IMG/VR virus record: IMGVR_UViG_3300029131_000181
Length of the DNA stretch: 64,000 nucleotides
Direction: 5' to 3' (one strand)
Source: a virus
Shown here: positions 1 through 64,000 of the stretch, in pieces
Position numbering within the stretch: the stretch's first letter is position 1
How the letters are laid out: the number at the start of each line of letters is the position of its first letter
The notes under the pieces: model-generated
Told to the model about the DNA's origin: nothing
Databases searched by the model: none
Seen by the model: the letters and a program-made list of their open reading frames with translations, nothing else
Translations under genes and position numbers: made by a program

Positions 1-441
1 ACTGCTTCGAGACAAAAAGTATTTTTTGGCGATTTCCTTATCAGTCATTCCGGCTTTCGCATCTTCCAACATAGCCGCATTGCGAACTTTCGTGGCAGCA
101 GACTGCTTTTTCTTGTTCTTCTTAATCGTAGCTTGAGCGTATTCAGAAACAGTATAGTAGCACTGCTGATAGGTCACGCCATGCTTCTTTGCGATTTCAG
201 CAACCGTCATCCCGGCTTTCGCATCTTGAATCATAGCTTCGTCGAGAGGTGCTCTTTTTGCTTTCTTTGCAAGATTCTTTTCTTTTGCTAGGTCTCTCAC
301 CATGGCATAGCAATAAGAGCTTGAAAAATACGTTTCCTTGGCGATTTCCTTGACAGTTTTGCCAGAAAGATACATTTCCCGGACTTTTTCTCGGTCTTCT
401 TTGACCTGCTGCTTCGCAACATCTTTCTTTGATGCAGCCAT
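1..441 (-). CDS. multi-HTH repeat DNA-binding protein (3' end beyond window edge)
   Basis: ATG at 441 read by eye. Absent from the ORF track because no stop lies in the window. Translation MAASKKDVAKQQ..GKTVKEIAKETYFSSSYCYAMV..GMTVAEIAKKHGVTYQQCYYTV..GMTDKEIAKKYFLS shows repeated HTH-like units. Paralog of the next two genes. Confidence 0.6.
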   Translation of the reverse strand, partial: MAASKKDVAKQQVKEDREKVREMYLSGKTVKEIAKETYFSSSYCYAMVRDLAKEKNLAKKAKRAPLDEAMIQDAKAGMTVAEIAKKHGVTYQQCYYTVSEYAQATIKKNKKKQSAATKVRNAAMLEDAKAGMTDKEIAKKYFLSRSS

Positions 442-445
442 GCAA

Positions 446-964
446 TTATTCCTCACTTTGACAACTTTTACTTTTCCCTGGGCCTGGACTATACCGCTTC
501 ATGGCGCGATATACGCTTCCCTTTTTGAGCCCGTATTCTTCCGCAAGCTCTTTGACAGAAACGCCGTTTTTGTATTTCCTGACCATCTCGGCGTTTCTTT
601 TCTTGCCAGTCTCGATACGGTTTTGGCTGTGGATTTGTCGGCCATTCTTTCCGTGTGCATGAAGAATCCGATAAAAGAGCGTTCCACTGATGCCGTATTT
701 TTCCTGAAGCTCCGGAGATTTTGCGCCCATCTCATATTCATGAATCATCTGGGTTTGCCAGGCTTTCTTCTTTGCTTTTCTCTGCCGGGCCTGTTCTTCG
801 TAAAAGTCCTTCAGACTATATCGGACAGTAGAAACACAAATTTGATACTTTTCGGCCAGCTGTTCCTGGGACATACCGTTCTTGGCATCCTCCAGCATCT
901 TTTCATTTCGCGCCCTGACTTTGTCATGAGTTAGACACACGTGGGTAATCTTGTTAATCGGCAT
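446..964 (-). CDS. multi-HTH repeat DNA-binding protein
   Basis: 172-aa ORF with RBS AAGGAG 10 nt upstream. Three ~50-aa units such as MSQEQLAEKYQICVSTVRYSL, SPELQEKYGISGTLFYRIL and VSVKELAEEYGLKKGSVYRAM resemble resolvase/sigma-region-4 type HTH. Confidence 0.75.
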   Translation of the reverse strand: MPINKITHVCLTHDKVRARNEKMLEDAKNGMSQEQLAEKYQICVSTVRYSLKDFYEEQARQRKAKKKAWQTQMIHEYEMGAKSPELQEKYGISGTLFYRILHAHGKNGRQIHSQNRIETGKKRNAEMVRKYKNGVSVKELAEEYGLKKGSVYRAMKRYSPGPGKSKSCQSEE

Positions 965-1481
965 TTTCGCTATTCTCCTTAGCTCTGGCTTTTACGTTAT
1001 ACTGGTAAATCCCATTTTGATGAAGGATAAGATAACCTAGTGAAGGGCTGATATTTACCTCCCTGCTCAACTCGATAATCGATTTTCGAGGATTTTTCTT
1101 GTAAGCATCAAGAAAAGTTTGGTTCCGCATCTTTTTCTCTTTTTTGAGAGCTGTTTCAATATGATTGTATTTTTGGCTTTCGTACTCTCCGCTCGAATGC
1201 AAGATTGCATAAATACGCTGCATGGAAATGCCGTACATCTTGCCCAATTCTCTGGCCGTCATACCGCCTTTATACTGTTTAACAATTTGCTCATTTCGAG
1301 TGGTAAGTCTCTTCCTCTTTTTTTCAAAATAACGAGGCGGCTCCTGCGTACCTTTTAGAATCTTGTAGCACATCGTTTCTGAAAGATTATAGTCCCTCGC
1401 GATTTCTAAAATCGGCTTTCCATTTTTGTAATCTTCGATGATGCTTTTATTGCGGTTCATGCGTTCTTCTTTGTTTGACAT
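954..1481 (-). CDS. multi-HTH repeat DNA-binding protein
   Basis: ORF 954-1619 trimmed to the ATG at 1481 (GGAGG just upstream), giving MSNKEERMNRNKSIIEDYKNGKPILEIARDYNLSETMCYKIL... Same repeated HTH architecture. Confidence 0.7.
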   Translation of the reverse strand: MSNKEERMNRNKSIIEDYKNGKPILEIARDYNLSETMCYKILKGTQEPPRYFEKKRKRLTTRNEQIVKQYKGGMTARELGKMYGISMQRIYAILHSSGEYESQKYNHIETALKKEKKMRNQTFLDAYKKNPRKSIIELSREVNISPSLGYLILHQNGIYQYNVKARAKENSENAD

Positions 1482-1593
1482 AAAGCCTCCGATAAAAAGA
1501 AAGAGCAGGTTCAAAACTGAGCCCGCCCTAGCCTTTCGGTCGGATTTTGCCCGACCAACGATGTTTTTTGATGCCTTTCGTTCTATATTTTGT

Positions 1594-1621
1594 ATTATAT
1601 GCAATTCGCACAGATGCACAA
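1594..1621 (-). promoter_or_regulatory. motif-class promoter, copy 1
   Basis: Minus strand TTGTGC-ATCTGTGCGAATTGCA-TATAAT (16-nt spacer, GTGCGAA core). Upstream of gene start 1481. Confidence 0.6.
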
Positions 1622-1719
1622 TGTTTTTCTTTCTGGTAATTTATGGTAAGTGTTGTGCAAAAAAATAAGACCACCACCCTTTTTGGGGCAGTGGTCTTGA
1701 TTGCTATTGCTTTTGAAAA

Positions 1720-2169
1720 TCAATCCAGTAGTTTTCCGGCCTTGTATGAGTGGTACAAATAGCTCGGATTACAATAGTAAGTTGCAGTATTAAAATCTGA
1801 GATGTCATCGCTAATGAACGAGGAAAATACATCAATTACATCCTGGACACTAGGAGTGCTAGTACAGTCAAAGATGATGCGCTGGTACACTTTTCCGATA
1901 TCTGTATAAGATGGAACCTTGTAATGGCAGTTAGACACCGTATCATACGTTCCTTCCGGCACAGGAAAAAGCTCACAAATTTCATCGGCAGATTGCTCAA
2001 AGCTCTGGCAGTGAAACACATCCGCTGAGTCGAGAATTGCCTTGACTCCGTTTGTGCCAAGAGCAGAAACCACATCCTTGCGATGATTCCTCGTAACGCG
2101 GCCGATATATTCAATCAGGCTGCAGGTATAAAAGACATCGTTTTTGCTGTAGGTTGCAGTTTCAGTCAT
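1720..2169 (-). CDS. hypothetical protein, translationally coupled partner of the DUF3990-like gene
   Basis: 149-aa ORF whose start overlaps the upstream stop (ATGA at 2166-2169). No motif recognised. Confidence 0.65.
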   Translation of the reverse strand: MTETATYSKNDVFYTCSLIEYIGRVTRNHRKDVVSALGTNGVKAILDSADVFHCQSFEQSADEICELFPVPEGTYDTVSNCHYKVPSYTDIGKVYQRIIFDCTSTPSVQDVIDVFSSFISDDISDFNTATYYCNPSYLYHSYKAGKLLD

Positions 2170-2618
2170 ACTTCAATCGCCTCCTTAAAAGAGAGACATT
2201 TCAAAGCGACTTCCGTGTGAAAGCTGATTTGATGCGTGGGATGCTTGAATTTTGCCAACGCCCAAAAAGCTTCACGGCTAATATCACCGCTTAGAAAGTC
2301 GTTGACGTAGTTCCAAATGGTGTCATCCGCCATGGGTCCTTCCACAATATCATAGTCATGATGTTTGCCCGAACGACATATAGCAATAAAATCAAGCCAC
2401 TCATCACTCATTTCGGGGAATTTCTTAATATTTAGCATAGGAGATTCTGTATATTCAAACACGTTGACAATACCACGAGACCTGCCTTTTTTTGACCAGC
2501 GAGCGGCTTGTTCGTAGTTGCTAGTGCAATAGAATCCCCATGAAAAATCTTTGGCGTACCTTGTTTTTCTGACCTCAGGGTTGCGGACTATTACATCGCT
2601 GCCATGATACAGAACCAT
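2166..2618 (-). CDS. DUF3990-like protein, possible H-Y-E ADP-ribosyltransferase-type fold
   Basis: ORF trimmed to MVLYHGSDVIVRNPE. The N-terminal LYHGS, the FYCTSNYEQA tyrosine segment and VFEYTE fit the DUF3990 signature and an H-Y-E ART pattern. Called from memory, not searched. Confidence 0.6.
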   Translation of the reverse strand: MVLYHGSDVIVRNPEVRKTRYAKDFSWGFYCTSNYEQAARWSKKGRSRGIVNVFEYTESPMLNIKKFPEMSDEWLDFIAICRSGKHHDYDIVEGPMADDTIWNYVNDFLSGDISREAFWALAKFKHPTHQISFHTEVALKCLSFKEAIEV

Positions 2619-2739
2619 TATTATCACTTCCTTGCATATATTATACTTGTTTTTATGTGTTAACACAATCATTTCGTATGATTTTGGTTCCTACGCTTTT
2701 TGCTGAAAGAACCCGAATCAAAGTTTCGTTCTAGGAGTA

Positions 2740-4173
2740 TCAGCTGTTCGATTCACCCGGCAGCCACTGCTGAGGATAAGCGCGAAGCAGATTTTTCGGT
2801 ACGCAGTCATTCAGAGCGGAATTCTCAGCAAGAGCCATATCAATGATGTAGTAATCATTGCCGTTGCGCATTACATCGACGCTCCACTGCCCTGTCAACT
2901 CAATGCGAGGAATAACCTTCTTCAGCTCAGCCAGAACAGTTTGAACGCTTTCGTGGTAACGCTGGTTCAGAATGTCTTCATGCATCTTGTAGACAACATA
3001 ATCATGGCGTTCCTGTGGGCTGCTGACTTTTTTGAATTCGTTCTTCATAACATCGCTGCGCCAATAAGGACTTGCGCCAAGGATTTCCTTTGTATCAAAA
3101 TCCACAAACACGCGATATTCAGTGTGCAGCGGCAAACCGTTGTAGATGGTGGGGTTATTTTCTTTGTCCTTGATGTATTCTCTGACGACCCACTCGTTCG
3201 TGGTGTTCGCGCCGTAGAAGCAGCGATTGTTCAGAGGGGATGCCATCGAGCATGTCAGATGATTCAAAAACAAGAAATACTCGCCCATCTCATTGATTTC
3301 CTTCGGGTTATGGATATGAGCGTTGCGGAATTCGTATTTGGAAGAATACGTGCCCGTTTTGATAAAATAGTCTTCGTATCCATCAAGATGGAAGACTTTC
3401 TGGCAATAACGGTTCACGATTTCCTTTGTAACGGGATTCAACGTCTCGAAACCAAGGCGGGTAAGCTGCAGCATGGTGATAGGTACGCGAAGAATTTTTG
3501 TGTCCGGAACCTTGAAAAATGCGCTGCCGTACAATCCCTCTACCAGAGGAGGAAACCAGAAGCCCATAGAGTTGGGGTTCATCTCAAGCATCTGATAAGT
3601 GAAGTCATCAAGGTCGAGGATGTCAAGACCTTGACGGAACATGTTGTAGTAGAACATTTTTGTGCTGTCGTTCTTTGCATTCTTGTAGCCTGCGTAGTTT
3701 TGAAGCAATTCCTTGTACGACGGCTCAGAAATGTCAATCTTCATCAACTTTCCGGTGAGCTGCGGACGGAGTTCTTCGGGGTAGCGTTTCAACTCCTCGT
3801 TTGTAACCTCTGTCATAAAGTCGCGGTTGGCAGAGTATGTCACATAATAGCCACCGCGTTCCGCGTTGTAGATGTACAGACGCGTTTCAAGCACCAGTTC
3901 TGTGACGATGCGGTCAATGAGCGAATTGAGTTCCGGTGGGAAGTAGACCTTTTTGTCGAGAATTGCTTTGACTGTAGCTGTATCCCACTGGAGCATATTT
4001 TCATGCAGCTCTCCGCTTTCAAGAACCTGTGTCTTATAGACCTCATCAAAGGTTTTGAGGGCATCAGGGTCAGTTTTGAGCATTGCTGCAAGCTCCTCAT
4101 AAGAAAACGGCTTATCTTTCTTATCGGTTAAGATGGCGCTGATTTGTTCAAACATGTCTTTTGTTTCAGTCAT
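2740..4173 (-). CDS. ATP-grasp-fold protein (R2K/CDC123-like clade candidate)
   Basis: 477-aa ORF with RBS AAAAGGAG. Motifs HTEYRVFVDFDTKEILG and QWSVDVMRNGNDYYIIDMALAENS are typical of ATP-grasp C-terminal halves. Confidence 0.6.
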   Translation of the reverse strand: MTETKDMFEQISAILTDKKDKPFSYEELAAMLKTDPDALKTFDEVYKTQVLESGELHENMLQWDTATVKAILDKKVYFPPELNSLIDRIVTELVLETRLYIYNAERGGYYVTYSANRDFMTEVTNEELKRYPEELRPQLTGKLMKIDISEPSYKELLQNYAGYKNAKNDSTKMFYYNMFRQGLDILDLDDFTYQMLEMNPNSMGFWFPPLVEGLYGSAFFKVPDTKILRVPITMLQLTRLGFETLNPVTKEIVNRYCQKVFHLDGYEDYFIKTGTYSSKYEFRNAHIHNPKEINEMGEYFLFLNHLTCSMASPLNNRCFYGANTTNEWVVREYIKDKENNPTIYNGLPLHTEYRVFVDFDTKEILGASPYWRSDVMKNEFKKVSSPQERHDYVVYKMHEDILNQRYHESVQTVLAELKKVIPRIELTGQWSVDVMRNGNDYYIIDMALAENSALNDCVPKNLLRAYPQQWLPGESNS

Positions 4174-4243
4174 TTGTGGTCTCCTTTTCTAAAAAAGCCA
4201 CCGTTTCTGTAGGAAAACAGTGGCAATGTATAAGTGATATGGT

Positions 4244-4984
4244 TTAGCTTGCAATGTACAACTCGCTGTTGGAAATGTTTTCCAGCCAGTTTTTGTTCAT
4301 TACATTACCAAAACGATATTTCTTCTGCGACTTGTAGGACCAATCGCAGCCGGAAACGACATCACCGATGGCGTTCAAGTACAGCTCGCCGCTGTAAAAG
4401 TCGATATCGCCGGTTTTGTTGAATTCGTATTCGAGCTTGTCTACATGAGGTTCACGCTTCTTATAGATATTCGAATCGAGATTCTTAGCACGCCCTTCGT
4501 TCAGTAAATAAGCCAGATGGAAGTCCGTTACCTTATCGTTACGGTTATATTTCAAGCCACTAAGGATACTTTCACTTTCATATGGGATTGCTTCGTGGAA
4601 GTTATCACTGCTGATGCAAAGACCGCACATATAGTCATCTTTTTCATCGCAGTAGGCCCACCACTCCAGACTCGCCATAGCAAGGTCAGCCATCTTATCG
4701 ACAGCTTTTCCGTTAGCGACCATGTAAAAGCTTCCAACGGCGATACCGCGCTCTTTGACAGCTTTCAAGGTGTATCGAATTGCCGGTATATTCAGAGAGA
4801 TTTCCCCACCGGTAAAGGTAAGAGAGCTGATATAAGCTCCCTTCTCAAAGTTGTCGAGAAAAGCATCGATGTACTTCTCCTGAATATCGATGCTTTCGGC
4901 ATCTCCGCGCAGGCAGTGCGCACAGCACATATTGCATCGGCGCGTAACTTCTATGAATACGTTGTTTGCGCTATAAATACGCAT
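4244..4984 (-). CDS. radical SAM enzyme
   Basis: 246 aa. VTRRCNMCCAHCLRG contains CX3CX2C, followed by the TFTGGE glycine-rich SAM motif. Confidence 0.85.
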   Translation of the reverse strand: MRIYSANNVFIEVTRRCNMCCAHCLRGDAESIDIQEKYIDAFLDNFEKGAYISSLTFTGGEISLNIPAIRYTLKAVKERGIAVGSFYMVANGKAVDKMADLAMASLEWWAYCDEKDDYMCGLCISSDNFHEAIPYESESILSGLKYNRNDKVTDFHLAYLLNEGRAKNLDSNIYKKREPHVDKLEYEFNKTGDIDFYSGELYLNAIGDVVSGCDWSYKSQKKYRFGNVMNKNWLENISNSELYIAS

Positions 4985-5002
4985 TTTTTCATGCCCTTTC
5001 TG

Positions 5003-5329
5003 TTATTCTTCCTCGCAATCCTCGTAGTCGTCCATGAAGTTCTCGTTGCGGTCGACGACAACATTCACATCCGGCGGAGCGATTTTAGTCAGACCATAGT
5101 TCAAGAAGAACGAGCCGGGAATGTCATCGACATCGCCCCAGTTCCAGCAACCACAGTTGATTTCCAGCTGTCGTTTGCCTTCATCCGTCTTGAGATAGTC
5201 CTTGACAGCACTGCGCAGGACCGTTTCGGGGTCACGGATTTGCTCCGGATTGTAGCTAAACTGAATCAGTGTGCATTCCGTTGCGGATAAGCCAATGACC
5301 TCATTGGCGACGATAGTGAATACTTCCAC
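5003..5329 (-). CDS. hypothetical acidic protein
   Basis: 108-aa ORF with GTG start and GGAGGG RBS. Acidic C-terminus DDYEDCEEE. Confidence 0.6.
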   Translation of the reverse strand: MEVFTIVANEVIGLSATECTLIQFSYNPEQIRDPETVLRSAVKDYLKTDEGKRQLEINCGCWNWGDVDDIPGSFFLNYGLTKIAPPDVNVVVDRNENFMDDYEDCEEE

Positions 5330-5345
5330 CGTAAGTTCCCTCCCC

Positions 5346-5672
5346 TCACGCGTTGACGATACCGCCGTGCTTGGCCAGAACCGCGTCTACGGTTTCTACG
5401 GGCACATACCCGTAGACCGTAGCCAGCGGTGCCTCGTCGTCTTCAGCAAACGGCAGAAACTCTTCGACCTCCTCAGACAAGTAGCTGAGTTCGACCTTAG
5501 AGTAATTGCCGTCCGACAGGTCTTCGTTCGGTATGCAGTAGTGCATGCCACTTGCCTGAATCGACAGGGTGAAGCCGTCTGCACAAACTGCTTCCGGACG
5601 AAGTGCAGCAGTACCAAAGATGGTCTTGCTGAAGGTTTTGCGGAGAAATTCGTTGGTATTGAAAATAGCCAT
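5346..5672 (-). CDS. hypothetical protein
   Basis: 108-aa ORF with RBS AAAGGGAG. Confidence 0.6.
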   Translation of the reverse strand: MAIFNTNEFLRKTFSKTIFGTAALRPEAVCADGFTLSIQASGMHYCIPNEDLSDGNYSKVELSYLSEEVEEFLPFAEDDEAPLATVYGYVPVETVDAVLAKHGGIVNA

Positions 5673-5707
5673 AGTAATATGCTCCCTTTCTGTGTGTGAG
5701 ATGTTTC

Positions 5708-6448
5708 TTAGATGTACTTTTCCCAGAAGCGCTCGAACTCTTCGTCCGGCATCTGGGCTTCGGTTTCATCCATCACGCGGTCGTAAGTATCGCTGGAAAT
5801 GTCGGTCCCGACAAAATCAGCAACAGCCTCATGTCCGCGCTTCTGGATGGCATCCTTCAGGATAGCCCAACGACATTCGTGAATGGCATCATCCAGCGTT
5901 TTGTTGCCATCAGGCTGCCAATACTCGCCTGTCTGCTGAATTCTATAAAGCTCATCCAGCGCATCATCAACATTGTTTTCGAGAAGAATATCGTCAATAA
6001 AATTGATAGGATAATCCTTGCCGTTGATTTTCACTTCTGCATAACTGAACGAGTCATCATTATCGGGGCTTGCGCAGCATTCGACAGCAAAAACTTCATG
6101 GGTTTTGCGGTTGGCTTTGCATGGCAGATTGAACATTGCACCGGAATCAAAGCAGGACTCAATGCAGGCATTGACCACATCGCTTACGGGAGACTCTGCA
6201 GCCTCCTGATATTCCGGCATGTGCCAGATGTCGATGCTTGCCTTGTTGGTATCCTCAATGTTGCGGACCTTCAAGACACGGACACCCTTCTTCTCCATGT
6301 GAATGACGGCACGGCACAGGTCCACACGGATTTCGTGTGAATCCATAATGGTGCCACGGTCATCCTTAGGTAGGAAGATTTCGATAACTTTGTTGATATC
6401 GGGGGTTTCGGCGACGAAATAGACTTTGTCATCGTGAATTTTGAACAT
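5708..6448 (-). CDS. hypothetical protein
   Basis: ORF 5708-6472 trimmed to MFKIHDD (AAGGAG 9 nt upstream). Acidic, no motif recognised. Confidence 0.65.
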   Translation of the reverse strand: MFKIHDDKVYFVAETPDINKVIEIFLPKDDRGTIMDSHEIRVDLCRAVIHMEKKGVRVLKVRNIEDTNKASIDIWHMPEYQEAAESPVSDVVNACIESCFDSGAMFNLPCKANRKTHEVFAVECCASPDNDDSFSYAEVKINGKDYPINFIDDILLENNVDDALDELYRIQQTGEYWQPDGNKTLDDAIHECRWAILKDAIQKRGHEAVADFVGTDISSDTYDRVMDETEAQMPDEEFERFWEKYI

Positions 6449-6473
6449 TGCATTACGCTCCTTCTTGTTCATA

Positions 6474-6514
6474 CAAAAAGGGCGGGCTCCCTAAAAACAG
6501 GAAGTCCGCCCTTT
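6474..6514 (-). terminator. leader hairpin + U-run between promoter and RBS
   Basis: Minus strand AAGGGCGG-loop-CCCGCCCTTTTTGT, immediately before the AAGGAG RBS of gene 6448. Confidence 0.6.
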
Positions 6515-6585
6515 AAGCGAAATTGTGAATGTACGAAAGGCATAAAACCCTTTCGATATAGAATGTTATCTATCGTACAATTTTT

Positions 6586-6613
6586 ATTGTAGTCGGTTCG
6601 CACAGCTTGTCGA
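6586..6613 (-). promoter_or_regulatory. motif-class promoter, copy 2
   Basis: TCGACA-AGCTGTGCGAACCGAC-TACAAT on the minus strand. Confidence 0.55.
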
Positions 6614-6631
6614 GTAAATCAGGTGCAATTT

Positions 6632-7792
6632 TTATGGTTTGCAAATCCCACACGCCGAATACCCTTCCTGGATGAGCTCATCGCGGGGCCCCATATAGTC
6701 GATTCGATTCTTTTGACTCATCGATTCGACTGCAGAGCAATCGGGTTTGTGAAACTTCATAGTGCTCGTGTTCAGAACGTATGTCTCGTCTATGACAAGT
6801 GAAGCTTTGTCCTGTTCATCCTTGGAATCTGCAGCACTACCGGCTTCAATCCGATTTTCATCATGATATTCACCGGAAGTGAAACTTACCTCTTTGCCAT
6901 CCGAGGTGCAGTAAATATCACCCAGCAGGTCTGTGCGATAAACCTCGACACCTTTGTTTTGCAACTTGTCGAGTGTTTCCTGATGTGGATGACCGTAACT
7001 GTTCCCTGTGCCACAAGAAATCACAGCATATGTTGGATTTACCGCATCCAGAAAAGCCTCTGAGGTAGATGTACTTGAGCCATGATGCCCTACTTTCAGA
7101 ACTGTTGACTGAATGTCTTGTCCCGATGCAAGTATCACGTTTTCCGCTTCCTGTTCCGCATCTCCGGTAAAGAGGAACGAGGTGTCTCCATAGACAATAC
7201 GCAAAACAATCGAAGTATTGTTCGTGTCATCGGGAACAGAATTAACACCAACTATCGTGAATTCTGCTTTCCCTAGAGTATAAGTGTCTCCCACATCCGG
7301 TATCGTGATGCCTCCGCCTTTCTGTTCCGCGTGGCTTGCAAAGTCCCGAAATGCTTTGCTGTCGTATTCTGTCACAGGGCATAGAGTCATGTCCGCAGTG
7401 ACGGCCTCAAAGGCACCGGACAAGCCGCCGATGTGGTCTTCGTGCGCGTGAGTCCCAACGACATAATCCAGGTGCCCATCGGTTTCACGCTGCATAACAG
7501 AATATAAGAGGTTAGAATCATCGACATTACCGCCATCAATAAGCATTGAGTGGCCGTCGCAGGTGATAAGGGCGGAATCCGCCTGCCCTACGTCTATAAA
7601 GTGAATGGTAAAGCTGCCGTCCACCGAACCGCCAGCCGTCTGTTCACTGCTTGCAGTGCTTTCTGAGACGACCCCGGTGCTGGATGGACTTTCCGATATT
7701 ATCGGATTCTGACCGCAGCCGGTGAAGCTGAGTGCAAGGAGCGTAGCGATGATTGCCGCCGTGCTCCGGAATAGATTGTTTTTGAGTTTCAT
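6632..7792 (-). CDS. MBL-fold metallo-hydrolase lipoprotein (ComEC C-terminal-domain-like)
   Basis: Lipobox LALSFTGCGQ. HFIDVGQADSALI..GTHAHEDHIGG..GHHGS metallo-beta-lactamase motifs. C-terminal Cys/His cluster HKPDCSAV..CGICKP. Confidence 0.9.
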   Translation of the reverse strand: MKLKNNLFRSTAAIIATLLALSFTGCGQNPIISESPSSTGVVSESTASSEQTAGGSVDGSFTIHFIDVGQADSALITCDGHSMLIDGGNVDDSNLLYSVMQRETDGHLDYVVGTHAHEDHIGGLSGAFEAVTADMTLCPVTEYDSKAFRDFASHAEQKGGGITIPDVGDTYTLGKAEFTIVGVNSVPDDTNNTSIVLRIVYGDTSFLFTGDAEQEAENVILASGQDIQSTVLKVGHHGSSTSTSEAFLDAVNPTYAVISCGTGNSYGHPHQETLDKLQNKGVEVYRTDLLGDIYCTSDGKEVSFTSGEYHDENRIEAGSAADSKDEQDKASLVIDETYVLNTSTMKFHKPDCSAVESMSQKNRIDYMGPRDELIQEGYSACGICKP

Positions 7793-7809
7793 ACTTTTTC
7801 TCCTTTCAA

Positions 7810-7850
7810 CAAAAAAAGCGGACCTACCCCGCTATGGGATAAGTCCGCTT
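7810..7850 (-). terminator. leader hairpin + U-run between promoter and RBS
   Basis: Minus strand AAGCGGAC-loop-GTCCGCTTTTTTTGTTGAAAGGAG, followed by ATG 7792. Confidence 0.65.
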
Positions 7851-7901
7851 AAAATACAGATTGTGAATCCTACTGATTTTTAGTATCTGTTCACATTTTA
7901 T

Positions 7902-7929
7902 ATTGTACGGCGTTCGTATATTTTGGCAA
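7902..7929 (-). promoter_or_regulatory. motif-class promoter, copy 3 (degenerate core)
   Basis: TTGCCA-AAATATACGAACGCCG-TACAAT. Confidence 0.45.
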
Positions 7930-7932
7930 GCG

Positions 7933-8145
7933 CTATTTTTCCCCAAACTTGATGTCGATATATACAATCTCAAAGCACAGTGCAGCGCTCAAGGCAAATC
8001 CGAGAACGATATACGACGGGTGAGTTAAGGACCAGCCAGGATTCGCTAGATACCCATGCCAATATCTAATGTTAAGTACAAAAATAAACACCGGCAGAAT
8101 TAGATACCAGATGCTTTCCAGCACAATTTTGATGTCTTTTCGCAT
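7933..8145 (-). CDS. small membrane protein
   Basis: 70 aa with two hydrophobic segments. Confidence 0.5.
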   Translation of the reverse strand: MRKDIKIVLESIWYLILPVFIFVLNIRYWHGYLANPGWSLTHPSYIVLGFALSAALCFEIVYIDIKFGEK

Positions 8146-8146
8146 T

Positions 8147-8263
8147 TCACTCGCCTCGAAATTCGAGCGGAATCATGGTCCGGCGCTTTTGGCTTTCTGA
8201 ATACCAGATAACGCCAAATCCGACCAGGATAGCGAAAATGATGATTTTCAAAAGCTTCTTCAT
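8147..8263 (-). CDS. 38-aa single-pass membrane peptide
   Basis: Below the ORF-track cutoff, read by eye: MKKLLKIIIFAILVGFGVIWYSESQKRRTMIPLEFRGE. RBS AAAAGGAG. The stop abuts the next start. Confidence 0.45.
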   Translation of the reverse strand: MKKLLKIIIFAILVGFGVIWYSESQKRRTMIPLEFRGE

Positions 8264-8440
8264 TTATTTCTCCTTTTATGCTGCGGATGCAAAGATGTCA
8301 CCGCAAGGGCAGTTATAAAACATTTTATACCGACTTGTCACGGCCGATATATCCCAATTCTTAATATCTCTCTCCTTTTTTAGAAAATTTTTATCGCTGC
8401 GAATATCTTTATGGCATCGTGATATTCGCAGAATAATTGT

Positions 8441-9106
8441 TTATGCTTTGCTCATTTTTGTCAGTCGCTTAGCAACTGACATGATGAGCCATTTCTGGGT
8501 TTTCTCCGAGAGTTGGCGGGGCTTGCATTCGATTTTCTTGCGAATCCCGCAGGTATTTTCGCCGTTGTAATATAGCAGAACTCCTATACCATCAGGAATC
8601 TCATCTTTGACTTTCTTGTATAGTGCTAACGGCATCGCATAGTAGTTACAGTGCCCCACAAAGTTGTGGCCATGGTCAGAGTGAAAGTCACTCACGGAAA
8701 CCTTAATTTCCACGCAGGTGACGACGGTGTCGATGGTGTATGTATGTTTCGTTTTGTACAGCCTGCAGAACCGTTCCGTACAAGGTTCGTTTCGAAAATT
8801 CCAGTCAGAGATATCTTTGGGGCATGATACCTCCTGCGTCCACTGCCGGACGGACGGCATAACTAAGTCTCTGTCCTCATCCCTGTACATTGAGAGTTTG
8901 CAGGTCCCACATTTTGTTTCTGATGTGAAGCACTCTTGAACCCGAACGAAGTCAACAAGGCCGGATTTTATCGAGCCACACTCGACAGGTACTTCCAGAG
9001 CGTCGAAGCCTTGACGGAACGAATCAACCCGGTATCCACCATAGTTGGCAGGATGCCAAACCTTTAGCGCTGATTCGATTTTTTGAGTCAGAAGAGTTTT
9101 TGCCAT
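8441..9106 (-). CDS. PD-(D/E)XK nuclease-fold protein (MmcB-like) with Cys-rich insert
   Basis: Trimmed to MAKTLLTQK (GGAG RBS). GLVDFVRV...VTCVEIKVSVSDF fits a D...E-x-K motif. Confidence 0.5.
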   Translation of the reverse strand: MAKTLLTQKIESALKVWHPANYGGYRVDSFRQGFDALEVPVECGSIKSGLVDFVRVQECFTSETKCGTCKLSMYRDEDRDLVMPSVRQWTQEVSCPKDISDWNFRNEPCTERFCRLYKTKHTYTIDTVVTCVEIKVSVSDFHSDHGHNFVGHCNYYAMPLALYKKVKDEIPDGIGVLLYYNGENTCGIRKKIECKPRQLSEKTQKWLIMSVAKRLTKMSKA

Positions 9107-9120
9107 GGCTGCTCCAATCC

Positions 9121-9414
9121 TCATCGAATGATTTCGTGCGCAATAACGTCGGATTCCGTACAAAAGATATCGCTGTAATCGGCCTCATCATTGCCCGCAC
9201 AGACCTCATGCTGATATGGTGCCGTGCCCTTGCGTTCAATTTCAATGCGCCAGATACCGTTCGTATAGCGCACTACCAAAATCGTGTCATCATCCAAGAA
9301 CAGCCGGACTCCCTTGACATCGAAGCAACCAATTTCATCGACTCCATAGTTGGAATTTTCCAGGTAGACAAGGTCGTCACTGGACCCATAAATTTTGACC
9401 ACGTTGCACCTCAC
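9121..9414 (-). CDS. hypothetical protein
   Basis: 97-aa ORF with a GTG start overlapping the upstream stop (GTGA). Confidence 0.5.
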   Translation of the reverse strand: MRCNVVKIYGSSDDLVYLENSNYGVDEIGCFDVKGVRLFLDDDTILVVRYTNGIWRIEIERKGTAPYQHEVCAGNDEADYSDIFCTESDVIAHEIIR

Positions 9415-9686
9415 ACCGTTTTCTGTTCGCTGGTGACAATGCGCGGGATGAATAGAAATTCAGTTTTTCTTGTTTCAGCGTTGGTTCTCCGAATGACCGT
9501 GCCATCCCGAACGATTTTCACGCCATCCTTATTGATGACAGGCTTTTCTTTGCCGACGAAGTTCATCAGTTCCAGCTCTTCAACAGTGTAGTTATCCCGG
9601 TGCAGCCATTCCGTGAGCTCACCGTCATCGTCGAAAACCGGGACAGCCTCGCTCCCCAGCGTGCTCCTTGCTTCAAACTTATTCAT
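9411..9686 (-). CDS. hypothetical protein
   Basis: Trimmed to MNKFEARSTLG, AAGGAG RBS. Confidence 0.55.
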   Translation of the reverse strand: MNKFEARSTLGSEAVPVFDDDGELTEWLHRDNYTVEELELMNFVGKEKPVINKDGVKIVRDGTVIRRTNAETRKTEFLFIPRIVTSEQKTV

Positions 9687-9792
9687 AGTTTTTGTCTCCT
9701 TGCAACATTTTTTATGCGATTTATCGGAATTTTTGTGGCTATATCTTAGTTTTGCAACATCCATACAGCTGCAAAGACTCAAGTTGATGGCA

Positions 9793-10659
9793 TTACCCAG
9801 CTTTCTTGGTTTTCTTGGTTTCGGGCTTTACGATACCGCCGTTGGCATCGTAGACATTGTATGGGAAGTCACCGTTATTGACGCGCTTAGCAACGCGCTG
9901 CCCGGTGGCAGTCTTATAATACTGGTTCAGTCGGTTTGCAGTACGGAAAAAGGCAAACCTTGCATACTGTGTGCCGCGCTTGACACGGTTTTCGCGCAGC
10001 AGTTCGTCCCGCAGCGTGATAGCATAATGTTCGGCTTCATTGTTGGTGAACCCCGAATAGAACACGTCCATGAACTTCTCGATATAAATAGCGGGAACAT
10101 CGTTCATGGCAGCCACAATGATGGCCGCTGTTGTACCTGCGGAATTGAGTCCCGGCAGCGTAGCCTTCTTGATGCACTTGGTGGCGGATTCGATTTGCGT
10201 GCGGTATTTCATCAGCCATTCGCTCAAAGCTTCCTCGTGACTGAGGTTCGAGCCTGCGAACACGCGGCCGATGAGGTTTGCTGCGGAGAGAATCGTATTG
10301 TTCGTCCAGCTCATATCGTACTCGGACATCTGCACACGGTTCGCCATGGAGCGGATGTTTCCGGAATCGATGTGCTGAGACTTGGCGGCATTAAAGGTCA
10401 CGTTCATACGCACGGTCACACCGGACTCGACGATAGCGAGCAGCCGATGCTGTCCGTCAACCAGCGTGCCATCGGTGGCGATGGCAATACCCTGATGCGT
10501 AGTATCCCAATGTCCTTCTCTCATGTCCTTCGCCATCTTTTTGACTTTGGCGACGTTCACGTTCCGATTGTTATCGTTCCTCTCAAGCCATTTTGCTGCC
10601 TGTTCGGGCGAGATTTCGTAGCCATCCCGCGTTCTCTGATTGAAATTATAGCGTCCCAT
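9793..10659 (-). CDS. ParB-like nuclease-domain protein
   Basis: MGRYNFNQR..NRNVNVAKVKKMAKDMREGHW..LVDGQHRLLAI is the ParB/sulfiredoxin-type N-terminal domain signature. Confidence 0.8.
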   Translation of the reverse strand: MGRYNFNQRTRDGYEISPEQAAKWLERNDNNRNVNVAKVKKMAKDMREGHWDTTHQGIAIATDGTLVDGQHRLLAIVESGVTVRMNVTFNAAKSQHIDSGNIRSMANRVQMSEYDMSWTNNTILSAANLIGRVFAGSNLSHEEALSEWLMKYRTQIESATKCIKKATLPGLNSAGTTAAIIVAAMNDVPAIYIEKFMDVFYSGFTNNEAEHYAITLRDELLRENRVKRGTQYARFAFFRTANRLNQYYKTATGQRVAKRVNNGDFPYNVYDANGGIVKPETKKTKKAG

Positions 10660-10702
10660 TTGTGATTCCTTTCTGCCCAAGTAGGCGTGTGTTTGATATT
10701 TG

Positions 10703-11017
10703 TTATTGATATTCAGAAAAATTCCCTGATTTGTGATTATATTCGTGTTGGTCGAGTTGGCGTGGCTGCATCGAAACAGTGCGCAACGTTCTGAGTCTGT
10801 GCATAACGCCTCCTCTCACCAGCGGCGATAAGGTATCCCTGCCGCTGAGGTTATGAGTCCTAGCTCTGTCGTCTGAATCAGCCAGAATCGCCAGCAACTC
10901 ATCGAGGATGCCGATATAGTTGTCGTCATTGATATACTGGATGGTGTTAATCATGGCCGTTTTCAGTGCATTGATAGGTTCTCCGCGCATCGAGCCGGAA
11001 GTATCGACAACGAACAA
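10703..11017 (-). pseudogene. vWA gene fragment
   Basis: Bases 10907-11015 are ~90% identical to 44101-44209 inside the intact vWA gene and encode FVVDTSGSMRGEPINALKTAMINTIQYINDDNYIGI. The rest of the ORF is unrelated. Confidence 0.75.
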
Positions 11018-11026
11018 AGCTATTTC

Positions 11027-11800
11027 TTAGTCTGTGCGGGTGTATCCGTGGTCAGCTAACCATTTATGTACTTCATTCGTGACGTCCAATGTATCGATGG
11101 AATAGCTGTTAACTCCCAGTTTGCCATTGGAAAGATTCATGCCGATATTATAAATGAGCTTGTGGCCTTTCATTTTGCCGATGGTCGTTGTGCTTCCTGC
11201 GGCGAATGTTTTGACTCCGACGCCGAGTTCCGAGTTATTCTCGTAGTCCAGCTCTTTGTAAGTAAAATTGTCTTGTACAAGAATCAGTTTTTTGAAAATC
11301 TGATGACTCTGCAAGATGCCATTATAAATGGAAAGGCAGTTTTGCCAATCGGCTTCAAAATCAATCCAGTTCCCGAATGTGGAAGCTGTCAATGGAGCAT
11401 TAGGACTCTGGTTGATAGCCGCTGCCTCTTGAAGCAGCAGTTTCTTAGGTGTTTTGTATTCCGCTACCGGATAGTTAATTTCGCCCTTGCACAGTATTTT
11501 CGCAAATGCTTTGACGGCAAGCTTACCAAAGATAACGCAGAAGCATCCGCAGAAACCAAAAAATGCGCCAAGCAGATAGAATACAAGTGTTGCTGTATGG
11601 ATGCTTTCGGGGTCGTATCTCTGCGCTGATGCCTCCGAAATAGCAAGGCCAATTGGAATCAGCAGCAAGATAATGCCGAAAATTATAAAGGCGATTCCCA
11701 TTGTTACCCACATCTGACCCGTACCTGCCGGGGTCGCATATTTCAGTGCTCTTTTCCGTTCTTTCTCAGACGGAATCATCTTATCCTTTTTGGCTGCCAT
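11027..11800 (-). CDS. membrane protein
   Basis: 257 aa with RBS AAAAGGAGGAGG. Two or three TM segments in the N-terminal third. Confidence 0.7.
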   Translation of the reverse strand: MAAKKDKMIPSEKERKRALKYATPAGTGQMWVTMGIAFIIFGIILLLIPIGLAISEASAQRYDPESIHTATLVFYLLGAFFGFCGCFCVIFGKLAVKAFAKILCKGEINYPVAEYKTPKKLLLQEAAAINQSPNAPLTASTFGNWIDFEADWQNCLSIYNGILQSHQIFKKLILVQDNFTYKELDYENNSELGVGVKTFAAGSTTTIGKMKGHKLIYNIGMNLSNGKLGVNSYSIDTLDVTNEVHKWLADHGYTRTD

Positions 11801-11847
11801 GATTTCCTCCTCCTTTTAATCGTGAAATCTGTTGTTGATTTTCTGAA

Positions 11848-14568
11848 TCAGCCAAAGCTGAGCTGCTCTGAGTCAGTTGAAAAGAAAGCTGCCTTTTTCT
11901 TTGCCTGCTCTTTTGCACTCTTACTCATCGGTTTCTTCGTGCCGTCCAGATGATGCTTGCTCTTGTACGAATACCCTTTCCAGGCAGCCTGATAGGAAAG
12001 GTAGCCATATCCGTTAGCGTTGTCCAGGACCTTATCGGTAGCCGTCTCGACCACAACATAACGGGGCTGGTTGGGCTTTGAGAGCTCATCGCTTTTCACG
12101 ACACGGTAGCTCTTTTTCTCATCTACACCGTACTTGGAGAACGGCAATGCGGATTCCTTTTGGGGTTTGGCTTTTGCCTTGGTATTTTCGGTATTTCCTT
12201 CGACGGAATCCACCAGTTCAGAGTCAAAGAACGCCTCATCAAGCGGTACATTGGAGCTGTTCTGCTTCTTTGCTTCTTCGATTTTCTGATACATGGCATC
12301 TTCGACACGGCGCATCTTCCAGACCTTGATGAGGACCTTTTCCGGGAACGTGATGGTCAGTCCCTTTTCCGCCAGCATCTTTCGGACAGCAGGCGTAGCG
12401 AAAGACTTGTATTTTGCATACGGTCCTTCTTTGTGCTGCTCGATTTCATGGCTTACCTGAGTCATGTATTCCTCAAACGCCTTGTTCTGGTCGAGCCAGA
12501 AATCGACTTCGGAATAAGGAGAATCATGGTCCACGGTTTTTTGAAGTTCGCAACTCTTCGCATAAGCAAGACAAGCGTCTTTCACATCGGCAAAACCAAG
12601 CCCAAAATTATCGTTCAGAGTGTTTCGGCGTGCTCCATCCATCACGAAATAACGGCTTCCTTGCTTGATGATGGCGATACCATCTCCGGAAGTGATAGTG
12701 GTGGACTCTTCCGCATATCCGTCGTCAGTCCAGCGGTCGATAATCGATGCCGTATCCTGTACAAAGCCTTTTCGGCAGGTGTAATAATCCGCGCCGTTGT
12801 AAGCTCGTTTCGTGATGCACTTGAGGATTGCGTCAATCAGAGCGTCCTTATCCTTGATTTTTACGCTGTACATCAGGTTACTTTTCACGTTCCAGACAAC
12901 GCCATATGGAAGTCCCAGCGCAATCATAGAACACGCACACTGCAGAAAATGCTTGTGTGCCAGACTGCTGATGAACTTGATGCAGTAGACGGTGTTGTTC
13001 TTTACGACATCCGCAAGGCCCGAGGCATAAATCACTTTATGGTCATTAGTATGGATGTCGATATCTCCGCGTGCCTGAACATACTCATCGGGAGTGAACA
13101 CGGTGCCAAGCCGCATACTGAGCGACATTTTGGCTTTTGCGCTCACAAAAGGAGGCTTGACCTGTTTTACATACCGGCACTGATTCGTTTCAAGCGCCGT
13201 GAGCAGCAGAACCTTATCCTCGACCGTTGCGCCTTTCTTGATTTTCAAATACTGCATGTCCTTGTGTAGGTCCATGTAATAAGCGAGTGCGTCATCGATA
13301 TCATAGGAATTAAAGAAGCCTGCCTGCATGTAGATACTGATACAGGGGGACAAATCAATCATGGCATCCGCTGCCTGCACATCGATGGTCGTATTGTCGT
13401 TGTGCTCAATCGGTGTGACTTCCAGCAGCTTATAGCAAGCATCAACATCTTCGATGAATTTGTGGTCGAACATCTCGGAGAACGAAAACGGATGCCGGAA
13501 CACGCAATTCATTCCAGTCGGAGTCATCAGGGATTTATCGCTCAACGGATGGTCATAGTTCACGAAGATAATCCGCTGCTTTCCTCGGCTTGCTGCGACA
13601 CAAAACAGATTCCGAAGAATCTCATATCGTGACATCGGCTTGCTTGTGCGGGACGACCAGTATTCTTCAGTGAAATCGAACACGACACAGATAGGGCGCT
13701 CCATACCTTTACTGCCGTCAAATGTTGTGAAGATACCAACATCTGAGGAAGGTGCTACCGCCTTATCCCCGTCATTGTCCGCGATACTTGCATAGACGTG
13801 ATGCTTGTCATAGAGGTTTCCGGGGCGATTTTCCAGGTCATTGAGCACCTTTGTCATAGCTCCGATTCGAGCGCCCAGACACAAAACATCTTTCGGATTT
13901 TGTTTATTCAGAAACTCCGTCACCTCATCGACTGACATCTGTTCCACGATGCAGGAACCATTTACGCCGTTGATGGTCTTGCCCCAGATATTGCCGAGTC
14001 GTTCTGCCAAGTCATGAGAAATACGGAAGCATTTCGTGAAAACCACCTGTTCATGGCGGCCGAGAAAATCCTGCATGAACTCCCAGACATCCAGCGCTGT
14101 ATCATCGTAGATTTTCTGCTTCATATCGCCCACTGCGACGATTTGAAGGCCCGGATTCTGAGAACGGATATATTTGAGCAGTTCTGCAATCTCGTCATTG
14201 ATATCCTGATACTCGTCAATGATAAGAGTATCAATTGGCGGAATCGGAATTTTCTTTTCCAATACCATGGCAAGCTGTTCACCCTGCCCGCAATTCCGGA
14301 TTCCCTTTTTGTTCAGCAGCAGGCTTGCAAATCCATGATAGTTCTGAACCAAGACATTATGATTTTTGATTTTGTCTTTGGCGTCAAGTTTGAGTAATCG
14401 GTTATAGGTCAAGTACAGGATACGCCGTTCTGGAGGGTACGCATCACAGAGCACGTTGATGGTCGATGTTTTTCCGCTGCCAATGCAGGCATCACATAAT
14501 ACGTTTTTGCCCGACAATGCCAAATGTACGAATTCCTGTTGTTCGCTTGACAAGTTGTTCAGTGTCAT
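11848..14568 (-). CDS. UvrD/Rep-type SF1 helicase with long C-terminal extension
   Basis: Walker A CIGSGKTST and IIDEYQDIN motif. The ORF track starts at TTG 14574, but ATG 14568 is preferred. No good RBS remains because of the adjacent tnpB insertion. Confidence 0.85.
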   Translation of the reverse strand: MTLNNLSSEQQEFVHLALSGKNVLCDACIGSGKTSTINVLCDAYPPERRILYLTYNRLLKLDAKDKIKNHNVLVQNYHGFASLLLNKKGIRNCGQGEQLAMVLEKKIPIPPIDTLIIDEYQDINDEIAELLKYIRSQNPGLQIVAVGDMKQKIYDDTALDVWEFMQDFLGRHEQVVFTKCFRISHDLAERLGNIWGKTINGVNGSCIVEQMSVDEVTEFLNKQNPKDVLCLGARIGAMTKVLNDLENRPGNLYDKHHVYASIADNDGDKAVAPSSDVGIFTTFDGSKGMERPICVVFDFTEEYWSSRTSKPMSRYEILRNLFCVAASRGKQRIIFVNYDHPLSDKSLMTPTGMNCVFRHPFSFSEMFDHKFIEDVDACYKLLEVTPIEHNDNTTIDVQAADAMIDLSPCISIYMQAGFFNSYDIDDALAYYMDLHKDMQYLKIKKGATVEDKVLLLTALETNQCRYVKQVKPPFVSAKAKMSLSMRLGTVFTPDEYVQARGDIDIHTNDHKVIYASGLADVVKNNTVYCIKFISSLAHKHFLQCACSMIALGLPYGVVWNVKSNLMYSVKIKDKDALIDAILKCITKRAYNGADYYTCRKGFVQDTASIIDRWTDDGYAEESTTITSGDGIAIIKQGSRYFVMDGARRNTLNDNFGLGFADVKDACLAYAKSCELQKTVDHDSPYSEVDFWLDQNKAFEEYMTQVSHEIEQHKEGPYAKYKSFATPAVRKMLAEKGLTITFPEKVLIKVWKMRRVEDAMYQKIEEAKKQNSSNVPLDEAFFDSELVDSVEGNTENTKAKAKPQKESALPFSKYGVDEKKSYRVVKSDELSKPNQPRYVVVETATDKVLDNANGYGYLSYQAAWKGYSYKSKHHLDGTKKPMSKSAKEQAKKKAAFFSTDSEQLSFG

Positions 14569-14577
14569 AGCCAAATT

Positions 14578-14760
14578 CGGACTTCCAACTTTTCACGGGT
14601 TGCCCCGTTACTCAGTATGGATTTCTGCTTCATAGAGCGAGCTTACCGCAAGCCGCAGCTCTTGATAGAGGCTCGCTCTCCACAGACTTTAAGATTCGGT
14701 CGTCCTGACCGTACTGTTCGCCTGTGGTTATGAGGCGGCTGGCGTAGCCAGCATGTCCAT
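14578..14760 (-). ncRNA. TnpB omega RNA / right-end region (extent approximate)
   Basis: GC-rich nested hairpins overlapping and following the tnpB 3' end (GAGAGCGAGCC...GGCTCGCTCTA, CGGGGCAACCCG). By analogy to characterised TnpB loci. Confidence 0.5.
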
Positions 14761-15837
14761 TCCTTTCTTTAGAATGTTTTCTGCTGCATTTTTATCCCTA
14801 TCGTGTGATGTGTTACATTTCGGACAGACCCAATGCCGAACATTGAGGTTTTTTACCTCTTTGTTTTGGTAGCCGCAGCAAGAGCAGGTCTGGCTGCTTG
14901 GATAGAAGGTTGGTATTTTTACAACTACTCTTCCTGCCCAACTGGATTTATAATCAAGTTGTCGGAAGAACTCTCCCCAAGAAACATCGGAAATACTTTT
15001 AGCAAGGTTATGATTGCGAACCATACCATTTACATTGAGGTCTTCTACACAGATGATTTGGTTTTCTTTCACCAGTGTAGATGACAACTTGTGTAGGGCA
15101 TCTTTTCGCTTATTGGTCACTTTTTCGTGGCAGCAAGCCACCTTGATACGTTGCTTCTCCCAGTTGGCAGAACCTTTCTTTTTGCGTGACAGCTTTTTCT
15201 GCTCACGCTTTAGTTTAGCTTCCGCTTTCTGAAGATATTTATTGTTTGGATATTCTTTTCCATTGCTGTCAACAGCAAAAGATTTGATGCCAACATCTAA
15301 ACCGATGACGGTATCTTTAACCGGAAGCGGCATTACTTCTACTTTGCAAAGAATACTTACATAGTATTTGCCGCTTGCTGAGCGACGGATTGTTGCCTTA
15401 CAGATGCGTCCCTCAATGTTGCGACTCTTACGATAACGCATCTTCCCAAGTGTCGGAAGCTGAATGTACTTATCGTCAACTTTAATGCTTTTTGCTTTTG
15501 TAGTTGTATAGCTTTCTTCTCCCCGTTTTCGTTTGAATTGGGGGAACCCTTTACCGTCTTCGAAAAAGCCTTTATAGGCATTATTTAACTGACGACAGCT
15601 ATATTTGAGTGCTTGACTATCTACTTCAGCAAGCCAAGGAAGATAAGTTTTCATCTGAGGAAGCAGATTTTGTGTATCAATATAGCTCATACTTTCACCG
15701 CGCCGTTGATAAGCTTTTATACGCCTATCTAGCATAGAGTTATATACAAAACGGCAGCAGCCGAGCGTTTTATTGATTTTGACTTTCTGTTCTTCTGTTG
15801 GCTCTAGCCGAAATTTATAGCCTTTATGTACTTTCAA
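14728..15837 (-). CDS. tnpB: TnpB (OrfB) RNA-guided nuclease
   Basis: [18 protein letters not shown]-terminus, RuvC motifs ([26 protein letters not shown]) and zinc ribbon CSCCG..CPKCN. TTG start with AGGAGG RBS. Confidence 0.95.
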
Positions 15838-15921
15838 AGTGGCTCACCTCCTTTATGGACTTTTGTGCTCATGAGTTATTCAGACCCCCCGGAAAAAGTT
15901 GAATAGCCCCAAATTCTCCTT

Positions 15922-15969
15922 AACAAACAAAATGCCCCGGCAGCATCCAATTCAGAAGCCGCCAGGGCA
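15922..15969 (-). terminator. leader hairpin + U-run downstream of promoter copy 4
   Basis: Minus strand TGCCCTGGCGGC-loop-GCTGCCGGGGCATTTTGTTTGTTAAGGAG. Two G:U pairs are valid only in the minus-strand RNA. Confidence 0.55.
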
Positions 15970-15991
15970 CAATTCTTATCTTATTAGGGTT

Positions 15992-16019
15992 ATTATATCT
16001 GATTCGCACAGATGTGCAA
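15992..16019 (-). promoter_or_regulatory. motif-class promoter, copy 4
   Basis: TTGCAC-ATCTGTGCGAATCAGA-TATAAT. Now separated from the helicase gene by the tnpB element. Confidence 0.6.
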
Positions 16020-16078
16020 GCTTTATTTTACTATGTTTCATCTTGCTTCTGGGCAAAAAAAGAACGCCCACCAGCAAT

Positions 16079-16549
16079 TTACAGCTTCCAAATCTCGACA
16101 TTTACATTCCAGGCTTTAGCCGCATCGCTGATGATGTCCAGAACCGTGTTCCAATCGCCTCCGGCAAGGCCGCAGCCTAAACCATATGGCAGCCGGATAG
16201 TTACGTCCTGATTATTTCGAGCGCAGTCTCTAAAAAACGAGAACAGCGCAGTCGCCAATGCAGCATAATTCGTCTGTCTTTCACCACGGCCATAGCCATT
16301 TTGGCCGAACAGGTTCACGATGTACAGCTTCGGTTCTACCAGAACCTCCTGGTAAGTACCGAGCTTGTTGCCGTTGTTTCCATAGCAAAACTCCAGATAG
16401 CGCTGATATACCACCGGCCATTGGATGCAAATTTGCATGGCAAGTCCAGCTCCCATCACGCCTTTGCAATTTACTTGCTGGCAAATGTAAGTTGGCTTAC
16501 TCGCAGAAAGTCGTGAAAAAATATTGCCATCAACAAAATTTATGCTCAT
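16079..16549 (-). CDS. macro-domain protein (ADP-ribose binding/hydrolase)
   Basis: Trimmed to MSINFVDGNIF. QQVNCKGVMGAGLAMQI and GLGCGLAGGDW are macro-domain signatures. Confidence 0.85.
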   Translation of the reverse strand: MSINFVDGNIFSRLSASKPTYICQQVNCKGVMGAGLAMQICIQWPVVYQRYLEFCYGNNGNKLGTYQEVLVEPKLYIVNLFGQNGYGRGERQTNYAALATALFSFFRDCARNNQDVTIRLPYGLGCGLAGGDWNTVLDIISDAAKAWNVNVEIWKL

Positions 16550-16550
16550 C

Positions 16551-16958
16551 TCACTTACCACCTTTTCCAAATTTCGAGGCATTTCCCGGATAAATCGCAT
16601 AGCCCGTGCGATAATCAACGCTATCGTCTCGGTATACGAGCTCTACATTCGACATGCTGGTATAAAAGACTTTATCACGATAACGGCTATCGTTGATTTC
16701 AAACTTGATGTTTTGCCCGTTGTCCACGATTTCGTAGCTTACAAGAGCAGATACAGTCCAGATGTTATCATAGCGAAAATGAATGTAATTGTATTCCGGT
16801 TCCGTATCAGCGCTTTCCGGTGTAGCCAGCATCTGACTCGGAATGTCTTCGAGTTCAGACATTGTGGTACTTGTCACAGTGCTGATTGCGTCCTCACAGC
16901 CAGCCAAAGGTAGAGCCAGGCAGCACAGCACCAAAGCAGTTCCAATAAATTTTTTCAT
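16551..16958 (-). CDS. small lipoprotein
   Basis: MKKFIGTALVLCCLALPLAGCED lipobox. RBS GACGGAGAAAT. Confidence 0.75.
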   Translation of the reverse strand: MKKFIGTALVLCCLALPLAGCEDAISTVTSTTMSELEDIPSQMLATPESADTEPEYNYIHFRYDNIWTVSALVSYEIVDNGQNIKFEINDSRYRDKVFYTSMSNVELVYRDDSVDYRTGYAIYPGNASKFGKGGK

Positions 16959-16981
16959 AGTTATTTCTCCGTCTGATTTTT

Positions 16982-17009
16982 ATTGTACGCAGTTCGCACA
17001 AAAGAAAAA
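16982..17009 (-). promoter_or_regulatory. motif-class promoter, copy 5 (weak -35)
   Basis: TTTTTC-TTTTGTGCGAACTGCG-TACAAT. The -35 overlaps the U-run of terminator 17000-17041. Confidence 0.5.
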
Positions 17010-17041
17010 GCTACCCAACAGCCATAAGGCCACTGAGCAGC
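17000..17041 (-). terminator. terminator of short transcript
   Basis: Minus strand GCTGCTCAGTGG-loop-CTGTTGGGTAGCTTTTTCTTTT. G:U pairs occur only on the minus-strand RNA. Confidence 0.55.
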
Positions 17042-17087
17042 TTAGTGTGAATTCTATTGTGTGCATAGTATCTTTCGTACAAATTCG

Positions 17088-17115
17088 ATGGTATGAGATT
17101 CGCACGCCGGGTCAA
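17088..17115 (-). promoter_or_regulatory. motif-class promoter, copy 6
   Basis: TTGACC-CGGCGTGCGAATCTCA-TACCAT. Confidence 0.5.
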
Positions 17116-17283
17116 GACACATCGGCAGCTACGCATCCTGGCACCTACGGTTCCAACGGCAAAAAGCGCAGCTACGCAACAAATAAGCAAAAAGAAAAAG
17201 CCGCCCACCCGGTCAGGGGTGAACGGCAGGAAACGCTATCTATGTAAAAAAACGACTGAGTTCGTCAGAGGTCTTGTAATCTA

Positions 17284-18807
17284 TCAGGCAGCCATCTTCG
17301 CTGCGGTTTTGCCCTTCGGACCCTTCTTCCGTGCATTGGCTTCAAGCTCCTTCTTGTTGGTATCATACCAAACCTCGAACTCCTTGAAGTTGTTCAACGC
17401 CCAAATCTCAGGAGAAGCCTTGCGACCGTAAGTTTCTTCCAACAGGTGGATAACTTTGCGGCCAACTTCTTCCATGATTTCGGCATCGTATTTGCCGCCA
17501 CCGCAGTAAAACCCTTCAGGCATAATAATGTCGTATTTAGGGTCAAGAACTTCAAGCCCCGGCTCCAAAACGCGAATGCCTTTGTAGCCAGCTTTGCGTA
17601 CAGCTTCAAATTTGAAGCGGTCCTTTTCGGCAGCATCTGCGTGCGGATATTTTCCATTATACTCATAAATGAGTCTCTGGATATGGTCCACGAAGTCTAA
17701 TCCCAAAAGACTATTTTCGCCCAAGATGTTTCGAACATCAAAGAAGGGGTTGGCAATTCCGTTTTCACCGGCAAATGCCAACATGGGACGTGTGTAAAAC
17801 CACTCCGGCTTGGAAATGGCATTGATTCTTCGCATTTTGCAGTCGTAGCATCCAGTAAGACCGTTGTTCACAGAACGAACAATATTGTTAATTGCAGCTT
17901 CGAATTCTTGCCCGCAATCACGGCATTTGAAGAAGGCTTTTTTGTTGCTTTGAACAGTTACTTCTGAAGCAGAAAGCTTGTTTTTACTACTCCACATGGA
18001 GGCTGCTTTCGGACATTGCGACGCAAGGTCATTGATGCCGGGAACAACCCTCCGACCTACGCAAACTAGGCATCCAGTGTTGCCGTTTTTTACAGCACAA
18101 ACAACATCTCCAATTATGGCTTTGAACTCTTGCCCACAATCCGGGCACACAAAGAAAGCTTTTTTCCCGCTTTTAGCTGTGACTTCTGAAGCGGAAAGCT
18201 TATTTTTATTACTCCACATAGCGGCTGCTTCTGGGCACTGTGACGCAAGGTCATTGATGCCAGGGGCAACTCTTAGTCCTCTGCAAACAGGGCAACCTGT
18301 GTTTCCGTTACTTACAGAATAGACAACGTGTTCGATTTTGGCTTCAAATTCTTCCCCGCAGTCCGGGCATACGAATATCGCCTTTTTGTTGCATTTGACA
18401 GCAATTTCCGAGGCAGACTTTTTGTTTTTGTTACTCCACATAGCTGCAATTTCCGGGTATTTCGACGCAAGGTCGTTGATGCCGGGGATAATCTTTCTTC
18501 CTGCGCAAACAGAGCAACCCGTGAATCCCTTGTCTACAGAACGAACAACATTAAAGATTCTGCTTTCAAATTCCTGCCCGCAATCAGGACACACAAAAGT
18601 GAGTTTTTTATTGCTTCCAGTAGTAACTTCAAAGGCAAGTTTCTTATCTTTTTCGCTCAGCATTGCAGCTACTTTTGGGCAAGCAACAGCAAGGCAATTT
18701 TTCTTAACCACTTCATACGGCATCTCAATGCCAAGAGCCGGAATAGGAGCGCAAGAAGCGCAGTTGCAAGAGTTAGCGTGCATCATAATTTTCATGTTAG
18801 TATTCAT
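17284..18807 (-). CDS. zinc-ribbon repeat protein with C-terminal Vsr/DUF559-like domain
   Basis: Trimmed to MNTNMKIMMH (AAAGGAG RBS). Four 74-aa repeats of the form PGINDLAS..P..AAMWS.KNK.SASEV......FF.CPDCGQEF......V......GNTGC.VC. C-terminal LDFVDH..IYEYNG..H resembles the Vsr-like nuclease core. Confidence 0.75.
   Translation of the reverse strand: MNTNMKIMMHANSCNCASCAPIPALGIEMPYEVVKKNCLAVACPKVAAMLSEKDKKLAFEVTTGSNKKLTFVCPDCGQEFESRIFNVVRSVDKGFTGCSVCAGRKIIPGINDLASKYPEIAAMWSNKNKKSASEIAVKCNKKAIFVCPDCGEEFEAKIEHVVYSVSNGNTGCPVCRGLRVAPGINDLASQCPEAAAMWSNKNKLSASEVTAKSGKKAFFVCPDCGQEFKAIIGDVVCAVKNGNTGCLVCVGRRVVPGINDLASQCPKAASMWSSKNKLSASEVTVQSNKKAFFKCRDCGQEFEAAINNIVRSVNNGLTGCYDCKMRRINAISKPEWFYTRPMLAFAGENGIANPFFDVRNILGENSLLGLDFVDHIQRLIYEYNGKYPHADAAEKDRFKFEAVRKAGYKGIRVLEPGLEVLDPKYDIIMPEGFYCGGGKYDAEIMEEVGRKVIHLLEETYGRKASPEIWALNNFKEFEVWYDTNKKELEANARKKGPKGKTAAKMAA
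17790..18681 (-). repeat. 4 x 222-bp in-frame tandem repeat inside the CDS
   Basis: ACTCCACA landmark recurs at 17989, 18211 and 18433 (period 222). Limits approximate. Confidence 0.8.
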
Positions 18808-18927
18808 GATAGATTTCTCCTTTGTTATCAATAAAAATAAAAAAGCAGCCACCCTTCCCTCTTTTGAGGGCAAAAGCGACTGCTTTACGTTCAATGGGTA
18901 TTGAGTTGTTATTCATGAAGAATTGCT

Positions 18928-19113
18928 TCACTCGTCCAGCATAACCTGCAAACGGGCGTTGAATTCCTTCATGTCGGCGCTTTCCTCGGCTGCAGCAAGG
19001 ACACGCGGATAAATTTCCGGATTCATGCTCTTCAGCATGTTCAGAGTAGAAAGAAGCAGAGGGTTGGTGATAGTCATAGTAAGCATCTCCTTGTTATTCA
19101 TAGTAATGTTCAA
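18928..19113 (-). CDS. hypothetical small protein
   Basis: 61-aa ORF whose stop-proximal region is followed by the next gene. The upstream gene overlaps by 4 nt. Confidence 0.45.
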   Translation of the reverse strand: MNITMNNKEMLTMTITNPLLLSTLNMLKSMNPEIYPRVLAAAEESADMKEFNARLQVMLDE

Positions 19114-19952
19114 ACGTTGGTATTCGTGCGATGGCCTTTCAGCGTGCCCTTGTTGAACTGTGTCAAACGGGCGTGCTTCAGAACAAATCCGTCTTCGAAT
19201 TGAACGTCAACGGCGTTTGTGCTGATGATGCGAATGATGGTTGCTTTCGAGCCATCATTCATGGTCTTGGTCATAGGTCCGCTATACTCGACCTTAAAAT
19301 CGAAAGGAAGCGGCTTATGCTTGGTGCAGCAGGGACAAGAAGAACTGCCGTTATTGATGCAGTGGACAAGAGAATTCACGTGAGTGACGTATTCTTCTCC
19401 GCAATCCGGGCATACAATGACGACCTTCTTGCAGCTATTGGCACTTACTTCACGCGGGGAGAAAGCGTTTTTGCTGCTCCACATTTTTGCCACGGCAGGA
19501 GATGTGGTTGCCAAGTCATTGGTTCCGGGAACGACTTTCATGCCACGGCATACGGGGCAAGTGAAGGTTCCATTCTCGATGTCTTTGACCAAAGAGATGA
19601 TTTTTGTTGTGTACTCTGCATGACAATCAGGGCATACAACAATCACCTTTTCGGGACTGTCACAGCGAACTTCGTCGGGATGAATCGTGTTTTTAGGACT
19701 CCACATAGCTGCAATTTTGGGATACTTGGTAGCCAAATCATTGACTCCGGGAACAAGCTTTTCGCTATGGGTTTCTTCGGCTTTGAATGCCGTAGTTACC
19801 TTACGGTTTTTGACCGTTTTGAATCGGCAGACAGGGCAGGCAGTTACGCCACGCTGCTTAGCTCTAACAAGGTTTGCCTCGTAGGTTGTGTATTTGCAAC
19901 CGCAATCGGGGCAGATGGTGATGACTTTTTCGTTCATGTTAATGTTATTCAT
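19110..19952 (-). CDS. zinc-ribbon repeat protein (paralog of 17284-18807)
   Basis: Trimmed to MNNINMNEKVITICPDCG. Three CPDC..CPVC treble-clef-like units with VPG.NDLAT linkers. Weak RBS. Confidence 0.65.
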   Translation of the reverse strand: MNNINMNEKVITICPDCGCKYTTYEANLVRAKQRGVTACPVCRFKTVKNRKVTTAFKAEETHSEKLVPGVNDLATKYPKIAAMWSPKNTIHPDEVRCDSPEKVIVVCPDCHAEYTTKIISLVKDIENGTFTCPVCRGMKVVPGTNDLATTSPAVAKMWSSKNAFSPREVSANSCKKVVIVCPDCGEEYVTHVNSLVHCINNGSSSCPCCTKHKPLPFDFKVEYSGPMTKTMNDGSKATIIRIISTNAVDVQFEDGFVLKHARLTQFNKGTLKGHRTNTNV

Positions 19953-20008
19953 GATAGTTCCGGGTGCTGCTCTTGATGCAATCTCCACAGCGGGTCGGTC
20001 GCTTCTGC

Positions 20009-20044
20009 AAAACAAAAAGGACAACCTCAAAATGAGGCTGTCCT
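20009..20044 (-). terminator. leader hairpin + U-run between promoter copy 7 and gene
   Basis: Minus strand AGGACAGCC-loop-GGTTGTCCTTTTTGTTTT. Confidence 0.6.
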
Positions 20045-20100
20045 TGCAAAAGCGGAATGTTAAAAATAAATTGGTAAGTGGTATCTTTGATACAACATCT

Positions 20101-20128
20101 ATCATAGCCATCTCGCACACATTGTCAA
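20101..20128 (-). promoter_or_regulatory. motif-class promoter, copy 7
   Basis: TTGACA-ATGTGTGCGAGATGGC-TATGAT. Confidence 0.55.
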
Positions 20129-20129
20129 A

Positions 20130-20169
20130 CAAAAAAAGACCCTGCCCGCATTTTGCTGCGAGCAGGGTT
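20130..20169 (-). terminator. rho-independent terminator
   Basis: Minus strand AACCCTGCTCGCAGCAAAATGCGGGCAGGGTCTTTTTTT, after gene 20189-20509. Confidence 0.75.
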
Positions 20170-20188
20170 TGCTTTTGCACTGTTGTGC

Positions 20189-20509
20189 TTAGCCTTCAAG
20201 GTCGAAGGTGTAGCTGTCTTCTTTCATTGCAACAAGGCCCTTAAACGTCTGGCACTCGGCGTCGTCCAGGAATGCCTTGATGGTCAGGCTGGTATCCTCG
20301 TTATCCAGCCATTCGGGACGCATACGGACAACGAGGTCGTGCAGCTCTCCGACGACATAGGCCATCAGGTCCTGGTCGCCCAGGGCCTCACCAATTGCTT
20401 CATCATCGTATTCGACAGGGAAGCTGATGGAAGCGGCGAGGCCGTCGAGTTCGTCAAAATCTTTGGGACGGATTACAGTGGCTTCAAGTTTCAGAATGCT
20501 AGTGCTCAT
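20189..20509 (-). CDS. hypothetical acidic protein
   Basis: 106 aa, RBS AAAAGGAG. Confidence 0.65.
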   Translation of the reverse strand: MSTSILKLEATVIRPKDFDELDGLAASISFPVEYDDEAIGEALGDQDLMAYVVGELHDLVVRMRPEWLDNEDTSLTIKAFLDDAECQTFKGLVAMKEDSYTFDLEG

Positions 20510-20557
20510 GGTAAAATCTCCTTTTTGTGTGTTGTGGTTTGTCTTTCAACATTTTTA

Positions 20558-20585
20558 ATTGTACGCAATTCGCACGCTGTAGCAA
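20558..20585 (-). promoter_or_regulatory. motif-class promoter, copy 8
   Basis: TTGCTA-CAGCGTGCGAATTGCG-TACAAT, about 45 nt upstream of ATG 20509. Confidence 0.65.
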
Positions 20586-20639
20586 TACAAAATTTCTTAT
20601 ATTGGGTTCGCAATTTCTTGTATTTGCCTTGGGATTCTG

Positions 20640-20720
20640 CACAAATCAAGACCTATGAAAGGGTGAAATCCTACACAAATCAAGACCTTAACACACCCCA
20701 AAAACAACACAAATCAAGGA
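20640..20720. repeat. three direct repeats CACAAATCAAG(A/G)(C/A) spaced 34 bp
   Basis: Copies start at 20640, 20674 and 20708 (the third is shorter). Located just upstream of promoter copy 8. Confidence 0.7.
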
Positions 20721-20776
20721 TTTTGCTTCACCAATTCTTGCCGCCGTGTACACCGCACACCAGGCAAAACGCCTCA

Positions 20777-21070
20777 TCAATGCTCCTGCAGTTCATCGAC
20801 CTGAATCCGCGTGGGCCCATGAGCATGTTCCCGCACAAAATATAGGTTTCGCTCATGCCCCGGCCGCTGATACTTATGGTGTTCCCAAAGACATGAACGG
20901 TTGAGCCATCTCGACACATGGCAAACATTATATACGTCTCGCTTTCTGTTTTTGTTTCTTATCATTCTAGGCAAATCGCATAATGAGTCAATTTCAGACA
21001 TTCTGGAATAAGCATCCATTAGGCAGCGTTCCCTTTTGAGGTTGTTGGCTACATAATAACCACGTGGCAT
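20777..21070 (-). CDS. hypothetical protein (doubtful)
   Basis: The ATG directly follows the stop of the upstream gene. Atypical R/H/C-rich composition. Overlaps an alternative 66-aa ORF (20728-20928). Confidence 0.3.
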   Translation of the reverse strand: MPRGYYVANNLKRERCLMDAYSRMSEIDSLCDLPRMIRNKNRKRDVYNVCHVSRWLNRSCLWEHHKYQRPGHERNLYFVREHAHGPTRIQVDELQEH

Positions 21071-21886
21071 TTATTCTTCCGCACTAATCATCAGCCCATG
21101 AATGTAGTTTTTTGAATGGCTTTTCCCACTTTTTAACGCTTTTACATCAATAATAGCAGCTCTATAAATAGGCTGTTTCAACCTTCTAAAGCCATCGGAC
21201 AATTTGTCGTAATATTTATATGGTGCGTACCAAATCATGTAATCTGCATCACTATTTTTTATGATGCTTTGAAATTTTATATCATGTGCATAGAAGTGGA
21301 GCTGTGACGGAGAGACATAATTGATTTGACCTTTTTCAGGGATAATATAAGTTTGACCGGCGAAAAGTTGCGTATATGCAGTGGATTCGTCATAAACAAA
21401 AAATATAGTTTTGAAGTTTTCATGGTTTTGTTGGTAAAGTGGAATTTTGTTATTGTGACTCGAAACAACTCGCTCAAAGGAATCAAAATACCACTTGAAT
21501 TGATGGTCCTCCATTGTAGGCAAGTCCGTAACAGCGTTTATTACGACATCTTGTGTTTCGCTTGTAATGACGCCAGCATTTTTGAATTTTCTATACACTT
21601 GACTTTCTTTTTCTGCTTTTGGATTATATAATTTGCCTTTTTTCCCTTTCCTCGTATTATCCTCTATCTTCATAACATCCATCATAAGGCCATATTTATC
21701 CGAGTAAAAATCCGGTGGTGGTGCATTATGTGCAGAGGTATCTATCCATTCATTCCAGAAGTTTTTGCTTTGAATGATGGAACGCAGTTCCGCTTCTTCT
21801 TTTGTATTACATAATAAGCAAATTTCTTTTGTTGGCTCTGTTTGAAATTTACGAATTAACTGTTTTTCTGATTCAATCATAACCAT
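21071..21886 (-). CDS. hypothetical protein, AT-rich cargo gene
   Basis: Trimmed to MVMIESEKQ (AGAGGG RBS). Visibly AT-richer than its neighbours. PPPDFYSDKYGLMMDVMKIED could be a nuclease-type motif but is unproven. Confidence 0.65.
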   Translation of the reverse strand: MVMIESEKQLIRKFQTEPTKEICLLCNTKEEAELRSIIQSKNFWNEWIDTSAHNAPPPDFYSDKYGLMMDVMKIEDNTRKGKKGKLYNPKAEKESQVYRKFKNAGVITSETQDVVINAVTDLPTMEDHQFKWYFDSFERVVSSHNNKIPLYQQNHENFKTIFFVYDESTAYTQLFAGQTYIIPEKGQINYVSPSQLHFYAHDIKFQSIIKNSDADYMIWYAPYKYYDKLSDGFRRLKQPIYRAAIIDVKALKSGKSHSKNYIHGLMISAEE

Positions 21887-21904
21887 CGCCCTCTTTCTGC
21901 GAAA

Positions 21905-22018
21905 CAAAAAGCTTCCCACCGCAGTCAGTGTGATACTGATTACGATGGAGGATTAAACCTTTTGTGATAGTCTTATTATACCACGCTTCGTGAATTACTC
22001 GAATTACTCAAGGCCAAT
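21905..22018 (-). repeat. promoter + leader-hairpin cassette, copy A
   Basis: ~80% identical to 23285-23393. Contains TGGTATAAT (-10 at 21975-21980) and hairpin 21912-21951. Confidence 0.7.
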
Positions 22019-22052
22019 CTTAGTACACCCCTCCTTCAGGTGGGGTAGTTGA

Positions 22053-22080
22053 CTTGTATGAGGTTCGCATAATCGGTTAA
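22053..22080 (-). promoter_or_regulatory. motif-class promoter, copy 9 (degenerate)
   Basis: TTAACC-GATTATGCGAACCTCA-TACAAG. Confidence 0.3.
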
Positions 22081-22130
22081 CCGTCATACCTCATGAATCC
22101 GACCAGACCGGACTTTAAATTTCTTTGTAA

Positions 22131-22165
22131 ACAAAAAATAGTCCGCACAGAACTGAATCTGTACG
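22131..22165 (-). terminator. rho-independent terminator
   Basis: Minus strand CCGTACAGATTCAGTTCTGTGCGGACTATTTTTTG, after gene 22174-22638. Confidence 0.65.
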
Positions 22166-22173
22166 GGCTCGTA

Positions 22174-22638
22174 TTAGTCATGAGGATGTTCGTGGCATGG
22201 TTCAGGCGGCATACCATGCGGGTCAGGCTCTTGGAAGTGACCATGGTCCCCGATGATTTCCGAAGTACGGATACCGTTCGCTTTCCGGCAAGCCTCAATG
22301 GTTTTAGAAAGCACTTCCTTGACATCGCGCGGGTTCTTGATACGACGGATATCGATTTCCGGTGTCATAGCATCCGTGGAGCAGAGATGGATGCTGCCAA
22401 CACGGCACAGACGCTCATAGAAGTTCTGCTTGAATGCGATGTCCCGGACGCGGTACAGCTGAATCTCGTCCTCGCGCAAATTGAAGCAGCCACGCTGGAT
22501 GATGAGTTTGGTCTCGGTCAGGGTGTACTTCGTAAAGGATAGCGGCAGAGAAAAAATGGTGTGGCGTTTTCGGTCGGTCCAGAGAATTTTCTCCTTGTCC
22601 AAGTCGATGCCGAACTCGCCGTTTTTGAGGGTGGACAT
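22174..22638 (-). CDS. bacterial PH-domain (bPH_2/DUF304-like) protein
   Basis: 154 aa. The pattern KYTLTETKLIIQRGCFNLREDEIQLYRVRDIAFKQNFYERLCRVGSIHL resembles YdbS/YdbT-type PH domains. His/Pro-rich tail. Confidence 0.5.
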   Translation of the reverse strand: MSTLKNGEFGIDLDKEKILWTDRKRHTIFSLPLSFTKYTLTETKLIIQRGCFNLREDEIQLYRVRDIAFKQNFYERLCRVGSIHLCSTDAMTPEIDIRRIKNPRDVKEVLSKTIEACRKANGIRTSEIIGDHGHFQEPDPHGMPPEPCHEHPHD

Positions 22639-22730
22639 GGTATGGTTCCTTTCGTTATGTGATTGGTTTTGGTTATTGGTATTCTGCTTGATGGTGTGTG
22701 GAATGATGTTATAGTCTTTATATTGAGTAT

Positions 22731-22759
22731 ATTATACCATGCTGTGATGATTTTAGCAA
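22731..22759 (-). promoter_or_regulatory. consensus extended -10 promoter
   Basis: Minus strand TTGCTA-N17-TATAAT with TGG immediately upstream of the -10. Confidence 0.65.
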
Positions 22760-22815
22760 TTCCATTTAAAGTGTTAGTACGCAAACAAAGCCCGGTTCAC
22801 TATTGGTCTCCAATA

Positions 22816-23265
22816 TCAACCATTTTCTAGGTTCCCTGTGCTCTTGTTTGTTGCGGAAAGGACGTATTCTTTGCCGTATAGTGTTACCCAAAAATTGTTA
22901 CAACTACCATTAAAATAGCCACGATTTTTCAAGTCTTCGAAACGTAGGCGCGCTTTTCTTGTCGCTTCTTTTTGGTTTGCGTTGTTTTCTCGGTCTTTGT
23001 ATCCATTTCCCGTCATAAAAAGCATTCGCAATTCAGAGTTGTTATCAATCACTATAGGAACACTATCTTGACCATTTGCGAGTTCTAGTGCCTTTTTCAA
23101 TATTGTAATAGATTCCTTGCCATCAATCTTGGAAAGCCATTCTTCAGCGTCCTTAGTAGTCACTGTCACTTTTTCATTTCTCATAACAGCTTTTTTTCGC
23201 TTATTATGGTAATAAGTATAAATGTGCTGTGCCACAATTTTCTTGTCGTCATTTTCGCTTTTCAT
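22816..23265 (-). CDS. hypothetical protein, AT-rich cargo gene
   Basis: 149 aa, RBS AAGGAGG. Confidence 0.65.
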   Translation of the reverse strand: MKSENDDKKIVAQHIYTYYHNKRKKAVMRNEKVTVTTKDAEEWLSKIDGKESITILKKALELANGQDSVPIVIDNNSELRMLFMTGNGYKDRENNANQKEATRKARLRFEDLKNRGYFNGSCNNFWVTLYGKEYVLSATNKSTGNLENG

Positions 23266-23284
23266 ACAGAATCCTCCTTAAAAT

Positions 23285-23393
23285 AAACAGCCTCCCACCG
23301 CAGTCAGCATACTACTGATTACGATGGGAGGCTCAAAACCTTTTGTGATGGTTCTATTATATCACGCCTTGCGAAAAACTCAAGGCAAATTTC
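23285..23393 (-). repeat. promoter + leader-hairpin cassette, copy B
   Basis: TTGAGT-N16-TATAAT with a TGA extension (-10 at 23356-23361). An 18-bp imperfect hairpin at 23291-23331 is followed by CTGTTTATTTT and the RBS. Confidence 0.7.
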
Positions 23394-23399
23394 AATAAC

Positions 23400-23789
23400 T
23401 CAGTCAATATCTAAGTTACCAAAATCATCTGCAGGAGGCTCGTTGTACCAGTCATACTCCTCTGCTTTTTCATCATCCAAATCGTCATCAAAGAAGTCGT
23501 CATCAGTGACGGGAATGTCTTCCCTGATGTCCTGCTGTGGCACGAACGTGGCAGCGGTAGCGGTATAGTCGCCGTCTTCGAGCACAATCTGCACGGTTGC
23601 GATATCCCCTACTTTGGGGACAGAACCGTTCTGAACGGATGCATCGGGGTTACGCTGGACATCCACCTCGACATCGAGCGCCGGGATGAAGACCACGATG
23701 GTCTTGTGGGTGACGGTAGTCACGGTTCCGGAGTAAGCGGCTTCGTTTTCGTGAATGTCCTGGCGGACGGTTTTCTTAGTATTAAACAT
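23400..23789 (-). CDS. hypothetical protein with beta-rich N-terminal half and highly acidic tail
   Basis: 129 aa, RBS GAGG. Tail DDDFFDDDLDDEKAEEYDWYNEPPADDFGNLDID. A possible OB-fold/SSB-like organisation is speculative. Confidence 0.65.
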   Translation of the reverse strand: MFNTKKTVRQDIHENEAAYSGTVTTVTHKTIVVFIPALDVEVDVQRNPDASVQNGSVPKVGDIATVQIVLEDGDYTATAATFVPQQDIREDIPVTDDDFFDDDLDDEKAEEYDWYNEPPADDFGNLDID

Positions 23790-23799
23790 TAACTTCTAC

Positions 23800-24200
23800 C
23801 TCGCTGATTTTGTATGCTTCATCGTGGACCTCCCCACCTAAACCTTTCGGCTATAGTTGGGGCTTCTCCGTGGGTTGTAACCCCACGGTAAGTCTCTGCG
23901 TAACCCGAAGGTAGAGATACGACCCGAACTTAGCTAACAATGCCTGACGGCATTGGTCGCCACATAGGGGTTAGTCTCCCGCAAAGTTCTCGCAACACAG
24001 TGTAATCCCAACAGATGGGCCCGGGCTGTTGAGTCGCCACGGGGGGCTCAACAGTGAATGCAACTGTTTAAGGGAGTACAATGTGCATTGGGTTCTACGC
24101 TCAATGTCAGGAACTTTAGCCTTACACTGAGACCATGCCTTCTTTGACATGGGTTTTGTTACCTCGCGGATGAAATACCGGGCACCAATGTTATAATTGG
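23800..24200 (-). ncRNA. candidate large structured RNA or structured 5' leader (class unknown)
   Basis: ~400 nt with no ORF of 60 aa or more in any frame. Nested hairpins at 23832-23862, 23868-23888, 23893-23917, 23939-23954, 24026-24054 and 24132-24153. UUCG and GAAA tetraloops appear only in the minus-strand reading. Confidence 0.45.
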
Positions 24201-24353
24201 GAGCTAGAAAACCCGCAGGCTTTCCTGTGGTATGAACGGCTCCTGTTTTTGAATTTTTTTGTAAAATAACGACCTAGCAGCTTGGCCAACGGTATAGAAT
24301 GCATGTATAATATATGTATGAAATGATACTACATAACTGTCGGAGGAATCTTT

Positions 24354-24758
24354 ATGGCATTGCCCGGTATGCTTGAGCTTACGAAGGAACAAACGCAACG
24401 GCTTGTGAATATCATCGAGGATAAGCAAGGTTGTATTTGCAACGTATCTAATAGTATGCGCACAGTCTGGATTACTTCTGATGACGGTGAAAATGAACTT
24501 AGGGTTTCATTTCTTTGTAATTTTGCTTTGGTTATTTCACGTGTTAGGTTTTCTATAAAGCGTCATGGTACAATGTCTCTGTTGCTCGATGCGTTGAAAG
24601 AAATTTGCGAAGACTATGGTGTGCATCGTATCGTTATGCAATCTGTACTAACTCGTGAAATGGAAGTCTTTTGTCATAAAGCTGGGTTTCGAGCAGACCC
24701 GAACGCAACAATGGAGGTTGATGGGATTCTTACAGGGGATTATAAATTGGATTTTTGA
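24354..24758 (+). CDS. small GNAT-like acetyltransferase (tentative)
   Basis: 134 aa with GGAGG RBS 8 nt upstream and TATAAT at 24306-24311. KRHGTMSLLLDALKEICEDYGVHRIVMQS resembles GNAT motif A. Confidence 0.5.
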   Translation: MALPGMLELTKEQTQRLVNIIEDKQGCICNVSNSMRTVWITSDDGENELRVSFLCNFALVISRVRFSIKRHGTMSLLLDALKEICEDYGVHRIVMQSVLTREMEVFCHKAGFRADPNATMEVDGILTGDYKLDF

Positions 24759-24844
24759 AAAAATACGACATTTGTATTCCCATCTGTGCCGGTGAACATA
24801 CCGAACATGAAATAGCGATATTTTTTCATGATATGCTCCCACCA

Positions 24845-25981
24845 TTACATATCCGACTTCGCCGCATTACACTTCTTGCACAGCATCTGCAGATTGTCAT
24901 CAGTGGTATGTCCGCCCTTGCTCCAAGGAATGATGTGGTCGCCTTCCATATCCTCAAAGGCGTACTCGGTGTTGATGCCATTTGCAACGCACAAGGGGCA
25001 CTTGTGACCCTGCCGCTCATAGGCGCGGAGTTTCTGCGACTCAGTAAATGCACGAAGGGACAGATGCTTTTCGTCGCGCCAAGTGCGGTCAGAGAGGATG
25101 AACGGGACAATGCCTGCCTTCTTGGTCACGTCATCATCCAGCACGAGTTTCTTGATATCAGCGTCCAGAGCGTTGCTATTATACTGCTTTGCATGGTACT
25201 TGTTGTAGAGTAGTCCCCATGCCTGTGTATCCGTAATTCCCTTCCGCTTGGTCGGGAACAACATTTTAGCCCAGTTGATTACAGACTGGAAGTAAAGCCA
25301 GAGGTCATTGGCGTCCTCGTCATGCTGGTGAATCGCCATGTACATCTGCCCGGATTCCAGACCATCACGGTCAGCAATCCACGCCAGTGCCTTTTCCAGC
25401 AACTCCTGCCGAATCGGGTTACCTTTCAGGTATCCGTCAGCCATCTTCGCAGCAACACAGTTGCGTTTCGAGAAGTAGTTCTTGGCATCGGCCAGCCACG
25501 GTCCTGTATAAGTAGCGTTCAGCAGCTCCTGCGGAGTCAACACCTCACCGGCGATGTTGATGCGCTTGAACCATTCCAGTTTCTCGGCTTCGGAGCCTTC
25601 ACAGATATTCACGGTCAACTCGTAGTCCAGAATTTTCTGTTTTTCCTCATCTGTCAAGTTCTGGAAGAACTTGTCGTTGCCGTTGATTTTGACGGGGAAA
25701 TCCTTGTTGACATACTGTGCAATGGAAATTGTCCGCTGTTGTCCATCGAGAACCTCGTAGGTATCTGGACCGGTCTTGGACCAGTACATGAGGTTCAACG
25801 GGAATCCGTTCATTACCGAATCAATGACGGCTGCACGCTGTTTATCGGAGAAGCAAAAATTTCTTTGGTAGCTTGGCCTAATCGTGAGGCGATTGTTGTA
25901 CCCATATACGCCACTGTCTCCGTCATCCGAATAGTTCTCTACAAGGTCGGATACCTTGATTTTGGTTTCTGTGATTTTCAT
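24845..25981 (-). CDS. DUF262 (GmrSD N-terminal-like) + HNH endonuclease fusion
   Basis: IRPSYQRNF..EVLDGQQRTISI is the DUF262 hallmark. C-terminal HKCPLC..GDHIIPWSKGGHTTDDNLQMLCKKCNAAK is an HNH motif. ATGA overlap with the upstream gene. Confidence 0.85.
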   Translation of the reverse strand: MKITETKIKVSDLVENYSDDGDSGVYGYNNRLTIRPSYQRNFCFSDKQRAAVIDSVMNGFPLNLMYWSKTGPDTYEVLDGQQRTISIAQYVNKDFPVKINGNDKFFQNLTDEEKQKILDYELTVNICEGSEAEKLEWFKRINIAGEVLTPQELLNATYTGPWLADAKNYFSKRNCVAAKMADGYLKGNPIRQELLEKALAWIADRDGLESGQMYMAIHQHDEDANDLWLYFQSVINWAKMLFPTKRKGITDTQAWGLLYNKYHAKQYNSNALDADIKKLVLDDDVTKKAGIVPFILSDRTWRDEKHLSLRAFTESQKLRAYERQGHKCPLCVANGINTEYAFEDMEGDHIIPWSKGGHTTDDNLQMLCKKCNAAKSDM

Positions 25982-26862
25982 AACAATTTCCTTTCTCTGC
26001 CCACAATGTTAATATCGTCAGCACTTTTTATAATTGCTTTTATTATATTCTGCGTCAACTCATATTTAGAAATTACATGCTTTTTGGCAGATGCATAAGA
26101 AGCGGCATTCAGACGCATCACATCCTTTTCTTTCGCATTGCGAATCAATCTATTCTCCTTTTGCAACGAAGAGTTGCTGCCGCATGATGTAACGCAGTAA
26201 ATTTTTGGCGACAATATTGTGATAACCATATGATTTGATAAACTATATTCTGTGCCTGTGTTATTCAAACAGCCTGTACCCAGCACAAGCCCTATATCCG
26301 GAAGTAAAATGGCGCTATTGTTTGCTTTATAGATAACGGTTCCTGAACTGTAATATCCAATTTTTACTTTATAGTAGTTCCACTCATTATCAGATAACTT
26401 TGGATGGTTCCCCGTCTGTATAAATTTCATGAAATTGCAAAATGCTTCTTCTGTATCGAACAGTTTTTTTATTTCGTCTATATACGATGGTAGCCTGAAC
26501 AGCATACGCAAGGCATACTCTCCAAGCCAATGCGCAGATTCTTCGGATATTCTATTTTCCGAATTCAAATAAGTTGTTTTATCAATTTCATTAAGAATTT
26601 CGTTCAACTTTTTCGCATCAGAATTCTCAATATCATTGCTCAGGAGTCCTTTTTCAATCTTCCCACGATAGCATTCGTTCCATTTTTTGAGCTCTGGATA
26701 TTCATATAAATTGTTTTCCGCTGCAATACCTTTTACATTTGCCCCTACATGTATAATTTTTCCAGTTTCCTTGTTATATACAAAAAAATTTCCGTCTTTT
26801 CCAGCGAATTTTTTCAGTCGGTATTTTGGCAAATAATGTTGATTTTCATTTTGTACCTTCAT
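25978..26862 (-). CDS. DUF4238-like protein
   Basis: Trimmed to MKVQNENQHYLPKYRLKKFA (AAAGGAGG RBS). The N-terminal HYLPK..LK.F signature is recalled from DUF4238. AT-rich. Confidence 0.6.
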   Translation of the reverse strand: MKVQNENQHYLPKYRLKKFAGKDGNFFVYNKETGKIIHVGANVKGIAAENNLYEYPELKKWNECYRGKIEKGLLSNDIENSDAKKLNEILNEIDKTTYLNSENRISEESAHWLGEYALRMLFRLPSYIDEIKKLFDTEEAFCNFMKFIQTGNHPKLSDNEWNYYKVKIGYYSSGTVIYKANNSAILLPDIGLVLGTGCLNNTGTEYSLSNHMVITILSPKIYCVTSCGSNSSLQKENRLIRNAKEKDVMRLNAASYASAKKHVISKYELTQNIIKAIIKSADDINIVGRERKLL

Positions 26863-27910
26863 CGCCTTGCTTCCTCCTTTTTCTGATAAAAATTCTCTGA
26901 TAAACTGCAGAAAGCTGCACGCCATCAGGGCTTACCGAAAAGTCGCTCCTTCCTCTTTTAACAACTTTTGGTGACATCTTATCTCTTAATGCACCAGAGC
27001 CGGAGATTGTTACGCCATCCGCCTTGAAGAACTTAAAGCCAAGGCTTGTATAATCTTTATCGGCTCTGCAAGGCGTATCATCGAACATGGAACCACCAAC
27101 AATCTCAAACTGCTCCGGATTATACTTATCCAAAAAAGTGATAGGCACGCCCATAACGCCTTCATAGTCCACCGGAATATTCGCAACCCTATCCACATTG
27201 ATGGCCATGTAGTTATCATAGCGGGGGTAGCGCTCTTCCACGTCCGGCAGAGGGTTTCCGTCATCGTCATAGTACCGCTGCCAGAGAATCAGTTTCTCGT
27301 GGCGCTTCTGGATGTCGAGGTTAGTAAACCATCTTGTTAGACCGTTGATTTTCTTTGTTATTCCATTGGGGGTATCAAACTCGGATGGTGAGCTATAACC
27401 AATCCACACTTTGTTTTCTTTCAGAAGTGGAAAAAACTCTTTGTATGTAATGGCGTTCTTATTCCCGATAATCAGGAACTTTTTGCCGTGCTGCATCAGT
27501 GTGCCAACATACTCACGGAATAAGCTGAATGGCGGATTGGTCACCACGATATCACTTTCATCCAGCAAGTCAAGGCATTCCTTGCTCCGGAAATCGCCGT
27601 TGCCTTCCAGCAGGGTTTTTACACCGACTTCCACATCATTATCATCTCCGCCCTCGTACTCCATCTTGTAGGTTGGTTCGGTGTGGTCATAGTGCGTAGA
27701 AATCAGCTTCTTTAAGCCAAGTTCTGCAAAGTTCAGGTGAAAATACCGCCAGAAAGCGGACCATGTCGGGTCGTCACAGTTGCAGAATACAACCTTGCCT
27801 GCGAAATGCTTCTTGTAGTGCCGCAATTCCTCTGCGACATCCTCGATTCTGGTGTAGAACTCATCATTCTTCGCGTCCTTCGCCTTATGAAGGTTATCGT
27901 TCTTTGCCAT
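26846..27910 (-). CDS. N6-adenine DNA methyltransferase (EcoRI-methylase-like family)
   Basis: Trimmed to MAKNDNLHKAKDAKNDEFYTR..VVFCNCDDP..LGLKKLI. Catalytic VVTNPPFS. Confidence 0.85.
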   Translation of the reverse strand: MAKNDNLHKAKDAKNDEFYTRIEDVAEELRHYKKHFAGKVVFCNCDDPTWSAFWRYFHLNFAELGLKKLISTHYDHTEPTYKMEYEGGDDNDVEVGVKTLLEGNGDFRSKECLDLLDESDIVVTNPPFSLFREYVGTLMQHGKKFLIIGNKNAITYKEFFPLLKENKVWIGYSSPSEFDTPNGITKKINGLTRWFTNLDIQKRHEKLILWQRYYDDDGNPLPDVEERYPRYDNYMAINVDRVANIPVDYEGVMGVPITFLDKYNPEQFEIVGGSMFDDTPCRADKDYTSLGFKFFKADGVTISGSGALRDKMSPKVVKRGRSDFSVSPDGVQLSAVYQRIFIRKRRKQGDEGTK

Positions 27911-27923
27911 GTCTATATCTCCC

Positions 27924-27959
27924 AATAAAAAATCCAGCACCGAATTACTCAGCACTGGA
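27924..27959 (-). terminator. hairpin + U-run directly before the methyltransferase RBS
   Basis: Minus strand TCCAGTGC-loop-GCTGGATTTTTTATTGGGAG. Overlaps the stop of the upstream gene. Confidence 0.5.
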
Positions 27960-29813
27960 TGTATTTTCCGTATTACAATGACCGCATGATGTTTTCTTGT
28001 TTTCTACAAGACTTTGGGTTATCGCAAAGCATTCGTTTCCGCAATCACATTGACATTTCCATCGAGCATGACCGTTTTGGCTTCCTGCTCTCTCAATGAC
28101 CTTTAGCTTACCAAAGTGCATATTAGCTAAATCGTAAGTTCTTCCTTTTTTGACGAACTTATCGCGTGATGGATTTGCTTTCAAAAAGGCATCTGCTTCC
28201 TCTTCTGTCATGCTTTCGTATTCATTGGCAAATAACCAATGATATCCTCCGGCAACTGTACGTAGCTTGTTGCAGCAGTTCAAGATAGGCGAACCGCCGC
28301 TAATCCCGTATTTAAGAGAAGCCTCTTTTGCTGTAGAAAATCTCTCTTTTGTTTCAACGCAAATCACACTCTTGAAGTGTTTTTGTTTATAGCATTCAGG
28401 GCAGTTATGCCCGTATACTCTATCGGCTATTATCATCTTGTAGGAATGACCGTTTTTGCATTTCCACCAGCATTTTTCTGCAGACCCGGATGAGAAATAT
28501 TCGGGCTTCAAATTCTTGTTTTTTTCGTAATCCCATTCAGCAACAATTTCAGGATGTTCTGTAGCAAGGTTGTTCTTTTCGTTCCGTCTTCTTTTGCCTG
28601 TTGTACAAACAGGACATGTTGCGTTTTCTTTTGCTCTGCCATTGATGGGTGCTTCCCATTTATGCCCGCACTTAGAGCAAATCCAATGAACCATTTCTGA
28701 GCTAGATGATGACACCATCATCGGGTCAATGCCTACATTCAGTTCGTAGTCCCATTCTTTCAGGAGTTCCGGATGCCGTCCGCCCATACTTCGTTCAGCT
28801 TTGTAATCTTTGTATTGACGATAGATGTCTTTTGAATCCTTTTGTGTATCAATGTTAGGTTCAGAAACGCCAAGCATCTCTAAGCATTGGCGAATTGCTG
28901 CGTCGAGCGTTGCGTGCCCTCTATTGTTTTCTCTGATGATATTCTCGCTATTACGAATTTCCTGAAGCCCATGCTCGCGAATACGAATTATCCGAATTCC
29001 ATTCTGCTTGCATTTTTCGGACTTTTCTTCGTCATTTTTCACTCTTTTCTCATCAGAATGGTATCGAACACCATCGTATTCTACTGCAGTGCGAATGGAG
29101 GGGATGTAAATGTCCAGCTCTTTTCCAATAACTTTCTTGTTTCCAATAACAGCCTCTGAAAAATACTTTTTTGCATAATACGCTACTGCTTGTTCTTGGA
29201 ACGAGGTCTGTCCTTTATCGATAGTGCTGCATATCGGGCAACTCTTGATACGCTGGATGTAATGATATACGCTTGCCTGCCATTCCGTGCCACAAGCAGA
29301 GCATTTCCACCATACAACAATATTGCTTCCTTGTGTCAGCATACTGACATCTACGTCCTTATTTTTTGCAAAGTCATAGTCTTGCATAGCTTCTGCATTA
29401 TCTACAAGCATTTTCGAAGCTTCGGTAATGTGTTTGCAACAACCGCAAGACTTCACTTTTCCCCGCAGCAAAGAAGAGCGATAAGCAACAAATTCTTTTC
29501 CGCAGCTACACATACAGTTATAACGAATGTTTCTATGCCCCGTGCTTCCAATCGCATCTTCTGCCAAAGAAATAACTTTGATACCGTTGTGTTCTTCGCC
29601 AACCAAATCCTGGTATGTACGTTTACGGTCTTTACCTCGGCAGTCTTTACACTTTAACCCTTTCAAGAGCGCGTCGATACCAATTATCATTGTGTTTCCG
29701 CAGCAGTTACATTTCACCAAATAGGTATCTGCTTTTGAATTAGAGCCGGGGATAGTTTCGAAAACTGTTAAATCTCCGTATGTTTTGCCTGTTCTATTTA
29801 TTTTCGCCGCCAT
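27945..29813 (-). CDS. mosaic zinc-ribbon / Vsr-like endonuclease / NUMOD-like HTH protein (homing-endonuclease-like)
   Basis: 622 aa. CxxC ribbons throughout. KELDIYIPSIRTAVEYDGVRYH is a Vsr/DUF559-type core. HPELLKEWDY..WICSKCGHKW is a DUF4379-like ribbon. FSTAKEASLKYGISGGSPILNCC..GGYHW is a NUMOD/IENR-like HTH. Confidence 0.75.
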   Translation of the reverse strand: MAAKINRTGKTYGDLTVFETIPGSNSKADTYLVKCNCCGNTMIIGIDALLKGLKCKDCRGKDRKRTYQDLVGEEHNGIKVISLAEDAIGSTGHRNIRYNCMCSCGKEFVAYRSSLLRGKVKSCGCCKHITEASKMLVDNAEAMQDYDFAKNKDVDVSMLTQGSNIVVWWKCSACGTEWQASVYHYIQRIKSCPICSTIDKGQTSFQEQAVAYYAKKYFSEAVIGNKKVIGKELDIYIPSIRTAVEYDGVRYHSDEKRVKNDEEKSEKCKQNGIRIIRIREHGLQEIRNSENIIRENNRGHATLDAAIRQCLEMLGVSEPNIDTQKDSKDIYRQYKDYKAERSMGGRHPELLKEWDYELNVGIDPMMVSSSSSEMVHWICSKCGHKWEAPINGRAKENATCPVCTTGKRRRNEKNNLATEHPEIVAEWDYEKNKNLKPEYFSSGSAEKCWWKCKNGHSYKMIIADRVYGHNCPECYKQKHFKSVICVETKERFSTAKEASLKYGISGGSPILNCCNKLRTVAGGYHWLFANEYESMTEEEADAFLKANPSRDKFVKKGRTYDLANMHFGKLKVIERAGSQNGHARWKCQCDCGNECFAITQSLVENKKTSCGHCNTENTSSAE

Positions 29814-29832
29814 ATTGAATTTCCCTCTTTAA

Positions 29833-29868
29833 TAAAAAATCCTATGCAGAATCTCTCTGCATAGGATG
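29833..29868 (-). terminator. hairpin + U-run directly before RBS of gene 29813
   Basis: Minus strand ATCCTATGCAGAGAGATTCTGCATAGGATTTTTTATTAAAGAGGG. Confidence 0.65.
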
Positions 29869-30111
29869 CCTTTTTACTTATTTGAATAAGGCTGTTTATT
29901 TCTTCCGTCTGAATCTATTATGTCACGGGCTGGTCCCCACAAAAAAATGAGCGTTAAATGTGCGGAAACGCACAAAAAACGCACGCACACATTTTTTGAA
30001 TGATGCGTGCGTTTATGATAGCTTTTATTTAATGAAATGAGAGAATATATAGTGGCACTTCAGAGTAGGGCTTTCTGCTTTCCCCTGTACCCTGTCGTTG
30101 ATGGATGCTTT

Positions 30112-30246
30112 TCATTTGCGCCCGCACTTGGTGCAGACCCAGTAAACAGCATTTGTGCCGGAAGCTGTTACCTGCATCGGGTCGATGCGGGTGTTGAGCT
30201 TACGGTTCCAGTTGTCGCGCAGTTCCGGATGAAATTTAGAAAACAC
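30112..30246 (-). pseudogene. orphan single zinc-ribbon repeat fragment
   Basis: Read by eye: ..FSKFHPELRDNWNRKLNTRIDPMQVTASGTNAVYWVCTKCGRK*. Matches the HPEL..W..N...DP......S...V.W.C.KCG unit of the 622-aa protein. No ATG or RBS. Confidence 0.55.
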
Positions 30247-30278
30247 AAAAAGAAGCCGCAGAAACCTATCCTCTGCGG
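30247..30278 (-). terminator. rho-independent terminator just downstream of promoter copy 10
   Basis: Minus strand CCGCAGAGGATAGGTTTCTGCGGCTTCTTTTT. Confidence 0.65.
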
Positions 30279-30304
30279 CTACACTTATTTATCTTATATT
30301 TCCT

Positions 30305-30332
30305 ATCATATCCAATTCGCACGGATGCACAA
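30305..30332 (-). promoter_or_regulatory. motif-class promoter, copy 10
   Basis: TTGTGC-ATCCGTGCGAATTGGA-TATGAT. Confidence 0.5.
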
Positions 30333-30483
30333 GGCAAAATTGTGGCAAAACCGTAGCAAAACAGTGGCAAAGACAAGGTACATGGGACTTGTTCCGTTGC
30401 TGAACAGGAAATGCCAAAAAACAACTGCTTTGCTCAAATATGTCATCTCGTGTATTTTCTTGTCATTTATTGTAAATTCGCGC

Positions 30484-30512
30484 TTGCTTTTTGGTGCGGG
30501 ATGTGCTATTAT
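30484..30512 (+). promoter_or_regulatory. plus-strand promoter of the 466-aa gene
   Basis: TTGCTT-N17-TATTAT, with an overlapping TATAAT 3 nt downstream. Confidence 0.5.
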
Positions 30513-30568
30513 AATTACATAAGATGACAGCATTGTACAGCTAACGACATATTTGAAAGGAGTACACC

Positions 30569-31969
30569 ATGATTTATGTTAACCTCGCCATGCCCGTGAT
30601 TTTCTATAAGCAGCTGCCCGGCATCGCTAAGAAGCTGGATGTGGATGCTGATTTTTTGAAAGGCTTTCTCACCAACGCCAGGTGTTATGTCGAGGATGCC
30701 GGAAAAGGTGAAGTGCTTGAGCTGGACAACTCGGCCGACACGATAACGAAAGTTGTCGCAACCCATGAGAAGCGTTTCTATGGCGCGGAAGCCATTGTGG
30801 AATTCGCCAAGAGCAAAGGCGTGGATATTCCTGCACTGAACCATTTTGAACTTGGTGCAGATATCTCTGCCCATGCAACGGAAGACCAAGTTGCCAACAT
30901 CACTGCATTGGCCGCACGAGTCGAGCGCCTCAATAATCGGTACAAGAGTCTTGCCCGGCTTGAAGCCCCGGACGTCATCCTGATGAACGAAGCAAGGATG
31001 GTGCGTGACGCAGTAGAGCAGCTGGAAGATAACAGCGGTACATACTCCCCGGCTCTTGACCAGAACGGGGTTGCCTATCAATCCTTGAAGGATATTGGGT
31101 ATTCTCTTGTCACCGGTTGGGACAAGTCGGTACTTGAAAAGAACAGCAATAAGGATACGGAGGCCACCTTTCCCAAAGAGCCCGACTTTCAAAGGCTGGC
31201 ATCGCTGGTCAAAAAAGCCATCGGAACCCGCACACAGGGTAAGTTTGCGTTTCAAGCGGGGCTGACTCGTGGATATATCAGTAACCTTGCGAACGGCAAC
31301 GCGAAAGCTCAGCCGACCGAGAATACCATCAAGAAAATTGCAAGCGCAACAGATGCTGTCACGGAGAACGAGCTTCGTATCGCCTGTGGGTATGAGCCCT
31401 TGCCTGACGACGGGAAAGACAAGCTCTCTATGCAGCGTGCAAGCATGTCTGATGACGCATGGCAGAAAGACAACGTGGATGCATTCCTCTCTTTTCTGAA
31501 TGAAACGATTCCAATGTCCACTCCTCTTTCGTCCACTGAAATTCTTCAAGCTCTTTTCAAGGAAAAATACGGTGACAAGAACGACCAGATTCTGCTGGAA
31601 AAGGTCTCTGCCCCCGGCACCTATCGTACGGAAGGTACGGCTGCTAATGTCATTCTACCCATTCGTCTTTGTTGGTTCAGCTTCAAGCGGATGCTGATGC
31701 AGACTCTCTATGTAGGACTTATCGGGCATTACAGCAAAAACGATGAGCTGTACATTACCGGATACATTTCTTCTGTGAAAGAGCTGCATGACGCGGTTCC
31801 GGCGCTGCGAGGCGGCATTGATGCGGCCTATGACGCGAGTCTGCCGGAGGGAATCGACATCATGAAGTTCCCGGTATTTTACACGGCTTCCAATGTTCAG
31901 GAAGCATACAAGCGGGTCCAGCAGAAAATCGTCTCCAAAATTGACGAGTCAGCCGCCGTAAGCTTGTGA
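30569..31969 (+). CDS. XRE-type HTH-containing protein
   Basis: 466 aa with RBS AAAGGAG. Internal TRTQGKFAFQAGLTRGYISNLANGN is HTH_3-like. The 344-aa minus ORF opposite is a shadow. Confidence 0.75.
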   Translation: MIYVNLAMPVIFYKQLPGIAKKLDVDADFLKGFLTNARCYVEDAGKGEVLELDNSADTITKVVATHEKRFYGAEAIVEFAKSKGVDIPALNHFELGADISAHATEDQVANITALAARVERLNNRYKSLARLEAPDVILMNEARMVRDAVEQLEDNSGTYSPALDQNGVAYQSLKDIGYSLVTGWDKSVLEKNSNKDTEATFPKEPDFQRLASLVKKAIGTRTQGKFAFQAGLTRGYISNLANGNAKAQPTENTIKKIASATDAVTENELRIACGYEPLPDDGKDKLSMQRASMSDDAWQKDNVDAFLSFLNETIPMSTPLSSTEILQALFKEKYGDKNDQILLEKVSAPGTYRTEGTAANVILPIRLCWFSFKRMLMQTLYVGLIGHYSKNDELYITGYISSVKELHDAVPALRGGIDAAYDASLPEGIDIMKFPVFYTASNVQEAYKRVQQKIVSKIDESAAVSL

Positions 31970-32042
31970 CTTCAGTCATGAGTTAGGCGACTTTTCTCTT
32001 GATTTGTAATCTCACATATGGTATAATAATTATGGTGATATT

Positions 32043-32462
32043 ATGCAAATGTTCGTCAATAATAACCTGTCATATGGTAGAGGTTATGTTTACAATATTC
32101 AATATCATATTGTGTGGTGTACAAAGTACAGAAAACCAGTTTTGATAAACGAAACAGAACAATCGCTAAAAGAGTCTCTGCAGCAGACCGCCGAAACCAT
32201 AAAAATCAATATTGTAGAAATGGAATGCATGCCTGACCATATTCACCTGTTGGTGGAGTGTTCACCGCAGCATTTTATCCCGGATATGATAAAAGTGCTT
32301 AAAGGCAACAGTGCAAGAGCTATTTTTATCGCCAATCCGGACTTGAAGAAGCAACTTTGGGGCGGGCATCTTTGGAACCCAAGCTACTTTATTGCAACCG
32401 TCAGTGATAACACGCGCAAACAAGTACAAGAATACATTGCATCTCAAAAAATAAGAAACTGA
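32043..32462 (+). CDS. tnpA: IS200/IS605 Y1 (HUH) transposase TnpA
   Basis: YNIQYHIVWCTKYRKPVL, the PDHIHLLV HUH motif and C-terminal YIASQ tyrosine. Confidence 0.95.
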   Translation: MQMFVNNNLSYGRGYVYNIQYHIVWCTKYRKPVLINETEQSLKESLQQTAETIKINIVEMECMPDHIHLLVECSPQHFIPDMIKVLKGNSARAIFIANPDLKKQLWGGHLWNPSYFIATVSDNTRKQVQEYIASQKIRN

Positions 32463-32480
32463 TGAAAGGGGGGCTTCGCA

Positions 32481-33812
32481 GTGAAAATCACTTCCAGCTA
32501 TGCTGTGGAAATCAAAAAGCAGAAAATGTTCGACAATACTATAAAGATTTATCGCGAAGCCGTTTCTTTCTTGATTGGTTGTTTTAACAAAGAATGGGAT
32601 TCTATTCAAAAAGTAGAGGGTGCCAAATCTCGAAAGAGTTTTGCCGAGAAGTTAATTCATACTACAAAATACAGCACTGCTAAATATGATTTCGATGCCA
32701 AGTTTTATAAGTTCCCTAGTTACCTGCGCAGAGCGGCTATTCAAGCAGCACTCGGCTCTGTAAGCAGCTACTACAGTAGCCATAAGAACTGGGAAGCAAA
32801 CGGCAAGGTTGACAGGGAGCCAAAACTTCAATGCGATAGATTTTGCTTCCCGGCTTTTTATAAGACCGTTATGTATGAGGAAAGCAACAAACCAAACCAG
32901 TGCTATCTGAAGCTGTATAAAAACAATGACTGGGTTTGGGTTCCTATCGCAATGCGTGCCACCGATGTCAAATACATCACGAAATACTGGTCACATTGCG
33001 AAAAGAGTGCTCCTGCACTCGAAAAGAAGTACGGGAAGTATTTCCTACGCTTTGCCTTCGAGGAAGAGGTAAAACTCTCCGAAACTGAAATTCAAGACAG
33101 GCGTATCTGCGCTGTAGACCTTGGTCTCAATACTGACGCCGTGTGCAGCATCATGACTGCCGATGGAACTGTCCTTGCAAGAAAATTTATCAATTTTGCA
33201 AGTGAAAAAGACCATCTGTATCATGTGCTCAACCGTATTAAGCGTAAGCAAAGAGAACATGGACCTAAGAGTGCTGCTGCTATGTGGCGTTACGCCAAAG
33301 CCTTGAATAACGATATAGCGAAAAAGGTTGCTGCTGCGATTACTGAATTTGCTGTGCTTTATTCTGTAGATGTGATTGTTTTTGAACATTTGTCATTTAC
33401 AGGCAAAAAGCACGGTGGCAGTAAGGCACAGAAGCTGTCGATGTGGAAGCGTAATTCCATACAGGATTATGTGGAACACAAGGCGCACCGCTGCGGTATC
33501 CGGATTTCGCGTATCTGTGCTTGGGGGACAAGCAAACTCGCCTTTGATGGCAGTGGTGCTCTCAAGCGTGATGAAACCAATCGTGCCCTTGCAACGTTTG
33601 CAAGCGGCAAACAATACAACTGCGACCTAAGTGCGAGCTACAATATTGGCGCTCGCTACTTTGTCAGAGAGTTGCTAAAACCCTTGCCAGCGATGGTAAG
33701 GTCTCAGCTTTCGGCTAATGTTCCGGATGTTGAGCGTAGAATCCAAGTTACACTTGCCACGCTTAAAGTTCTGTATCCTGAGCTTAAAAAACTCAGTACA
33801 CAGGCAGCGTAA
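32481..33812 (+). CDS. tnpB: TnpB-like RuvC nuclease lacking the zinc-finger cysteines
   Basis: 443 aa with GTG start. RuvC triad candidates are CAVDLGLNTD, VIVFEHL and NCDLSASYNIGARYF. The usual CxxC..CxxC segment is replaced by WGTSKLAFDGSGALKRDETNRALATFASGKQY. Confidence 0.8.
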   Translation: MKITSSYAVEIKKQKMFDNTIKIYREAVSFLIGCFNKEWDSIQKVEGAKSRKSFAEKLIHTTKYSTAKYDFDAKFYKFPSYLRRAAIQAALGSVSSYYSSHKNWEANGKVDREPKLQCDRFCFPAFYKTVMYEESNKPNQCYLKLYKNNDWVWVPIAMRATDVKYITKYWSHCEKSAPALEKKYGKYFLRFAFEEEVKLSETEIQDRRICAVDLGLNTDAVCSIMTADGTVLARKFINFASEKDHLYHVLNRIKRKQREHGPKSAAAMWRYAKALNNDIAKKVAAAITEFAVLYSVDVIVFEHLSFTGKKHGGSKAQKLSMWKRNSIQDYVEHKAHRCGIRISRICAWGTSKLAFDGSGALKRDETNRALATFASGKQYNCDLSASYNIGARYFVRELLKPLPAMVRSQLSANVPDVERRIQVTLATLKVLYPELKKLSTQAA

Positions 33813-33985
33813 GATGTACAGATGCTAACTGAGTTATTAGTTTTCTTGCGGTGATGGCTCCCGTCTGGACGCCTGAGCTGAGGGATTACCGTATCTTTCG
33901 TTAGAACGCCGCTACCCATAAAAGGAGCGGGAAGCCCGCGACTTTAGTCGTGGGAGGATTCACTGTAAGGCTTCCGTTATCGCTT
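33813..33985 (+). ncRNA. TnpB omega RNA / right-end region (extent approximate)
   Basis: GC-rich hairpins, for example GGGAAGCCCGCGACTTTAGTCGTGGGAGG, immediately 3' of tnpB. Confidence 0.45.
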
Positions 33986-33990
33986 ATGCG

Positions 33991-34260
33991 ATGAACAATG
34001 AGACGGTTCTCTGTGCAGGACAGGACATCTTTGACGGGATGCTGGGCAGCAAAGAAACCGATGCAGAAAATTGCTCTTGCGTTTCTGTCTCTGACAAAGA
34101 GTTTGCCCGTCTGCATTCCAAGTTTGGCCTCAAGAAAGAGGACGTTCTGGAAGCTATCAAGGCATACGCGCAGGAGCTCGGTCTGGAGTACGGCCCCGTC
34201 AACTATTTCATGATGTGTGACCCGAAATACGCAAATGACCTTGGCGAAGTTGTTCAGTGA
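33991..34260 (+). CDS. hypothetical protein (possibly 5'-truncated by the IS)
   Basis: 89-aa ORF with ordinary composition but no RBS. The frame stays open into the IS right end. Confidence 0.4.
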   Translation: MNNETVLCAGQDIFDGMLGSKETDAENCSCVSVSDKEFARLHSKFGLKKEDVLEAIKAYAQELGLEYGPVNYFMMCDPKYANDLGEVVQ

Positions 34261-34314
34261 GTTGTTCTGAATGCGGCAAGGTGATTCGCTGCCATAATGG
34301 ATGAGGTGTTTCCT

Positions 34315-34749
34315 ATGACACAAACCGATACCAATACCCGTATTACCGGCCTTGGCTTTTACTTGGATGAAATCGAAAAGCCGATATTTTGCATTTTTCT
34401 TGAGAATCATCGTCAGACTATAGATGCCATGAGCGCATCTGCTTCTGTTCGTGCATTTCTTGACCGTATATGTCTCGATAACGGCCGCATTAACTACGAT
34501 GAGGCGGATAGGCTTTTGGCGAAAGATGAGGATTGTGCTTTGCTCGGTAAATGTCTTGCCTCCGCCCTTAATCACGAATTTGGAGAAGAGTTGCTCTCCT
34601 GCCACTATAGCAGCTCAACTGATATTAACCGTCCGTGCCTTATCCTTTTACCTGAAAAAGTCAAGGATGAACCGGCCATAGCATGTGTGCAAAAGGCAGC
34701 AAATGAGCTGCTCGTCGATTTCGAGCATGTGTGCCACGACACCCACTAA
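34315..34749 (+). CDS. hypothetical protein
   Basis: Trimmed to MTQTDTNTRITG (GAGGT RBS). Followed by the bidirectional terminator. Confidence 0.55.
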   Translation: MTQTDTNTRITGLGFYLDEIEKPIFCIFLENHRQTIDAMSASASVRAFLDRICLDNGRINYDEADRLLAKDEDCALLGKCLASALNHEFGEELLSCHYSSSTDINRPCLILLPEKVKDEPAIACVQKAANELLVDFEHVCHDTH

Positions 34750-34751
34750 AC

Positions 34752-34796
34752 AAAAAAAGAAGGCTGCTACCCGTGATGGGCGGCAGCCTTTTGTCT
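34752..34796. terminator. bidirectional rho-independent terminator
   Basis: AAAAAAAGAAGGCTGCTACCCGTGATGGGCGGCAGCCTTTTGT between convergent genes. Confidence 0.8.
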
Positions 34797-34821
34797 TAAA
34801 AAAGGAAATGACTCGCAAATA

Positions 34822-35274
34822 TTATTTACTCGTTTGTTTTTTTAGCTTGTCCCTCGTTTCCATCAGAATAATCCCAAGCCGGTTCTGACCCGGGATGTTC
34901 CGGCATTTCGGGCAATGGCAGTTTCCCCAGTAGTTATCGTGCCAACTGGTGGTATCTTCCTCGATTGGCTGCGTTCCCGTTTCGAGGAGACGCTGCTTGA
35001 GGTCTTTATTCTGTTCGAATTTAGCCATCACCACGCGGCGCATTACATCGTCCCGGGTTTCGTCCCAGTTGGCAGGGAAAGCCACATGACGGCCAAAATG
35101 CTTAGCCGTTGCCGGAGGCATGTCTGAAAATTGTTTGCGCTCTTCCAGCGGAACCTTGTGGCTCTGAAACGCTGCTTCGGCATTCTTGTAACGAATCCCA
35201 TTCATCACAAATTCGCAAGAATAATAGTTACTCATAAACCAGTAGCGAGGGGTATCTTTTCTAAATCGAATCAT
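34822..35274 (-). CDS. NADAR (YbiA/DUF1768) family protein
   Basis: RYWFMSNYYSCEFVMNGIRYKNAEAAFQSHK and WDETRDDVMRRVVMAKFEQNKDLKQRLLETG are NADAR signatures. Confidence 0.85.
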   Translation of the reverse strand: MIRFRKDTPRYWFMSNYYSCEFVMNGIRYKNAEAAFQSHKVPLEERKQFSDMPPATAKHFGRHVAFPANWDETRDDVMRRVVMAKFEQNKDLKQRLLETGTQPIEEDTTSWHDNYWGNCHCPKCRNIPGQNRLGIILMETRDKLKKQTSK

Positions 35275-35295
35275 ACGAATCTCCTATTCTCTATC

Positions 35296-35850
35296 TCATG
35301 CGGCGGTTTTATTGCCGCTGTTCTTTTTCTCTACTGCTGTACTCAAAAGACCATCAAACAACTCAACTGCCGTAGACACAAACAGCTGGCTCTGAACCGA
35401 GATTTTTCCCGGCTCCGGAGTCTGCTCTTTCATGTGCGCAGCAGCATTATAAATTGCCGCCAAAACCCCATGCTTCATCAAAACCACTTCTCTGATATCG
35501 GGACTTTCAGCGGCAAGGAAGCTGGCGAGGTTGTAGGCCCGCCCAAGCATCAGCTCATCGTACAGCGGAGCGTTGTGCTGGACCATGGTAGTGTAAACAG
35601 CAGGTTGTTCTCCGAAAGTGCTGAATCGGATGCCTCGGAATCCAGAATTCAGCTCATACAAAAGCGCGAGGCGTTCGGTTAGAAATACTGCCGTCTCAGC
35701 AGTCTTCTTTGCCGTTTTATCAGATAACGGAGCGGCATTGTTCTGCTGTGCCGCGTGCAGAATTTTTTTGGCTAAAAGCCGTTTCGCGTATTCCTGCACA
35801 TCGTGGTCAAGCTCATAGTAAATGTGGCTTGCCGTCTTGTTTGTACGCAT
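35296..35850 (-). CDS. hypothetical protein
   Basis: 184 aa, RBS AGGAGG. Confidence 0.65.
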   Translation of the reverse strand: MRTNKTASHIYYELDHDVQEYAKRLLAKKILHAAQQNNAAPLSDKTAKKTAETAVFLTERLALLYELNSGFRGIRFSTFGEQPAVYTTMVQHNAPLYDELMLGRAYNLASFLAAESPDIREVVLMKHGVLAAIYNAAAHMKEQTPEPGKISVQSQLFVSTAVELFDGLLSTAVEKKNSGNKTAA

Positions 35851-35854
35851 CTTG

Positions 35855-38050
35855 TTACCTCCTGGTTCTTGCCGCCTTCTGTTGTTCGACCCACGCTTCG
35901 GCTTCCTCTACTGTGGCATACACTGCCGTCTCACCGCGCCGGGCAATCTGCTTTCGGGCATTCTGAGCTGCCTGCTCACTCTTGTAAGTTTCATAGCCAA
36001 TGTAGGACCCATCCCATCGGGCAAGGCAGCAATAATATTCGTGGCTCTTAGCGGGAGCTGTCGGGACAAAGGGAGGAGGTACTGCGGGTGTTGCCTGAGT
36101 CGGCTGTGCGGCAGGAATCGGTGTTCCAGTCTTTCTGGCAATTAGATTCTGCTTTTCTGCCATCCAGGCATCAGCTTCCTTCGTATAATAGAAGTACTTT
36201 GCTTCGCAAGTATTGAACAGTGAATAATACAGATTCAACATTTCTTTTTCACTGTTGCAGACCTTCTTGCGAGCCAAATTGTAGCTTGCATCGTAGTAGC
36301 AGCAGATGAAAGCATCCCCACGCGGTGCTTTCTTCGTCTCGTCTTCCTTGTAGTCTGGATACAGCTTGGCGAGGTCTTCTGCCGTATTCTTTTCCGGGTC
36401 CAGCGTGGATGCGTCGAACCCATTCGGAAGTTTCCAGTCATGAGAACTGATGATGTCCAAAAAGCTGCTTGCATAGCGCAATGTCCAGCGCCCAACATGG
36501 ACGAACCCAAAACTTTCAAGACACCGAATCTGTTTCGGGGTAGCCATTCCGCTGGCTCTGCGAGCAATGAGTCGTTTGAGAATTGCAGCGGCAAGGCCCT
36601 GAGATTTGATGGCATCCCCTTTTACGCCGTAGCACGAAATACTATCGATGATGTCATCGGAAGGCTCCTGCCTCTCACTCTCAAACATCGGCTGATAATC
36701 GTTGAGTTCCGGCGCTTCGATGCTGAAAATGTACTGCAGCGGGTCAACCAATCCTCTCGGCTTTTGACGCTGTGCCTTGAGCTTGCGCTGAATCGTATCC
36801 TGCTTTTCGAGTTCACACAGTGCTTTCCGCTTTTCCTCGTCCAGCTCAGTCTGTGCTTCCTCGATTGCCTCAATCAGCCCCAATTCAGGACTCCCGAAAT
36901 TCTCCTGGCTATTCGAACCGGTGAGTGCCGCATCCGCCAGCATATCGGTGGTCTTTTGTGCCACTTCTTGGTCTTCACAGAAAATATCAGCAGGATGGCA
37001 AAGACTATGTTTCTTTGTCAGCCACAGGAAATCCAGCACGAGAAGATTCTTTTTCCCTTCACACAGACGTGTTCCGCGTCCCACAATCTGCGCATACAGG
37101 CTGCGGCTCCTGGTAGGACGCAGGCAAATGATGCAGTCAACGGTCGGGCAATCCCAGCCTTCCGTCAGAAGCATCGCGTTCGTGAGCGCCTTGTACTCGC
37201 CGTTGTCGAATCCTTTCAGAACGTCCTCGCGGTCCGCAGACGCGCCATTGACTTCTGCAGTCTTGAAGTTCCGCTTATTGAGGATATTGCACAGTCTTTT
37301 GCTGATTCGTACCAGAGGCGTAAAGATAACGGTCTTTCGGTTCTGGCATTCTCGTACAATGGCATCCGCAATCGTGTCCAGATACAGGTCAAGAACATTG
37401 CCGAGGTCCTGAGCACTGAAATCACCGGCGTTGATATGGACTTTGCTGATATCCACCTTGACAGGAATCGTCTTCGTGTTGATTTTGCAGAGATAACCTT
37501 CCCGAATTGCATCCGGAAGCTTATATTCAAATGCAAGACTATCAAAGATATCAGATAGGGATTTCATGTCGCTTCGGTCGGGTGTTGCGGTCACGCCCAA
37601 CACTTTGGCATCGATGAAATGCTCGAGAATTCCCTTGTAAGTTTTGGTTGCCGTGTGATGCGCTTCATCAATGATGATAGTCCCGAAATAATCACGCGGA
37701 TACTTCATTAACCGATTCTGCTTAGAGAGAGTCTGTACACTGGCAACCACGACCATCTTATCGGAATCGAGCGCCGAGCTTTGTGCTTTCTCTAACGCGG
37801 TCTCTAGCCCCGTCACCATCTTGAGCTTGTCGCTTGCCTGCTGTAAAAGCTCTTCCCGGTGCGCAAGAATCAAAACGTGTTCGCCCTTTGCCACCTGGTC
37901 GTTCACGATGCTTGCAAACACAATAGTTTTGCCGGTTCCGGTCGGCATCACAACCAGCGTTTTCTTATTCCCGGCATCCCACTCCCTGTGAATCGCTGCA
38001 GCAGCTTCCTGTTGGTAGGGCCGGGAGTCAATCTTCTTTGTCATTGTCAT
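35855..38050 (-). CDS. SF2 DEAD/DEAH-box helicase (type III restriction Res-like core) with C-terminal extension
   Basis: SRPYQQEA (Q motif), MPTGTGKT (motif I), IIIDEAHH (motif II), GVTATP (motif III). Confidence 0.9.
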   Translation of the reverse strand: MTMTKKIDSRPYQQEAAAAIHREWDAGNKKTLVVMPTGTGKTIVFASIVNDQVAKGEHVLILAHREELLQQASDKLKMVTGLETALEKAQSSALDSDKMVVVASVQTLSKQNRLMKYPRDYFGTIIIDEAHHTATKTYKGILEHFIDAKVLGVTATPDRSDMKSLSDIFDSLAFEYKLPDAIREGYLCKINTKTIPVKVDISKVHINAGDFSAQDLGNVLDLYLDTIADAIVRECQNRKTVIFTPLVRISKRLCNILNKRNFKTAEVNGASADREDVLKGFDNGEYKALTNAMLLTEGWDCPTVDCIICLRPTRSRSLYAQIVGRGTRLCEGKKNLLVLDFLWLTKKHSLCHPADIFCEDQEVAQKTTDMLADAALTGSNSQENFGSPELGLIEAIEEAQTELDEEKRKALCELEKQDTIQRKLKAQRQKPRGLVDPLQYIFSIEAPELNDYQPMFESERQEPSDDIIDSISCYGVKGDAIKSQGLAAAILKRLIARRASGMATPKQIRCLESFGFVHVGRWTLRYASSFLDIISSHDWKLPNGFDASTLDPEKNTAEDLAKLYPDYKEDETKKAPRGDAFICCYYDASYNLARKKVCNSEKEMLNLYYSLFNTCEAKYFYYTKEADAWMAEKQNLIARKTGTPIPAAQPTQATPAVPPPFVPTAPAKSHEYYCCLARWDGSYIGYETYKSEQAAQNARKQIARRGETAVYATVEEAEAWVEQQKAARTRR

Positions 38051-38059
38051 ATTTCACCT

Positions 38060-38093
38060 AAAAAAACAAGCAGGCCCGAAATGAGCCTGCCTT
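38060..38093 (-). terminator. hairpin + U-run directly before the helicase RBS
   Basis: Minus strand AAGGCAGGCTCATTTCGGGCCTGCTTGTTTTTTTAGGTG. Confidence 0.7.
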
Positions 38094-38106
38094 ACATTTT
38101 CCCAAT

Positions 38107-38307
38107 TTAGTTCATTGCCCGCTGCATCACAAATATGATGCCGGTTGCCAAAACCATAACGCCAATGTCTCTGACAACGGTTCCGACCCGTTTATCATTG
38201 GTAATGTCCTGATTCCATTCAAATCCCCAACCAATCATAGCGACACCAACCACAATCAAAATAACACCAACAATCGTTAAGCTCTCTTCTGATAAACCGT
38301 ACATCAT
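38107..38307 (-). CDS. small membrane protein
   Basis: ORF trimmed to MMYGLSEESLTIVGVILIVVGVAMIGWG (GGAAAGGAAA RBS). Two TM segments. Confidence 0.6.
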   Translation of the reverse strand: MMYGLSEESLTIVGVILIVVGVAMIGWGFEWNQDITNDKRVGTVVRDIGVMVLATGIIFVMQRAMN

Positions 38308-38322
38308 GCATTTCCTTTCCGC

Positions 38323-38358
38323 AAACAAAAAGCCCCGCACAAGCAATTCATGCGGGGC
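38323..38358 (-). terminator. leader hairpin + U-run between promoter copy 11 and RBS
   Basis: Minus strand GCCCCGCATGAATTGCTTGTGCGGGGCTTTTTGTTT. Confidence 0.7.
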
Positions 38359-38391
38359 AGCGATTCGATATACTTCTACTTTATATTTGCT

Positions 38392-38419
38392 ATTGTACGC
38401 AATTCGCACAGATTAGCAA
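38392..38419 (-). promoter_or_regulatory. motif-class promoter, copy 11 (consensus-like)
   Basis: TTGCTA-ATCTGTGCGAATTGCG-TACAAT. Confidence 0.65.
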
Positions 38420-38429
38420 TAGAAAATTA

Positions 38430-38469
38430 CAAAAAATTCCCGCATGAGCGCTATCACTCACGCGGGAAA
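38430..38469 (-). terminator. rho-independent terminator of gene 38477-39085
   Basis: Minus strand TTCCCGCGTGAGTGATAGCGCTCATGCGGGAATTTTTTGT. Confidence 0.75.
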
Positions 38470-38476
38470 ATGCTGC

Positions 38477-39085
38477 TTAGTACTCGGTGCAGAGAACCGT
38501 CAAAAGGCTGGAGAAGTAGTACATTGCGATGGTCGTGATTTTCACAGCATCGCTTCCCTGCCCGTTTGCAAGGCGTGTAAAAGTTCCGCCGTTCTTGAGT
38601 CGGGTCATGGTCAGGTACATGAGCATATAGGTGTTCACATAGACGTCTGTATATCGCTGACCGTCGTCCTCGTAGCGCTGCGGGATACATTCCTGACTCA
38701 ACATTTCAATGAGCTGATACCAGGATTTCAGGAACAGCGGGCTCTTCGGCTCATTCAGAGCATTCTGAGCCTGCTTCTGGTATTCCTTCAAAGTCTCCTC
38801 TTTCAGAGGCATAAACTCAACGTTCGCAAACTTATCGCGGTTGTAGTAGAGCCACAGCGTAGCGTTGGACAGGTCCATGCAGATACCGGCGAGCTTCTCC
38901 GCCTTTTCGTCTTCCAGCTGAGTCACCGGAACGCTCGGGTCATCGATTTCGGCATCTTCGGAAGTCATGTCCACAATCCGGTAGCTGTTCTCCTCTGCCC
39001 GAATTTCAGAACTGACGAAGCGCTTGAAATCGTCAACGAGAGTCCGATAAGCTTCGAGCTGAGCATTTTCTTTCTGTTCACTCAT
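38477..39085 (-). CDS. hypothetical protein
   Basis: 202 aa, RBS TAGGAG. Confidence 0.65.
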   Translation of the reverse strand: MSEQKENAQLEAYRTLVDDFKRFVSSEIRAEENSYRIVDMTSEDAEIDDPSVPVTQLEDEKAEKLAGICMDLSNATLWLYYNRDKFANVEFMPLKEETLKEYQKQAQNALNEPKSPLFLKSWYQLIEMLSQECIPQRYEDDGQRYTDVYVNTYMLMYLTMTRLKNGGTFTRLANGQGSDAVKITTIAMYYFSSLLTVLCTEY

Positions 39086-39124
39086 GTTTATATCTCCTAT
39101 TCGTTCTATCTTGGATTTTTATTT

Positions 39125-39152
39125 ATTGTATGCGTATCGCACGTTTTTGCAA
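39125..39152 (-). promoter_or_regulatory. motif-class promoter, copy 12
   Basis: TTGCAA-AAACGTGCGATACGCA-TACAAT. Confidence 0.55.
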
Positions 39153-39290
39153 GAGTTCTGGCCCTAAGCACATTTTTGGCAGTTTGTCAATGGCCGCAGA
39201 ATATCAAAGTGCTGTTAAAGTTCAGGCGGAAAAACGTTCTGGAACCAACAAACCCGGGCTCCCGCCTCTTGCATTTGTTTACCGCCTTTT

Positions 39291-39998
39291 TCAGCCTGTG
39301 TTCTGGCTGTTCTTCTTGACATCGGCTGCAACCTTCAAGCGGCGTATGTACTCTTCCAGTTCCTCCAGCGTATAGGTCTCTTCCATCTCAATCGGATTCT
39401 TAGCGTCTTTGGGCAGGTAGCTTTTCGTGCAGACGAATTCAGGAGTTGTCACGGGACAATCCAGAACCGTTTCATCGTACAGTTCCTTCTCAATGTTGCG
39501 GTAGAGAAAGAACGGGATATGCCGTCCGCAATCGTCATCCGATTCCGTCCATTCCGGGAGTTCCTGAATCTCGCGGCCATATGTTTCATACAATACCGTG
39601 TTTGCCCGAGCATTGCCAAGCAGGGTATTGTACAGCTTGAAGTTTTCCCTCACTTCACGGCGAAAGAACTTCGGGAGCGAGAACTCCTCGAATTCCAGCT
39701 TCGTATCAGAACGTAGATAGTAGCGGTACTGCGCCTCGACCGGCATGAATTCAGTCGTGTTGTTCAGTTCTTTCAAAGCGTTGAGTCGTTCACTCGTTTT
39801 TTTGACATTATGCCTTGCATAGCACAGATACGCTGAAACCAGAATCATCAGAAGAAGAGCTGCAAGGATAATGACAATGAGCCATTCCTCGCCTTCCATA
39901 TGCGGCAGGTGTTTCAGAATACTATCCTGGATAGCATAAGGAAGGTCATCGAACCATTCATAGAACCCAATCGGGTCCTGATAAGTATGGGGAGCCAT
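39291..39998 (-). CDS. single-pass membrane protein
   Basis: 235 aa. TM segment WLIVIILAALLLMILVSAYLCYA. Confidence 0.65.
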   Translation of the reverse strand: MAPHTYQDPIGFYEWFDDLPYAIQDSILKHLPHMEGEEWLIVIILAALLLMILVSAYLCYARHNVKKTSERLNALKELNNTTEFMPVEAQYRYYLRSDTKLEFEEFSLPKFFRREVRENFKLYNTLLGNARANTVLYETYGREIQELPEWTESDDDCGRHIPFFLYRNIEKELYDETVLDCPVTTPEFVCTKSYLPKDAKNPIEMEETYTLEELEEYIRRLKVAADVKKNSQNTG

Positions 39999-40016
39999 GA
40001 TTCACCCTCACCGCCA

Positions 40017-40904
40017 TCAGTAAATAAACTTGCATTCCCGGCGTTCCCGGCCATTGCCGCACCAGTAATGCCGCCAGCGGGGAGTTTTGCCTTCCCCATT
40101 CTTTTTGTATTCTTTGGCCGCATTCTCACCAACGGTATATGTCTTGACGTTGATTCGCTGTGCCTTTCCCTGAAACACGAATACCGGGCGGTCACGCTTT
40201 TTGGAAGTTTCCAAGCAGACATCAGGGTTCTTGCTGGCAAGATAGTTGGCGCACAGGATTGCCAGCCGGACATAAGGTGTGCCGCCGTCAAAGACCGAAG
40301 GGACTGCTTCCATCACAGCCGGTACGCTGATACCATTTACTTGCCGCTGCCCTGCTGCCTTTTCCAGGTATTCTTTCGTGCTCCGAGTTGCTTCCGTCAA
40401 ACTCTGATTTTCCTTGGCCCAGGCAGGCAGAGTCAGGAACGTGAAATCATCGTGGCTGCCCTTAGTGGGGCCGACAAGAACGATACCGAAAGCTGTGGTT
40501 TTCTCTTTTTCGTCGAATTCCACATGCACGAACATACCGTTGTAGTCGTAGCTGTCATACACCGGGATAAAGAAATCACGAACCGGGAGTCGCTGCAGGA
40601 TATCCTGATGAATTGCCACGTCATCCGTATCCATCAGCATTTTCTGAAACTCGTAGTCAAAATCATAGACCGTCTTCGTCTGATTCCAGCAGCCAATGGT
40701 AAAGCAGGGAAAAATCTGCGCAGCCAAAACACGCTCAAAACCCGGCGTGTTCATTCTCTGCGCCGCTGTCATGCAGCACAGCATCGCGGACTTGTTGTAT
40801 TCTTCCAGCGTTTTTCCACACGGGTCACTGAATCCAAAATGGTTTCGGGTTTGTTTGGTAACGGCATTCGCCGTCAATGCGATTCTCAGCTGTTCATTGG
40901 TCAT
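40017..40904 (-). CDS. hypothetical protein
   Basis: 295 aa. ATGA overlap with the upstream gene. Confidence 0.65.
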   Translation of the reverse strand: MTNEQLRIALTANAVTKQTRNHFGFSDPCGKTLEEYNKSAMLCCMTAAQRMNTPGFERVLAAQIFPCFTIGCWNQTKTVYDFDYEFQKMLMDTDDVAIHQDILQRLPVRDFFIPVYDSYDYNGMFVHVEFDEKEKTTAFGIVLVGPTKGSHDDFTFLTLPAWAKENQSLTEATRSTKEYLEKAAGQRQVNGISVPAVMEAVPSVFDGGTPYVRLAILCANYLASKNPDVCLETSKKRDRPVFVFQGKAQRINVKTYTVGENAAKEYKKNGEGKTPRWRHYWCGNGRERRECKFIY

Positions 40905-41500
40905 TTGTTATCCTCCAAATTATTTTTGATTTTTGCCATATGCAAACAGCGCTGGACCATCCCAATGGTGAATTTGCGAGTCGTCAGTACTGTCATGAGC
41001 TTGCCTTCATTACCCTTGATAGTTCGTTCCAAAATGTTCCAGGATTCGCTTTCGGGCTTGACATTGGTATATAAGTCCAGCGGAACATACAGCCACGCGA
41101 TTTCACTGTCCTGCATCACGGCATAGGATTGTAGGATTTTATCAATTGCCTCCACGCCGACCTTCCAGCTGGTGATTATGGTCCGGCTGATATCGTATAC
41201 AATCAGGTGCGGTGCTTCATTTGCTTCCGTATCAACTTCAATGACATGAGCAATATACGGTTTCCCGTCCACCAGCTTATACCGATAAATGATGGACGGG
41301 ATTTTCTCTCGAATCAATCTGTCATGTTCAAGCGCCAAGTCCGCGTACTCGCCCGTTGCATCAATGATGATGACTCGTCCCTGACAGGTCCTCAGTGTCG
41401 CTCTAATTTGCTTGCGGCACCAGGCAGAGCTGCTCTCTTTGTACTCCGTCGAGACAAGAAAGAAATTCCTGCCCGGTGTGATAATGGGTTCATAGCTCAT
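40901..41500 (-). CDS. hypothetical protein
   Basis: 199 aa, RBS AGAGGA. Confidence 0.65.
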   Translation of the reverse strand: MSYEPIITPGRNFFLVSTEYKESSSAWCRKQIRATLRTCQGRVIIIDATGEYADLALEHDRLIREKIPSIIYRYKLVDGKPYIAHVIEVDTEANEAPHLIVYDISRTIITSWKVGVEAIDKILQSYAVMQDSEIAWLYVPLDLYTNVKPESESWNILERTIKGNEGKLMTVLTTRKFTIGMVQRCLHMAKIKNNLEDNK

Positions 41501-41539
41501 TGTTTATCCTCTGTAGCTTTTGTAATTCATTCACTTTTA

Positions 41540-41567
41540 ATTGTCTGCAATTCGCACAGTTTCGCAA
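41540..41567 (-). promoter_or_regulatory. motif-class promoter, copy 13
   Basis: TTGCGA-AACTGTGCGAATTGCA-GACAAT. Confidence 0.6.
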
Positions 41568-41600
41568 CATGATATTGTCTGTGAATACCAGTTATCGGAG

Positions 41601-42239
41601 TCATAGTCCTTTGACAAAATTCGGGTCGTAGTGGGACAGGACTTCCTCGTTCAAGCTGTATTCGCAGTTGATAGTCGTTGCGTCATCCACATACATGCCT
41701 CGGTTTGCGTAGTATATTCCATCAATATAAATGGCGAACATGACGGACGGCATCAGTGCCTTTTCATTCACTGCGTAAATCAGGTATTCATCCAGATTAT
41801 CCTTGACCACCGCGCTCTTATTGATTTGGGCGATTTGCTGTCCGCCAAGAAATACAGGGCAGCATACTCCTTCTTTTCCAAAACCAATTTTGTAGCTCTG
41901 GTATTCCTCGCCATACAGCTGCATGGCGATAGAATTGTATCCTTGGAGGAATCCGGTTTTTGTATGGATGACGGAAATCTCGCCTACCCTGCGGTTGTTC
42001 TCACAGATAGCAAAAGGGTGTCTCAGAATATCTTTCGTGTTGATGCCGCGCATGTACGCCCTTGCGTCAGCAGCTGGCATGTATTGCAGCAGGAACTTGG
42101 AATCATTCAGCCGGATGCCATAACCTTGCCGCAGCACTTTCGGAATATAGTGTGCCTGCCCGATAACGGCCTTGCCTTTCACGATATCGAAGGTGAACTC
42201 ATATCCTTTCGATTTGGTTTGCTTCACAATCCATTGCAA
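41601..42239 (-). CDS. hypothetical protein
   Basis: 212 aa. TTG start 10 nt after GGAGG. Confidence 0.6.
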   Translation of the reverse strand: MQWIVKQTKSKGYEFTFDIVKGKAVIGQAHYIPKVLRQGYGIRLNDSKFLLQYMPAADARAYMRGINTKDILRHPFAICENNRRVGEISVIHTKTGFLQGYNSIAMQLYGEEYQSYKIGFGKEGVCCPVFLGGQQIAQINKSAVVKDNLDEYLIYAVNEKALMPSVMFAIYIDGIYYANRGMYVDDATTINCEYSLNEEVLSHYDPNFVKGL

Positions 42240-42667
42240 AACTCAATCGCCTCCTTTTGCCTTCTCACTCGCTGGATAACCTTGTAAATACCAGGAACCG
42301 AGAGCTGATATTTTTCGGATAGTTTCTGCACCGGCACGCCGCTCTCGTATTCTCGAAAGATATTCTCATTGCGCGGTCTTTGTCTAATTTTGATGCGCTC
42401 ATTTCTACGGTTTTCAGTCAGGCCCGCATCGTTGGCAACCATGCTGCAATATCCTTCTGCCACGTTGAATTTTGCAATCATTTCCTTGAGAGGGACACTG
42501 GCTTTGTACGCAGCAAGAATTTCGGCCTTTCTAGCATCCTCTACCTGCGCCAACTGAATTCTGGCCTCCTGTTTCGCGTCGTCTAACGCTCGATAGCATG
42601 TACGGACGCTCAACCTGTATTTTGCGGCAAGCTCCTCAATGGAATAGCCGTTGCCGTAGTCTTTCAT
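42224..42667 (-). CDS. multi-HTH repeat DNA-binding protein (fourth paralog)
   Basis: YSIEELAAKYRLSVRTCYRAL and VPVQKLSEKYQLSVPGIYKVI are the same unit type as genes 1-1481. The start is uncertain: ATG 42667 has no RBS, and an AAGGAG lies at about 42735. Confidence 0.6.
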   Translation of the reverse strand: MKDYGNGYSIEELAAKYRLSVRTCYRALDDAKQEARIQLAQVEDARKAEILAAYKASVPLKEMIAKFNVAEGYCSMVANDAGLTENRRNERIKIRQRPRNENIFREYESGVPVQKLSEKYQLSVPGIYKVIQRVRRQKEAIEFCNGL

Positions 42668-42750
42668 GATATTGCAATTTCGCTCAATCAACTTTTTGCT
42701 TGCAAATTTTGAGATGGTACTCAACTCCTTTGCTTTACGCTTTATTTCTG

Positions 42751-42778
42751 ATTGTCTGCAATTCGCACAAATGGGCAA
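42751..42778 (-). promoter_or_regulatory. motif-class promoter, copy 14
   Basis: TTGCCC-ATTTGTGCGAATTGCA-GACAAT. Confidence 0.55.
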
Positions 42779-42789
42779 CTATTTTTGCG

Positions 42790-42822
42790 AAATAAGAAGG
42801 CAGGCTCCGAAAAGAACCTGCC
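42790..42822 (-). terminator. rho-independent terminator
   Basis: Minus strand GGCAGGTTCTTTTCGGAGCCTGCCTTCTTATTT. Confidence 0.7.
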
Positions 42823-42829
42823 ATGCATA

Positions 42830-43175
42830 TTAGAGGTTAAAGATGCCCAGCCAGCGCCGAAACTTGATGCCGAACAATTCCTGTGCCTGCTCGTAGTTCA
42901 TGATAAGCTGGTTGCCGCCAGAAATCAACACTATGCCGTCCGGCGTATAAGCCGTTTCCGTAAGCTTTATTGACGGCCTTTTTGAGCTCCTCTTGAAACT
43001 CCTGCTCTTCCATTTCGTTCTTTCTGAATGCTTCCGCAAACGCCTTGTACAAGTCATAGGTCTCTTTGTCGGGGTTAAATGGTGCGGTTCTGTAGTATTC
43101 TGTTACGAACCACTTTTTGCCATCGATGCTGGTCAGATAAAATCTTGTATTCGGAATCGGAATGCTTCCCATCAT
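42830..43175 (-). pseudogene. frameshifted gene (or +1 recoding)
   Basis: The N-terminal part is in one frame (MMGSIPIPNTRFYLTSIDGKKWFVTEYY..EELKKAV). A protein-like C-terminus appears only in the +1 frame (..TETAYTPDGIVLISGGNQLIMNYEQAQELFGIKFRRWLGIFNL*). Confidence 0.5.
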
Positions 43176-43180
43176 GTCAA

Positions 43181-43570
43181 TCACCATCCTCCACGACCAA
43201 GGCGAACCCACTCGGTTTTCGTGGTGTGCGAAGTATGATGAGCATATACTTCATATTGCAGCTTGCGCTCATACTCTGCTCTTGACGCTTGTTCTTCCTT
43301 CAGCTCCTTGACTGTGGCGAGCAGCTTATCTTCTCGACCTTCCGCTTCACCCTTGGCAAAAGCTGCTTTTTCGGCTTCTTCGATGCGCTGGTATCTGCTC
43401 TTTCGCTCTTTCTCGATGTAGAGTAACCCGTTGGCTACTGCATCAAGGAACGCTTGCATCTCAGATTCCGGGATAGGTTCTTGGCTTTCTCTGCTTTTGG
43501 ATATACAGCAAAAGCCCTCATCGTCGTAATGGATGAAATAGGGTGAGTTCGGAACCTGTTGTACTCGCAT
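43181..43570 (-). CDS. hypothetical coiled-coil protein
   Basis: 129 aa with RBS GGAAGGAAG. Charged helical middle region. Confidence 0.6.
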   Translation of the reverse strand: MRVQQVPNSPYFIHYDDEGFCCISKSRESQEPIPESEMQAFLDAVANGLLYIEKERKSRYQRIEEAEKAAFAKGEAEGREDKLLATVKELKEEQASRAEYERKLQYEVYAHHTSHTTKTEWVRLGRGGW

Positions 43571-43689
43571 AGGGCACTTCTTCCTTCCGTCTCAAAGACA
43601 ATTTGCCGGGACTGTCTCCCGTTGCCCGCTGCTCGCCGCGTGGAGGCTGTCTTTTGGAGCAGCTGCGCGGACAAAACCGCGCTTTTGAG

Positions 43690-45384
43690 TTACATCTCTG
43701 CGTTAAACAGGTTGCGGAGCTTGTAGGTGATATCCTCGCTGTTGCCGACGATAGCTGCCGCTTCGTTGATGGAAGCGAGCTCCGAAAGACTATCCGCTGC
43801 GTAGTTGTAGCTGATGGTGTAAATGGGGATATCCATACCGGCAATGATGTTCTTCGTATCGGAGAAGCCATATCCGGTATTGTTGTCACCGTCCGTGAGC
43901 ACAAAGATGATGGGCGTGCAATTCCCACCCAGTTCCTGAGATTTCTGGTAGATGCGGTCCATAGCAACGCAAAGACCGTTGTACATTGCGGTGCTGCCGT
44001 TCGCATCGAGGGAGTTCACGGCACCCTTATACAGAGTTTTCTGGGTCAGAGAGAACTGGTTAATGGGCAGGTATTCCCTGACATCTGAATCAAAGCCAAT
44101 GATGCCGATATAGTTGTCGTCATTGATATACTGGATGGTGTTTATCATCGCGGTTTTCAGGGCATTCAGGGGTTCGCCGCGCATCGAGCCGGAAGTATCG
44201 ACAACGAACTCTGCCACAATAGGAATGCCTGAGTCCTTCTCTTCTTTCCAGACACTCTGAGCCTGTGCGATGGTGTTGCCATCGTATGCCTTGCCTGTAT
44301 AAGCATAGTCGTCAAGACCATTGAATCCGTCCTTGGTCGCCTCTGCCTGGTTCTGAGCGCAGAAGGAAACGAAGGCAGCAATAACTTCCTTCTTCTCCGC
44401 AGAGACATTCCCGATGGAATACAGAGGATTATCGTGCCGTACACCGAACGGGATGAACTCGTAGTTGCGCTGTAAGGTCGGGTCATTCTGATAAGACTGA
44501 TACTCCATGACAACGCCGTCCACGATGCCCTTGTCTGCCGACTGGACCATCTGCTGGGTCGTGAAGGATACGAGAGGGACGTTCGCTTGAAATTTCTGGA
44601 AATTCTCAACAGCAGCCGTATCGACAATCGTATCGCTGCCGCTGCTCGCAAGAGCCTCAAGCAGAAAATTAAGACCCGTAGCACTTGTGTAGGGGTTCGA
44701 GTATCCCATCATGAGTTTGCCATCGATGGTTGCGTTCAGAACGGAAGAAACAGACGCTTCACCGTATTCAGAGCGAAGCATATCCCCTGTCTTCTTTGAT
44801 ACGAGAATACCCGCCACATTGCCGACCAGACGGTCAGCCTCAACGGTCAATTCTACGCCCTCGTTCTTCACCAGCTCGCCAAAGAGCGTATTTGAGGGGG
44901 TATAGCACTCGGGCTGATACTTTCCCGTCGAGATGTACTCAGCCGCCGTACCGGACGGAATGGAGCGCAGGGAGACACTCATAGTCTTGTCTCCGGAAGT
45001 CTTGTTGTGCTGGGCGTTGAACTTCTTTGCCATTTCGGTCAGGAAAGAATCTGAGCCGGACTCTGCTGCTTTCTCGCCAGAGGAAAAGATTTCGATGTTC
45101 ACATCTCCGTTTCCTACGACCACGAATGGGTAGGAGGATTCAATGTCGGGCAGTTCATCCTTTGCATCAAGGAATTCAGAGACATCCAGCTGCTGAGGAT
45201 TGACCTTGACCTCCTGCACGCCGATGCGCTTCATCTTGCTGCTCAAGTTGGCATATGCCTGCTCGGACGTCATTGTACTAATGCTGACGTTTGAGTCCCT
45301 CATCACCGTCATCGAAAATACTCCGAGAACAACGCCTACCACAGCAATGGTTGCAACCACAGGGAAAATGTTCTTTTTTGTCAC
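43690..45384 (-). CDS. membrane-anchored vWA-domain protein
   Basis: GTG start after AAAGGAG. N-terminal TM IFPVVATIAVVGVVLGVF. C-terminal MIDAS VVDTSGSMRGEP..TAMYNGL..LTDGDNN. Confidence 0.85.
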   Translation of the reverse strand: MTKKNIFPVVATIAVVGVVLGVFSMTVMRDSNVSISTMTSEQAYANLSSKMKRIGVQEVKVNPQQLDVSEFLDAKDELPDIESSYPFVVVGNGDVNIEIFSSGEKAAESGSDSFLTEMAKKFNAQHNKTSGDKTMSVSLRSIPSGTAAEYISTGKYQPECYTPSNTLFGELVKNEGVELTVEADRLVGNVAGILVSKKTGDMLRSEYGEASVSSVLNATIDGKLMMGYSNPYTSATGLNFLLEALASSGSDTIVDTAAVENFQKFQANVPLVSFTTQQMVQSADKGIVDGVVMEYQSYQNDPTLQRNYEFIPFGVRHDNPLYSIGNVSAEKKEVIAAFVSFCAQNQAEATKDGFNGLDDYAYTGKAYDGNTIAQAQSVWKEEKDSGIPIVAEFVVDTSGSMRGEPLNALKTAMINTIQYINDDNYIGIIGFDSDVREYLPINQFSLTQKTLYKGAVNSLDANGSTAMYNGLCVAMDRIYQKSQELGGNCTPIIFVLTDGDNNTGYGFSDTKNIIAGMDIPIYTISYNYAADSLSELASINEAAAIVGNSEDITYKLRNLFNAEM

Positions 45385-45385
45385 G

Positions 45386-46189
45386 TTAAATTTCTCCTTT
45401 CAAGTTGTTATATCGTTTCATAGCCTCACGACTGATATCTTCATCCTGTTCAATATCCTGCGTCGTCTTGTTAATGACAGCATCGAGCTTTGACATTGCG
45501 AGCACAACCTCTGTATCCCACGGATTCTGGGCAGAACGTTGGTTCAGAGCGTATGCTAAAGAATCCAATCGGAGGATTAAGCGCTCATTGTCATGAACTA
45601 CCTTATCCACGGTACTTACGATACCATTGTAGATTTCTTTCTTTTTCTGCGCTTCTTCTTTGTTTCCAAACGAGATAGAGCCTTGACAGAAAGCCTTGTA
45701 TTCCGTTTCATCAAACATTGAAGCCGAGCGAATCGCGTCATCCAGTCGGTCATAGAAGATACGTTCTGCGGATTCCAATAACGTTAGGCACTTGGCTTGT
45801 TCCCCGGATGTCTTGCTATCCTGGGTCATGCTGTAGGCAACGGCCATTTTTTGCCCGAAGCGCCGTACCTGATACAGCATTTGGTCAGCCTGCTCTGAGA
45901 AGACGCTTTTTGTCTTTACTGCCGTTTGAATTTTGTTGGTATACAGCTCTTCTTTGCTTGTAGGCCGTTCAGATGCAGCAGAAGCCGCAGCTTTCTGCTT
46001 TTTGAGAAAATTGCGATATGCAATGTAGGCGCAGAGCAGCAGGAACAGGACTGGCGTGCCATATTTCGCAAGGAGGATAAGGAACAGCGATGTTCCGTGC
46101 ATGTATTCGATAGTGTAATAGGTGCTGATATAGGTTTCGACCATGTAGACTATAGCCGCTGCTATGATAATCAAACTCACGCCGAGCAT
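45386..46189 (-). CDS. membrane protein with helical cytoplasmic domain
   Basis: Trimmed to MLGVSLIIIAAAIVYMV (GGAGAGG RBS). Two N-terminal TM segments. The stop abuts the vWA start. Confidence 0.65.
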   Translation of the reverse strand: MLGVSLIIIAAAIVYMVETYISTYYTIEYMHGTSLFLILLAKYGTPVLFLLLCAYIAYRNFLKKQKAAASAASERPTSKEELYTNKIQTAVKTKSVFSEQADQMLYQVRRFGQKMAVAYSMTQDSKTSGEQAKCLTLLESAERIFYDRLDDAIRSASMFDETEYKAFCQGSISFGNKEEAQKKKEIYNGIVSTVDKVVHDNERLILRLDSLAYALNQRSAQNPWDTEVVLAMSKLDAVINKTTQDIEQDEDISREAMKRYNNLKGEI

Positions 46190-46259
46190 TAACTTCACCT
46201 CTCCGGTTTTACTCTATTTGCTATCAAGAGGGCTTGATACGAAGTATCTTTTGCTTCTA

Positions 46260-46287
46260 ATTATCTTCGATTCGCACGATTCAGCAA
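46260..46287 (-). promoter_or_regulatory. motif-class promoter, copy 15
   Basis: TTGCTG-AATCGTGCGAATCGAA-GATAAT. Confidence 0.55.
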
Positions 46288-46409
46288 CAAAGCCTTAACA
46301 TGCAAAAAAGACAGTCACCCTAATTGGATGGCTACCATGAACTTTTCGTTTGCGTCACAACAGAAAAAAGGATGGCTCTTTCGAGTCACCCTCTTTTTAT
46401 TCGTTGTCT

Positions 46410-48053
46410 TTAATCTTTGGCCTTTTTGTCTTTCATGATAGCCTTCTCTTCTTCGGTCACATCCGGTCGAAAATGAGTGACTTCCTCACCGTTGAGACTC
46501 TTCTCATGAATTAGATAGCCGCCTTCTACGCGTTCCATAGCATTGACACCTCCTTCCTTTTCACTATTCACAGGCTGTTCGCCTTGATTCATGATGTTGA
46601 TGTTGCGGTCGGTCTTTGCCTGGATGCTGTTGGCACGGACAATTTCGCCCATGTCGATTCCGGTCGCTTCTTTCACCGTCTGCATGGTTTGAGCCATCAG
46701 GATAGGAACGTTCCCGGAAACGCCGGATACGCCGGAGGCGTCACCGCCAATGATAGAAACCTTATCAATGCTGGACAAAGGCTGAGCCACGCTTTTGGCA
46801 ATGTCAGGAAGAACCTTGATGAGCATTTCAGCCACAGCCGCATCGTTATACTGCTTATATGCCTCTGCTTTCTGTTTCATGGCTTCCGCTTCAGCCAAGC
46901 CTTTCTGACGAATCGCTTCAGCTTCTGCCTTACCGACAAGTTCAATGCCTTCTGCTTCCTGCTGCTTGGAGAACTTCTGTGCCTCAGCTGCACGTTCCGC
47001 CTCATATTTCTTGGCTTCTGCCTCTTTCTGGCGGCGGTACAGGTCAGCATCTGCCTGTTTGCGGACTTCCGCATCCAGTTTGCGCTGCTGGACCTCGGCT
47101 TCCTGTGCGGCAAGGTCTACCATTTTCTTCTGCTTGGCGATTTCAGCATCCGCTTCCGCTTCTTTGATTTCTTTGGCGCGGAGATTCATCTGAATCTGAC
47201 CGGCAGCATCTGCGTCAGCCGCAGCTTTATCAGCTTCAGCTTTCAGCTTTGCCTTGGCGAGCTGCAATTCATTGTTGCGTTTTGCAATCGCAGTCTGCGC
47301 TTCAACTTCCTTGGCATTTGCAGCCATCTCAGCATCGGCCTTCGCGCAGGCTACATCACGGGCAGCCTGAGCACGGGCAATTTCAGCCTGTTTTTTCACA
47401 AGCTCTTCCTGTTCAATGCCGATAGCCTCAATGACGCCGTGGTTGTGGCCCTGAACATCCACCGCATCCCTGATATCCTGGACGTTAAAAGTCACGACCT
47501 CAAGTCCCATCTTAGCAAGGTCGGGGCGAGCATTCTCGATAACGCTCACAGCCATCTGCTTGCGGTTCGTCAGAATTTGGTCGACGGTCATGTCAGAGAC
47601 AATCTCACGCAAATTGCCCTGCAGAACGTCATTAACTTTCTCATTGATGCCCTGCTCGTTCATGCCCAGAAAGTTCGAGATGGCTGCCTGTTGGCGGGAC
47701 ATGATGTACGCCTTGGCGTCTTTCAGACCGGATGCCTTCACTTCTTCATCCAGAACGGTAGAGTTTTCGCTGTAGACTTGAATCGTGACAACAGAGTCAA
47801 TCCAGAGACTTACGCCGTTCTTCGTCTTAACACCTGTTTCAGGAGTTTTGACGTCAATTTTCAGAAGGCGCATATTTAGCCGGTCAGCCCGCTGAAGAAC
47901 GGGCAGAACAAATGTACCTTTTCCGCAAACTACTTTAGGCTTAGACAGACCAAAGCCGGTCACAACGATAGCCTCCGTGGGCGGAGCTTTCTTGTAGCAG
48001 AGAAATCCAAAGAGAATAATCAGGGCTGCCACAATCGCAATCACATATACCAT
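46410..48053 (-). CDS. flotillin-like SPFH/band-7 protein
   Basis: N-terminal TM, SPFH core (VVTGFG..VLPVLQRADRLNMRLLKIDV) and a long Ala/Glu/Lys-rich coiled-coil repeat region. Confidence 0.9.
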   Translation of the reverse strand: MVYVIAIVAALIILFGFLCYKKAPPTEAIVVTGFGLSKPKVVCGKGTFVLPVLQRADRLNMRLLKIDVKTPETGVKTKNGVSLWIDSVVTIQVYSENSTVLDEEVKASGLKDAKAYIMSRQQAAISNFLGMNEQGINEKVNDVLQGNLREIVSDMTVDQILTNRKQMAVSVIENARPDLAKMGLEVVTFNVQDIRDAVDVQGHNHGVIEAIGIEQEELVKKQAEIARAQAARDVACAKADAEMAANAKEVEAQTAIAKRNNELQLAKAKLKAEADKAAADADAAGQIQMNLRAKEIKEAEADAEIAKQKKMVDLAAQEAEVQQRKLDAEVRKQADADLYRRQKEAEAKKYEAERAAEAQKFSKQQEAEGIELVGKAEAEAIRQKGLAEAEAMKQKAEAYKQYNDAAVAEMLIKVLPDIAKSVAQPLSSIDKVSIIGGDASGVSGVSGNVPILMAQTMQTVKEATGIDMGEIVRANSIQAKTDRNINIMNQGEQPVNSEKEGGVNAMERVEGGYLIHEKSLNGEEVTHFRPDVTEEEKAIMKDKKAKD

Positions 48054-48146
48054 AATTTTTGTTTCTCCACATTCAGTTTTTTAGCTGCTAAGATTCTCAT
48101 CCCTACTGCATCGGTATCGCCCCATCTCACAATCGCTCTGTCTTTA

Positions 48147-48174
48147 ATTGTCTGCAATTCGCACGATTCCGCAA
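48147..48174 (-). promoter_or_regulatory. motif-class promoter, copy 16
   Basis: TTGCGG-AATCGTGCGAATTGCA-GACAAT, upstream of the flotillin gene. Confidence 0.6.
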
Positions 48175-48210
48175 TAAACAAAACCCACAGGTGAGAGAAT
48201 GACCTGTGGG
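48173..48210 (-). terminator. rho-independent terminator of mini-transcript
   Basis: Minus strand CCCACAGGTCATTCTCTCACCTGTGGGTTTTGTTTATT. Confidence 0.75.
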
Positions 48211-48307
48211 CTTCGAAAAGAGGTAATTATGCGCAAGCAGACACGGCATCGATTCGTGGCGACCAACTACAATCACTACAAATGTCTCTTGCCGTTTCTC
48301 TTGTACA
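48178..48307 (-). ncRNA. candidate sRNA (promoter copy 17 to terminator)
   Basis: ~125-nt unit bounded by a motif promoter and a strong terminator. No RBS-preceded ORF. Confidence 0.4.
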
Positions 48308-48313
48308 ATTCTT

Positions 48314-48341
48314 ATTGTACGAAGTTCGCACAGCAGCGCAA
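48314..48341 (-). promoter_or_regulatory. motif-class promoter, copy 17
   Basis: TTGCGC-TGCTGTGCGAACTTCG-TACAAT. Confidence 0.55.
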
Positions 48342-48374
48342 GAGCAAATTTGCTTGGTTCCAAATATTTTCAAG

Positions 48375-48415
48375 TTGCAAAATTAGCTAACTTTGTGTAT
48401 AATATAATTAGCTAA
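48375..48415 (+). promoter_or_regulatory. toxin-antitoxin promoter with two palindromic operators
   Basis: TTGCAA-N17-TATAAT (48375-48403). The TTAGCTAA palindrome occurs at 48383-48390 and 48408-48415. Confidence 0.65.
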
Positions 48416-48430
48416 AAGGAGGTGTCAGTT

Positions 48431-48673
48431 ATGATTACTGCTACTGCAACCGCAACTGAAATGCAGAATAATTTTGGAAGATACTTGAATCTCGTTATGT
48501 CTGGTCAGGAAATAATCGTAACAAAAAACGGCCGTGAAGTGGGTCGTTTCATTCCCAAAGATGCTGCCGTTTCCTATCTCACAGATTCCCTCACCGGCAT
48601 CCTTAAAGGAAATTACAACCTTGACGAAGTGAAAGAGGAAAGGCTGAGAGAAAAGTATGACCTTACTGATTGA
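48431..48673 (+). CDS. Phd/YefM-type antitoxin
   Basis: ATG 8 nt after GGAGG. MITATATATEMQNNFGRYLNLVMSGQEIIVTKNGREVGRFIP is the typical Phd/YefM N-terminus. Overlaps the toxin start. Confidence 0.8.
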   Translation: MITATATATEMQNNFGRYLNLVMSGQEIIVTKNGREVGRFIPKDAAVSYLTDSLTGILKGNYNLDEVKEERLREKYDLTD

Positions 48674-49064
48674 CGCTAACATCGTATTGGATGTATTGCA
48701 AAACCGAGAAAACTTTGTGAAGGAATCCGCGATGATATGGAAGCTATGCGAAACAGAGCAAGCAAAAGGCTATATTTCCACGCTATCCTTCGCAAATATT
48801 ATGTATATTCTCCGAAAAGAACTCACTTCCGATAAAATCGAAGAAGTATATCACAAACTGTGTTTGATTTTTGAATTTGCTGATTTCAGTTCTTCTATTC
48901 TTTCAAAAGCTGTTGAAATGAACTGGAAGGATTTTGAAGATGCAGTTCAAAGTGCTACTGCAGAACAAATTCATGCCGATTATATTATTACAAGAAACGT
49001 TCGTGATTTCACAAGAAGCAAAGTAGTCGCATTTACTCCGACAGAACTTCTAATGAGAATCTGA
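48657..49064 (+). CDS. PIN-domain (VapC-like) toxin
   Basis: LLIDANIVLD, DFEDAVQ and ITRNVRDF provide the PIN acidic residues. Confidence 0.85.
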   Translation: MTLLIDANIVLDVLQNRENFVKESAMIWKLCETEQAKGYISTLSFANIMYILRKELTSDKIEEVYHKLCLIFEFADFSSSILSKAVEMNWKDFEDAVQSATAEQIHADYIITRNVRDFTRSKVVAFTPTELLMRI

Positions 49065-49236
49065 CGTTCGAGCCTCACGCGACCCCCTTAGAAAGTGTTG
49101 CGTATCCGGACGCGCAGGTCGTTAACGCCAACACATTGCAAAAGTAAAGCATTCATGAACGATTTTGCGATTTAGCCCTGTAATCACCAAAATATGGTAT
49201 AATGCATTTGTAAAGAAATGTAGAAAGAAAAGAATT

Positions 49237-50634
49237 ATGACAATCGGAGATATCCTGATACAAATAAATCAAGCAAATCTCGACACGATGCTTCCCCTTA
49301 CAGCAGTGAAAACAAGCGCAGATATCGAACGGTACTACAAAGAAGGCTACAGTGTCGGCATAACGGCCGACGAATTTGCTAAGAAGTATCCGAGGCTTCC
49401 TGTCGCCAGAATCTATGCTACGCACAATATGCTTGCTCCTCTTTATTATTGCGAGCTCGATAGCACGACCGTTCCCATTGTTCTCTCTCTGAACATTTAC
49501 GGGGACAAGCGTCTGGCTGTGAACGGCGAATCGGACGAAAAGTTTCAGCAGAGAGTTCTGGATATGGCCGAGAAAATCTCATCGGGAAACGCCCCCTTCA
49601 TTCGCAGCTACCTCTTTTCCCTGGAAAACAGCCTTCGTGTGTCTGTTCTTTCCAGGTACATTGAGTTGTCTAACCCTGACGAGGACCTGTACTCACTCTT
49701 TCTGGACCTTTATCGTACCAGCGACTTTGGCTTCTCTGCTCTCAAGGAGGATGACCTCCAAAAAGTCTTTGCCGAAAAATCTCAGAAACAAAAGCAGGAT
49801 ACTATAAAGAGGCTATCCAGCCTGCCGGATACCGTGACTGTTTATCGTGGGGAAGGCAGCAAGTCTACTACATACAAAAAGTCCTTTTCCTGGACCACGA
49901 GCTACAAGGCAGCCTGTTTCTTCGCCTGCCGCATTCCGAGTCTCGAGAACAGCAGAATCATCACTGCCCATATCAACAAAAGTGATATTATCGAGTATTT
50001 TCCGGACGATGAGGAAAAAGAGGTCCTTGTCCCCACGGCTGCCGTAAAAGATGTAAAGGTCGATGTGCTTCTCGGTATCAACGCTCTGACAGACGAAATC
50101 CAGGCGTTCTACCCTCTCTACCAGCACTACCGGAGCCGCATTTCCACTCTGTATGATGCTTATGGCCGGGCTAATGATGAGGAGCACGACGCCGAGCATA
50201 CGCTGCGAGTTCTCTTTGATGCGCTGCTTTTGGTTCAGGTTCAGGGCATTGCCTTAACAAGAAAAGAATCCCACCAGCTATGTGATGCGATTCTTTACCA
50301 TGATATTGGGCGGACAAACGATGATGTCGATGACAGCCACGGAGCAAAGTCTAGGGACATTTATTATGACACAGTCTCCGACTGCAATCCGGCAACTGCT
50401 TTCCTCATCGAGTATCATTGCTTGGATGACCGCAAGGCTCTTGCAGACCTCAAAACATCCAATATTCGAAACAAAGAACGGGTGTGGCTGCTATATACGA
50501 TTCTCAAGGATGCAGATGCTTTAGACCGTGTGCGGTTCGGGATGCGGGCCGTGGACCCTAAGTATTTCCGCAACGAGATAACCCACAAACTACTGCCCAC
50601 TGCGCAGAGCTGTGTAGGGCAGCTGAAACTATGA
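49237..50634 (+). CDS. R-S-E ADP-ribosyltransferase fused to an HD-domain phosphohydrolase
   Basis: TVYRGEG (R), FSWTTS (S-T-S) and EEKEVLVP (E-x-E). C-terminal HDAEH..LYHDIGR..DD..HG is an HD motif. TGGTATAAT at 49195-49203. Confidence 0.75.
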   Translation: MTIGDILIQINQANLDTMLPLTAVKTSADIERYYKEGYSVGITADEFAKKYPRLPVARIYATHNMLAPLYYCELDSTTVPIVLSLNIYGDKRLAVNGESDEKFQQRVLDMAEKISSGNAPFIRSYLFSLENSLRVSVLSRYIELSNPDEDLYSLFLDLYRTSDFGFSALKEDDLQKVFAEKSQKQKQDTIKRLSSLPDTVTVYRGEGSKSTTYKKSFSWTTSYKAACFFACRIPSLENSRIITAHINKSDIIEYFPDDEEKEVLVPTAAVKDVKVDVLLGINALTDEIQAFYPLYQHYRSRISTLYDAYGRANDEEHDAEHTLRVLFDALLLVQVQGIALTRKESHQLCDAILYHDIGRTNDDVDDSHGAKSRDIYYDTVSDCNPATAFLIEYHCLDDRKALADLKTSNIRNKERVWLLYTILKDADALDRVRFGMRAVDPKYFRNEITHKLLPTAQSCVGQLKL

Positions 50635-50644
50635 GGAGGATACT

Positions 50645-52174
50645 GTGCAGAACGAAAATGGTGTTTTGGCAGTGCAGGAAGATTTCGGTAATGCCTTAGT
50701 CGATAAATACGCACCGGTATGGGATAAGAAGTATCGGAGCAAAGGCGAGTCTATCTGGGTATTTCAGAGAAGAACCCTGTCCAGCGCTTGCCAGGTTGCG
50801 ACGACATTGCATGACATAGATTTTGGGAAAGCATCTACTTTCCTCTTTCACCTGGCCCGTGGAGCTGAGGAGTGCAAACCCATCATTGATGCCGTCAGCT
50901 CTCAGGTAGAGCTTGCCATGGCAAACCCCGACAAGTTCATTAAAGGCTATCATCAGTTTTTGCAGGGGCTCACAAAGCCCATCAAGAAGAATAAGGACTA
51001 TGCTCTGTATTTCAAGGCTATTGCTTATGCGCAGGAATGTGTTTATTCAGGATTATCCATTGACGGAGTTATGGAACGTAATGATTCTGTCCTGTACGCG
51101 GTAATCGATATGCTGATGCAGGGGAGCGAATACCTCAAGCCTCAGGAATTCGATATTGTGAACAACATTGTCGGTATCTCAACTGAGAACGAGCCAATCA
51201 TCATCCGGGACCCCTATCCCCTCGCCGATGTTCCTGTCTATTATAGTGATGCTCTTTTCAACAATCGGCCATACGACAAATGTGAATCTCAGATTTCTGA
51301 AGACAGACGCTTGGATATGGTCTTTTCGTACTATAAGCGTTATGGTTATGAGGACGTTGCCGACTTCGACAGCATCAACAACCTCGCTTTGCTCTCACAT
51401 CTGTATACGAACACAGTCCTTTCGATGGCTACCTATGTGAACGAGTATACCGTGGACATGCTGCCGGACAAGCCGCTGATTGAGAATACTCCGAACATGT
51501 GGTCCTGGTGGCCAAAGCCCATCTCACCAAAATATACGACAGAGTTTCTGAAAGATACGCTGCACCATCGCCGCAGAACTCTTCCCGCCAACGGTGCATT
51601 GTTTCAGTTTGATGCCTGCCAACTGATACAGGAAATTAAGCTGAAAGAGACTTGCCGCGACAACGAGATTGTGTGTCTGTATAAAATCGTAACCAAGTTC
51701 GGTGACCTGGCCGGATACTATAACACAAGCACCGAGTGGTTTTATATTTTGACTGACCGAGCTCAATTTCCAGAGCTGGTTGACAGCGTCACGAATCTGA
51801 TTCTCTGGCTGTACACTTCTCTCGTCTGTGATTTGCCGGATGTCCTGCCCACTGATGCGTCGTTCCGGTCTTCGTTTGTGACACACGCGGATACTCCATT
51901 CGGGATTCGTTGTCTGATGATTGGCGGCAAGCCCCGCGATTATCGCAAGAAAGACAATGAAGACGATGAGCCGCTGCGAGTGTTCGACAAGTCCAAGTAT
52001 GATGCTTCGTCCAAGAACATCAATGGTTTTATTCGTCGCCTGCCTGCCGGGCAGAAAGCGAGTGAACGTGCTACCATGATAGCTGAAAGCTATGGCTATG
52101 AGCTGAAGAGTGATGAAACCTATGTAACGCCGTTCGTTAGAAGGCAGTGGCTGAAAAAGAAAACTGAAGAATAA
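50645..52174 (+). CDS. hypothetical 509-aa protein
   Basis: GTG start after GAGGAGG, 10 nt after the ART-HD stop. No motif recognised. Confidence 0.65.
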   Translation: MQNENGVLAVQEDFGNALVDKYAPVWDKKYRSKGESIWVFQRRTLSSACQVATTLHDIDFGKASTFLFHLARGAEECKPIIDAVSSQVELAMANPDKFIKGYHQFLQGLTKPIKKNKDYALYFKAIAYAQECVYSGLSIDGVMERNDSVLYAVIDMLMQGSEYLKPQEFDIVNNIVGISTENEPIIIRDPYPLADVPVYYSDALFNNRPYDKCESQISEDRRLDMVFSYYKRYGYEDVADFDSINNLALLSHLYTNTVLSMATYVNEYTVDMLPDKPLIENTPNMWSWWPKPISPKYTTEFLKDTLHHRRRTLPANGALFQFDACQLIQEIKLKETCRDNEIVCLYKIVTKFGDLAGYYNTSTEWFYILTDRAQFPELVDSVTNLILWLYTSLVCDLPDVLPTDASFRSSFVTHADTPFGIRCLMIGGKPRDYRKKDNEDDEPLRVFDKSKYDASSKNINGFIRRLPAGQKASERATMIAESYGYELKSDETYVTPFVRRQWLKKKTEE

Positions 52175-52180
52175 ACACGA

Positions 52181-52216
52181 AAGCGCCCACCGAAGATGGT
52201 GAGCGCTTTAATTTTT
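52181..52216 (+). terminator. rho-independent terminator
   Basis: AAGCGCCCACCGAAGATGGTGAGCGCTTTAATTTTT. Confidence 0.75.
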
Positions 52217-52320
52217 CCGTTCCAGAAAAATTTTCCCAAAAATACTAAAAGTTTTTTGAACTCAGAAAAGTTTTGCTGTTTTCCCAAGATTTTTTTTGGT
52301 TTTGGAAAATTATGCGGCTA

Positions 52321-53000
52321 TCATTGGGGATTCACTATCGGCGTTGCTGTTCTTGCTTGTGGGTCAATGGAATAAGTGGCGTCAATGCATACCGTATTGC
52401 TCCCTGTGTCTTTTCTCACAAAAACTGGCATTACAATTTCTGTGATGGATGTTGGGTCATTGCCATTCTCTGCATAGGTTTCGGCATATTCCTGCCAACG
52501 GATATCCACGTAGGCATTAGAATGTGGTTCCAGCAATGTTGTTCCTCCCGGGGTACACTCAAAGCCATTGATGGAGCCTTTATCCAGAATGACATCGATA
52601 CGGTCGTTGGTTTTGTTTTCGTAGTAGGCTTTTGCCGTATAGCCCATGAAACTATCAGAATAAAATCCGCAAACGACCATGCTGCAGGCATTATTGTCGA
52701 ACAGCACAATATCCGTGGGCTGAATCTCGTGTTTTGGTTCTGTCGCGTTCTCTTCACCTTTCGGATAAATCACAAAGTCATCATCGACAGGGTCATCACG
52801 ATTCGACACATCCCATTCTGCTTCATCATAGACATCGATGTGAAGTTTGACGGTATCGATGTCTTGCGGTTTCACTCCATAGATTTCCAGTCCTGCTTTA
52901 TCCCACGAAACGACCTCGGTGGTTTTCACTCCTGGTCCAATTTCCGGGAACCAACTGGTATCTGCCGGGATTCCATAAAATTTGTGCGTAGGGCACACCG
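52321..53000 (-). pseudogene. lipoprotein gene, C-terminal part (split by the iscB element)
   Basis: Aligns with residues ~175-393 of paralog 55365-56444 (VVYPKGEENATEPKHE.QPTD, GFECTPG/GFECFPE). Confidence 0.85.
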
Positions 53001-53106
53001 TCTACAGTCGTTTGCGACTTAGGCGGTGAGGAATGCGCTAACCAAGATTTGATTTGAGGTAAACTTAGTTAACGCAAATACCCTGCTACTCCTTTCTTTG
53101 AATGAT

Positions 53107-54504
53107 TTAAGATACTTTTTCCCATGCGGGATGTATGGAATCTGCTGCTTTTACAATTTTGAGTTTTTTAAGGCTCGCGGATTTTTGACCGTTTTTTGCG
53201 GGTGCTTTGAATTCTACATTTACGGCACCCTTTTTATTGGTATGAGTGCCATGCACAATGAGAACTTTTCCGTTGAGAGAGACTAAATCACCCGGATTAA
53301 GGTTTACCTTTTTGCGTAATAGAGCGCGATGCCCTGCGTATGTCCTCTTGCCACGATATTTGTGCAGGTTTTCCGAATCCTTTTTATGGCTGCGGCTGAT
53401 TCTACCGTTGAAGAGTTTTTTTCCGGTAGCTATTTCTCCTGTACGAATGTCAATGTAGCGAGAATCATAAAACTTTTCAAGGATGCGATTATTACGCCTT
53501 ACCTTTTCATAATGTTCAAACGTACAGCGGCAGTTTGGATGAAACTCGCCCATTGCATATGCATCATTATTATGACTCTTTTCAAGATGAAGCGCGATAC
53601 GTTTTTCTTTTGTCATTGCGCCATAAGTGACGGTGACAAAATCTTTTCCAAAAGCAGCATAGAGTTCATTGACAATTTGCCACCTAACGGTGTTCATAAA
53701 AGCCGCACCGGAAAGGTCGGCAAACTTTACATTTTCTCCGAAGCCATAAAGCTTACCGCTTTTTTGGTGATTGGCAGGCGTATGGCACTTTTCGCATACC
53801 GTTAGAAGTTCGTCCAGACTGTTGCCGTGACGACCTTTCCAGTAGAACATATGATGCATATGTAAAATCGCACCTTCTGTAGCTTTACGCCCACAAACCT
53901 TACAGACATAGTTATCGCGGTAAAATACCGCTTCCCGCAAGGTTGCCAAGTTGTAGCGGGGACCTTTCTGGTAGTCTACACCTTCCGGTTTTGATTCGCC
54001 TTTCTGGATGGCTTGCAGCAACATTGTGTCGAAAGAACCAACCTCAACCGTTGCATGAGTAATGGGCATTACCGCACAATACATCTTAACAACGTTGACA
54101 TTGAGTTCTTTCTTATGTCTCAAAGATGGAGCAAGCCAACTCTCGCCGCGTTTGCGATTATCGAAACGCGGTTTACGGTAGCGCAGTCTGTTTCTTCGGG
54201 AACGACGCATCTTGCGACAATCATCGTGATGTTCCTTCTCATCCTGTAATGTATCATACTGCGCAGATACATACTCGTGAGATTGACTTTTCACACTGAT
54301 GCCGATGTAGTTGTAGCCAACATCCTCACAGATTTCGATGGGTTGTGTGTTTGTTTTGCTGTCATACAGCAGCTGGATGGTAAAAGGATGATGCTTAACG
54401 ATTTTTGCTTTTCCGTCTTTCAAGAGGCGGCGTACCTTGCCAAGACGGAAGGTAGGCATTAAGCGTTCACCACTGTTGCTGAGAACGCAAACGCAAGTGC
54501 TCAT
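53107..54504 (-). CDS. iscB: IscB RNA-guided nuclease
   Basis: N-terminal PLMP-type motif (GERLMP), RuvC-I (EDVGYNYIGISV), arginine-rich bridge helix (RRSRRNRLRYRKPRFDNR), HNH (CKVCG..HMHH..N..CEKCH), RuvC-II/III (EKSHNNDAYAM) and a C-terminal beta-rich domain. Confidence 0.9.
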   Translation of the reverse strand: MSTCVCVLSNSGERLMPTFRLGKVRRLLKDGKAKIVKHHPFTIQLLYDSKTNTQPIEICEDVGYNYIGISVKSQSHEYVSAQYDTLQDEKEHHDDCRKMRRSRRNRLRYRKPRFDNRKRGESWLAPSLRHKKELNVNVVKMYCAVMPITHATVEVGSFDTMLLQAIQKGESKPEGVDYQKGPRYNLATLREAVFYRDNYVCKVCGRKATEGAILHMHHMFYWKGRHGNSLDELLTVCEKCHTPANHQKSGKLYGFGENVKFADLSGAAFMNTVRWQIVNELYAAFGKDFVTVTYGAMTKEKRIALHLEKSHNNDAYAMGEFHPNCRCTFEHYEKVRRNNRILEKFYDSRYIDIRTGEIATGKKLFNGRISRSHKKDSENLHKYRGKRTYAGHRALLRKKVNLNPGDLVSLNGKVLIVHGTHTNKKGAVNVEFKAPAKNGQKSASLKKLKIVKAADSIHPAWEKVS

Positions 54505-54853
54505 GCAAGATACTCCTTTCGTTAAATAGTAATGAAACTATAAGTCAGGGCTTGCGCCCCGTGGTCCACTTCGCCAATGTTATGCACTGTTTTAGCCTTT
54601 CGGCATGGCTTACGCACTTCTCCTACCCTTAGAGATGTTTAACGTAATATGTATCAACGGCTTGCACCATTGACACATACGCTGCCCGCAGAGCCCGACA
54701 CTTGTGGAGCATATCGGGGTGCCTATATTATTAGTACACAACGTAGTTTTCCCCACTGCCGGAGCAATGGGCTTAGGCTAATCAACTGGGCTTACAGGTT
54801 GCCCCGCAAGCCCCGTCTATAACCGGTGAACCGGTTTAGGCGGGGTTGTTGAC
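54505..54853 (-). ncRNA. IscB omega RNA (HEARO-type) upstream of iscB
   Basis: ~350 nt, ORF-free and GC-rich between the left end and the iscB RBS. Multiple stems with GCAA/GAAA loops (GGGGCGCAAGCCC, GCCGAAAGGC). Confidence 0.7.
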
Positions 54854-55220
54854 TCAAGGACGAGCTGCTTGTGATAGCGCAAAGAGTTTTGTCATCCGTT
54901 TTATTTTGGAAATCAACGGTCCAGTAGTAGCCATAGCTGTCATCATAACCCACGTTCTGCAAGATGATGGTACAGGTATCGTTGTCGGCAATCGTCTGTG
55001 GCTGGAAACTCTCATCGAACTGGATGTCGGGTTCAGCCGTTGCATTATCGGCAGCACTACTTGCAGTACTCGTTGAAGAGTCGCTGGTGCTTTCCTCGGG
55101 GGATGCAGCATCAGATGTAGCTGCACTGCTGGCAGCAGTACTGGTAGTGTTAGAGCTGCTACAGGCGGCCAGGGAAAGGGCAAGCAAAGCCGAAAGTGCT
55201 AATGATACAACCTTTTTCAT
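54854..55220 (-). pseudogene. lipoprotein gene, N-terminal part (split by the iscB element)
   Basis: MKKVVSLALSALLALSLAACSSS lipobox. Colinear with the paralog up to ..NKTDDKTL. Confidence 0.85.
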
Positions 55221-55364
55221 GATTTTCTCCTTTTTTCTTTGTATAAGGCTATTATACATCAAAAGCGCTTCGGCATTTTACTTTTCCAGAACGAAACCTT
55301 TATTTACAAAGTTGCAAACGAAGCCTGGGAAAGTTAATAATTTTAATCGCAGGAGGGCGTCAAA

Positions 55365-56444
55365 TTATTCCGATGTTGTCACGGAATTTGTCTGAGGGTT
55401 AATAGTGAAAGTCTCATCTACATAGATGTCCCGAGTGCTGGAATTGTTTATAACGATTGGCATCACCATTTTGGTGACAGAGGTGGGGTCTTTACCGTTG
55501 GCCTCATAAGTATCTAAATAATCGTAATAGTAGATGTCTACATAGGCATTAGTGTGCGCATCAATTCCCATTGTATCTGTTTCAGGGAAGCACTCAAAGC
55601 CATTTATGGAACCTCCACTTCTAAAGGCAAACATGATTTCTTTATCCGTCTTGTTTTCTATGTAAGCTTTGGCCGTATAACCGTGTAGGCCGTTGGGGTC
55701 AAATCCACAAATCATCAGGGCGCAAGCGTCATTGTCGGCCAGTACGAGGTCTGTGGGTTGGGTTTCATGCTTTGGCTCGGTTGCGTTTTCTTCCCCTTTT
55801 GGATAAACCACGAAATCGTCATCAACAAAGTCATGCCGTGGGATAACATCATAATCTAATTCGTTATAGACATCGAGATAAAAACTTACCGTATTGATAT
55901 CCTGCGGATTGATGTTATAAATTTTAAGCCCGGAACTTTCCCAATGATGAATCTCCGTTTCCTCTTGACCAGGTTCAACACTCGTAAGCCAAAGGCTCGC
56001 ACCCACGCCATTCAATGTGCAGTCATCAAACGAGTAACCGAGTTTTTTATCTGATGTCTTATTCTTGAAATAAAGCTTCCAATAATAGCCGTAATCATCA
56101 TCGTAACCAACGCTCTGCAAGATAATGGTGCATTCTTCATTATCAACAAGTGTCTGTGCCTGGAAATCATTATCGTATGTAATTTTGGGTTCGGGGGACG
56201 GCGTAGGTAAATCGCTGCCTGTGCCGTTCCACACCCTTTCATATGTTTTGCCGTCTTCTGTAGTATATGTCTCTCCTACTTTAATCCCGTCAGGGCTGTA
56301 ATCTTGCGTGCTATTGGAAGTGCTATTTGACGAAGCACTTGACTTGGATTCACTTGAGGCTGCAGCAGAACTATCTGCCTTGCCACAGGCAGCCAACGAG
56401 AGGACGAGCAAAGTCGAAAGTGCTAATGATACAACCTTTTTCAT
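55365..56444 (-). CDS. lipoprotein (intact paralog)
   Basis: Trimmed to MKKVVSLALSTLLVLSLAACGK (AAAAGGAG RBS). Ser-rich linker followed by two related beta-rich halves. Confidence 0.8.
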   Translation of the reverse strand: MKKVVSLALSTLLVLSLAACGKADSSAAASSESKSSASSNSTSNSTQDYSPDGIKVGETYTTEDGKTYERVWNGTGSDLPTPSPEPKITYDNDFQAQTLVDNEECTIILQSVGYDDDYGYYWKLYFKNKTSDKKLGYSFDDCTLNGVGASLWLTSVEPGQEETEIHHWESSGLKIYNINPQDINTVSFYLDVYNELDYDVIPRHDFVDDDFVVYPKGEENATEPKHETQPTDLVLADNDACALMICGFDPNGLHGYTAKAYIENKTDKEIMFAFRSGGSINGFECFPETDTMGIDAHTNAYVDIYYYDYLDTYEANGKDPTSVTKMVMPIVINNSSTRDIYVDETFTINPQTNSVTTSE

Positions 56445-56964
56445 AGTGTTCTCCTTTTTTCTGTTTGTCAGAGCCATTATACACCAAAAGCACTTTGACT
56501 TATTTATTTTGGGAATATTTATCGCCAATTTGAGCGGATTGCACAAATAGCAAGAAGAAAATCAGTGCATATATGCTTCGACATTTTCCTTTCCCCTCTG
56601 CATTTTCCAGAACGAAACTTTTAATGCAGGCTTTCCCAAACGAAACTTTTGGGAGTTGTGATTTGAACTTGACAGCATTTGCGGCAGCTGAGATTTTGCT
56701 ATTCGCCTGTTCCGATTGTCTCACCACAGATACGAAGCAGCGCATTTCGCTTTTGTGAGATACATCTCATATTTGGAAAGGCTGCGACAAAATTCTGAGG
56801 TTTCAGCGGCTCGCTTGCGACATTTTTCCAACTTTTTGGGCAGCAAAAAAGCCCTACCAGAATGGTAGAGTCTTTGCATGTTTTCTTTCGGTCATACGAG
56901 TAGGAAGCGTCATTTATCCGATATTCTTTCGCGCAAAAAAATGAACTTGCTTCGAGGTGAAGCG

Positions 56965-57027
56965 TAGCAAGTGCTTAGCAAGTTTTTAGCAAGTTCGTAG
57001 CAAGTATGCAACAAGCTCATGACAAGT
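56965..57027. repeat. 6 x 11-bp phased repeat TAGCAAGTnnn
   Basis: Units start at 56965, 56976, 56987, 56998, 57009 and 57020. The last two are degenerate (CAACAAGC, TGACAAGT). Confidence 0.8.
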
Positions 57028-57111
57028 ACAATGTCTACTTTTCCGTAGCAAAAAGAAAAGCCACCAAACGATTTTACTCGCTTGGCGGCTTAGCTATATT
57101 CCTATACTGTT

Positions 57112-60100
57112 TTATCCAAATAACTCATCCAGCTTTTCGCTCAACGTCCCATCCTTTGCATAAGGCAATGCATCGCACATACGAAAGTTATACTGCTTTC
57201 CGTTATGCTCCTCAGAGAACCCAAGAATATAGTTGGTTGCAATGCGATAAATAATTTCGGACGGAGCCAGACCGTAGACCTGCTTTTCAAAGATGTGTTC
57301 GAGCCGCTCCTTGGAGTTCGGGAACGCAGCTTTCATGCCTTCGCTCTGGTACAGACGCTTCACGATTTCGGTAATGTACAGGCCCGATTTCATGTACAGG
57401 TCAATAAAGGTCTTGTCCGGGTCATTAAAGCATCCGGGATTTTCTTCTTCCAAAAGCGATACCATCTTTGCCACGGTTGCTTTCGGGGTAAAGATTTGGT
57501 TCGTGCGCTGCGGCGGAATGTAGTCGAAGATGTCCTTTTCGTTCGCCGGGTCAAAATAGTTTGCCAGTTCACGCTTTAACCGCAGGAACTCTTTGATGGA
57601 ATCATCAAACACGACTTCATCAAACAGCTTCCCGTCAAAGTGCTTCGTTTCGCCTGTGGCGGTATCCTTGTAATCACCGCCATCGCGCAGGAAACGGAAC
57701 TGCTCCAGCGTGATGCTGGTGACTTCTTGGAAAACTTCATCGGGAACGATTTGGTCGAAGTTGGCAAGAGTGGTATCCTCTGTGCCATAGGCCATCAGAA
57801 ATGACGGTATCGTGCGGGCAAAACCGCGTAGATGGTCGCGGATGGTATCTTCCACATCGTTCTTTTTGCGTTCCTCGATTTGTGTCTCATAGCTGCGGAC
57901 AGTCTCTTTGGCGGCATCTTCCACGAAGCTGCTGACCGTATCATTCAAAGCTGTTTTCAGCTTTTCAGTAGCCTCTGCCTTTTTCTGGTCGAATTCCTGA
58001 TTGATTTTTGCCTGTTCGTGGGGCGCAGCAGCAGCCAACTGCTCATGGCGTTCTTTTTCGATTTGGTTGGTTTCGATACGATAGTCGCCGTAAGTCCGCG
58101 CCACCAAACGGTCCGCATCCTCGCCCAGCTTCTTCTCTACACGCTTGGCATCCGATGCCTTAATTTCCGAGTCATAATTGGAGGTGGCAGCAGCCACGAT
58201 GGGTTTAACAGCCTGCGCCTTGAAAGCCTCCTGCAACGCTTCCAGCGCCTTATCCTTGGGCTGGTTGTCAACGGCGACTTTATCAATAGCCTGCGTGACC
58301 TGCTCGCTGACAGTCTCATAGATTTTATCGCCAAAAATATCATCGGCCAAACCGATAACATAGCCCTCATCTACTTCGACATCGCCGTTTTCATCAACAT
58401 GGACGCGGTCCAAATCTTCTTTCTTGACTTCCTGCTTTTTCGGTTCGTCCACAGGGGTGAACTTTGTAATAATGTTCACAACCGCCTGCGGAGCACCGAA
58501 GATGTTGGAAATGTTCTGGAACAGATAATTGGACATAAATCCGCGATTCACAACTTCTGTGGAGCGAATCTTTCGCGGAATAGAAAGTACCTTTTCGGCA
58601 TCCAGTTCCACCATTTCGCCGTCTTCATCCTCGCCGATGACCGGGAAGAAGTTCAGCAGTTCCTTGATGTGCTTTTTGCGGGTTTCGGTATCACCGCGAC
58701 CATCGGAAGTGCTGGCATACAGGTCGTTCGCGAACTCCTCAAAAATCATAAGAGTTCGCGCAGGGTCGAAGTCGAAGATATAAGCATTCTCCTTGCGGTA
58801 GAACTTGCCTTTGTCGTGGAACAAGCACGGATTCTGCGCACGGAACGCCGCCTGCATATACAGGGATGCACTCTTGATGCTGCTCAGCATCAGCACAGCA
58901 GTCCATTCTGGAATCGTAACGCCCGTGGTGAGCTGTCCGACAGACAGTGTAATTGTCTTGTCGTTCTGGGCGATAGCCTCGGTCACGCTGTCAAACGCTT
59001 TCTTGGCAGAATCATCATCGTTCAATCTACCGTCACCCACTGCCGCGACGACCTTGTAATCCTTGAAAACAGGATGGTTGTTCAGCTTGCGGGCTAGAGC
59101 CTTGGCGCTGTCCACACGGTTCAGCAGCCAAAGCGTATGCTTTAATTCATCGCGTAATTCCGGTGTGGAGAACGGGAACTTAGTCTGTGTAGTCAGCGCA
59201 TCAAGGAACTTGTCCACAGCGCTGTCATGCACAAAGTTTCCGGCCTGATTGACTGCAAAAAACTCATTTAGGTCAAACGCCCATTCTTCTGTCTCGCCGT
59301 TGATTTCAATGCCCTGCTTCAGTTCATCCCGAACGACCTCGGACATCTGATAGGTGAACATATTGAGCTGCGGCAGATTCGCGTAGGGATTCTGCTCGCT
59401 CTGGTCACCCTGCCAATCGCGTTTTTTCTTCTGCTCGTCGGCATAGGTCCAGTTATAGATGGCGTCCTCTTTGAATTTTTCGCTGGCAATGGCCTTAAAC
59501 GGCGTGCCGGACAGATGCAGCGTAAAGTTGCGGTCAATATGGTCGAACGCCACATCCGTCTTGTAGGTATCTACGCCCTCGTGGGCTTCGTCAATAATCA
59601 GAACATCCCAATGAATGTCATTGACTTCTTTCAGCTTTTCAAATTCACCGCCAAAGTAAATGGAGCCTTTGAGGTCCTGCAAGCTGACGAACTCGATGCA
59701 CTTGTAGTCGTCGTTGTTCAGCATATCCAGATACTGATTGCGGCTCACAACAAAAGGCTTCCCCTGCAGGGAGCTGGTATCGCTCACAAACAGATACCCG
59801 GAATCGGGACCGAGGAACTTCTCGTAGTCGGAATACCACGAGTTTGCAATCGCAGGGCGGTTCGTCACGATAAGGACCGTGTCTGCGTCCATCTGTTTGC
59901 AAAGCTCATAGGCCGTAAGTGTTTTGCCGAAGCGCGGCTTTGCGTTCCAGAGGTATTCACCCTTGGTATGCAGGCGGCTGTAATTCAGCGTTTTCTCTAC
60001 CGCATCCTCCTGCTCCTCACGCAGATTATACGGGGTTGCGGCGGTCAGCGATTGCAAAATACCGCGATTCGCACGGAAATCATAGAAGTGGTTGCGGGAA

Positions 60101-60408
60101 ACAGGCCCCGTCACATGGAACCATTCGTTCTTGGGGTCGTTCTCAATGTTCAGCTTGCGCAGATAGCGGTGGAAATCTTTATCGGTAAATGTATCGCCGG
60201 AGCCATCCTCGAATGTAGCATTGCCGCGCCATTCTTCTTTGTATTCCACATCGGCAGTATGGGTCTGCTGGCTCAATCGCTTGTCTACATCCTGCTCGGT
60301 GTAGCCGATTTTCGTCCAACCGTTATGGCGGGCAATCTCAGGAGTGGTATAGGCATAAATCATCGGAACAACGCGGTCCGTTGTTTTGATGACGATTTTA
60401 GTGCTCAT
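57112..60408 (-). CDS. T5orf172/GIY-YIG-like + SF2 helicase + methyltransferase-N-terminal-like fusion protein
   Basis: N-terminal MIYAYTTPEIARHNGWTKIGYTEQDVDKRLSQQ. Helicase motifs PRFGKTLTAYE and LIIDEAHEG. C-terminal NQIFTPKATVAKMVSLL..FIDLYMKSGLYITEI resembles MTase motifs X/I with no NPPY. Confidence 0.8.
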   Translation of the reverse strand: MSTKIVIKTTDRVVPMIYAYTTPEIARHNGWTKIGYTEQDVDKRLSQQTHTADVEYKEEWRGNATFEDGSGDTFTDKDFHRYLRKLNIENDPKNEWFHVTGPVSRNHFYDFRANRGILQSLTAATPYNLREEQEDAVEKTLNYSRLHTKGEYLWNAKPRFGKTLTAYELCKQMDADTVLIVTNRPAIANSWYSDYEKFLGPDSGYLFVSDTSSLQGKPFVVSRNQYLDMLNNDDYKCIEFVSLQDLKGSIYFGGEFEKLKEVNDIHWDVLIIDEAHEGVDTYKTDVAFDHIDRNFTLHLSGTPFKAIASEKFKEDAIYNWTYADEQKKKRDWQGDQSEQNPYANLPQLNMFTYQMSEVVRDELKQGIEINGETEEWAFDLNEFFAVNQAGNFVHDSAVDKFLDALTTQTKFPFSTPELRDELKHTLWLLNRVDSAKALARKLNNHPVFKDYKVVAAVGDGRLNDDDSAKKAFDSVTEAIAQNDKTITLSVGQLTTGVTIPEWTAVLMLSSIKSASLYMQAAFRAQNPCLFHDKGKFYRKENAYIFDFDPARTLMIFEEFANDLYASTSDGRGDTETRKKHIKELLNFFPVIGEDEDGEMVELDAEKVLSIPRKIRSTEVVNRGFMSNYLFQNISNIFGAPQAVVNIITKFTPVDEPKKQEVKKEDLDRVHVDENGDVEVDEGYVIGLADDIFGDKIYETVSEQVTQAIDKVAVDNQPKDKALEALQEAFKAQAVKPIVAAATSNYDSEIKASDAKRVEKKLGEDADRLVARTYGDYRIETNQIEKERHEQLAAAAPHEQAKINQEFDQKKAEATEKLKTALNDTVSSFVEDAAKETVRSYETQIEERKKNDVEDTIRDHLRGFARTIPSFLMAYGTEDTTLANFDQIVPDEVFQEVTSITLEQFRFLRDGGDYKDTATGETKHFDGKLFDEVVFDDSIKEFLRLKRELANYFDPANEKDIFDYIPPQRTNQIFTPKATVAKMVSLLEEENPGCFNDPDKTFIDLYMKSGLYITEIVKRLYQSEGMKAAFPNSKERLEHIFEKQVYGLAPSEIIYRIATNYILGFSEEHNGKQYNFRMCDALPYAKDGTLSEKLDELFG

Positions 60409-60409
60409 A

Positions 60410-61438
60410 TTATGCCATCTCCTTTACATGAGATTCGATGAAGTCGATTTCCTGCTGTGAAAGACCATACTTCTTGTATAGTTGCTGGTCAATGTCGCGG
60501 ATGGAAGCCGACCAGTTAATGTCAGAGTTGGGGGTGAAATCTTGTAAAGGAACATTCTTCCATGCAGAAATCGATGTGTGCTGCGTAACTTTTAATGTCC
60601 CAAGCATTGCACGGCAAAACTTTGTCTTTATATATTTCACAACACGCTCTGCTTCATCAGAAGTTTCAAATCGTCCCATGCTGATGAATGTCTGTGTAAA
60701 TCCTACATTCGGGCCTTCAACATGAGGAGGATAAATTGCTTCACCAAATTTACCAATTCCGGTTGCTTCTGGCATGACCGCTTTGTAGTAATTCAAATTG
60801 GTTTTATTGTCTATATATTCTCGTTTAATGTACTTATAAACACGCGCATTATTTACTCGCCCAAGGATTGACACATATTCGCCATTAGCTGGTTTTTGAG
60901 AGTAGAACACTTCTGGAATAGAATCAAAGACATTGGTTTTTACTTCATATTCATTTCCCTTACTGAGTTTTGCCTTTAGTTGCGGATTTTCGTCATGCAT
61001 CAACTGTGTAAATTTATAAGCCACTGGCGAATACACTATTGTGCTAAAAGCAATAAAATCTTCCGCATGAAGTATCTTTTTTGCAATGCCGTTGAGTTCT
61101 GGTTCCTTAAAAAAGTGCTCTATAGGTCCGAAATCTTTTCGCTTGTCACGATAGGTAACTGCGACACCGCCTTTAATATCTGTGTTCGGGAAAATGCTTG
61201 CACTAAGCGGTCTATAGTACAAGACTTTATAATGTGGGTCAGAAAGCATTTTTCTATTCCACTTTTTATCGGTATCACCAGCATCGAACAAAAAACGTGC
61301 CGGATGAATCATTTCGACTACCGTTGCCACTTCGAAGCCAGATTCCAAGAAATAATTATAAACAGAAGGAGCCTTTGTATTATCACCAATACCCGTATCT
61401 TGATACGGAGGGTTGCCAATTGCATAATCGAACTTCAT
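60410..61438 (-). CDS. Eco57I-type N6-adenine methyltransferase catalytic/C-terminal half
   Basis: Begins MKFDYAIGNPPYQ (motif IV at the extreme N-terminus). Own RBS AAAGGAG 12 nt upstream. Confidence 0.8.
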   Translation of the reverse strand: MKFDYAIGNPPYQDTGIGDNTKAPSVYNYFLESGFEVATVVEMIHPARFLFDAGDTDKKWNRKMLSDPHYKVLYYRPLSASIFPNTDIKGGVAVTYRDKRKDFGPIEHFFKEPELNGIAKKILHAEDFIAFSTIVYSPVAYKFTQLMHDENPQLKAKLSKGNEYEVKTNVFDSIPEVFYSQKPANGEYVSILGRVNNARVYKYIKREYIDNKTNLNYYKAVMPEATGIGKFGEAIYPPHVEGPNVGFTQTFISMGRFETSDEAERVVKYIKTKFCRAMLGTLKVTQHTSISAWKNVPLQDFTPNSDINWSASIRDIDQQLYKKYGLSQQEIDFIESHVKEMA

Positions 61439-61442
61439 ATCG

Positions 61443-62438
61443 TCACTTTTCTCCTTTCATTTGGTTGTAAGAAATTGTCCGCATAGCACGCCAATCACGG
61501 ATTTTACATTCGTATTTCTTATTTTGCTTAGCCGCCTCATCGAACAGTGTTTCCTGTTCAAAATCACTTGCAAACAGGGATAGCTGCTCGTAGTCGTCTG
61601 ATATGTACAGTTCTTTGCCCGGAATCGTCCCTTTTAGGCCGTCCATCTGCCATATGTTCCAGCAGATTACATTGGCAATCTGGTTCAGTTCCTTGGCAGT
61701 CGGCTCCCGCTGCCATCGCTCCTGCATATAGTCCACGAAGGTCATCAGCAGGTTGATACGGGCAACAAGCAGGTTGTCACCCTGATATTCGTAGCCGTAG
61801 GTACTTTCAAAGGCTCGCCGCGTCCATTTCAGCCAGTCAGCCTCATTATTGGTATTCTCGTTTACGACCCGCAGCTTTCTGTCCAGAATCCCAATTCTGT
61901 TTTCAATCGGAAGTTCTTCGCCGGTAGCGGCATCATAGCGGGATACCAAATAAGGGGCCTCGCCGCAGGTGATTTCCAGCCGCCGAGAATCAACATACCG
62001 CTGCCAATCCCGTTCTTTCTCAAAGTAAACAGGCTCTTTCGTTGGCTCCCAGTGTTCACCGTTCAGCGTATTAAATACGTTCTCGCGTCCAAACCAATCG
62101 TCATCGCATTTATTGTTCATATAGCAGACGACCCAAGAGGGCGTAAAGACCTCGGCTTTGGATTTCGTTCTTGCCGCCTGTTCTTCTTCCGCTTTCAAAA
62201 TGCGCGGCTGGATAAGATTGGCATATACCCCGGAAATCAGCTCCGGCGTGATTTGATTATCCTGCCGATAGCCATCGCCGTATCGTTCATAAGTATTTGT
62301 TGCCCAGATTATATTTTCACCTGTCGTCTTATCTTCCAGCAGAAACCGCATTGCCGTTCTGACCGGATAAGAATACAGGTCAATCAGTTTGCCCAGATGT
62401 GCCACCCCCGCGCAGCGCAGGAAGCAGCCAGAACCCAT
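61443..62438 (-). CDS. methyltransferase N-terminal-half-like protein (degenerate motif I)
   Basis: AEVFTPSWVVCYMNN (motif X-like) and LEITCGEAPYLVSRYD in place of the usual D/EPxCGxGxFL. Start uncertain (62438 or 62351). Confidence 0.6.
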   Translation of the reverse strand: MGSGCFLRCAGVAHLGKLIDLYSYPVRTAMRFLLEDKTTGENIIWATNTYERYGDGYRQDNQITPELISGVYANLIQPRILKAEEEQAARTKSKAEVFTPSWVVCYMNNKCDDDWFGRENVFNTLNGEHWEPTKEPVYFEKERDWQRYVDSRRLEITCGEAPYLVSRYDAATGEELPIENRIGILDRKLRVVNENTNNEADWLKWTRRAFESTYGYEYQGDNLLVARINLLMTFVDYMQERWQREPTAKELNQIANVICWNIWQMDGLKGTIPGKELYISDDYEQLSLFASDFEQETLFDEAAKQNKKYECKIRDWRAMRTISYNQMKGEK

Positions 62439-62648
62439 CCTTACGGAGTTCTTCTCCGTAAGGAAAGGGACGTCCCTTTCGCGCTGATTGTTATTTTTGC
62501 AAACGTTTCTTGCTATTTTATATGGCAGCCTTTCTCTTTAAGCTGCATTTCTGTTATTTGATATTTGCTTTTTATTGCTGTGCAGTTTCAAGCAGGTATC
62601 AAGCTCTTCGTTGAGATTGTATCGGCTGTGGTTCTTGAACTTGAAAAT

Positions 62649-62677
62649 ATTATAGCATATAGCACCGTTTCTCTCAA
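62649..62677 (-). promoter_or_regulatory. extended -10 promoter of the methyltransferase/helicase operon
   Basis: Minus strand TTGAGA-N17-TATAAT preceded by TGC. Confidence 0.55.
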
Positions 62678-62695
62678 CGCTTGTTTTATCGGCAC

Positions 62696-63421
62696 TCATC
62701 CGCCTTTAACTGTCTCAAACTCCAAAGTAATGGTATCCACGATACAAAAAGCCTGTGACCCGTATGGGGTTCCATCACGATAAGTAGAAAACGTATCACA
62801 GGAAAGTACTCCGCCTTCCAGATACACTTCTTTGACCGGCGTATGTCCTACCACTTGCAGATATTCGCCGCCGCGATACAAACGTTTTGCATTCTGATTT
62901 GGAGACAGCTGCGGGCGATACCAGATAGGAGAATCTGTTGCCCACATTGTTTCACAGCTCATTTGGTTGATAGCTTTGACAGCCGCGAGAACATTTTTTC
63001 GGTTCTGTGGTGCTACCCGGAGCTGAACAAAGAGATTTGCAAGGCCGCCGTGCATGAAAAGTGTTTTGTCAATTTTGTGGATATATGCAAGCTGACTTTT
63101 CTTTGGCAAGGCATTTGTCAACTTTTTAATTTCTTGACACACGAGTCCTCTCTTTTCCGGATGGAATCCGGTTTCCGGCTCTCCCCAAATGTAGCTCAGG
63201 TCATGGTTCCCGTAGCACCAGAGAGTATCTGGATGTTCCTTGGCAAACGTGATTGCGGTTTCATAGGTCTCCAGATACTGCGCATCATCATGTACCCCGA
63301 AATCATCTGCCAGGTCCATAAGACAGATAGCTTTGTCTGCAATGCCTTTTTTCATGATGGTATTTGCCTGCGCAAACATCCAGGGTTTCAAATGGCAATC
63401 TGGAATGACTAAGACCTTCAT
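62696..63421 (-). CDS. calcineurin-like metallophosphoesterase
   Basis: MKVLVIPDCHLKPW (DxH), LMDLADDFG (GDxxD-like), GNHD and FMHGG motifs. Confidence 0.85.
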   Translation of the reverse strand: MKVLVIPDCHLKPWMFAQANTIMKKGIADKAICLMDLADDFGVHDDAQYLETYETAITFAKEHPDTLWCYGNHDLSYIWGEPETGFHPEKRGLVCQEIKKLTNALPKKSQLAYIHKIDKTLFMHGGLANLFVQLRVAPQNRKNVLAAVKAINQMSCETMWATDSPIWYRPQLSPNQNAKRLYRGGEYLQVVGHTPVKEVYLEGGVLSCDTFSTYRDGTPYGSQAFCIVDTITLEFETVKGG

Positions 63422-63457
63422 GGCTCTTCACCTCTCTTTTTTGTGTTTACTATTTAG

Positions 63458-63485
63458 ATTATATACGATTCGCACCGAACGTCGA
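63458..63485 (-). promoter_or_regulatory. motif-class promoter, copy 18
   Basis: TCGACG-TTCGGTGCGAATCGTA-TATAAT. Confidence 0.55.
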
Positions 63486-63703
63486 GAATTCCGTTCTGGA
63501 GAATCATTGTGTTCGGCCGCCATGGCATCGTGCTGCCGGGCCAAGCTGAGCCACGCCAAATAATGTTGAATCGGAATTCAGTGAAATTGAATTCAACGTT
63601 TTTGAGAATACAAGAAGAGCCCCCGCCAAAGAGCGGAGGCTTGTTTTTGTGCAGCAAAGCTCAAAGTCCTAGGGGTATTTTTCCAAATGCCAGGAAATCT
63701 CCC

Positions 63704-64000
63704 TCATATTTTGTGCGAAGACACTTCCTGTTCGTTCTTCCCAAGTGGCTGAGCCTGAAGCAAGGCGCTCACGTCGAAACTGGAAGCGTTATACACCGTT
63801 ACGCCATGTTCCAGAGCGTATTTTACCGTATATGCTGTGCCTCCAGTATTTCTAGTACAATAAGAGATGCAATAGGCAGAACAATCCACTAAATGCCGGT
63901 CTCTTAAAAGATATACTCCCCTGCTTGGCTCTTTCGCCGCATAGACAATCTTATCCACCTGTTTGTCTATCTTCTTTGCGTGCCGCTGCTGTTCCAAGCT
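63704..64000 (-). CDS. SLOG/DUF1273-like protein (5' end beyond window)
   Basis: The frame is open to the window edge. YCTRNTGGTAYTVKYALEHGVTVYN resembles the C-terminal SLOG (DprA/DUF1273-type) motif. Confidence 0.45.
   Translation of the reverse strand, partial: SLEQQRHAKKIDKQVDKIVYAAKEPSRGVYLLRDRHLVDCSAYCISYCTRNTGGTAYTVKYALEHGVTVYNASSFDVSALLQAQPLGKNEQEVSSHKI

Follow-up and report, generated by a model that had tools for sequence, protein, structure and literature searches.

Intrinsic terminators in operon leaders of a large virus-like element from gut Clostridia and a conserved leader RNA family

In the lambdoid Q system (pR′–6S RNA–tR′), a strong intrinsic terminator stands about 50–200 nt past the promoter of a long co-oriented gene block, transcription by default yields a short terminated RNA, and the initially transcribed region carries a -10-like hexamer in addition to a conserved element between -35 and -10. 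In Firmicutes, the NusG paralogue LoaP mediates read-through of intrinsic terminators that follow a leader RNA element and lie both in the leader and inside Bacillus polyketide operons (PMC12691694). Structured 5′ leader RNAs of mobile-element operons, such as HK022 put, EAR, pLS20 conAn2 and the pLS20 zipper-type attenuator (PMC13401043), decide whether downstream intrinsic terminators are obeyed, and in RAT/LicT-BglG, ANTAR and HutP-type systems a conserved RNA lies directly upstream of, and overlaps, the 5′ arm of the leader terminator. T4-type PeSLs are short promoter-plus-stem-loop modules, of which a large phage genome carries many copies, bordering its variable accessory genes (PMC2839356, PMC4122927). 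In the giant phage 201phi2-1, terminators immediately past promoters were mapped experimentally and suggested to set the timing of expression and to be a source of small RNAs; an antiterminator was suspected and none identified (PMC11512511).

The locus analyzed here (the window) comprises 64,000 nt of a large virus-like element (about 260–295 kb) from gut Clostridia. Nearly all genes in the window are co-oriented. Each of the above systems resembles the locus in part. The element has many terminated units per genome whereas Q has one, its spacer element also occurs at non-terminated promoters, its leader is conserved as a structured, covarying RNA that Q does not need, and no Q-family protein was found in the window. 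LoaP governs one or two operons beside its own gene (PMC12691694), in contrast to the dozens of dispersed leaders here, and no NusG/KOW paralogue was detected by phmmer in the window and related sequence. Put, EAR and conAn2 occur once or twice per element, have no terminator of their own immediately after them and match the leader in neither sequence nor structure (Rfam), and no zipper-like complementarity of the pLS20 attenuator type (PMC13401043) was found between the upstream leader and its terminator. The conserved alternative hairpin, dual hexaloop motif and UAG repeats of RAT/LicT-BglG, ANTAR and HutP-type RNAs are absent from the leader, and the cognate protein domains were not found in the window. 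In PeSLs the stem-loop terminates the gene before it and sits ahead of the promoter (PMC2839356, PMC4122927), whereas the element has a second terminator past the promoter, within a conserved structured leader. Phage 201phi2-1 differs in its Pseudomonas host and in using its own polymerases (PMC11512511), and has no multi-copy leader family in common with the element.

Minus-strand terminators and motif promoters

All 12 minus-strand hairpins named in a preliminary description of the window were recovered within a few bases, each followed by a U-run. Their folding free energies range from -16.5 to -28.9 kcal/mol, with z-scores of -2.7 to -6.6 relative to dinucleotide shuffles. They are located at 6474–6514 (-25.8 kcal/mol), 7810–7850 (-26.0), 15922–15969 (-28.9), 17000–17041 (-22.0), 20009–20044 (-20.2), 30247–30278 (-16.9), 38323–38358 (-19.6), 1497–1535 (-19.0), 27924–27959 (-16.5), 29833–29868 (-18.3), 38060–38093 (-17.0) and 29972–30012 (-19.3); 1497–1535, which had been flagged as weaker, and 29972–30012 are the weakest two of the 12. 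A T-run follows an uninterrupted stem of ≥9 bp at 19 minus-strand and 2 plus-strand sites in the window, as compared with 0.73 ± 0.85 expected from block-wise dinucleotide shuffles; such sites are thus both far above chance and strand-specific. The argument that G:U pairs mark the minus-sense transcript was likewise borne out. Minus-sense RNA is the more stable in 20 of 21 hairpins (mean difference -4.9 kcal/mol); sense-strand stems contain 1–5 G:U pairs in 20 of the 21 (none in 29867), and antisense stems contain 0–2. These hairpins are true intrinsic terminators of minus-strand RNAs, sited in the 5′ untranslated leaders of a class of operons; terminators, position and strand specificity are all directly supported.

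About 19 motif promoters with the consensus TTGC-N6-GTGCGAA-N5-TAnAAT are present, all on the minus strand. The motif claimed earlier is real: GTGCGAA-N5-TAnnAT has 16 matches at ≤1 mismatch, exclusively on that strand. Nine of the roughly 19 promoters have terminated leaders (50–135 nt; leader-terminator stems 11–17 bp), and the proposed order of promoter, hairpin and ribosome binding site (RBS) is correct at 1611, 6603, 7919, 16009, 20118, 30322 and 38409. The statement that most operons would be shut off was overstated, as short, terminator-free leaders follow about half of these promoters. Because GTGCGAA is common to terminated and non-terminated promoters, it cannot alone be an antitermination signal.

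The canonical leader RNA (6472–6581, minus strand; CM R1 84.9 bits; fold ΔG -42.4, z -6.7; family covariation) is driven by the promoter core at 6586–6603 (minus; GTGCGAA-N5-TACAAT, -35 TCGACA upstream). It comprises helix P1 (UGUACG/CGUACA), a small P1a hairpin, helix P2 (AAAGG/CCUUU), the linker AUUCACAAUUUCGC and terminator 6474–6514 (GGGCGGACUUCC...GGGAGCCCGCCC plus U5), followed by an RBS and ATG at 6448. A short variant at 7808–7895 (minus; CM 44.5 bits over 7808–7911; ΔG -32.8, z -5.1) lies behind promoter core 7902–7919 (minus; ATACGAA-N5-TACAAT, -35 TTGCCA) and ahead of a metallo-beta-lactamase-fold gene with its ATG at 7792. Its 5′ UGUGAA pairs with linker UUCACA, and it retains AGAUAC, AUUCACAAUCUG, GCGGACUU and a 15-bp terminator (7816–7850). 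Two degenerate copies are also on the minus strand. At 17003–17105 (promoter 17088–17105; leader 17003–17083, GUACGAAAGAUAC...AUUCACAC, CM 22.4 bits), a 16-bp terminator (17008–17043) is directly followed by a second motif promoter (16982–16999, minus), whose upstream region is the U-run of that terminator and whose short terminator-free leader ends at ATG 16958. The hairpin at this site is present as described, but dependence of the downstream gene on read-through is not upheld, since the second promoter intervenes. At 20010–20118 (promoter 20101–20118; leader 20010–20096, GUAUCAAAGAUACCA, CM 28.3 bits), the 13-bp terminator (20017–20045) stands as proposed, whereas the assigned gene start at 19952 has a poor RBS.

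The canonical core is absent from five of the nine terminated leaders, which had few distinct homologues. These units, all on the minus strand, are as follows. Promoter 15992–16009 and its leader (15926–16009; terminator 15926–15969) are the original 5′ UTR of a UvrD-like helicase, as had been proposed: leader and ATG are adjacent in related contigs, and in the window a TnpB-only IS element separates the leader RBS from the helicase ATG at 14568. Promoter 30305–30322 has a short leader (30247–30322) with an 11-bp terminator (30254–30280), behind which are a gene remnant, terminators at 29972–30011, about 29940–29984 and 29839–29867, and then a 622-aa gene. Promoter 38392–38409 has a leader of roughly 60 nt (38325–38409), an 11-bp terminator (38332–38358) and an ATG at 38307. 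Promoter 1594–1611 has a leader of roughly 90 nt (1495–1611) with a GGUCGG/CCGACC hairpin and a weaker terminator-like hairpin (1495–1537) whose U-run is partly paired, followed by the first Mor-family HTH gene (ATG 1481). Promoter 48314–48331 yields a structured RNA of roughly 135 nt (48176–48331; ΔG -50.4, z -3.95) that ends in terminator 48176–48210, with motif promoter 48147–48164 at once after it; the promoter–terminator–second promoter layout of 17105 is thus repeated at 48331/48164. These two units, each with another promoter after it, resemble free-standing small-RNA genes.

Strong minus-strand terminators also lie inside operons, directly 5′ of an RBS with no promoter between (4224, 27960, 29867 and 38092). 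Terminator 4197–4224, within the operon begun by the 6603 leader, is 20 nt past a stop codon and 6 nt ahead of an RBS, with no intervening motif promoter. Terminator 27932–27960 overlaps the stop of the 622-aa gene and is directly followed by the RBS of an EcoRI-like methyltransferase; it resembles in sequence terminator 29839–29867, which directly precedes the RBS of the 622-aa DUF4379 gene itself. Terminator 38068–38092 is located between a 66-aa gene and the SF2 helicase RBS. A conventional minus-strand operon-end terminator (38437–38468) lies just upstream of promoter 38409, and the resulting terminator–promoter–leader–terminator layout is also found with 20139–20168, 17200–17227 and 1667–1698.

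The conserved leader RNA family

Judged by sequence comparison, the best-defined leaders form an undescribed many-copy RNA family, which no Rfam family matches. More than 100 distinct copies were collected from related IMG/VR contigs and two Clostridiales MAGs. Upstream of the terminator the RNA folds into a three-way junction whose helices covary and whose junction nucleotides are invariant; the invariant blocks of the family are AUAGAUACCA, UUCACAAU and the GCRGACU terminator arm. In a MAFFT alignment 89% of cells pair, as compared with 38–46% when the partners are slid, with compensatory changes in all five P2 pairs and in 7 of 12 terminator pairs; the model-fitted alignment, with 103 distinct sequences, reaches 93.5% pairing and shows compensation at 19 of 23 pairs. 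Mean column identity is 60%; loops and stems vary freely around a run of twelve invariant columns and other invariant blocks, a pattern that argues for selection rather than recent copying. Covariation at the RNA level is thus directly supported.

The position of the leader is fixed. Among the 86 copies listed with upstream flank, a motif promoter precedes it wherever flank sequence is available, a Shine-Dalgarno (SD) sequence and start codon follow the U-run in 90 of 99 distinct leaders (median distance 26 nt), and the genes behind it belong to at least 36 unrelated protein families; at one related locus, each small operon begins with the module. No conserved antiterminator or other alternative helix appeared in the family when the terminator 3′ arm was removed, indicating that read-through, if it occurs, needs a factor and is not the work of a self-contained RNA switch. 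Since these comparisons show that canonical leaders are under selection as RNA, a cis-regulatory role in attenuation or antitermination is the best reading of them. The preliminary interpretation thus holds for the anatomy of the units and for RNA-level selection, and goes too far on the shut-off of most operons.

Read-through and alternative explanations

We tentatively favor a model in which default-on terminators and factor-dependent read-through gate a class of operons, the leader family probably serving to keep accessory and anti-defence genes switched off by default. The unit comprises, in order, the previous operon's terminator, a sigma-A-like promoter with the GTGCGAA spacer element, a 50–135 nt leader, the strong terminator and, about 26 nt on, the RBS and start codon. 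In the default state, polymerase would halt and release a short leader RNA, leaving the genes behind it, mostly accessory and candidate anti-defence genes, off or very low. Expression would need read-through, most likely supplied by a trans-acting element- or host-encoded factor that would recognize the core AUAGAUACCA ... UUCACAAU-CUG ... GCRGACU and either render polymerase terminator-resistant or prevent the hairpin 5′ arm from pairing. Dozens of unrelated operons would be induced jointly, with polymerase carried past the extra terminators within them; co-oriented genes would be expected of this mode of expression. We infer efficient termination in vivo, its conditional override and the nature of the factor. 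Pfam searches of the window found no N, Q, LoaP, CAT or ANTAR gene, in agreement with the earlier statement on N, Q and LoaP and with precomputed Pfam assignments of near-identical contigs and the NusG phmmer search, and no antiterminator gene is recognizable either in the window or across roughly 1.2 Mb of related loci; of the element itself, only about one quarter can be seen. A pLS20 terminator became resistant to one processive antitermination system when its stem was about 15 bp long (PMC10325885), and because of this precedent the 11–17 bp leader-terminator stems count against the model, as do the five leaders that lack the canonical core and the two units with another promoter after them.

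The recurrence of the module every 1–4 kb before unrelated genes would also fit constitutive attenuators in mobile regulatory cassettes, which would act as fixed damper and insulator with no antiterminator, a strong promoter keeping the supply of potentially toxic accessory proteins small and constant. Cassettes of this kind would spread and shuffle genes by recombination among near-identical copies, like T4-type PeSLs, which are composite terminator/promoter repeats mediating modular shuffling (PMC4122927, PMC2839356); near-identical leaders are indeed found before different genes, otherwise identical contigs differ in gene content, and no antiterminator was found. However, recombination substrates or dampers need neither invariant single-stranded blocks and a conserved 5′ junction structure nor a 5′-arm sequence kept through compensatory change, and hairpins of -20 to -29 kcal/mol with an A-tract/U-tract extension are expected to be so efficient that the genes would be almost silent. 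We consider constitutive damping somewhat unlikely. Local, non-processive antitermination, in which an RNA, or a protein that binds RNA sequence-specifically, would sit on the conserved 5′ arm and the conserved, single-stranded linker (UUCACAAU-CUG...GCRGACU) and block one hairpin and leave polymerase unmodified, as with LicT/BglG, HutP or ANTAR proteins, is in our estimation unlikely. The shortest variants retain the linker and first seven 5′-arm bases, the variable spacing of the blocks is of a kind that RNA recognition tolerates, and long stems may resist processive systems (PMC10325885). Yet no conserved antiterminator hairpin and, in the window, no CAT/PRD, ANTAR or HutP-like protein was found, and core-less internal terminators (4224 in the canonical operon) and non-canonical leaders would stay unrelieved.

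The separate promoters after units 17105 and 48331 suggest that the units could be genes for trans-acting small RNAs of 50–135 nt, such as regulators or decoys, with leakage or a promoter of its own as the sole source of expression for the downstream gene. Seed regions might lie in the conserved single-stranded blocks, and 5′-UTR-derived small RNAs arise by premature termination in phage 201phi2-1 (PMC11512511), but 90 of 99 leaders lie at a fixed 20–30 nt before an SD and start codon, which leaves no room for a promoter, and no complementary target or partner was found in the window; we find this quite doubtful. The three-way junction, placed ahead of a terminator and built of covarying helices around invariant nucleotides, is reminiscent of a ligand-sensing riboswitch whose expression platform is the terminator. 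This is very improbable given that there is no mutually exclusive antiterminator helix or Rfam match, that short variants do without the junction helices P1 and P2, and that 36 unrelated gene families without a metabolic theme lie behind the leader. Finally, the blocks might act as DNA, with RNA structure secondary, either as operators for the element's Mor-family or multi-HTH proteins (three Mor-family proteins are encoded in the window) or, through TAnCAT at about +12 to +17, as a sigma-dependent pause signal used by a Q-like factor that is loaded at the promoter. GTGCGAA (-24 to -18) and GTACGAT (+2 to +8) do look like direct repeats, and TAnCAT is similar to a -10 element; however, variable block spacing, compensatory base changes and the G:U-based strand asymmetry indicate RNA, and GTGCGAA is present at terminator-free promoters too, making a DNA-level role a most improbable explanation. 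If factor-dependent read-through of the leader terminators is the true explanation, a single signal would turn on dozens of unrelated operons at once.

Terminator hairpins and promoters on the minus strand

All twelve hairpins (12/12) that the preliminary description had proposed as intrinsic terminators lie on the minus strand at the proposed sites, and each is followed by a U-run. Folded as RNA they reach -16.5 to -28.9 kcal/mol, with z-scores of -2.7 to -6.6 against dinucleotide shuffles; the only weak ones are 29972-30012 and 1497-1535, the latter as had been claimed. They combine what defines an intrinsic terminator: a GC-rich hairpin, a U-run behind it on the transcribed strand, and stability above that of shuffled sequence. 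A strict scan of the window (uninterrupted stem of at least 9 bp, loop of 3-8 nt, T-run) returned 19 minus-strand and 2 plus-strand terminators, against 0.73 ± 0.85 in shuffles. It was used in place of a more permissive terminator finder, which was discarded as non-specific (41 vs 40 matches on the two strands). The earlier argument that G:U pairs mark the transcribed strand is correct: sense stems contain one to five G:U pairs in 20 of 21 hairpins and antisense stems none to two, and the minus-sense RNA is the more stable in 20/21 (mean difference -4.9 kcal/mol). The stems of the leader hairpins measure 11-17 bp, well above the 9 ± 2 bp average of Bacillus terminators (PMC10325885), and their A-rich 5' flanks pair and covary with the U-run (e.g., GUAAACAA/UUGUUUAC, CGC/GCG). 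Because of these long stems and paired flanks, default termination at the leaders should be efficient, as predicted from sequence. Strong terminators also stand inside operons, directly before an RBS and with no promoter between, at 4197-4224, 27932-27960, 29839-29867, and 38068-38092 (minus strand). The second and third of these are related in sequence (AUCC...GGAUUUUUUAUU), each lies 5-10 nt upstream of its RBS, and they may represent a repeated terminator-RBS junction module.

The promoter motif, TTGC-N6-GTGCGAA-N5-TAnAAT, is present in 16 copies with at most one mismatch in the 18-mer, 16/16 on the minus strand; transcription start sites were inferred from the position of the -10 element. 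Nine promoters, named here by their minus-strand positions (1611, 6603, 7919, 16009, 17105, 20118, 30322, 38409, and 48331), open into a leader with a terminator at its end; in nine others (63475, 48164, 46277, 42768, 41557, 39142, 20981, 20575, and 16999) the leader is short and has none. The earlier statement that most operons would be shut off is too strong in view of this second group. Since GTGCGAA is found at terminated and non-terminated promoters alike, it is a general promoter feature and not a mark of the terminated units. Three promoters (48147-48164, 42751-42768, and 41540-41557, minus strand) share the same 18-mer, GTGCGAATTGCAGACAAT, with a -10 element, GACAAT, that lacks the first T. 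They may form a separate promoter class because none of the three has a leader terminator; one lies upstream of a Mor-family gene at 42224-42553.

A recurring order of operon-end terminator, promoter, leader, leader terminator, and RBS is seen along the minus strand, as at 38468/38409/38358, 20168/20118/20045, 17227/17105/17043, and 1698/1611/1528 (terminator/promoter/leader terminator). In the units at 17105 and 48331 a second motif promoter follows downstream, and the gene is not directly behind the leader. Segment 48176-48307 (minus strand), between two motif promoters, specifies a structured RNA of ∼135 nt with a long 5' hairpin and a terminator (dG -50.4, z -3.95), possibly a free-standing small RNA; RNAs of a related type, GUACAAGCGGAAAUGGG, occur in many related contigs. 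Related contigs, in which the 16009 leader adjoins ATGACACTGAAC, uphold the proposal that it was originally the 5' UTR of the helicase gene. In the window, a TnpB-only IS605-family element (14580-15912, minus strand) separates the RBS of this leader from the helicase ATG at 14568. It encodes a 369-aa TnpB protein (OrfB_IS605/Cas12f-TNB, 14728-15837, minus strand) and has GAATTTGG at both junctions; the related contigs are without the insertion. Behind the 30322 leader, segment 30080-30250 (minus strand) contains no intact gene but a remnant-like ORF of a DUF4379-type zinc finger and then three more terminators, and may be a decayed cassette.

A conserved leader RNA family

A conserved leader, referred to here as canonical, was found 3' of the promoter motif in related contigs. 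Starting at about +1, its consensus reads (U)GUACGAUAGAUA(C/A)CA, a variable hairpin, CGUACAAUUCACAAU, (U)CUGC or UUCGC, 5-12 nt, GCRGACUY..., a loop, the 3' arm, and a U-run. Of 86 distinct copies listed, all those with flanking sequence available have the motif promoter upstream, and a hairpin with a U-run forms the end of every copy (86/86). Thirty-nine copies, all less than 90% similar to one another, were aligned with MAFFT; the alignment contains twelve consecutive invariant columns (GUACGAUAGAUA) and several other invariant positions, with a mean column identity of 60%. In the structure composed of helices P1 and P2 and the terminator, 89% of cells in this alignment pair, versus 38-46% with slid partners, although pairing cells are not independent events because the sequences come from closely related elements and paralogous copies. 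Compensatory changes are present in 5/5 pairs of P2 and 7/12 pairs of the terminator; P1 (UGUACG/CGUACA) is almost invariant and thus uninformative on covariation, and a small hairpin, P1a, is weakly supported. A covariance model built from the MAFFT alignment gave 138 matches, 103 of them distinct, from 61 sources. In the alignment fitted to this model, which is biased towards the model yet agrees with the MAFFT result, 93.5% of cells pair (slid controls 38-49%) and 19/23 pairs are compensated.

Within the window the model matches the minus strand at 6472-6581 (84.9 bits) and 7808-7911 (44.5 bits), and weakly at 20010-20096 (28.3 bits) and 17003-17083 (22.4 bits). The predicted fold of the 6603 leader (-42.4 kcal/mol, z -6.7) is a three-way junction with the terminator behind it; the 7919 variant pairs the linker UUCACA with a 5' UGUGAA. 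Short variants without P1 and P2 keep AUAGAUACCA, UUCACAAU, CUG, and GCRGACU, which we therefore regard as the core. The covariation evidence applies only to the canonical family, and the other five terminated leaders of the window are assessed by thermodynamics, position, and strand asymmetry. For non-canonical leaders and conventional terminators covariation is uninformative, with too few distinct homologues and with whole-segment MFE pairs that inflate the counts of 'broken' pairs. Rfam 15, searched over the whole window at the gathering threshold and at E ≤ 5, placed no family on any leader; its only matches are an HDV-like ribozyme and a HEARO RNA, both away from the leaders. Searches of the searchable literature for the leader motif strings gave unrelated primer matches only. 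Hammerhead and other ribozymes, a T-box, and a leader peptide were dropped as identities, there being no core motifs, no Rfam match, and no leader ORF. Whether or not read-through is conditional, we regard the leader as a well-supported candidate new RNA family.

A Shine-Dalgarno sequence and start codon lie within 120 nt of 90 of the 99 distinct core-carrying leaders, and the median spacing behind the U-run is 26 nt (interquartile range 21-31 nt). One related locus of 10.8 kb contains five small operons in a row, and every one of them opens with the series terminator, promoter, leader, terminator. This placement is the signature of a generic 5'-UTR module; it speaks against a riboswitch specific to a metabolite and, in most copies, also against a small-RNA gene standing alone. 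The three-way junction, the covarying P2, and the invariant blocks could suit a riboswitch aptamer, but the core persists in the short variants that lack both helices and, in place of a coherent gene set, the first genes after the leaders belong to 36 unrelated families. When the window was searched for trans RNAs that could pair with the core blocks, the only complementary sequence was the leaders' own opposite strand.

The element and its genes

The window has 42-50% GC, nearly all of its transcription is on the minus strand, and its RBSs are of the AGGAG type. Its products include UvrD-like and SF2 helicases, SPFH and VWA proteins, a GmrSD/HNH protein, several DUF4379 zinc-finger proteins, and EcoRI-like and Eco57I-like methyltransferases, and IS200/IS605-type insertions are present. 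Contigs carrying identical proteins are 260-294 kb long and come from human-gut metagenomic samples. The index entries for proteins of the element span hundreds to more than a thousand collection blocks, and in metagenomes of the human gut the element appears to be common. Many IMG/VR viral contigs of 30-270 kb also carry the promoter motif. Among 185,579 species-representative genomes, multiple matches to the exact leader pattern were confined to two 'Clostridiales bacterium' MAGs; three further genomes had single matches, none of them (0/3) followed by a terminator. On the basis of the gut contigs, the IMG/VR recurrence, the Clostridiales MAGs, and the Faecalibacterium type of the HDV-like ribozyme, the source is treated as an uncultivated, virus-like element of large size from gut Clostridia. 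No match to INPHARED phages or PLSDB plasmids was returned by megablast with 24 kb of sequence, and tblastn with two proteins gave distant matches to SPbeta-like and other Firmicutes phages or none. Pfam searches of ten long ORFs from related loci identified a DNA ligase, an SbcC-like ATPase, RlaP, and an AAA protein and no capsid, terminase, or conjugation hallmark. With these searches negative, the IMG/VR labels are the sole basis for phage versus plasmid identity.

The HDV-like ribozyme (43594-43663, minus strand) is of the Faecalibacterium prausnitzii type (RF02682, 60.4 bits, E 1e-8) and lies just 3' of a 564-aa VWA gene, ahead of the small genes that come next in that operon. The HEARO/omega-RNA-like match (54561-54853, minus strand; RF02033, 70 bits, under the gathering score of 83, E 4e-12) is 5' of a gene for an IscB-like RRXRR and HNH protein (53107-54504, minus strand); 53107-54853 looks like an IscB-type mobile element. 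An IS200-type Y1 transposase (32043-32462, plus strand, Pfam E 4e-41) and a weak TnpB-like ORF (32481-33812, plus strand) are also present. The insertion apparently interrupts a divergent large HTH_3 regulator (30569-31969), which has 466 aa in the window versus 628 aa in a related contig.

Several minus-strand genes are candidates for counter-defence functions. They encode a metallo-beta-lactamase-fold protein with a faint match to Anti-Pycsar Apyc1 (6632-7792), an AcrVA2-like protein (40017-40904), a NADAR protein (34822-35274), and an orphan EcoRI-like methyltransferase (26846-27910). The AcrVA2-like assignment comes from a precomputed Pfam result on the identical protein of a relative; a direct Pfam scan gave no match at E ≤ 0.01.

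Read-through at the leaders

Our proposal is that the terminators would be on by default and that a separate factor would let polymerase read through. RNAalifold recovered only P1 and P2 from alignments without the 3' arm, with no conserved alternative pairing of the 5' arm, and the terminator alone from the full alignment, with no conserved antiterminator helix. A small candidate pairing, TCUGC/GCAGA, was seen by eye; the terminator stem could instead extend across the U-run, which is equally plausible. Because there is no conserved alternative pairing, a self-contained switch is unlikely, and read-through would need a factor. We regard conditional read-through at the leaders as a serious possibility that falls a little short of probable.

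By analogy, the architecture would work like lambdoid pR'-tR'/Q, LoaP leaders, put/EAR/conAn RNAs, or RAT-type attenuators. As in the lambdoid Q system, the terminator is promoter-proximal and the predicted default transcript is short. A TAnCAT sequence, a possible pause element of the Q type, is found at about +12 to +17 of canonical leaders, counted from predicted start sites. The lambdoid DNA-binding element is specific to the regulated promoter; GTGCGAA is at all motif promoters, terminated or not. No Phage_antitermQ/Antiterm protein is present among the proteins of the window, which covers ∼64 of ∼270 kb. LoaP likewise acts with a leader RNA element 5' of an intrinsic terminator, but no NusG paralogue (NGN + KOW) was found here, with no NusG/KOW in the Pfam listings and no phmmer match at E ≤ 10 between E. 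coli NusG (an approximate query sequence) and 5,992 ORFs of the window and the related loci examined. The leaders have no Rfam 15 match to the described put/EAR/conAn2 families. Unlike RAT/CAT- and ANTAR-type systems, the leader family has no conserved terminator-exclusive antiterminator hairpin that we could find. The Pfam results for the window, ∼64 of the ∼270 kb, include no CAT-PRD or ANTAR domain. The preliminary description had recognised no N-, Q-, or LoaP-type gene, and this holds: neither the window nor the related loci examined show a recognisable N, Q, NusG-paralogue, CAT, or ANTAR protein. Experimental mapping in a giant Pseudomonas phage has shown promoter-proximal terminators together with small RNAs derived from 5' UTRs, and there too the antiterminator was not identified (PMC11512511).

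The factor could act processively or could occlude the hairpin locally, and observations speak for each. Processive antitermination is favored by internal terminators without the core motif, including 4224 within a canonical operon, by terminated leaders of other types that have only the promoter and an AGAUA-type start region in common, and by the co-orientation of nearly all genes. For local occlusion speak the never-lost blocks, namely the linker and the beginning of the 5' arm, and the resistance of ∼15-bp stems to one processive system in pLS20 (PMC10325885). If termination were instead constitutive and partial, the modules would be dampers and recombination cassettes like the promoter/stem-loop cassettes (PeSLs) of T4-type phages (PMC2839356, PMC4122927). 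Like PeSLs, they are composites of promoter and stem-loop repeated at the borders of variable genes. Near-identical leaders precede different genes, and near-identical contigs differ in gene content.

With regard to trans-acting proteins, three small Mor-family/HTH_23-type-repeat proteins are encoded on the minus strand at 954-1481, 446-964, and 42224-42553 (Mor 38.8, 30.1, and 35.5 bits). The one of 175 aa is more widespread than any other protein of the element, with index entries in 1,279 collection blocks. The three may include the factor that recognises the GTGCGAA promoters, and are more likely promoter activators than antiterminators. A 129-aa protein (23400-23789, minus strand) has no Pfam match and an acidic C-terminal tail (DDDFFDDDLDDEKAE), which may resemble the tails of single-stranded-DNA-binding proteins; nothing obvious marks this protein as an antiterminator.

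Control of leader terminators by antitermination is textbook regulation, usually at one or two sites per phage or operon. New here are a structured, covariation-supported leader family outside Rfam, its systematic pairing with a distinctive promoter, and the use of one leader module dozens of times per genome before unrelated genes, many of them probably for counter-defence. Genes that look to be of the latter kind encode the Apyc1-like nuclease, the AcrVA2-like protein, the NADAR protein, and orphan methylases. The fuller interpretation, that the leader is a new multi-copy antitermination signal (a put-like RNA that would itself render host RNA polymerase terminator-resistant, or the recognition site of a novel phage antiterminator) placing dozens of unrelated accessory and anti-defence operons under one switch in a widespread ∼270-kb element of gut Clostridia, we consider unlikely on balance. 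If read-through is conditional, the leaders would constitute a genome-wide RNA-level switch for accessory genes, the invariant core blocks would offer a ready handle for finding a new antiterminator, and the module would be a compact, portable, default-off 5' element for Firmicutes. If it is not, they would drive gene shuffling and would be a Gram-positive counterpart of the PeSL cassettes of T4.

Follow-up and report, generated by a model that had tools for sequence, protein, structure and literature searches.

Almost all that is known of the biology of TnpB, from which Cas12 descends, comes from bacterial IS605 elements that move by peel-and-paste transposition. Elements of the IS200/IS605 group make no target-site duplication (PMC13565253, PMC7290912), and the omega-RNA of ISDra2 carries a 16-nt guide immediately 3' of its scaffold (PMC10097598). 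Some TnpB branches have been reported to be linked to DDE transposases and inverted terminal repeats (Altae-Tran et al., 2023, PMC10691335), and a mode termed 'transposon non-restorative homing' has been proposed, which a review calls untested (PMC13565253).

The stretch of phage DNA analysed here (64 000 nt, hereafter the window) carries a solo tnpB element of 1332 bp that runs on the minus strand from 15908 to 14577, within the 5' UTR of a helicase gene, between the Shine-Dalgarno (SD) sequence and the ATG; element and gene point in the same direction. The original prediction had placed an insertion at this point and had proposed, among other checks, a search for relatives with the empty site and a definition of the element ends from other copies; both were run. 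The termini (left end GGCTATTCAAC…, right end …AAAAGTTGGAAGTCCGA) were fixed from about 30 compared insertion contexts, and the insertion is confirmed by about 24 related phage contigs that carry the empty site …GTTAAGGAGAATTTGGCTATGACA… and have the same promoter directly upstream of the helicase. The occupied site was found in 6 viral and 17 metagenome contigs.

All of the features surrounding the element lie on the minus strand. The phage promoter-like site (15992..16019), read from the sequence as TTGCAC-17 nt-TATAAT with an internal TGTGCGAAT motif, is a member of a motif family (D2/D3) that has about a dozen occurrences in the window and a conserved TGTGCGAAT-like core; a sigma-70 consensus scan did not call it, because TTGCAC fits just three of the six positions of TTGACA. 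It is followed by a leader hairpin with a U-run (15922..15969), terminator- or attenuator-like, with an RNA fold of -34.5 kcal/mol (z -5.3); the variant found in relatives folds with z -7.3, and paired changes preserve its stem. The original helicase SD, AAGGAGA, occupies 15915..15921, with AAGGAG at 15921..15916, 2 nt from the 15914-15919 first given. The GGAGA within it (15919..15915) is the RRRGA motif adjoining the insertion and the predicted target-adjacent motif (TAM) of TnpB. The SF1 (UvrD-like) helicase gene itself (11848..14568, ATG at 14568; Pfam AAA_19 and UvrD-helicase) has orthologues in 31 viral contigs that are 95-99% identical, and now lies 1.33 kb from its own SD. Its ATG lacks an RBS of its own, as had been claimed: there is no canonical SD 5-10 nt upstream, and one has to go back 13 nt to reach the first purine run, GGAAG. 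Neither a promoter nor a terminator was called on the minus strand between tnpB and the helicase ATG, and it is reasonable to infer that helicase expression depends on read-through from tnpB.

The element is flanked by a near-repeat, AATTTGGGGCTAT at 15915..15903 and AATTTGGCTAT at 14577..14567; the right copy lies exactly where it was first placed, while the left copy, given as 15904-15916, was 1 nt off. This 11-13-nt match exceeds chance and is composite. Its 6-nt core, ATTTGG, is present on both sides (15909..15914 on the left, 14571..14576 on the right) and only once in the empty alleles of relatives, and is therefore a real target-site duplication, of 8 nt (GAATTTGG) if the preceding GA is counted. 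The GGCTAT of the left repeat, in contrast, consists of the six bases with which the element begins and is conserved in other copies, while the 'CTAT' on the right is host sequence (CT plus ATG), so that this part of the match is due to chance. The concern that the repeat might belong to the element end was thus justified for GGCTAT but not for ATTTGG. The proposed pre-insertion site, AAGGAGAATTTGGGGCT-ATG, was wrong, since the ancestral site is AAGGAGAATTTGGCTATG and the extra GG is the element's. The original prediction was right that such a repeat is unexpected for IS200/IS605, in agreement with published reviews (PMC13565253, PMC7290912), but the duplication is a family trait rather than a peculiarity of this site or guide.

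To place this site in the context of its clade, we compared 18 independent insertion sites from two lineages whose TnpB proteins share 75% amino acid identity. An exact 6-nt duplication was found at 8 of the 18 sites (chance P ∼5e-25). GA occupied positions -8/-7 from the left end, that is, 6 nt before it, at 16 (P ∼1e-16), with the full RRRGA, an SD-like motif, at 13. Among the 10 sites without an exact duplication, L182 is off by a 1-nt slip alone and only one has been resolved as a deletion. At the non-duplicated L049 the right end abuts GAAGA exactly; some 60 bp upstream there is a second GAAGA, with the left end 6 nt beyond it, and each flank is native to its own side. A second site is known in both occupied and empty states, its empty allele lying in this window near 8375, and near-empty relatives exist for two further sites. 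In empty alleles at three sites the right junction falls exactly 3' of RRRGA (GGAGA or GAAGA), and in the sister lineage the duplications AAATAG and GATTCC follow AAAGA and GAAGA.

The ends themselves are imperfect inverted repeats of 22-24 bp. The left repeat (15885..15908) forms no stable hairpin of its own, and the right repeat (14579..14602) ends in …GTCC, next to an invariant GA (14578..14577). When the left end was compared with the reverse complement of the right end minus its terminal GA, 16 of 24 ungapped positions matched (shuffle p ∼2e-4), a signal that partly overlaps the palindromic right-end hairpin; the sister lineage gave 21 of 24, while three canonical IS605 controls, which have no inverted repeats, gave 7-9 of 24. 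DNA folding found no significantly stable hairpin at the left end (z +0.1 to +1.4 in three of four lineages, -0.36 in the fourth). The right end does have its hairpin, CCGA closes every right end in the clade, and two lineages with different end sequences both preserve the complementarity between left and right. Termini of this kind, inverted and associated with a duplication of fixed length, are those of DDE-type transposons. The comparison shows that duplication, inverted ends and an adjoining RRRGA recur at many independent sites and in the sister lineage.

The nuclease carried by the element is a 369-aa TnpB (14728..15837, minus strand; TTG start, own SD AAAGGAGG; Pfam OrfB_IS605, Cas12f TNB and HTH_OrfB_IS605) that is 45% identical to ISDra2 TnpB (PDB 8exa/8h1j, E 2.6e-95). 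On alignment to ISDra2 its RuvC triad, D191/E278/D361, is intact, and dN/dS among lineages is about 0.06. Of the seven residues that contact the TAM in ISDra2, six differ here (S56Q, K76S, F77Q, Q80K and changes at T123/N124; PMC10097598), while relatives with TTGAT and TTTAT motifs have contact residues that match their own TAMs. The replacements fit a new TAM, and support the proposal that this TAM would be RRRGA. The omega-RNA scaffold region (14577..14761, minus strand) overlaps the 3' end of tnpB and stops at the right end of the element; it folds with z -4.6, in a consensus structure from 10 copies 11 of the 48 pairs show compensatory changes, and a search against Rfam matched no family. 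Conservation ends at …CCGA in all copies and is followed by a variable guide, which by analogy with the ISDra2 architecture is predicted here to be the 16-nt ATTTGGCTATGACACT (14561..14576, minus strand), covering the helicase start codon. The sequence that matches this guide directly follows GGAGA in empty alleles, while in occupied alleles …GTCC precedes the GA and stands in the TAM position.

No transposase for the element was found within it, among the 27 ORFs scanned in the window or adjoining its clade relatives; tnpA was absent in and beside the clade members, and end-sequence searches of viral contigs recovered no autonomous partner. The only Y1 TnpA of the window (32043-32462) is part of another, complete IS605 element 16 kb away. 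At about even probability, we read the locus as a non-autonomous TnpB/omega-RNA transposon, in which a nuclease of the ISDra2/IS605 lineage is carried by an element without the marks of peel-and-paste, with a staggered cut, an RRRGA TAM and homing as putative parts of its cycle. A transposase acting in trans would cut the two target strands in a staggered manner, 6-8 bp apart, and integration would prefer the purine motif RRRGA, in a fixed orientation. As RRRGA is often an SD, the element would tend towards 5' UTRs and be transcribed from the host gene's promoter; in the present case the helicase would be transcribed by read-through and translated without its SD. The same RRRGA would double as the TAM of TnpB. 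The duplication of the target bases means that a guide drawn from the right flank would match the empty allele right after RRRGA, and the occupied allele, with …GTCC in the TAM position, would be immune, so that TnpB could cut the empty alleles of co-infecting relatives. Repair of a cut allele would then copy the element in.

The distribution of the element among phages bears on this last step. Occupied and empty alleles are found on common backbone haplotypes (L007 with L008/L009, L162/L160 with L016/L013, and L163 with L001/L003), and the element is present or absent at one site on these shared backbones together with short co-inherited tracts. A linked SNP at 14556 (minus strand), position 13 of the helicase coding sequence, lies 21 nt beyond the right end; 17 of 18 occupied alleles have A there (the exception being L196, and L204, in which the right end is present and the locus starts inside tnpB, being counted as occupied), and all 24 empty ones have G. 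Occupation was seen only for the spacer variant with a match to the guide, and never in alleles with a changed target. The shared haplotypes suggest spread by homing-like gene conversion, which makes the homing-type event raised in the original prediction plausible as a means of spread; ordinary phage recombination could also have moved the element between backbones.

HUH/Y1 transposases, unlike symmetric DDE transpososomes, typically insert in a fixed orientation beside an asymmetric motif, and this behaviour counts against the staggered-cut reading. It also favours the first alternative, a modified HUH/Y1 single-strand route in which the complementary ends pair into a composite stem, the right end is joined after RRRGA and the left end 6 nt further on, for example to a nascent strand, the offset becoming the duplication. 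The right junctions exactly 3' of RRRGA at three sites, as for an IS605 TAM, the end complementarity kept in two lineages with different ends, and the ancestry among Y1-associated TnpB elements are all consistent with such a route. Its left-end joining step is speculative, however, the search turned up no cognate HUH gene, and no HUH transposase is known to make a target duplication; on balance we consider it rather unlikely.

Another alternative is that the element is of the ordinary IS200/IS605 (IS1341-type) kind and moves by peel-and-paste with a Y1 TnpA in trans, such as that of the IS605 16 kb away, the repeat being chance or part of the element ends; this would accommodate the ISDra2-like TnpB, the presence of a Y1 TnpA gene in the window and the oriented insertion beside a fixed short motif. 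Canonical IS605 elements with Y1 TnpA just upstream are its nearest autonomous relatives (about 50% identity), and canonical right ends, which terminate in TCAA, have a layout homologous to the hairpin and 11-nt tail ending in CCGA found here. Yet these canonical relatives have neither duplication nor inverted ends, while here the duplication is proven by empty alleles at two sites, with near-empty relatives at two more, and is exact at 8 of 18 sites in a group that makes none (PMC13565253). Moreover, the left end has no hairpin and lies 6 nt past the motif instead of abutting it, and the IS605 of the window has hairpins (CTTGTGACTTCAGTCATGAG and CCCGCGACTTTAGTCGTGGG) that bear no relation to the ends of the solo element. 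We regard this explanation as improbable.

Quite improbable, too, is a by-product of TnpB itself, whether through a staggered TnpB cut, fill-in and capture of the element in the break, or through the guide-target relationship suggested in the original prediction. The duplicated bases are indeed the first six of the predicted guide, beside the predicted TAM, but a guide copied from a previous site cannot match a new one, and at L049, where the right junction is at a different place, the left junction still keeps to the rule of GA plus 6 nt. Nor does the cut position agree: ISDra2 TnpB reportedly cuts some 15-21 bp from the TAM, far from the 0 and +6/+8 needed here. An exchange of the tyrosine-recombinase type (as in Tn916 and Tn554), with a 6-bp overlap and hexamers that are coupling sequences from the previous site, would account for the differing hexamers at about half of the sites, but is contradicted by L049, where each hexamer is native to the side on which it stands, and by the single copy of the duplicated sites in empty alleles, and no recombinase was found, so that we consider it very improbable.

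Returning to the non-autonomous transposon, we advance a wider proposal more tentatively: that a human-gut-phage clade of ISDra2-like elements dropped Y1 peel-and-paste in favour of inverted ends and a 6-8-bp duplication, retuned its TAM to the SD-like RRRGA, enters 5' UTRs, borrows the promoters there, retains through the duplication a guide that fits empty alleles and spreads as an RNA-guided homing drive between co-infecting phages. In a bolder version, TAM binding by TnpB itself would position and orient integration. Such a clade would show the guide/TAM logic surviving a change of transposition chemistry, an IS605-lineage nuclease being combined with inverted ends, target duplication and a motif that coincides with ribosome-binding sites. 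If true, its drive would be a case of 'non-restorative transposon homing', a mode so far proposed and not demonstrated, and the natural presence/absence data from many gut-phage genomes make RNA-guided homing between viruses directly testable. A compact 369-aa TnpB with a predicted purine-rich TAM would also widen the targeting range of genome editing, and in phage annotation, an RBS that a gene seems to lack may lie on the far side of such an insertion.

In comparison with ISDra2 and the IS200/IS605 elements (IS1341 group), the phage element shares the TnpB domains, 45% identity to ISDra2 TnpB and the RuvC D/E/D residues, an omega-RNA that overlaps the 3' end of the gene with a guide from the right flank, a right end made of a hairpin and a short tail, and oriented insertion adjoining a short motif. 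It differs in its 6-8-bp target duplication, its imperfect inverted ends and a left end without a hairpin that lies 6 nt beyond the motif, whereas canonical relatives abut TTGAT or TTTAT; in a motif that is RRRGA instead of these, with six of seven TAM-contact residues changed; and in the absence of TnpA from every clade member seen. The ISL3 element ISArsp7, with 24-bp inverted repeats beginning GGCTCTTCG… and an 8-bp duplication (PMC6305408), provides a lead only: the phage element ends begin GGCTATTCAAC and GGGTATTCGAC, and its duplication is 8 bp if GA is counted. The likeness covers just the terminal 8-9 or so bases, and no ISL3 transposase was found. ISL3 is not known to have a GA-specific, oriented target choice. 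The DDE-linked TnpB branches and eukaryotic Fanzor (PMC10691335; Bao and Jurka, 2013, PMC3627910) likewise combine a TnpB-family nuclease with a transposon that has inverted ends and duplications, their solo copies are thought to be mobilized in trans, and their TAM fits the transposon's target preference. In contrast, no DDE gene was found for the phage element, its TnpB falls among Y1-associated ISDra2-like sequences, and its target motif is asymmetric and SD-like. With free-standing phage homing endonuclease genes (SegF-type intronless homing) and the proposed 'transposon non-restorative homing' (PMC13565253) the element has in common a selfish nuclease gene between conserved phage genes, its presence or absence at one fixed site in related phages, short co-inherited flanks, and changed-target alleles that are never occupied. 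In contrast, it would recognize its target through a guide RNA and a TAM, and its cleavage and drive are putative.

On the minus strand of the studied locus, a promoter-like sequence (TTGCAC-17-TATAAT, 16019..15992), a highly stable hairpin plus U-run (15969..15922, RNA fold z -5.3) and a ribosome-binding site (AAGGAGA, 15921..15915) are followed by a tnpB ORF (15837 to 14728; Pfam OrfB_IS605, Cas12f TNB and HTH), a structured non-coding stretch 3' of this ORF (RNA fold z -4.6) and the ATG (14568) of a UvrD-like SF1 helicase recognized by Pfam. The original prediction that a tnpB element had been inserted between this promoter-leader-RBS unit and the helicase was borne out by relatives with the empty site. 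Helicase orthologues 95–99% identical to that of the window occur in 31 IMG/VR contigs, and in ∼24 of these the promoter, leader hairpin and RBS lead straight into the helicase; 12 contigs read …GTTAAGGAGAATTTGGCTATGACACTGAACGAC… (empty allele AAGGAGAATTTGGCTATGACA…), while the remainder carry one of three variant spacers between the Shine–Dalgarno sequence (SD) and the ATG. The same site is occupied in 6 viral and 17 human-gut metagenome contigs. From copies in ∼30 further contexts, the element begins GGCTATTCAAC… and finishes …AAAAGTTGGAAGTCCGA, which fixes its bounds in the window at 15908..14577 (1,332 bp), in the layout AAGGAGA-ATTTGG-element-ATTTGG-CT-ATG.

The flanking near-repeat that had been flagged at this locus exists, as AATTTGGGGCTAT on the left (15915..15903, minus strand) and AATTTGGCTAT on the right (14577..14567, minus strand); the positions first given were right for the latter, and were off by 1 nt for the left copy and by 2 nt for the RBS. 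Its ATTTGG is indeed duplicated target, but the left GGCTAT is the element's first six bases, and the GA before the left ATTTGG matches the element's own terminal GA. The right CTAT is host sequence whose likeness to the left copy is due to chance, as it is seen at no other site. The pre-insertion site earlier reconstructed from the repeat gives way to AAGGAGAATTTGGCTATG, the ancestral site obtained from empty alleles and element ends. The anomaly is real and informative, though partly misread at first, and the element is a TnpB transposon of a new variant type.

Two further sets of copies depart from this structure. An 86%-identical tnpB copy lies within a tRNA gene cluster in contigs L048, L183 and L185, with CCAA rather than CCGA at its right end and a divergent left end. 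In contigs L033-L036, L053, L054, L068 and L164, tnpB is 99% identical to that of the window and has no left end, a TGTGCGAAC-family phage promoter directly preceding the tnpB SD, while the right end and guide are kept (ATCATTATGCTTGC…, then an ATG); these copies may have been immobilised or domesticated.

Target duplication and motif were counted over 18 independent insertion sites. An exact 6-nt duplication was present at eight of them (chance P about 5e-25), with one further site off by a 1-nt slip; GA stood at -8/-7 from the left end at 16 sites (P about 1e-16, background GA frequency 0.073), and the full purine motif RRRGA at 13. A second site, occupied by a 93%-identical element copy in contigs L038, L040, L055, L001 and L012, reads GGAGA-GAGATA-element-GAGATA-TTAAG; it is empty (GGAGAGAGATATTAAG) in seven relatives and in the window itself, near 8375 (about 8360-8380, minus strand; AAAAAAGGAGAGAGATATTAAG). 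The sister lineage, whose TnpB is 75% identical in amino acids, is represented by three copies (a single 120-kb contig holds two), with end sequences that differ from those of the window lineage; its duplications, AAATAG after AAAGA and GATTCC after GAAGA, follow the same pattern. Judged by the aligned sites, target duplication is a trait of the family. With the symmetric ends taken as GG…/…CC, the duplication would measure 8 bp (GANNNNNN, GA plus 6); it would measure 6 bp if the invariant GA is counted to the right end.

One site without a duplication could be resolved, in contig L049, where element-free relatives read …ACGAACGAAGA/GCTTGGAAATG…. Here the right end directly abuts a GAAGA; the left end is placed 6 nt past another GAAGA, ∼60 bp upstream, with loss of the intervening sequence, each hexamer being native to its own flank. 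Joining of the right end at a motif and of the left end 6 nt after a motif are therefore separate rules. This site also bears on two models in which the hexamer is not duplicated target, one treating it as the element's first six bases, travelling between sites, and the other as a coupling sequence of the Tn916 type; both are excluded by the flank-native hexamers in L049, and near-identical copies differ in their hexamer. For the site in contig L056, only a rearranged relative was found.

The TnpB aligned over its full length to that of ISDra2 (E 2.6e-95, 45% identity), with D191/E278/D361 kept, and tnpB is intact in all copies, at a dN/dS of about 0.06 (dS up to 1.3). In ISDra2, seven residues touch the TTGAT target-adjacent motif (TAM): Y52, S56, K76, F77, Q80, T123 and N124 (PMC10097598). 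The TnpB of the element retains Y52 alone and has Q, S, Q, K, A/P or a gap, in that order, at the remaining six positions; TTGAT-flanked elements keep all seven, TTTAT-flanked elements change only K76 and F77, and the altered signature …DSQALKY… is found in relatives down to 57% identity. These altered contacts fit a new TAM, predicted to be RRRGA, the motif found ahead of the guide match in all empty alleles seen. The region 3' of tnpB folds into a conserved structure of 48 pairs, of which 11 show compensatory changes, and in which one omega-RNA helix pairs GGAC near the stop codon with the terminal GTCC; the predicted guide, ATTTGGCTATGACACT, spans the helicase start codon. No Rfam family matched the omega-RNA or the leader. 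Searches of the deposited phage collection yielded no match to the locus at near-identity and, at the protein level, only TnpBs below 60% identity, and a scan of GTDB genomes found no TnpB above 53% identity and hence no bacterial source copy.

When occupied and empty alleles were aligned with the element taken out, several backbone haplotypes were found in both states (L007 with L008/L009; L162/L160 with L016/L013; L163 with L001/L003), and the occupied genomes differ in upstream gene content. A single base, at CDS position 13 and 21 nt past the right end, varies with occupancy: 17 of 18 occupied alleles have A there, and all 24 empty alleles have G. Together, the shared haplotypes and this linkage suggest gene conversion as the route by which the element moves from one backbone to another, the tracts being no longer than about 60–100 nt. 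No empty allele with A at this position was found, hence there is no sign of precise excision. Ordinary recombination in mosaic phages could also move the element between backbones. Among genomes otherwise 95–99% identical, four variants of the SD-ATG spacer (L001-L031, from -27 to +6 with respect to the ATG of the helicase) occur, in 12, 8, 3 and 1 empty contigs. Their sequences are AATTTGGCT, TATAGCT, TATGGCT and TTAGAGTT, the variant-spacer alleles reading, for instance, GGAGATATAGCT. Occupied alleles only ever have the first, AATTTGGCT, which matches the predicted guide, a restriction that agrees with the prediction of RNA-guided homing; the spacer variants may be resistance alleles.

The helicase SD now lies 1.33 kb upstream of its gene. 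The interval from tnpB to the helicase ATG yielded neither a promoter nor a terminator call on the minus strand, so the helicase is likely transcribed by read-through. The motif copy at 16019..15992 is the predicted promoter driving the locus. Promoter-like motifs of this family occur at about a dozen sites in the window (e.g. 1583, 16971, 20551, 30294, 38381, 41529, 42740, 46253, 48136, 48307), with TTGC.. at -35, a TATAAT-like hexamer at -10 and a conserved TGTGCGAAT(T)-like core separating the two, and resemble a family of phage-specific promoters or operators.

Elsewhere in the window, a 465-aa ORF (53107-54504, minus strand) has a strong RRXRR domain (PF14239, E 5e-46), a domain typical of IscB-type OMEGA nucleases; if the ORF is of this type, the phage would have three or more OMEGA-type nuclease genes within 64 kb. 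Just downstream of a VWA-domain gene (43690-45384), the stretch 43594-43663 (minus strand) matches the Rfam family for the HDV-like ribozyme of Faecalibacterium prausnitzii (RF02682) with 60.4 bits, above the gathering score. Three tandem 222-nt repeats (17848-18513, 69–76% identity) lie within a gene encoding multiple DUF4379 treble-clef zinc fingers (17284-18894), with related repeats in 19110-20180 and 27945-29813. A cluster of defence/anti-defence-type genes (24845-27955 and 57112-61438, minus strand), including GmrSD-N+HNH nuclease, DUF4238, EcoRI-like adenine methylase, ResIII helicases and Eco57I-type methylase, is consistent with the accessory region of a large phage genome.

The element also has inverted ends. 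When the left-terminal 24 nt were scored against the reverse-complemented right end minus its terminal GA, the window lineage matched at 16/24 positions (p about 2e-4) and the sister lineage at 21/24, compared with 7–9/24 (p > 0.6) in three canonical IS605 elements; the 24-bp ends are GGCTATTCAACTTTTTCC… and its inverted partner. The right end forms a hairpin and the left end no significantly stable one. Hairpin palindromy accounts for part of the repeat in the window lineage, and is rejected as the full explanation because the repeat of the sister lineage reaches the outermost bases and the IS605 controls show none.

No transposase was found in the element or beside any clade relative, nor a DDE enzyme among the 27 window ORFs scanned. 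When viral contigs were searched for exact right- and left-end motifs, the matches lay only in contigs also bearing this family's tnpB, with no autonomous partner, and the sister-lineage end motif gave scattered single, chance-like matches. The window does contain a complete canonical IS605 (about 31948-33965, plus strand) inserted at the 3' end of an HTH gene (30569-31969), with a Y1 TnpA (32043-32462, plus strand; E 4e-41 to Pfam Y1_Tnp) and another TnpB-like gene, divergent and of 443 aa (32481-33812, plus strand); its left-end hairpin (CTTGTGACTTCAGTCATGAG after TTGAC) and right-end hairpin (CCCGCGACTTTAGTCGTGGG, then AGGATTCAC) are unrelated to the ends of the solo tnpB element.

Among known systems, an IStron or group I intron is rejected given a left end of just 70 nt and the lack of an intron match, and IS607 (serine recombinase, 2-bp core) as the left end is not adjacent to GA. 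IS200/IS605 elements are described without inverted ends or duplications (PMC13565253, PMC7290912); in contrast to the present element, its ∼50%-identical relatives in Bacillota genomes are canonical, with a Y1 tnpA upstream, a left end abutted by TTGAT or TTTAT, same-strand hairpins, a right end that terminates in TTCAA or GTCAA, and no duplication. TnpB branches linked to DDE transposases and having inverted repeats are known (PMC10691335), and the terminal bases GGCTATTC… plus a putative 8-bp duplication are like those of ISL3, for example ISArsp7 (ends GGCTCTTCG…, 8-bp repeat; PMC6305408), a resemblance that is only a lead. Two likenesses are in conflict: oriented insertion beside an asymmetric motif resembles HUH chemistry, and the inverted ends and duplication resemble DDE chemistry.

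Follow-up and report, generated by a model that had tools for sequence, protein, structure and literature searches.

We analysed a 64,000-nucleotide stretch of DNA from IMG/VR virus record IMGVR_UViG_3300029131_000181 (hereafter referred to as the window), in which two predicted ADP-ribose erasers, a macrodomain protein (macro) and a NADAR protein, had been proposed to form a toolkit with two ART-like writers, ART-HD and a DUF3990 protein. All four genes are present, and their open reading frame boundaries agree with those proposed. The macro, NADAR and DUF3990 genes lie on the minus strand and the ART-HD gene on the plus strand. With their neighbours they occupy four separate units, at 1.7–2.7, 16.1–17.0, 34.8–38.1 and 48.4–52.2 kb. 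The features annotated in the window are as follows:

1720–2169, minus: 149-aa partner of DUF3990, PDC-M10B-like, overlapping the DUF3990 gene by 4 nt
2166–2618/2672, minus: DUF3990 protein of the Pfam ART clan, whose gene leads a PDC-M10-like pair
14728–15837, minus: IS605-family TnpB, inserted right downstream of macro and not part of the function
16079–16549, minus: accessory gene for a 156-aa macrodomain protein of the SCO6735 type (Gln) within the TARG1/DarG (ALC1-like) class
16551–16958, minus: lipoprotein of 135 aa with an LAGC lipobox, encoded upstream of macro and translationally coupled to it
16960–34800, no strand: hypervariable island between macro and NADAR
34822–35274, minus: predicted NADAR (YbiA/Glu-type) ADP-ribosyl glycohydrolase, 150 aa, Pfam PF08719
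35296–35850, minus: 184-aa protein with no family assigned, tightly packed between helicase and NADAR
35855–38050, minus: SF2 (ResIII/DEAD) DNA helicase, whose gene opens the helicase–184-aa–NADAR unit
48422–49064, plus: Phd/YefM-like antitoxin and PIN toxin pair, directly upstream of ART-HD
49237–50634, plus: ART-HD, 465 aa
50645–52174, plus: 509-aa protein with no family assigned, directly downstream of ART-HD (10-nt gap)

The element is most likely an uncultivated large phage that is very prevalent in the human gut, and its host probably belongs to the gut Bacillota. The index of a public assembly collection lists the exact NADAR protein in 4050 of its blocks, and related contigs in IMG/VR reach about 270–280 kb; the element itself was not found among deposited phages. 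That it is a large plasmid or conjugative element instead, with genes serving the host as defence or addiction cargo rather than in counter-defence, we regard as very unlikely. Such a view could appeal to the computational nature of IMG/VR assignments, to the failure to recognise any capsid, tail or terminase gene within the 64-kb window, and to the abundance there of RM, TA, IS and candidate defence genes. However, the helicase of the element is carried by 25 viral contigs of IMG/VR and its closest deposited relatives are found in Faecalibacterium and Streptococcus phages (~50% identity), several window proteins match PHROG families, and searches returned no megablast match among 72,556 plasmids and no relative among the 185,579 species-representative genomes of GTDB.

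The NADAR protein matches PF08719 over profile positions 2–163 of 163 (E=5e-26; 92.3 bits, cut-off 35.1), YbiA (2b3w; E=1.5e-13) and, by phmmer, PnNADAR (8bau; E=3.5e-9), as well as the PADLOC model PDC-M42C (E=3e-14); it matches Pfam Phage_30_3 only weakly (E=0.004). Nine key residues of PnNADAR (E43, K50, K75, R79, W89, R93, E125, D130 and W133), for which catalytic and ADP-ribose-contacting roles have been described (PMC11543638), are identical in the window protein in all nine cases (E33, K40, K58, R62, W70, R74, E106, D113 and W116, respectively, in the phmmer alignment to 8bau). The NADAR subfamilies are told apart by one position, occupied by Asp in BC4488-type proteins, by His in the T4-like phage NADARs and by Glu in the YbiA type; it is Glu here, E106 aligning with E125 of PnNADAR and with the Glu in the 'LVE' of YbiA. 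Residue 2 of the protein aligns with residue 17 of YbiA; the protein is therefore a minimal core that lacks an N-terminal extension.

NADAR is a backbone gene that closes a conserved helicase operon. The helicase (Pfam ResIII, E=9e-36; PHROG 16 DNA helicase, E=3e-96) has a terminator-like site upstream of it (38092–38068) and is separated by 4 nt from the gene for the 184-aa protein, which in turn is separated by 21 nt from NADAR. This three-gene arrangement is conserved in all six loci compared. The middle protein, which gave no family match in searches that included Pfam profiles, is kept at 184 aa in five of these loci and at 162 aa in the sixth (L008). The remaining neighbour of NADAR is an opposite-strand protein of 144/150 aa, and neither DarT1 nor any other ART is found among the neighbours.

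The macro gene starts with an ATG preceded by GGTGG, and gene calls on at least 23 metagenome contigs yield its exact product. Although its Pfam Macro score of 14 bits falls short of the threshold (22), the protein matches solved macrodomain structures (5e3b, E=6e-13; 2fg1, 5e-10; 6lft, 2e-7; 5m31, 3e-4), TARG1 (hhalign, 97%) and the PADLOC DarG model (E=7e-14). The motifs VNCxGxMGAGLA and GCGLAGGxW are invariant in its family, and the ADP-ribose-binding loops (N27, M32-G33-A34-G35 and G125-C126-G127-L128-G130-G131) show little or no variation among 22 family members. Q83, likewise invariant, aligns with K84 of TARG1 and with Q85 of SCO6735 (5e3b), and A129 aligns with D125 of TARG1. Judged by these sequence features, the protein is a true macrodomain of the TARG1/DarG class and of the SCO6735 type. 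On alignment, the catalytic and binding residues of both erasers are intact, in keeping with the original prediction.

The macro protein also has peculiarities within the SCO6735 subclass. At position 25, Val or Ile is expected, the backbone of this SCO6735-specific residue positioning the catalytic water; the window protein has Q25, which is invariant in its own family. The mobile loop, which in the subclass exceeds that of TARG1/DarG by about 5 residues and carries Lys89 and Lys93, is here 3 residues longer than that of TARG1 and 2 residues shorter than that of SCO6735, with G87 at the position of K89, R91 at that of K93, and an additional R88.

A single nucleotide separates the stop codon of the lipoprotein gene from the macro ATG, and the pair is conserved in 6/6 loci compared; in a sister lineage, a lipoprotein homolog lies ~1 kb upstream of macro with two genes in between. 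The proposed co-transcription of the two genes is plausible, given the 1-nt gap, the lack of a terminator-like site between them and the presence, directly upstream of the lipoprotein gene, of two strong hairpins resembling terminators. Macro itself is an accessory gene sited in a hypervariable island. It was found in 10 of 19 related contigs, its neighbours across loci being the lipoprotein and TnpB or a UvrD-like helicase. TnpB, which matches Pfam OrfB_IS605, Cas12f1-like_TNB and HTH, is missing downstream of macro in two loci (L003 and L005). The island contains DUF4379 zinc-finger endonuclease-like genes, an HTH protein, a type II RM-like triplet (24845–27955) and IS200/IS605 sequences (32043–33812). 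Its gene content varies among the six NADAR loci compared, and the interval from NADAR to DUF3990 ranges from 4.0 to 29.1 kb across the 19 related contigs.

The DUF3990 protein matches PF13151 (E=1e-51; 174.8 bits), a family listed in the Pfam ART clan (PMC7955679), and weakly ART-PolyVal (E=1e-3). It also matches PADLOC PDC-M10A (E=1e-77), and its 149-aa partner, which has no Pfam match, hits PDC-M10B (E=3e-55). The two genes may constitute a self-contained two-gene conflict module of the candidate PDC-M10 kind.

ART-HD is composed of a small N-terminal domain, a six-helix domain, a minimal R-S-ExE ART domain (residues ~195–280) and a C-terminal HD phosphohydrolase domain (~310–465). Y203-R204-G205 lies on a strand (199–206), S218-W219-T on another (218–220) that is followed by a helix, and E260-x-E262 at a third (262–264); the R, S and ExE motifs are invariant among 30 members of 27–38% identity. 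No Pfam ART family matches ART-HD or any of the 30 relatives, a PADLOC search gave no match and a PDB profile search gave only spurious MBP matches. In the HD domain, the metal-binding residues H317, H321, H355-D356, H394, D425 and D430 are conserved; the Pfam HD score is 16.7 bits (cut-off 22), with E-values down to 2e-10 in 17 of the 30 relatives, and Foldseek relates the domain to PPX and PDE HD domains with probability ~1, all E-values being at least 0.1. A minimal ART fold is supported, fused to an intact HD domain. The family comprises 119 representative clusters at E≤1e-30, and the architecture, of ~460 aa, is common to most of the best 150 family representatives (445–505 aa). Upstream of ART-HD, the antitoxin gene (48422–48673; Pfam PhdYeFM, E=1e-6) overlaps the PIN gene (48657–49064; PIN_3, E=9e-21); this pair stays with ART-HD in the close lineage and is not found in a lineage at 57% identity. 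The 509-aa protein downstream, which has no Pfam, PHROG or PADLOC match, is kept beside ART-HD in the close lineage only.

ART-HD may be viewed as a stand-alone member of a large uncharacterised R-S-ExE ART plus HD family, and presumably serves the phage as an effector, modifying a target in the host or in a competitor. Legionella SidE combines an mART with a PDE. By analogy, the ART and HD phosphodiesterase of ART-HD might act in turn on one substrate, the first adding ADP-ribose to the target and the second cutting it back to a phosphoribosyl adduct, or the adduct being transferred on, which would make ART-HD the founding example of an unmodelled family. The family would then be without an accompanying eraser or immunity gene because macro or NADAR could not remove such a mark. 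We consider this sequential scheme highly speculative.

Neither adjacency nor shared orientation nor strict co-occurrence links the writers and erasers into a single system; the four ADP-ribose-related genes are independent modules. ART-HD is present in 9 of 11 related contigs, and its presence or absence and that of macro do not track each other. Nor do the data support the suggestion that the collection is "unusually complete": T4 itself has three ARTs and one NADAR; homologs of macro occur in 850 deposited phage records and those of NADAR in 458; and the co-occurrence of macro and NADAR in large phages has been documented already.

These patterns bear on the proposal that the erasers provide self-immunity against, or regulate, the phage's own writers, paired as in DarT–NADAR, YarT–YbiA and DarTG. 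Pierisin/ScARP-type R-S-E ARTs make guanine-ADP-ribose, which NADARs can reverse; DUF3990 weakly matches PDC-M42A (E=8e-5), a component of the same candidate system as PDC-M42C; and T4-like phages express NADAR early along with their ARTs (PMC9503650). However, the genes are spread over four transcription units and 48 kb, the nearest writer and eraser being 14 kb apart on opposite strands, and DUF3990 overlaps a partner of its own, the pair fitting PDC-M10A/B. ART-HD occurs without macro in 4 of the 11 related contigs, while contig 183020 has macro and NADAR without ART-HD. No eraser adjoins ART-HD family genes in six contexts; relatives of ART-HD in five other contexts have no macro, NADAR or ARH neighbour. 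We therefore consider self-immunity improbable.

The reading we favour, with a probability of about 0.55, is that an AdfN-like NADAR and an AdfM/SCO6735-like macro, among four independent modules of a large gut phage, counter DarT-type DNA ADP-ribosylation. NADAR would act like AdfN, as an orphan N-glycosidase on replicating phage DNA, its predicted substrate being guanine-ADP-ribose, and probably cytosine-ADP-ribose, made by host DarT1-type or pierisin-type ARTs. Its tight packing behind a replication-type helicase, conserved across the loci compared, speaks for this role. All NADAR subtypes tested, including YbiA and T4 gp30.3, hydrolyse guanosine-ADP-ribose but not thymidine-ADP-ribose (PMC11125620), YbiA-type NADARs also remove cytidine-ADP-ribose (PMC12945103), and divergent orphan phage NADARs (AdfN) rescue phages from DarTG1 (PMC11825919). 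Macro would act like SCO6735 or AdfM, removing thymine- or uracil-ADP-ribose left by DarT2-type toxins through the Gln-dependent mechanism of SCO6735. SCO6735 removes DarT-made thymidine-ADP-ribose and rescues cells from DarT, for which Gln85 is required, Q85A being inactive (PMC9411070); it also reverses uracil-ADP-ribose (PMC13036486), and the PhiKZ macrodomain AdfM counters DarTG2 (PMC13309987). NADAR and macro together would cover both known DarTG classes. The sequence data show the genes, their folds and families, the conserved residues, the operon structure and the patterns of presence and absence; substrates, counter-defence role and expression timing are inferred from these. In E. coli, YbiA and T4 gp30.3, both active in vitro, did not alone rescue DarT1 toxicity (PMC11125620), so the activity of the class does not guarantee counter-defence. 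The missing N-terminal extension of NADAR, the Q25, the Ala at the K34 position and the shorter loop of macro, and its coupling to a lipoprotein are points against the favoured reading.

Alternatively, the erasers might act on small molecules, namely ADP-ribose-derived immune signals or toxins, such as the cyclic ADPR isomers of Thoeris, or RNA-repair by-products such as ADP-ribose-1''-phosphate. Iyer et al. argued that most phage Macro and NADAR proteins act mainly on small-molecule derivatives of ADP-ribose (PMC9503650); a YpsA/SLOG gene, which they tied to the same network, is close by in relatives of the element, and macro matches yeast Poa1p, an ADP-ribose-1''-phosphate phosphatase (E=2e-7). 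We nevertheless hold this to be unlikely: the closest solved relative of macro is SCO6735 rather than Poa1p, all NADARs and TARG1-like/SCO6735-type macrodomains tested to date act on base-linked ADP-ribose, no Tpt1/KptA or RNA ligase was found within the window, and the literature consulted yielded no report of anti-Thoeris activity for either class. Of the host defences that the erasers had been suggested to counter, DarT gains support, since both enzyme classes reverse DarT-type DNA ADP-ribosylation and have orphan precedents in phages, whereas nothing specific speaks for Thoeris.

If the DarT-directed reading is true, a NADAR sits in the replication operon of a very widespread large human-gut phage, often joined by a Gln-type macrodomain, which would imply that DarT-like toxins exert real selection in gut Bacillota by ADP-ribosylating DNA bases. 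To our knowledge, such modification has so far been studied only in E. coli, Vibrio, Pseudomonas and mycobacteria. Two test objects emerge: a YbiA-type AdfN candidate and a candidate phage anti-DarT2 factor, the first of the SCO6735 type (Gln); the only macrodomain Adf that we know to have been reported is AdfM, which is Lys-type. ART-HD in turn points to a sizeable conserved ART plus HD family not yet modelled in curated domain libraries. The known picture of phage NAD/ADP-ribose conflict systems would stand, with a new host range and further enzyme subtypes added to it.

At the level of sequence, each of the four genes resembles known phage counter-defence or conflict genes. The DUF3990 pair matches both genes of PDC-M10 in the right order, with the 4-nt overlap; PDC-M10 is a computational candidate only, with no mention found in the literature searched, and is here phage-borne rather than in a bacterial defence island. 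Compared with the R-S-E ARTs of phages and toxins (T4 Alt/ModA/ModB, the Rhs toxins TreX/TreTu and AcrIF11) and phage polyvalent-protein ARTs, ART-HD is without any Pfam ART match and adds the preceding six-helix domain and the C-terminal HD phosphohydrolase domain.

Macro has its best solved matches in SCO6735 and BT1257 (E=6e-13 and 5e-10). It keeps the essential Gln of SCO6735 (Q85; Q83 here), Asn27 and both ADP-ribose-binding loops, and its mobile loop, intermediate in length between those of TARG1 and SCO6735, carries basic R88 and R91. It differs in overall sequence (~30% identity), in the replacement of H24, V25 and K34 by Gln, Gln and Ala, and in being phage-encoded and coupled to a lipoprotein gene, the SCO6735 gene being chromosomal and DNA-damage-induced. 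We rejected the possibility that macro is a DarG (DarTG2 antitoxin): it matches the DarG model only over the macro part (profile positions 2–143 of 329), has Gln in place of Lys80, and has neither a DarT-binding C-terminal domain nor a DarT neighbour. AdfM (PhiKZ gp104) is, like macro, an orphan single-domain macrodomain of a large phage (hhalign probability 98%) and has the same VNxxGVMGAGLA motif, in which mutating the Asn lowers the activity of AdfM; AdfM and DarG are, however, Lys-type (FPTK; K80 in DarG).

The DarT1-linked NADAR (DarG1) has an N-terminal extension proposed to form a DNA groove, and shares an operon with DarT1; the window NADAR has neither the extension nor an ART neighbour. 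[quoted passage not shown] AdfN-Bas32, AdfN-Bas60 and the window NADAR all fall outside the T4-like phage NADAR cluster, whose members have His where the window protein has the Glu of the YbiA type. Unlike AdfN, the window NADAR is a predicted enzyme and is embedded in the helicase operon of a gut Bacillota-type phage.

The two putative erasers and two putative writers named in the original prediction are all present in the window sequence, and their boundaries hold:

16079-16549, minus strand: macro, the macrodomain gene (eraser)
34822-35274, minus strand: NADAR (eraser), Pfam PF08719
2166-2618 or 2166-2672, minus strand: DUF3990 (writer), Pfam PF13151
49237-50634, plus strand: ART-HD (writer)

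NADAR and DUF3990 scored 92 and 175 bits against Pfam cut-offs of 35 and 32, respectively. Macro lay below the Pfam Macro threshold (14 bits, E = 0.047, cut-off 22), and for ART-HD Pfam returned just an HD match under its threshold and nothing for ART. Since both fall under Pfam thresholds, their identities needed independent tests, for which we used PDB sequences, PADLOC, hhalign and structure prediction.

The NADAR product matched E. coli YbiA (E = 1.5e-13) and the ADP-ribose (ADPr)-bound structure of PnNADAR (8bau; E = 3.5e-9). All the ADPr-contacting and mechanistic residues of PnNADAR named in PMC11543638 are identical in it: E43, K50, K75, R79, W89, R93, E125, D130 and W133 of PnNADAR correspond to E33, K40, K58, R62, W70, R74, E106, D113 and W116, respectively. 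The active site is intact on alignment. The protein is a minimal 150-aa core without an N-terminal extension, and is of the YbiA type because it has Glu at the subfamily-defining position. Hydrolysis of guanosine-ADPr, and not of thymidine-ADPr, is common to every NADAR subtype tested (PMC11125620), and YbiA-type enzymes also remove cytidine-ADPr (PMC12945103). Judging by these relatives, NADAR would act on guanine- or cytosine-linked ADPr from DarT1- or pierisin-type writers. A caveat is that YbiA or T4 gp30.3 alone did not rescue E. coli from DarT1 toxicity (PMC11125620). NADAR is the last gene of a unit headed by an SF2 helicase gene, which a terminator-like site precedes; a 184-aa gene follows the helicase after 4 nt, and NADAR comes 21 nt later. 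This arrangement is identical in all related loci. NADAR would be expressed with the replication helicase, so as to act on replicating phage DNA.

In a phmmer search of PDB sequences, macro matched SCO6735 best (5e3b; E = 6e-13), followed by Bacteroides BT1257 (2fg1/2afc; about 5e-10), yeast Poa1p (2e-7) and the DarG macrodomains 5m31/5m3i (3e-4 to 8e-4). The PADLOC DarG model also matched (7e-14), covering its macro part only (positions 2-143 of 329), and Pfam does recognise Macro in remoter homologs from Bacillus and its relatives (43-47% identity). The ADPr-binding motifs QQVNCxGxMGAGLA and PYGLGCGLAGGxW are invariant in an alignment of 22 family members. Profile alignment with human TARG1 (97% probability; K84/D125 numbering consistent in the TARG1 sequence used) placed the invariant Q83 at K84 and A129 at D125, and the phmmer alignment placed Q83 opposite Gln85 of SCO6735. 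SCO6735 lacks the TARG1/DarG catalytic residues and requires Gln85, Q85A being dead; it efficiently strips ssDNA of the thymidine-ADPr that DarT makes, and it rescues cells from DarT (PMC9411070). Its substrates extend to uracil-ADPr (PMC13036486), and it does not act on guanosine-ADPr or 2'-OH-ADPr (PMC11833690). By this likeness, the Gln-type macro would act on thymine- or uracil-linked ADPr from DarT2-type writers. The two proteins differ at H24, V25 and K34 of SCO6735, which are Q, Q and A in macro, and the 'mobile loop' of macro, with R88 and R91, is 3 residues longer than that of TARG1 and 2 shorter than that of SCO6735. Classing macro as a DarG was rejected, since Lys80, the C-terminal DarT-binding domain and a neighbouring DarT are all missing. 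A lipoprotein gene lies 1 nt from macro, with strong terminator-like hairpins upstream; a conserved functional pair was ruled out, as two genes intervene in the sister lineage, a related phage group with diverged macro and ART-HD. An IS200/IS605 TnpB gene (14728-15837, minus strand) is inserted directly after macro and is missing in two related contig loci, L003 and L005.

The best-supported reading, to which we give a probability of roughly 55%, is that both erasers serve counter-defence as orphan, antitoxin-like enzymes of complementary base specificity. Family membership, intact active sites, operon context and the core or accessory status of the genes are demonstrated here, whereas both the substrates and the role are proposed by analogy with experimentally characterised relatives. 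Degradation of small-molecule ADPr signals or by-products, which Iyer et al. favour for most phage Macro and NADAR proteins (PMC9503650), appears an unlikely alternative for this pair.

The 'R-S-E ART-HD' label of the original prediction proved right. The AlphaFold model of ART-HD, from a 22-sequence family alignment, was confident (pLDDT 91, pTM 0.83). Full-length Foldseek against the PDB matched only the C-terminal HD domain, which resembled PPX and cyclic-nucleotide PDE catalytic domains (probability ~1, all E-values at least 0.1). As this search was uninformative for the ART part, residues 96-290 were re-modelled alone; the ART proteins listed for ART-HD are PARP15, PARP4, PARP1-3, PARP16, Tpt1, the Rhs toxins TreX and TreTu, diphtheria toxin, AcrIF11 and pertussis toxin S1. 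The stronger support for the predicted ART part comes from its motifs: Y203-R204-G205, S218-W219-T and E260-x-E262 lie on the expected strands and are invariant in 30 family members just 27-38% identical to the window protein, as are the HD residues H317, H321, H355-D356, H394, D425 and D430. Pfam HD was found in 17 of these 30 proteins, HD-CE in 4 and a Pfam ART family in none; the family of the ART part is unmodelled. An exhaustive profile search found the helical+ART module in 4,513 representative clusters at E<=1e-3 (119 at E<=1e-30), and nearly all of the best 150 matches are 445-505 aa long with the module at the same position. Fold matches in BFVD were uncharacterised phage proteins and polyvalent-protein segments; profile-search matches of the family in the PDB were maltose-binding-protein fusion constructs only, which we judged spurious. 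Some homologs (P0109-P0112), which align with the first three quarters of ART-HD at 56% identity (73% of the query), carry annotations for FtsH-like AAA and peptidase M41 domains or for a radical SAM domain; recombination of the N-terminal+ART module with other C-terminal effector domains seems to have occurred.

The DUF3990 gene overlaps a 149-aa gene by 4 nt, and the pair matched PADLOC PDC-M10A/M10B, a candidate two-gene system (1e-77 and 3e-55, respectively); hence this putative 'writer' comes with a partner of its own. Our literature search found no mention of PDC-M10, and DUF3990 only in lists; the Pfam ART clan is one list that includes it (PMC7955679). Two unrelated large IMG/VR contigs, 3300014583_000001 (241 kb) and 3300045988_170940 (238 kb), combine a remote NADAR (46% identity) with a remote DUF3990 (50-53%), so that the combination recurs in other large phages.

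The idea that the four genes form one system failed on operon structure, presence/absence and the neighbourhoods of relatives. ART-HD lies in a plus-strand island (Phd-PIN-ART-HD-509 aa) within a minus-strand backbone. Among the 19 IMG/VR contigs having both NADAR and DUF3990, these two are 4.0 to 29.1 kb apart (32 kb in the window). Macro is in only 10 of the 19, and ART-HD in 9 of the 11 that extend far enough. Macro is missing from 4 of 11 contigs with ART-HD, and contig 183020 has NADAR and macro without ART-HD. The sister lineage has both macro (54-56% identical) and ART-HD (58%), which are thus old residents of the phage group; in the 18 contigs with both they are about 31-34 kb apart and never adjacent. 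In five further contexts, one of them a prophage-like stretch of a bacterial chromosome, the genes next to ART-HD relatives are unrelated, and no macro, NADAR or ARH gene is among them. Strict writer-eraser co-occurrence across genomes was not borne out, macro and ART-HD varying apart. This linkage, with separate units, discordant presence and no adjacency, weakens the proposal that the erasers confer immunity to the phage's own writers, which we consider improbable. Directly upstream of ART-HD (48422-49064, plus strand), a Phd/YefM-like antitoxin gene overlaps the gene for a PIN-domain toxin; this phage-borne type II TA pair is retained with ART-HD in the close lineage of nearer relatives only. 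Neither PIN/Phd nor the 509-aa protein qualifies as an ART-HD partner, as neither is kept in the 57%-identity lineage.

We recognised no structural genes within the window, and assignment to a phage therefore depends on IMG/VR and indirect arguments. At least 23 contigs from human-gut metagenomes carry a macro protein of identical sequence. For NADAR, the identical protein is indexed in 4,050 collection blocks, with contigs of up to 269 kb; contigs carrying close homologs cluster at 266-280 kb. The NADAR-adjoining helicase is on 25 IMG/VR viral contigs and had no relatives in 185,579 species-representative genomes; its nearest deposited relatives (~50% identity) are in Faecalibacterium and Streptococcus phages. 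Megablast of 22 kb against deposited phages and of 24 kb against plasmids gave no near match, and we regard a plasmid or ICE as very improbable. Ribosome-binding sites are of the Shine-Dalgarno type, and a tRNA scan found none. Other genes of the window are as follows:

446-1619 and 42224-42778, minus strand: three Mor/HTH-type transcription activator-like proteins, the one at ~42 kb varying across related contigs
6632-7792, minus strand: 386-aa metallo-beta-lactamase (MBL)-fold protein, with a faint Anti-Pycsar Apyc1 match in precomputed annotation and matches to the MBL domains of PADLOC LmuA, RTasMBL and Avs1a models; may be a cyclic-nucleotide-degrading counter-defence enzyme
17284-18894, 19110-20180 and 27945-29813, minus strand: three multi-copy DUF4379 treble-clef zinc-finger proteins with PHROG 'HNH/homing endonuclease' matches
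24845-27955, minus strand: type II restriction-modification-like triplet of a GmrSD_N+HNH nuclease (PADLOC REase_II, E = 2e-129), a DUF4238 protein and an EcoRI-type adenine methyltransferase (Pfam, E = 4e-109); presence and arrangement vary among related phage contigs
32043-33812, plus strand: IS200/IS605 Y1 TnpA and TnpB-like gene, in the variable island
40017-40904, minus strand: 295-aa backbone protein, AcrVA2-like (PF26125) in precomputed Pfam annotation, nothing significant in fresh Pfam scans
43690-48053, minus strand: SPFH/flotillin (547 aa), 270-aa and VWA-domain (564 aa) proteins in a row, a membrane-scaffold-like trio of the phage backbone, also in the related locus L254
53107-54504, minus strand: RRXRR+HNH protein
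57112-61438, minus strand: 1098-aa T5orf172 (GIY-YIG-like) + ResIII helicase/nuclease, then an Eco57I-type methyltransferase fragment (342 aa); possibly a further module of restriction-like or anti-restriction type

The presence of the DUF4379 and RRXRR+HNH genes varies among related contigs, the pattern expected when selfish homing-type genes fill a variable island. L254 has a YpsA/SLOG-family gene (PF06908; 16069-16623) a few kb beyond the Metallophos gene that corresponds to window 62696-63421, that is, just past the window's right end. As SLOG domains have been tied to the viral NAD/ADPr network by Iyer et al. (PMC9503650), the phage may have a fifth ADPr-related gene beyond the window.

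Homologs of macro and NADAR are in 850 and 458 deposited phage records, respectively. Our literature search found no report of one phage using both. Of interest here are a YbiA-type NADAR fixed in the replication operon of an extremely prevalent gut phage, an SCO6735-type (Gln) macro that may serve as a phage anti-DarT2 factor, and a large conserved ART+HD family absent from the models of curated libraries. AdfN (2025, PMC11825919) and AdfM (2026, PMC13309987) establish the NADAR and macrodomain classes as phage anti-DarT factors, the divergent orphan phage NADARs AdfN-T4, AdfN-Bas32 and AdfN-Bas60 neutralising DarTG1 (PMC11825919). The T4-like phage NADARs have His at the subfamily-defining position, whereas the window NADAR has Glu. 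Macro aligns with AdfM (PhiKZ gp104) at 98% probability and shares its active-site Asn, but AdfM, with its FPTK motif, is Lys-type.
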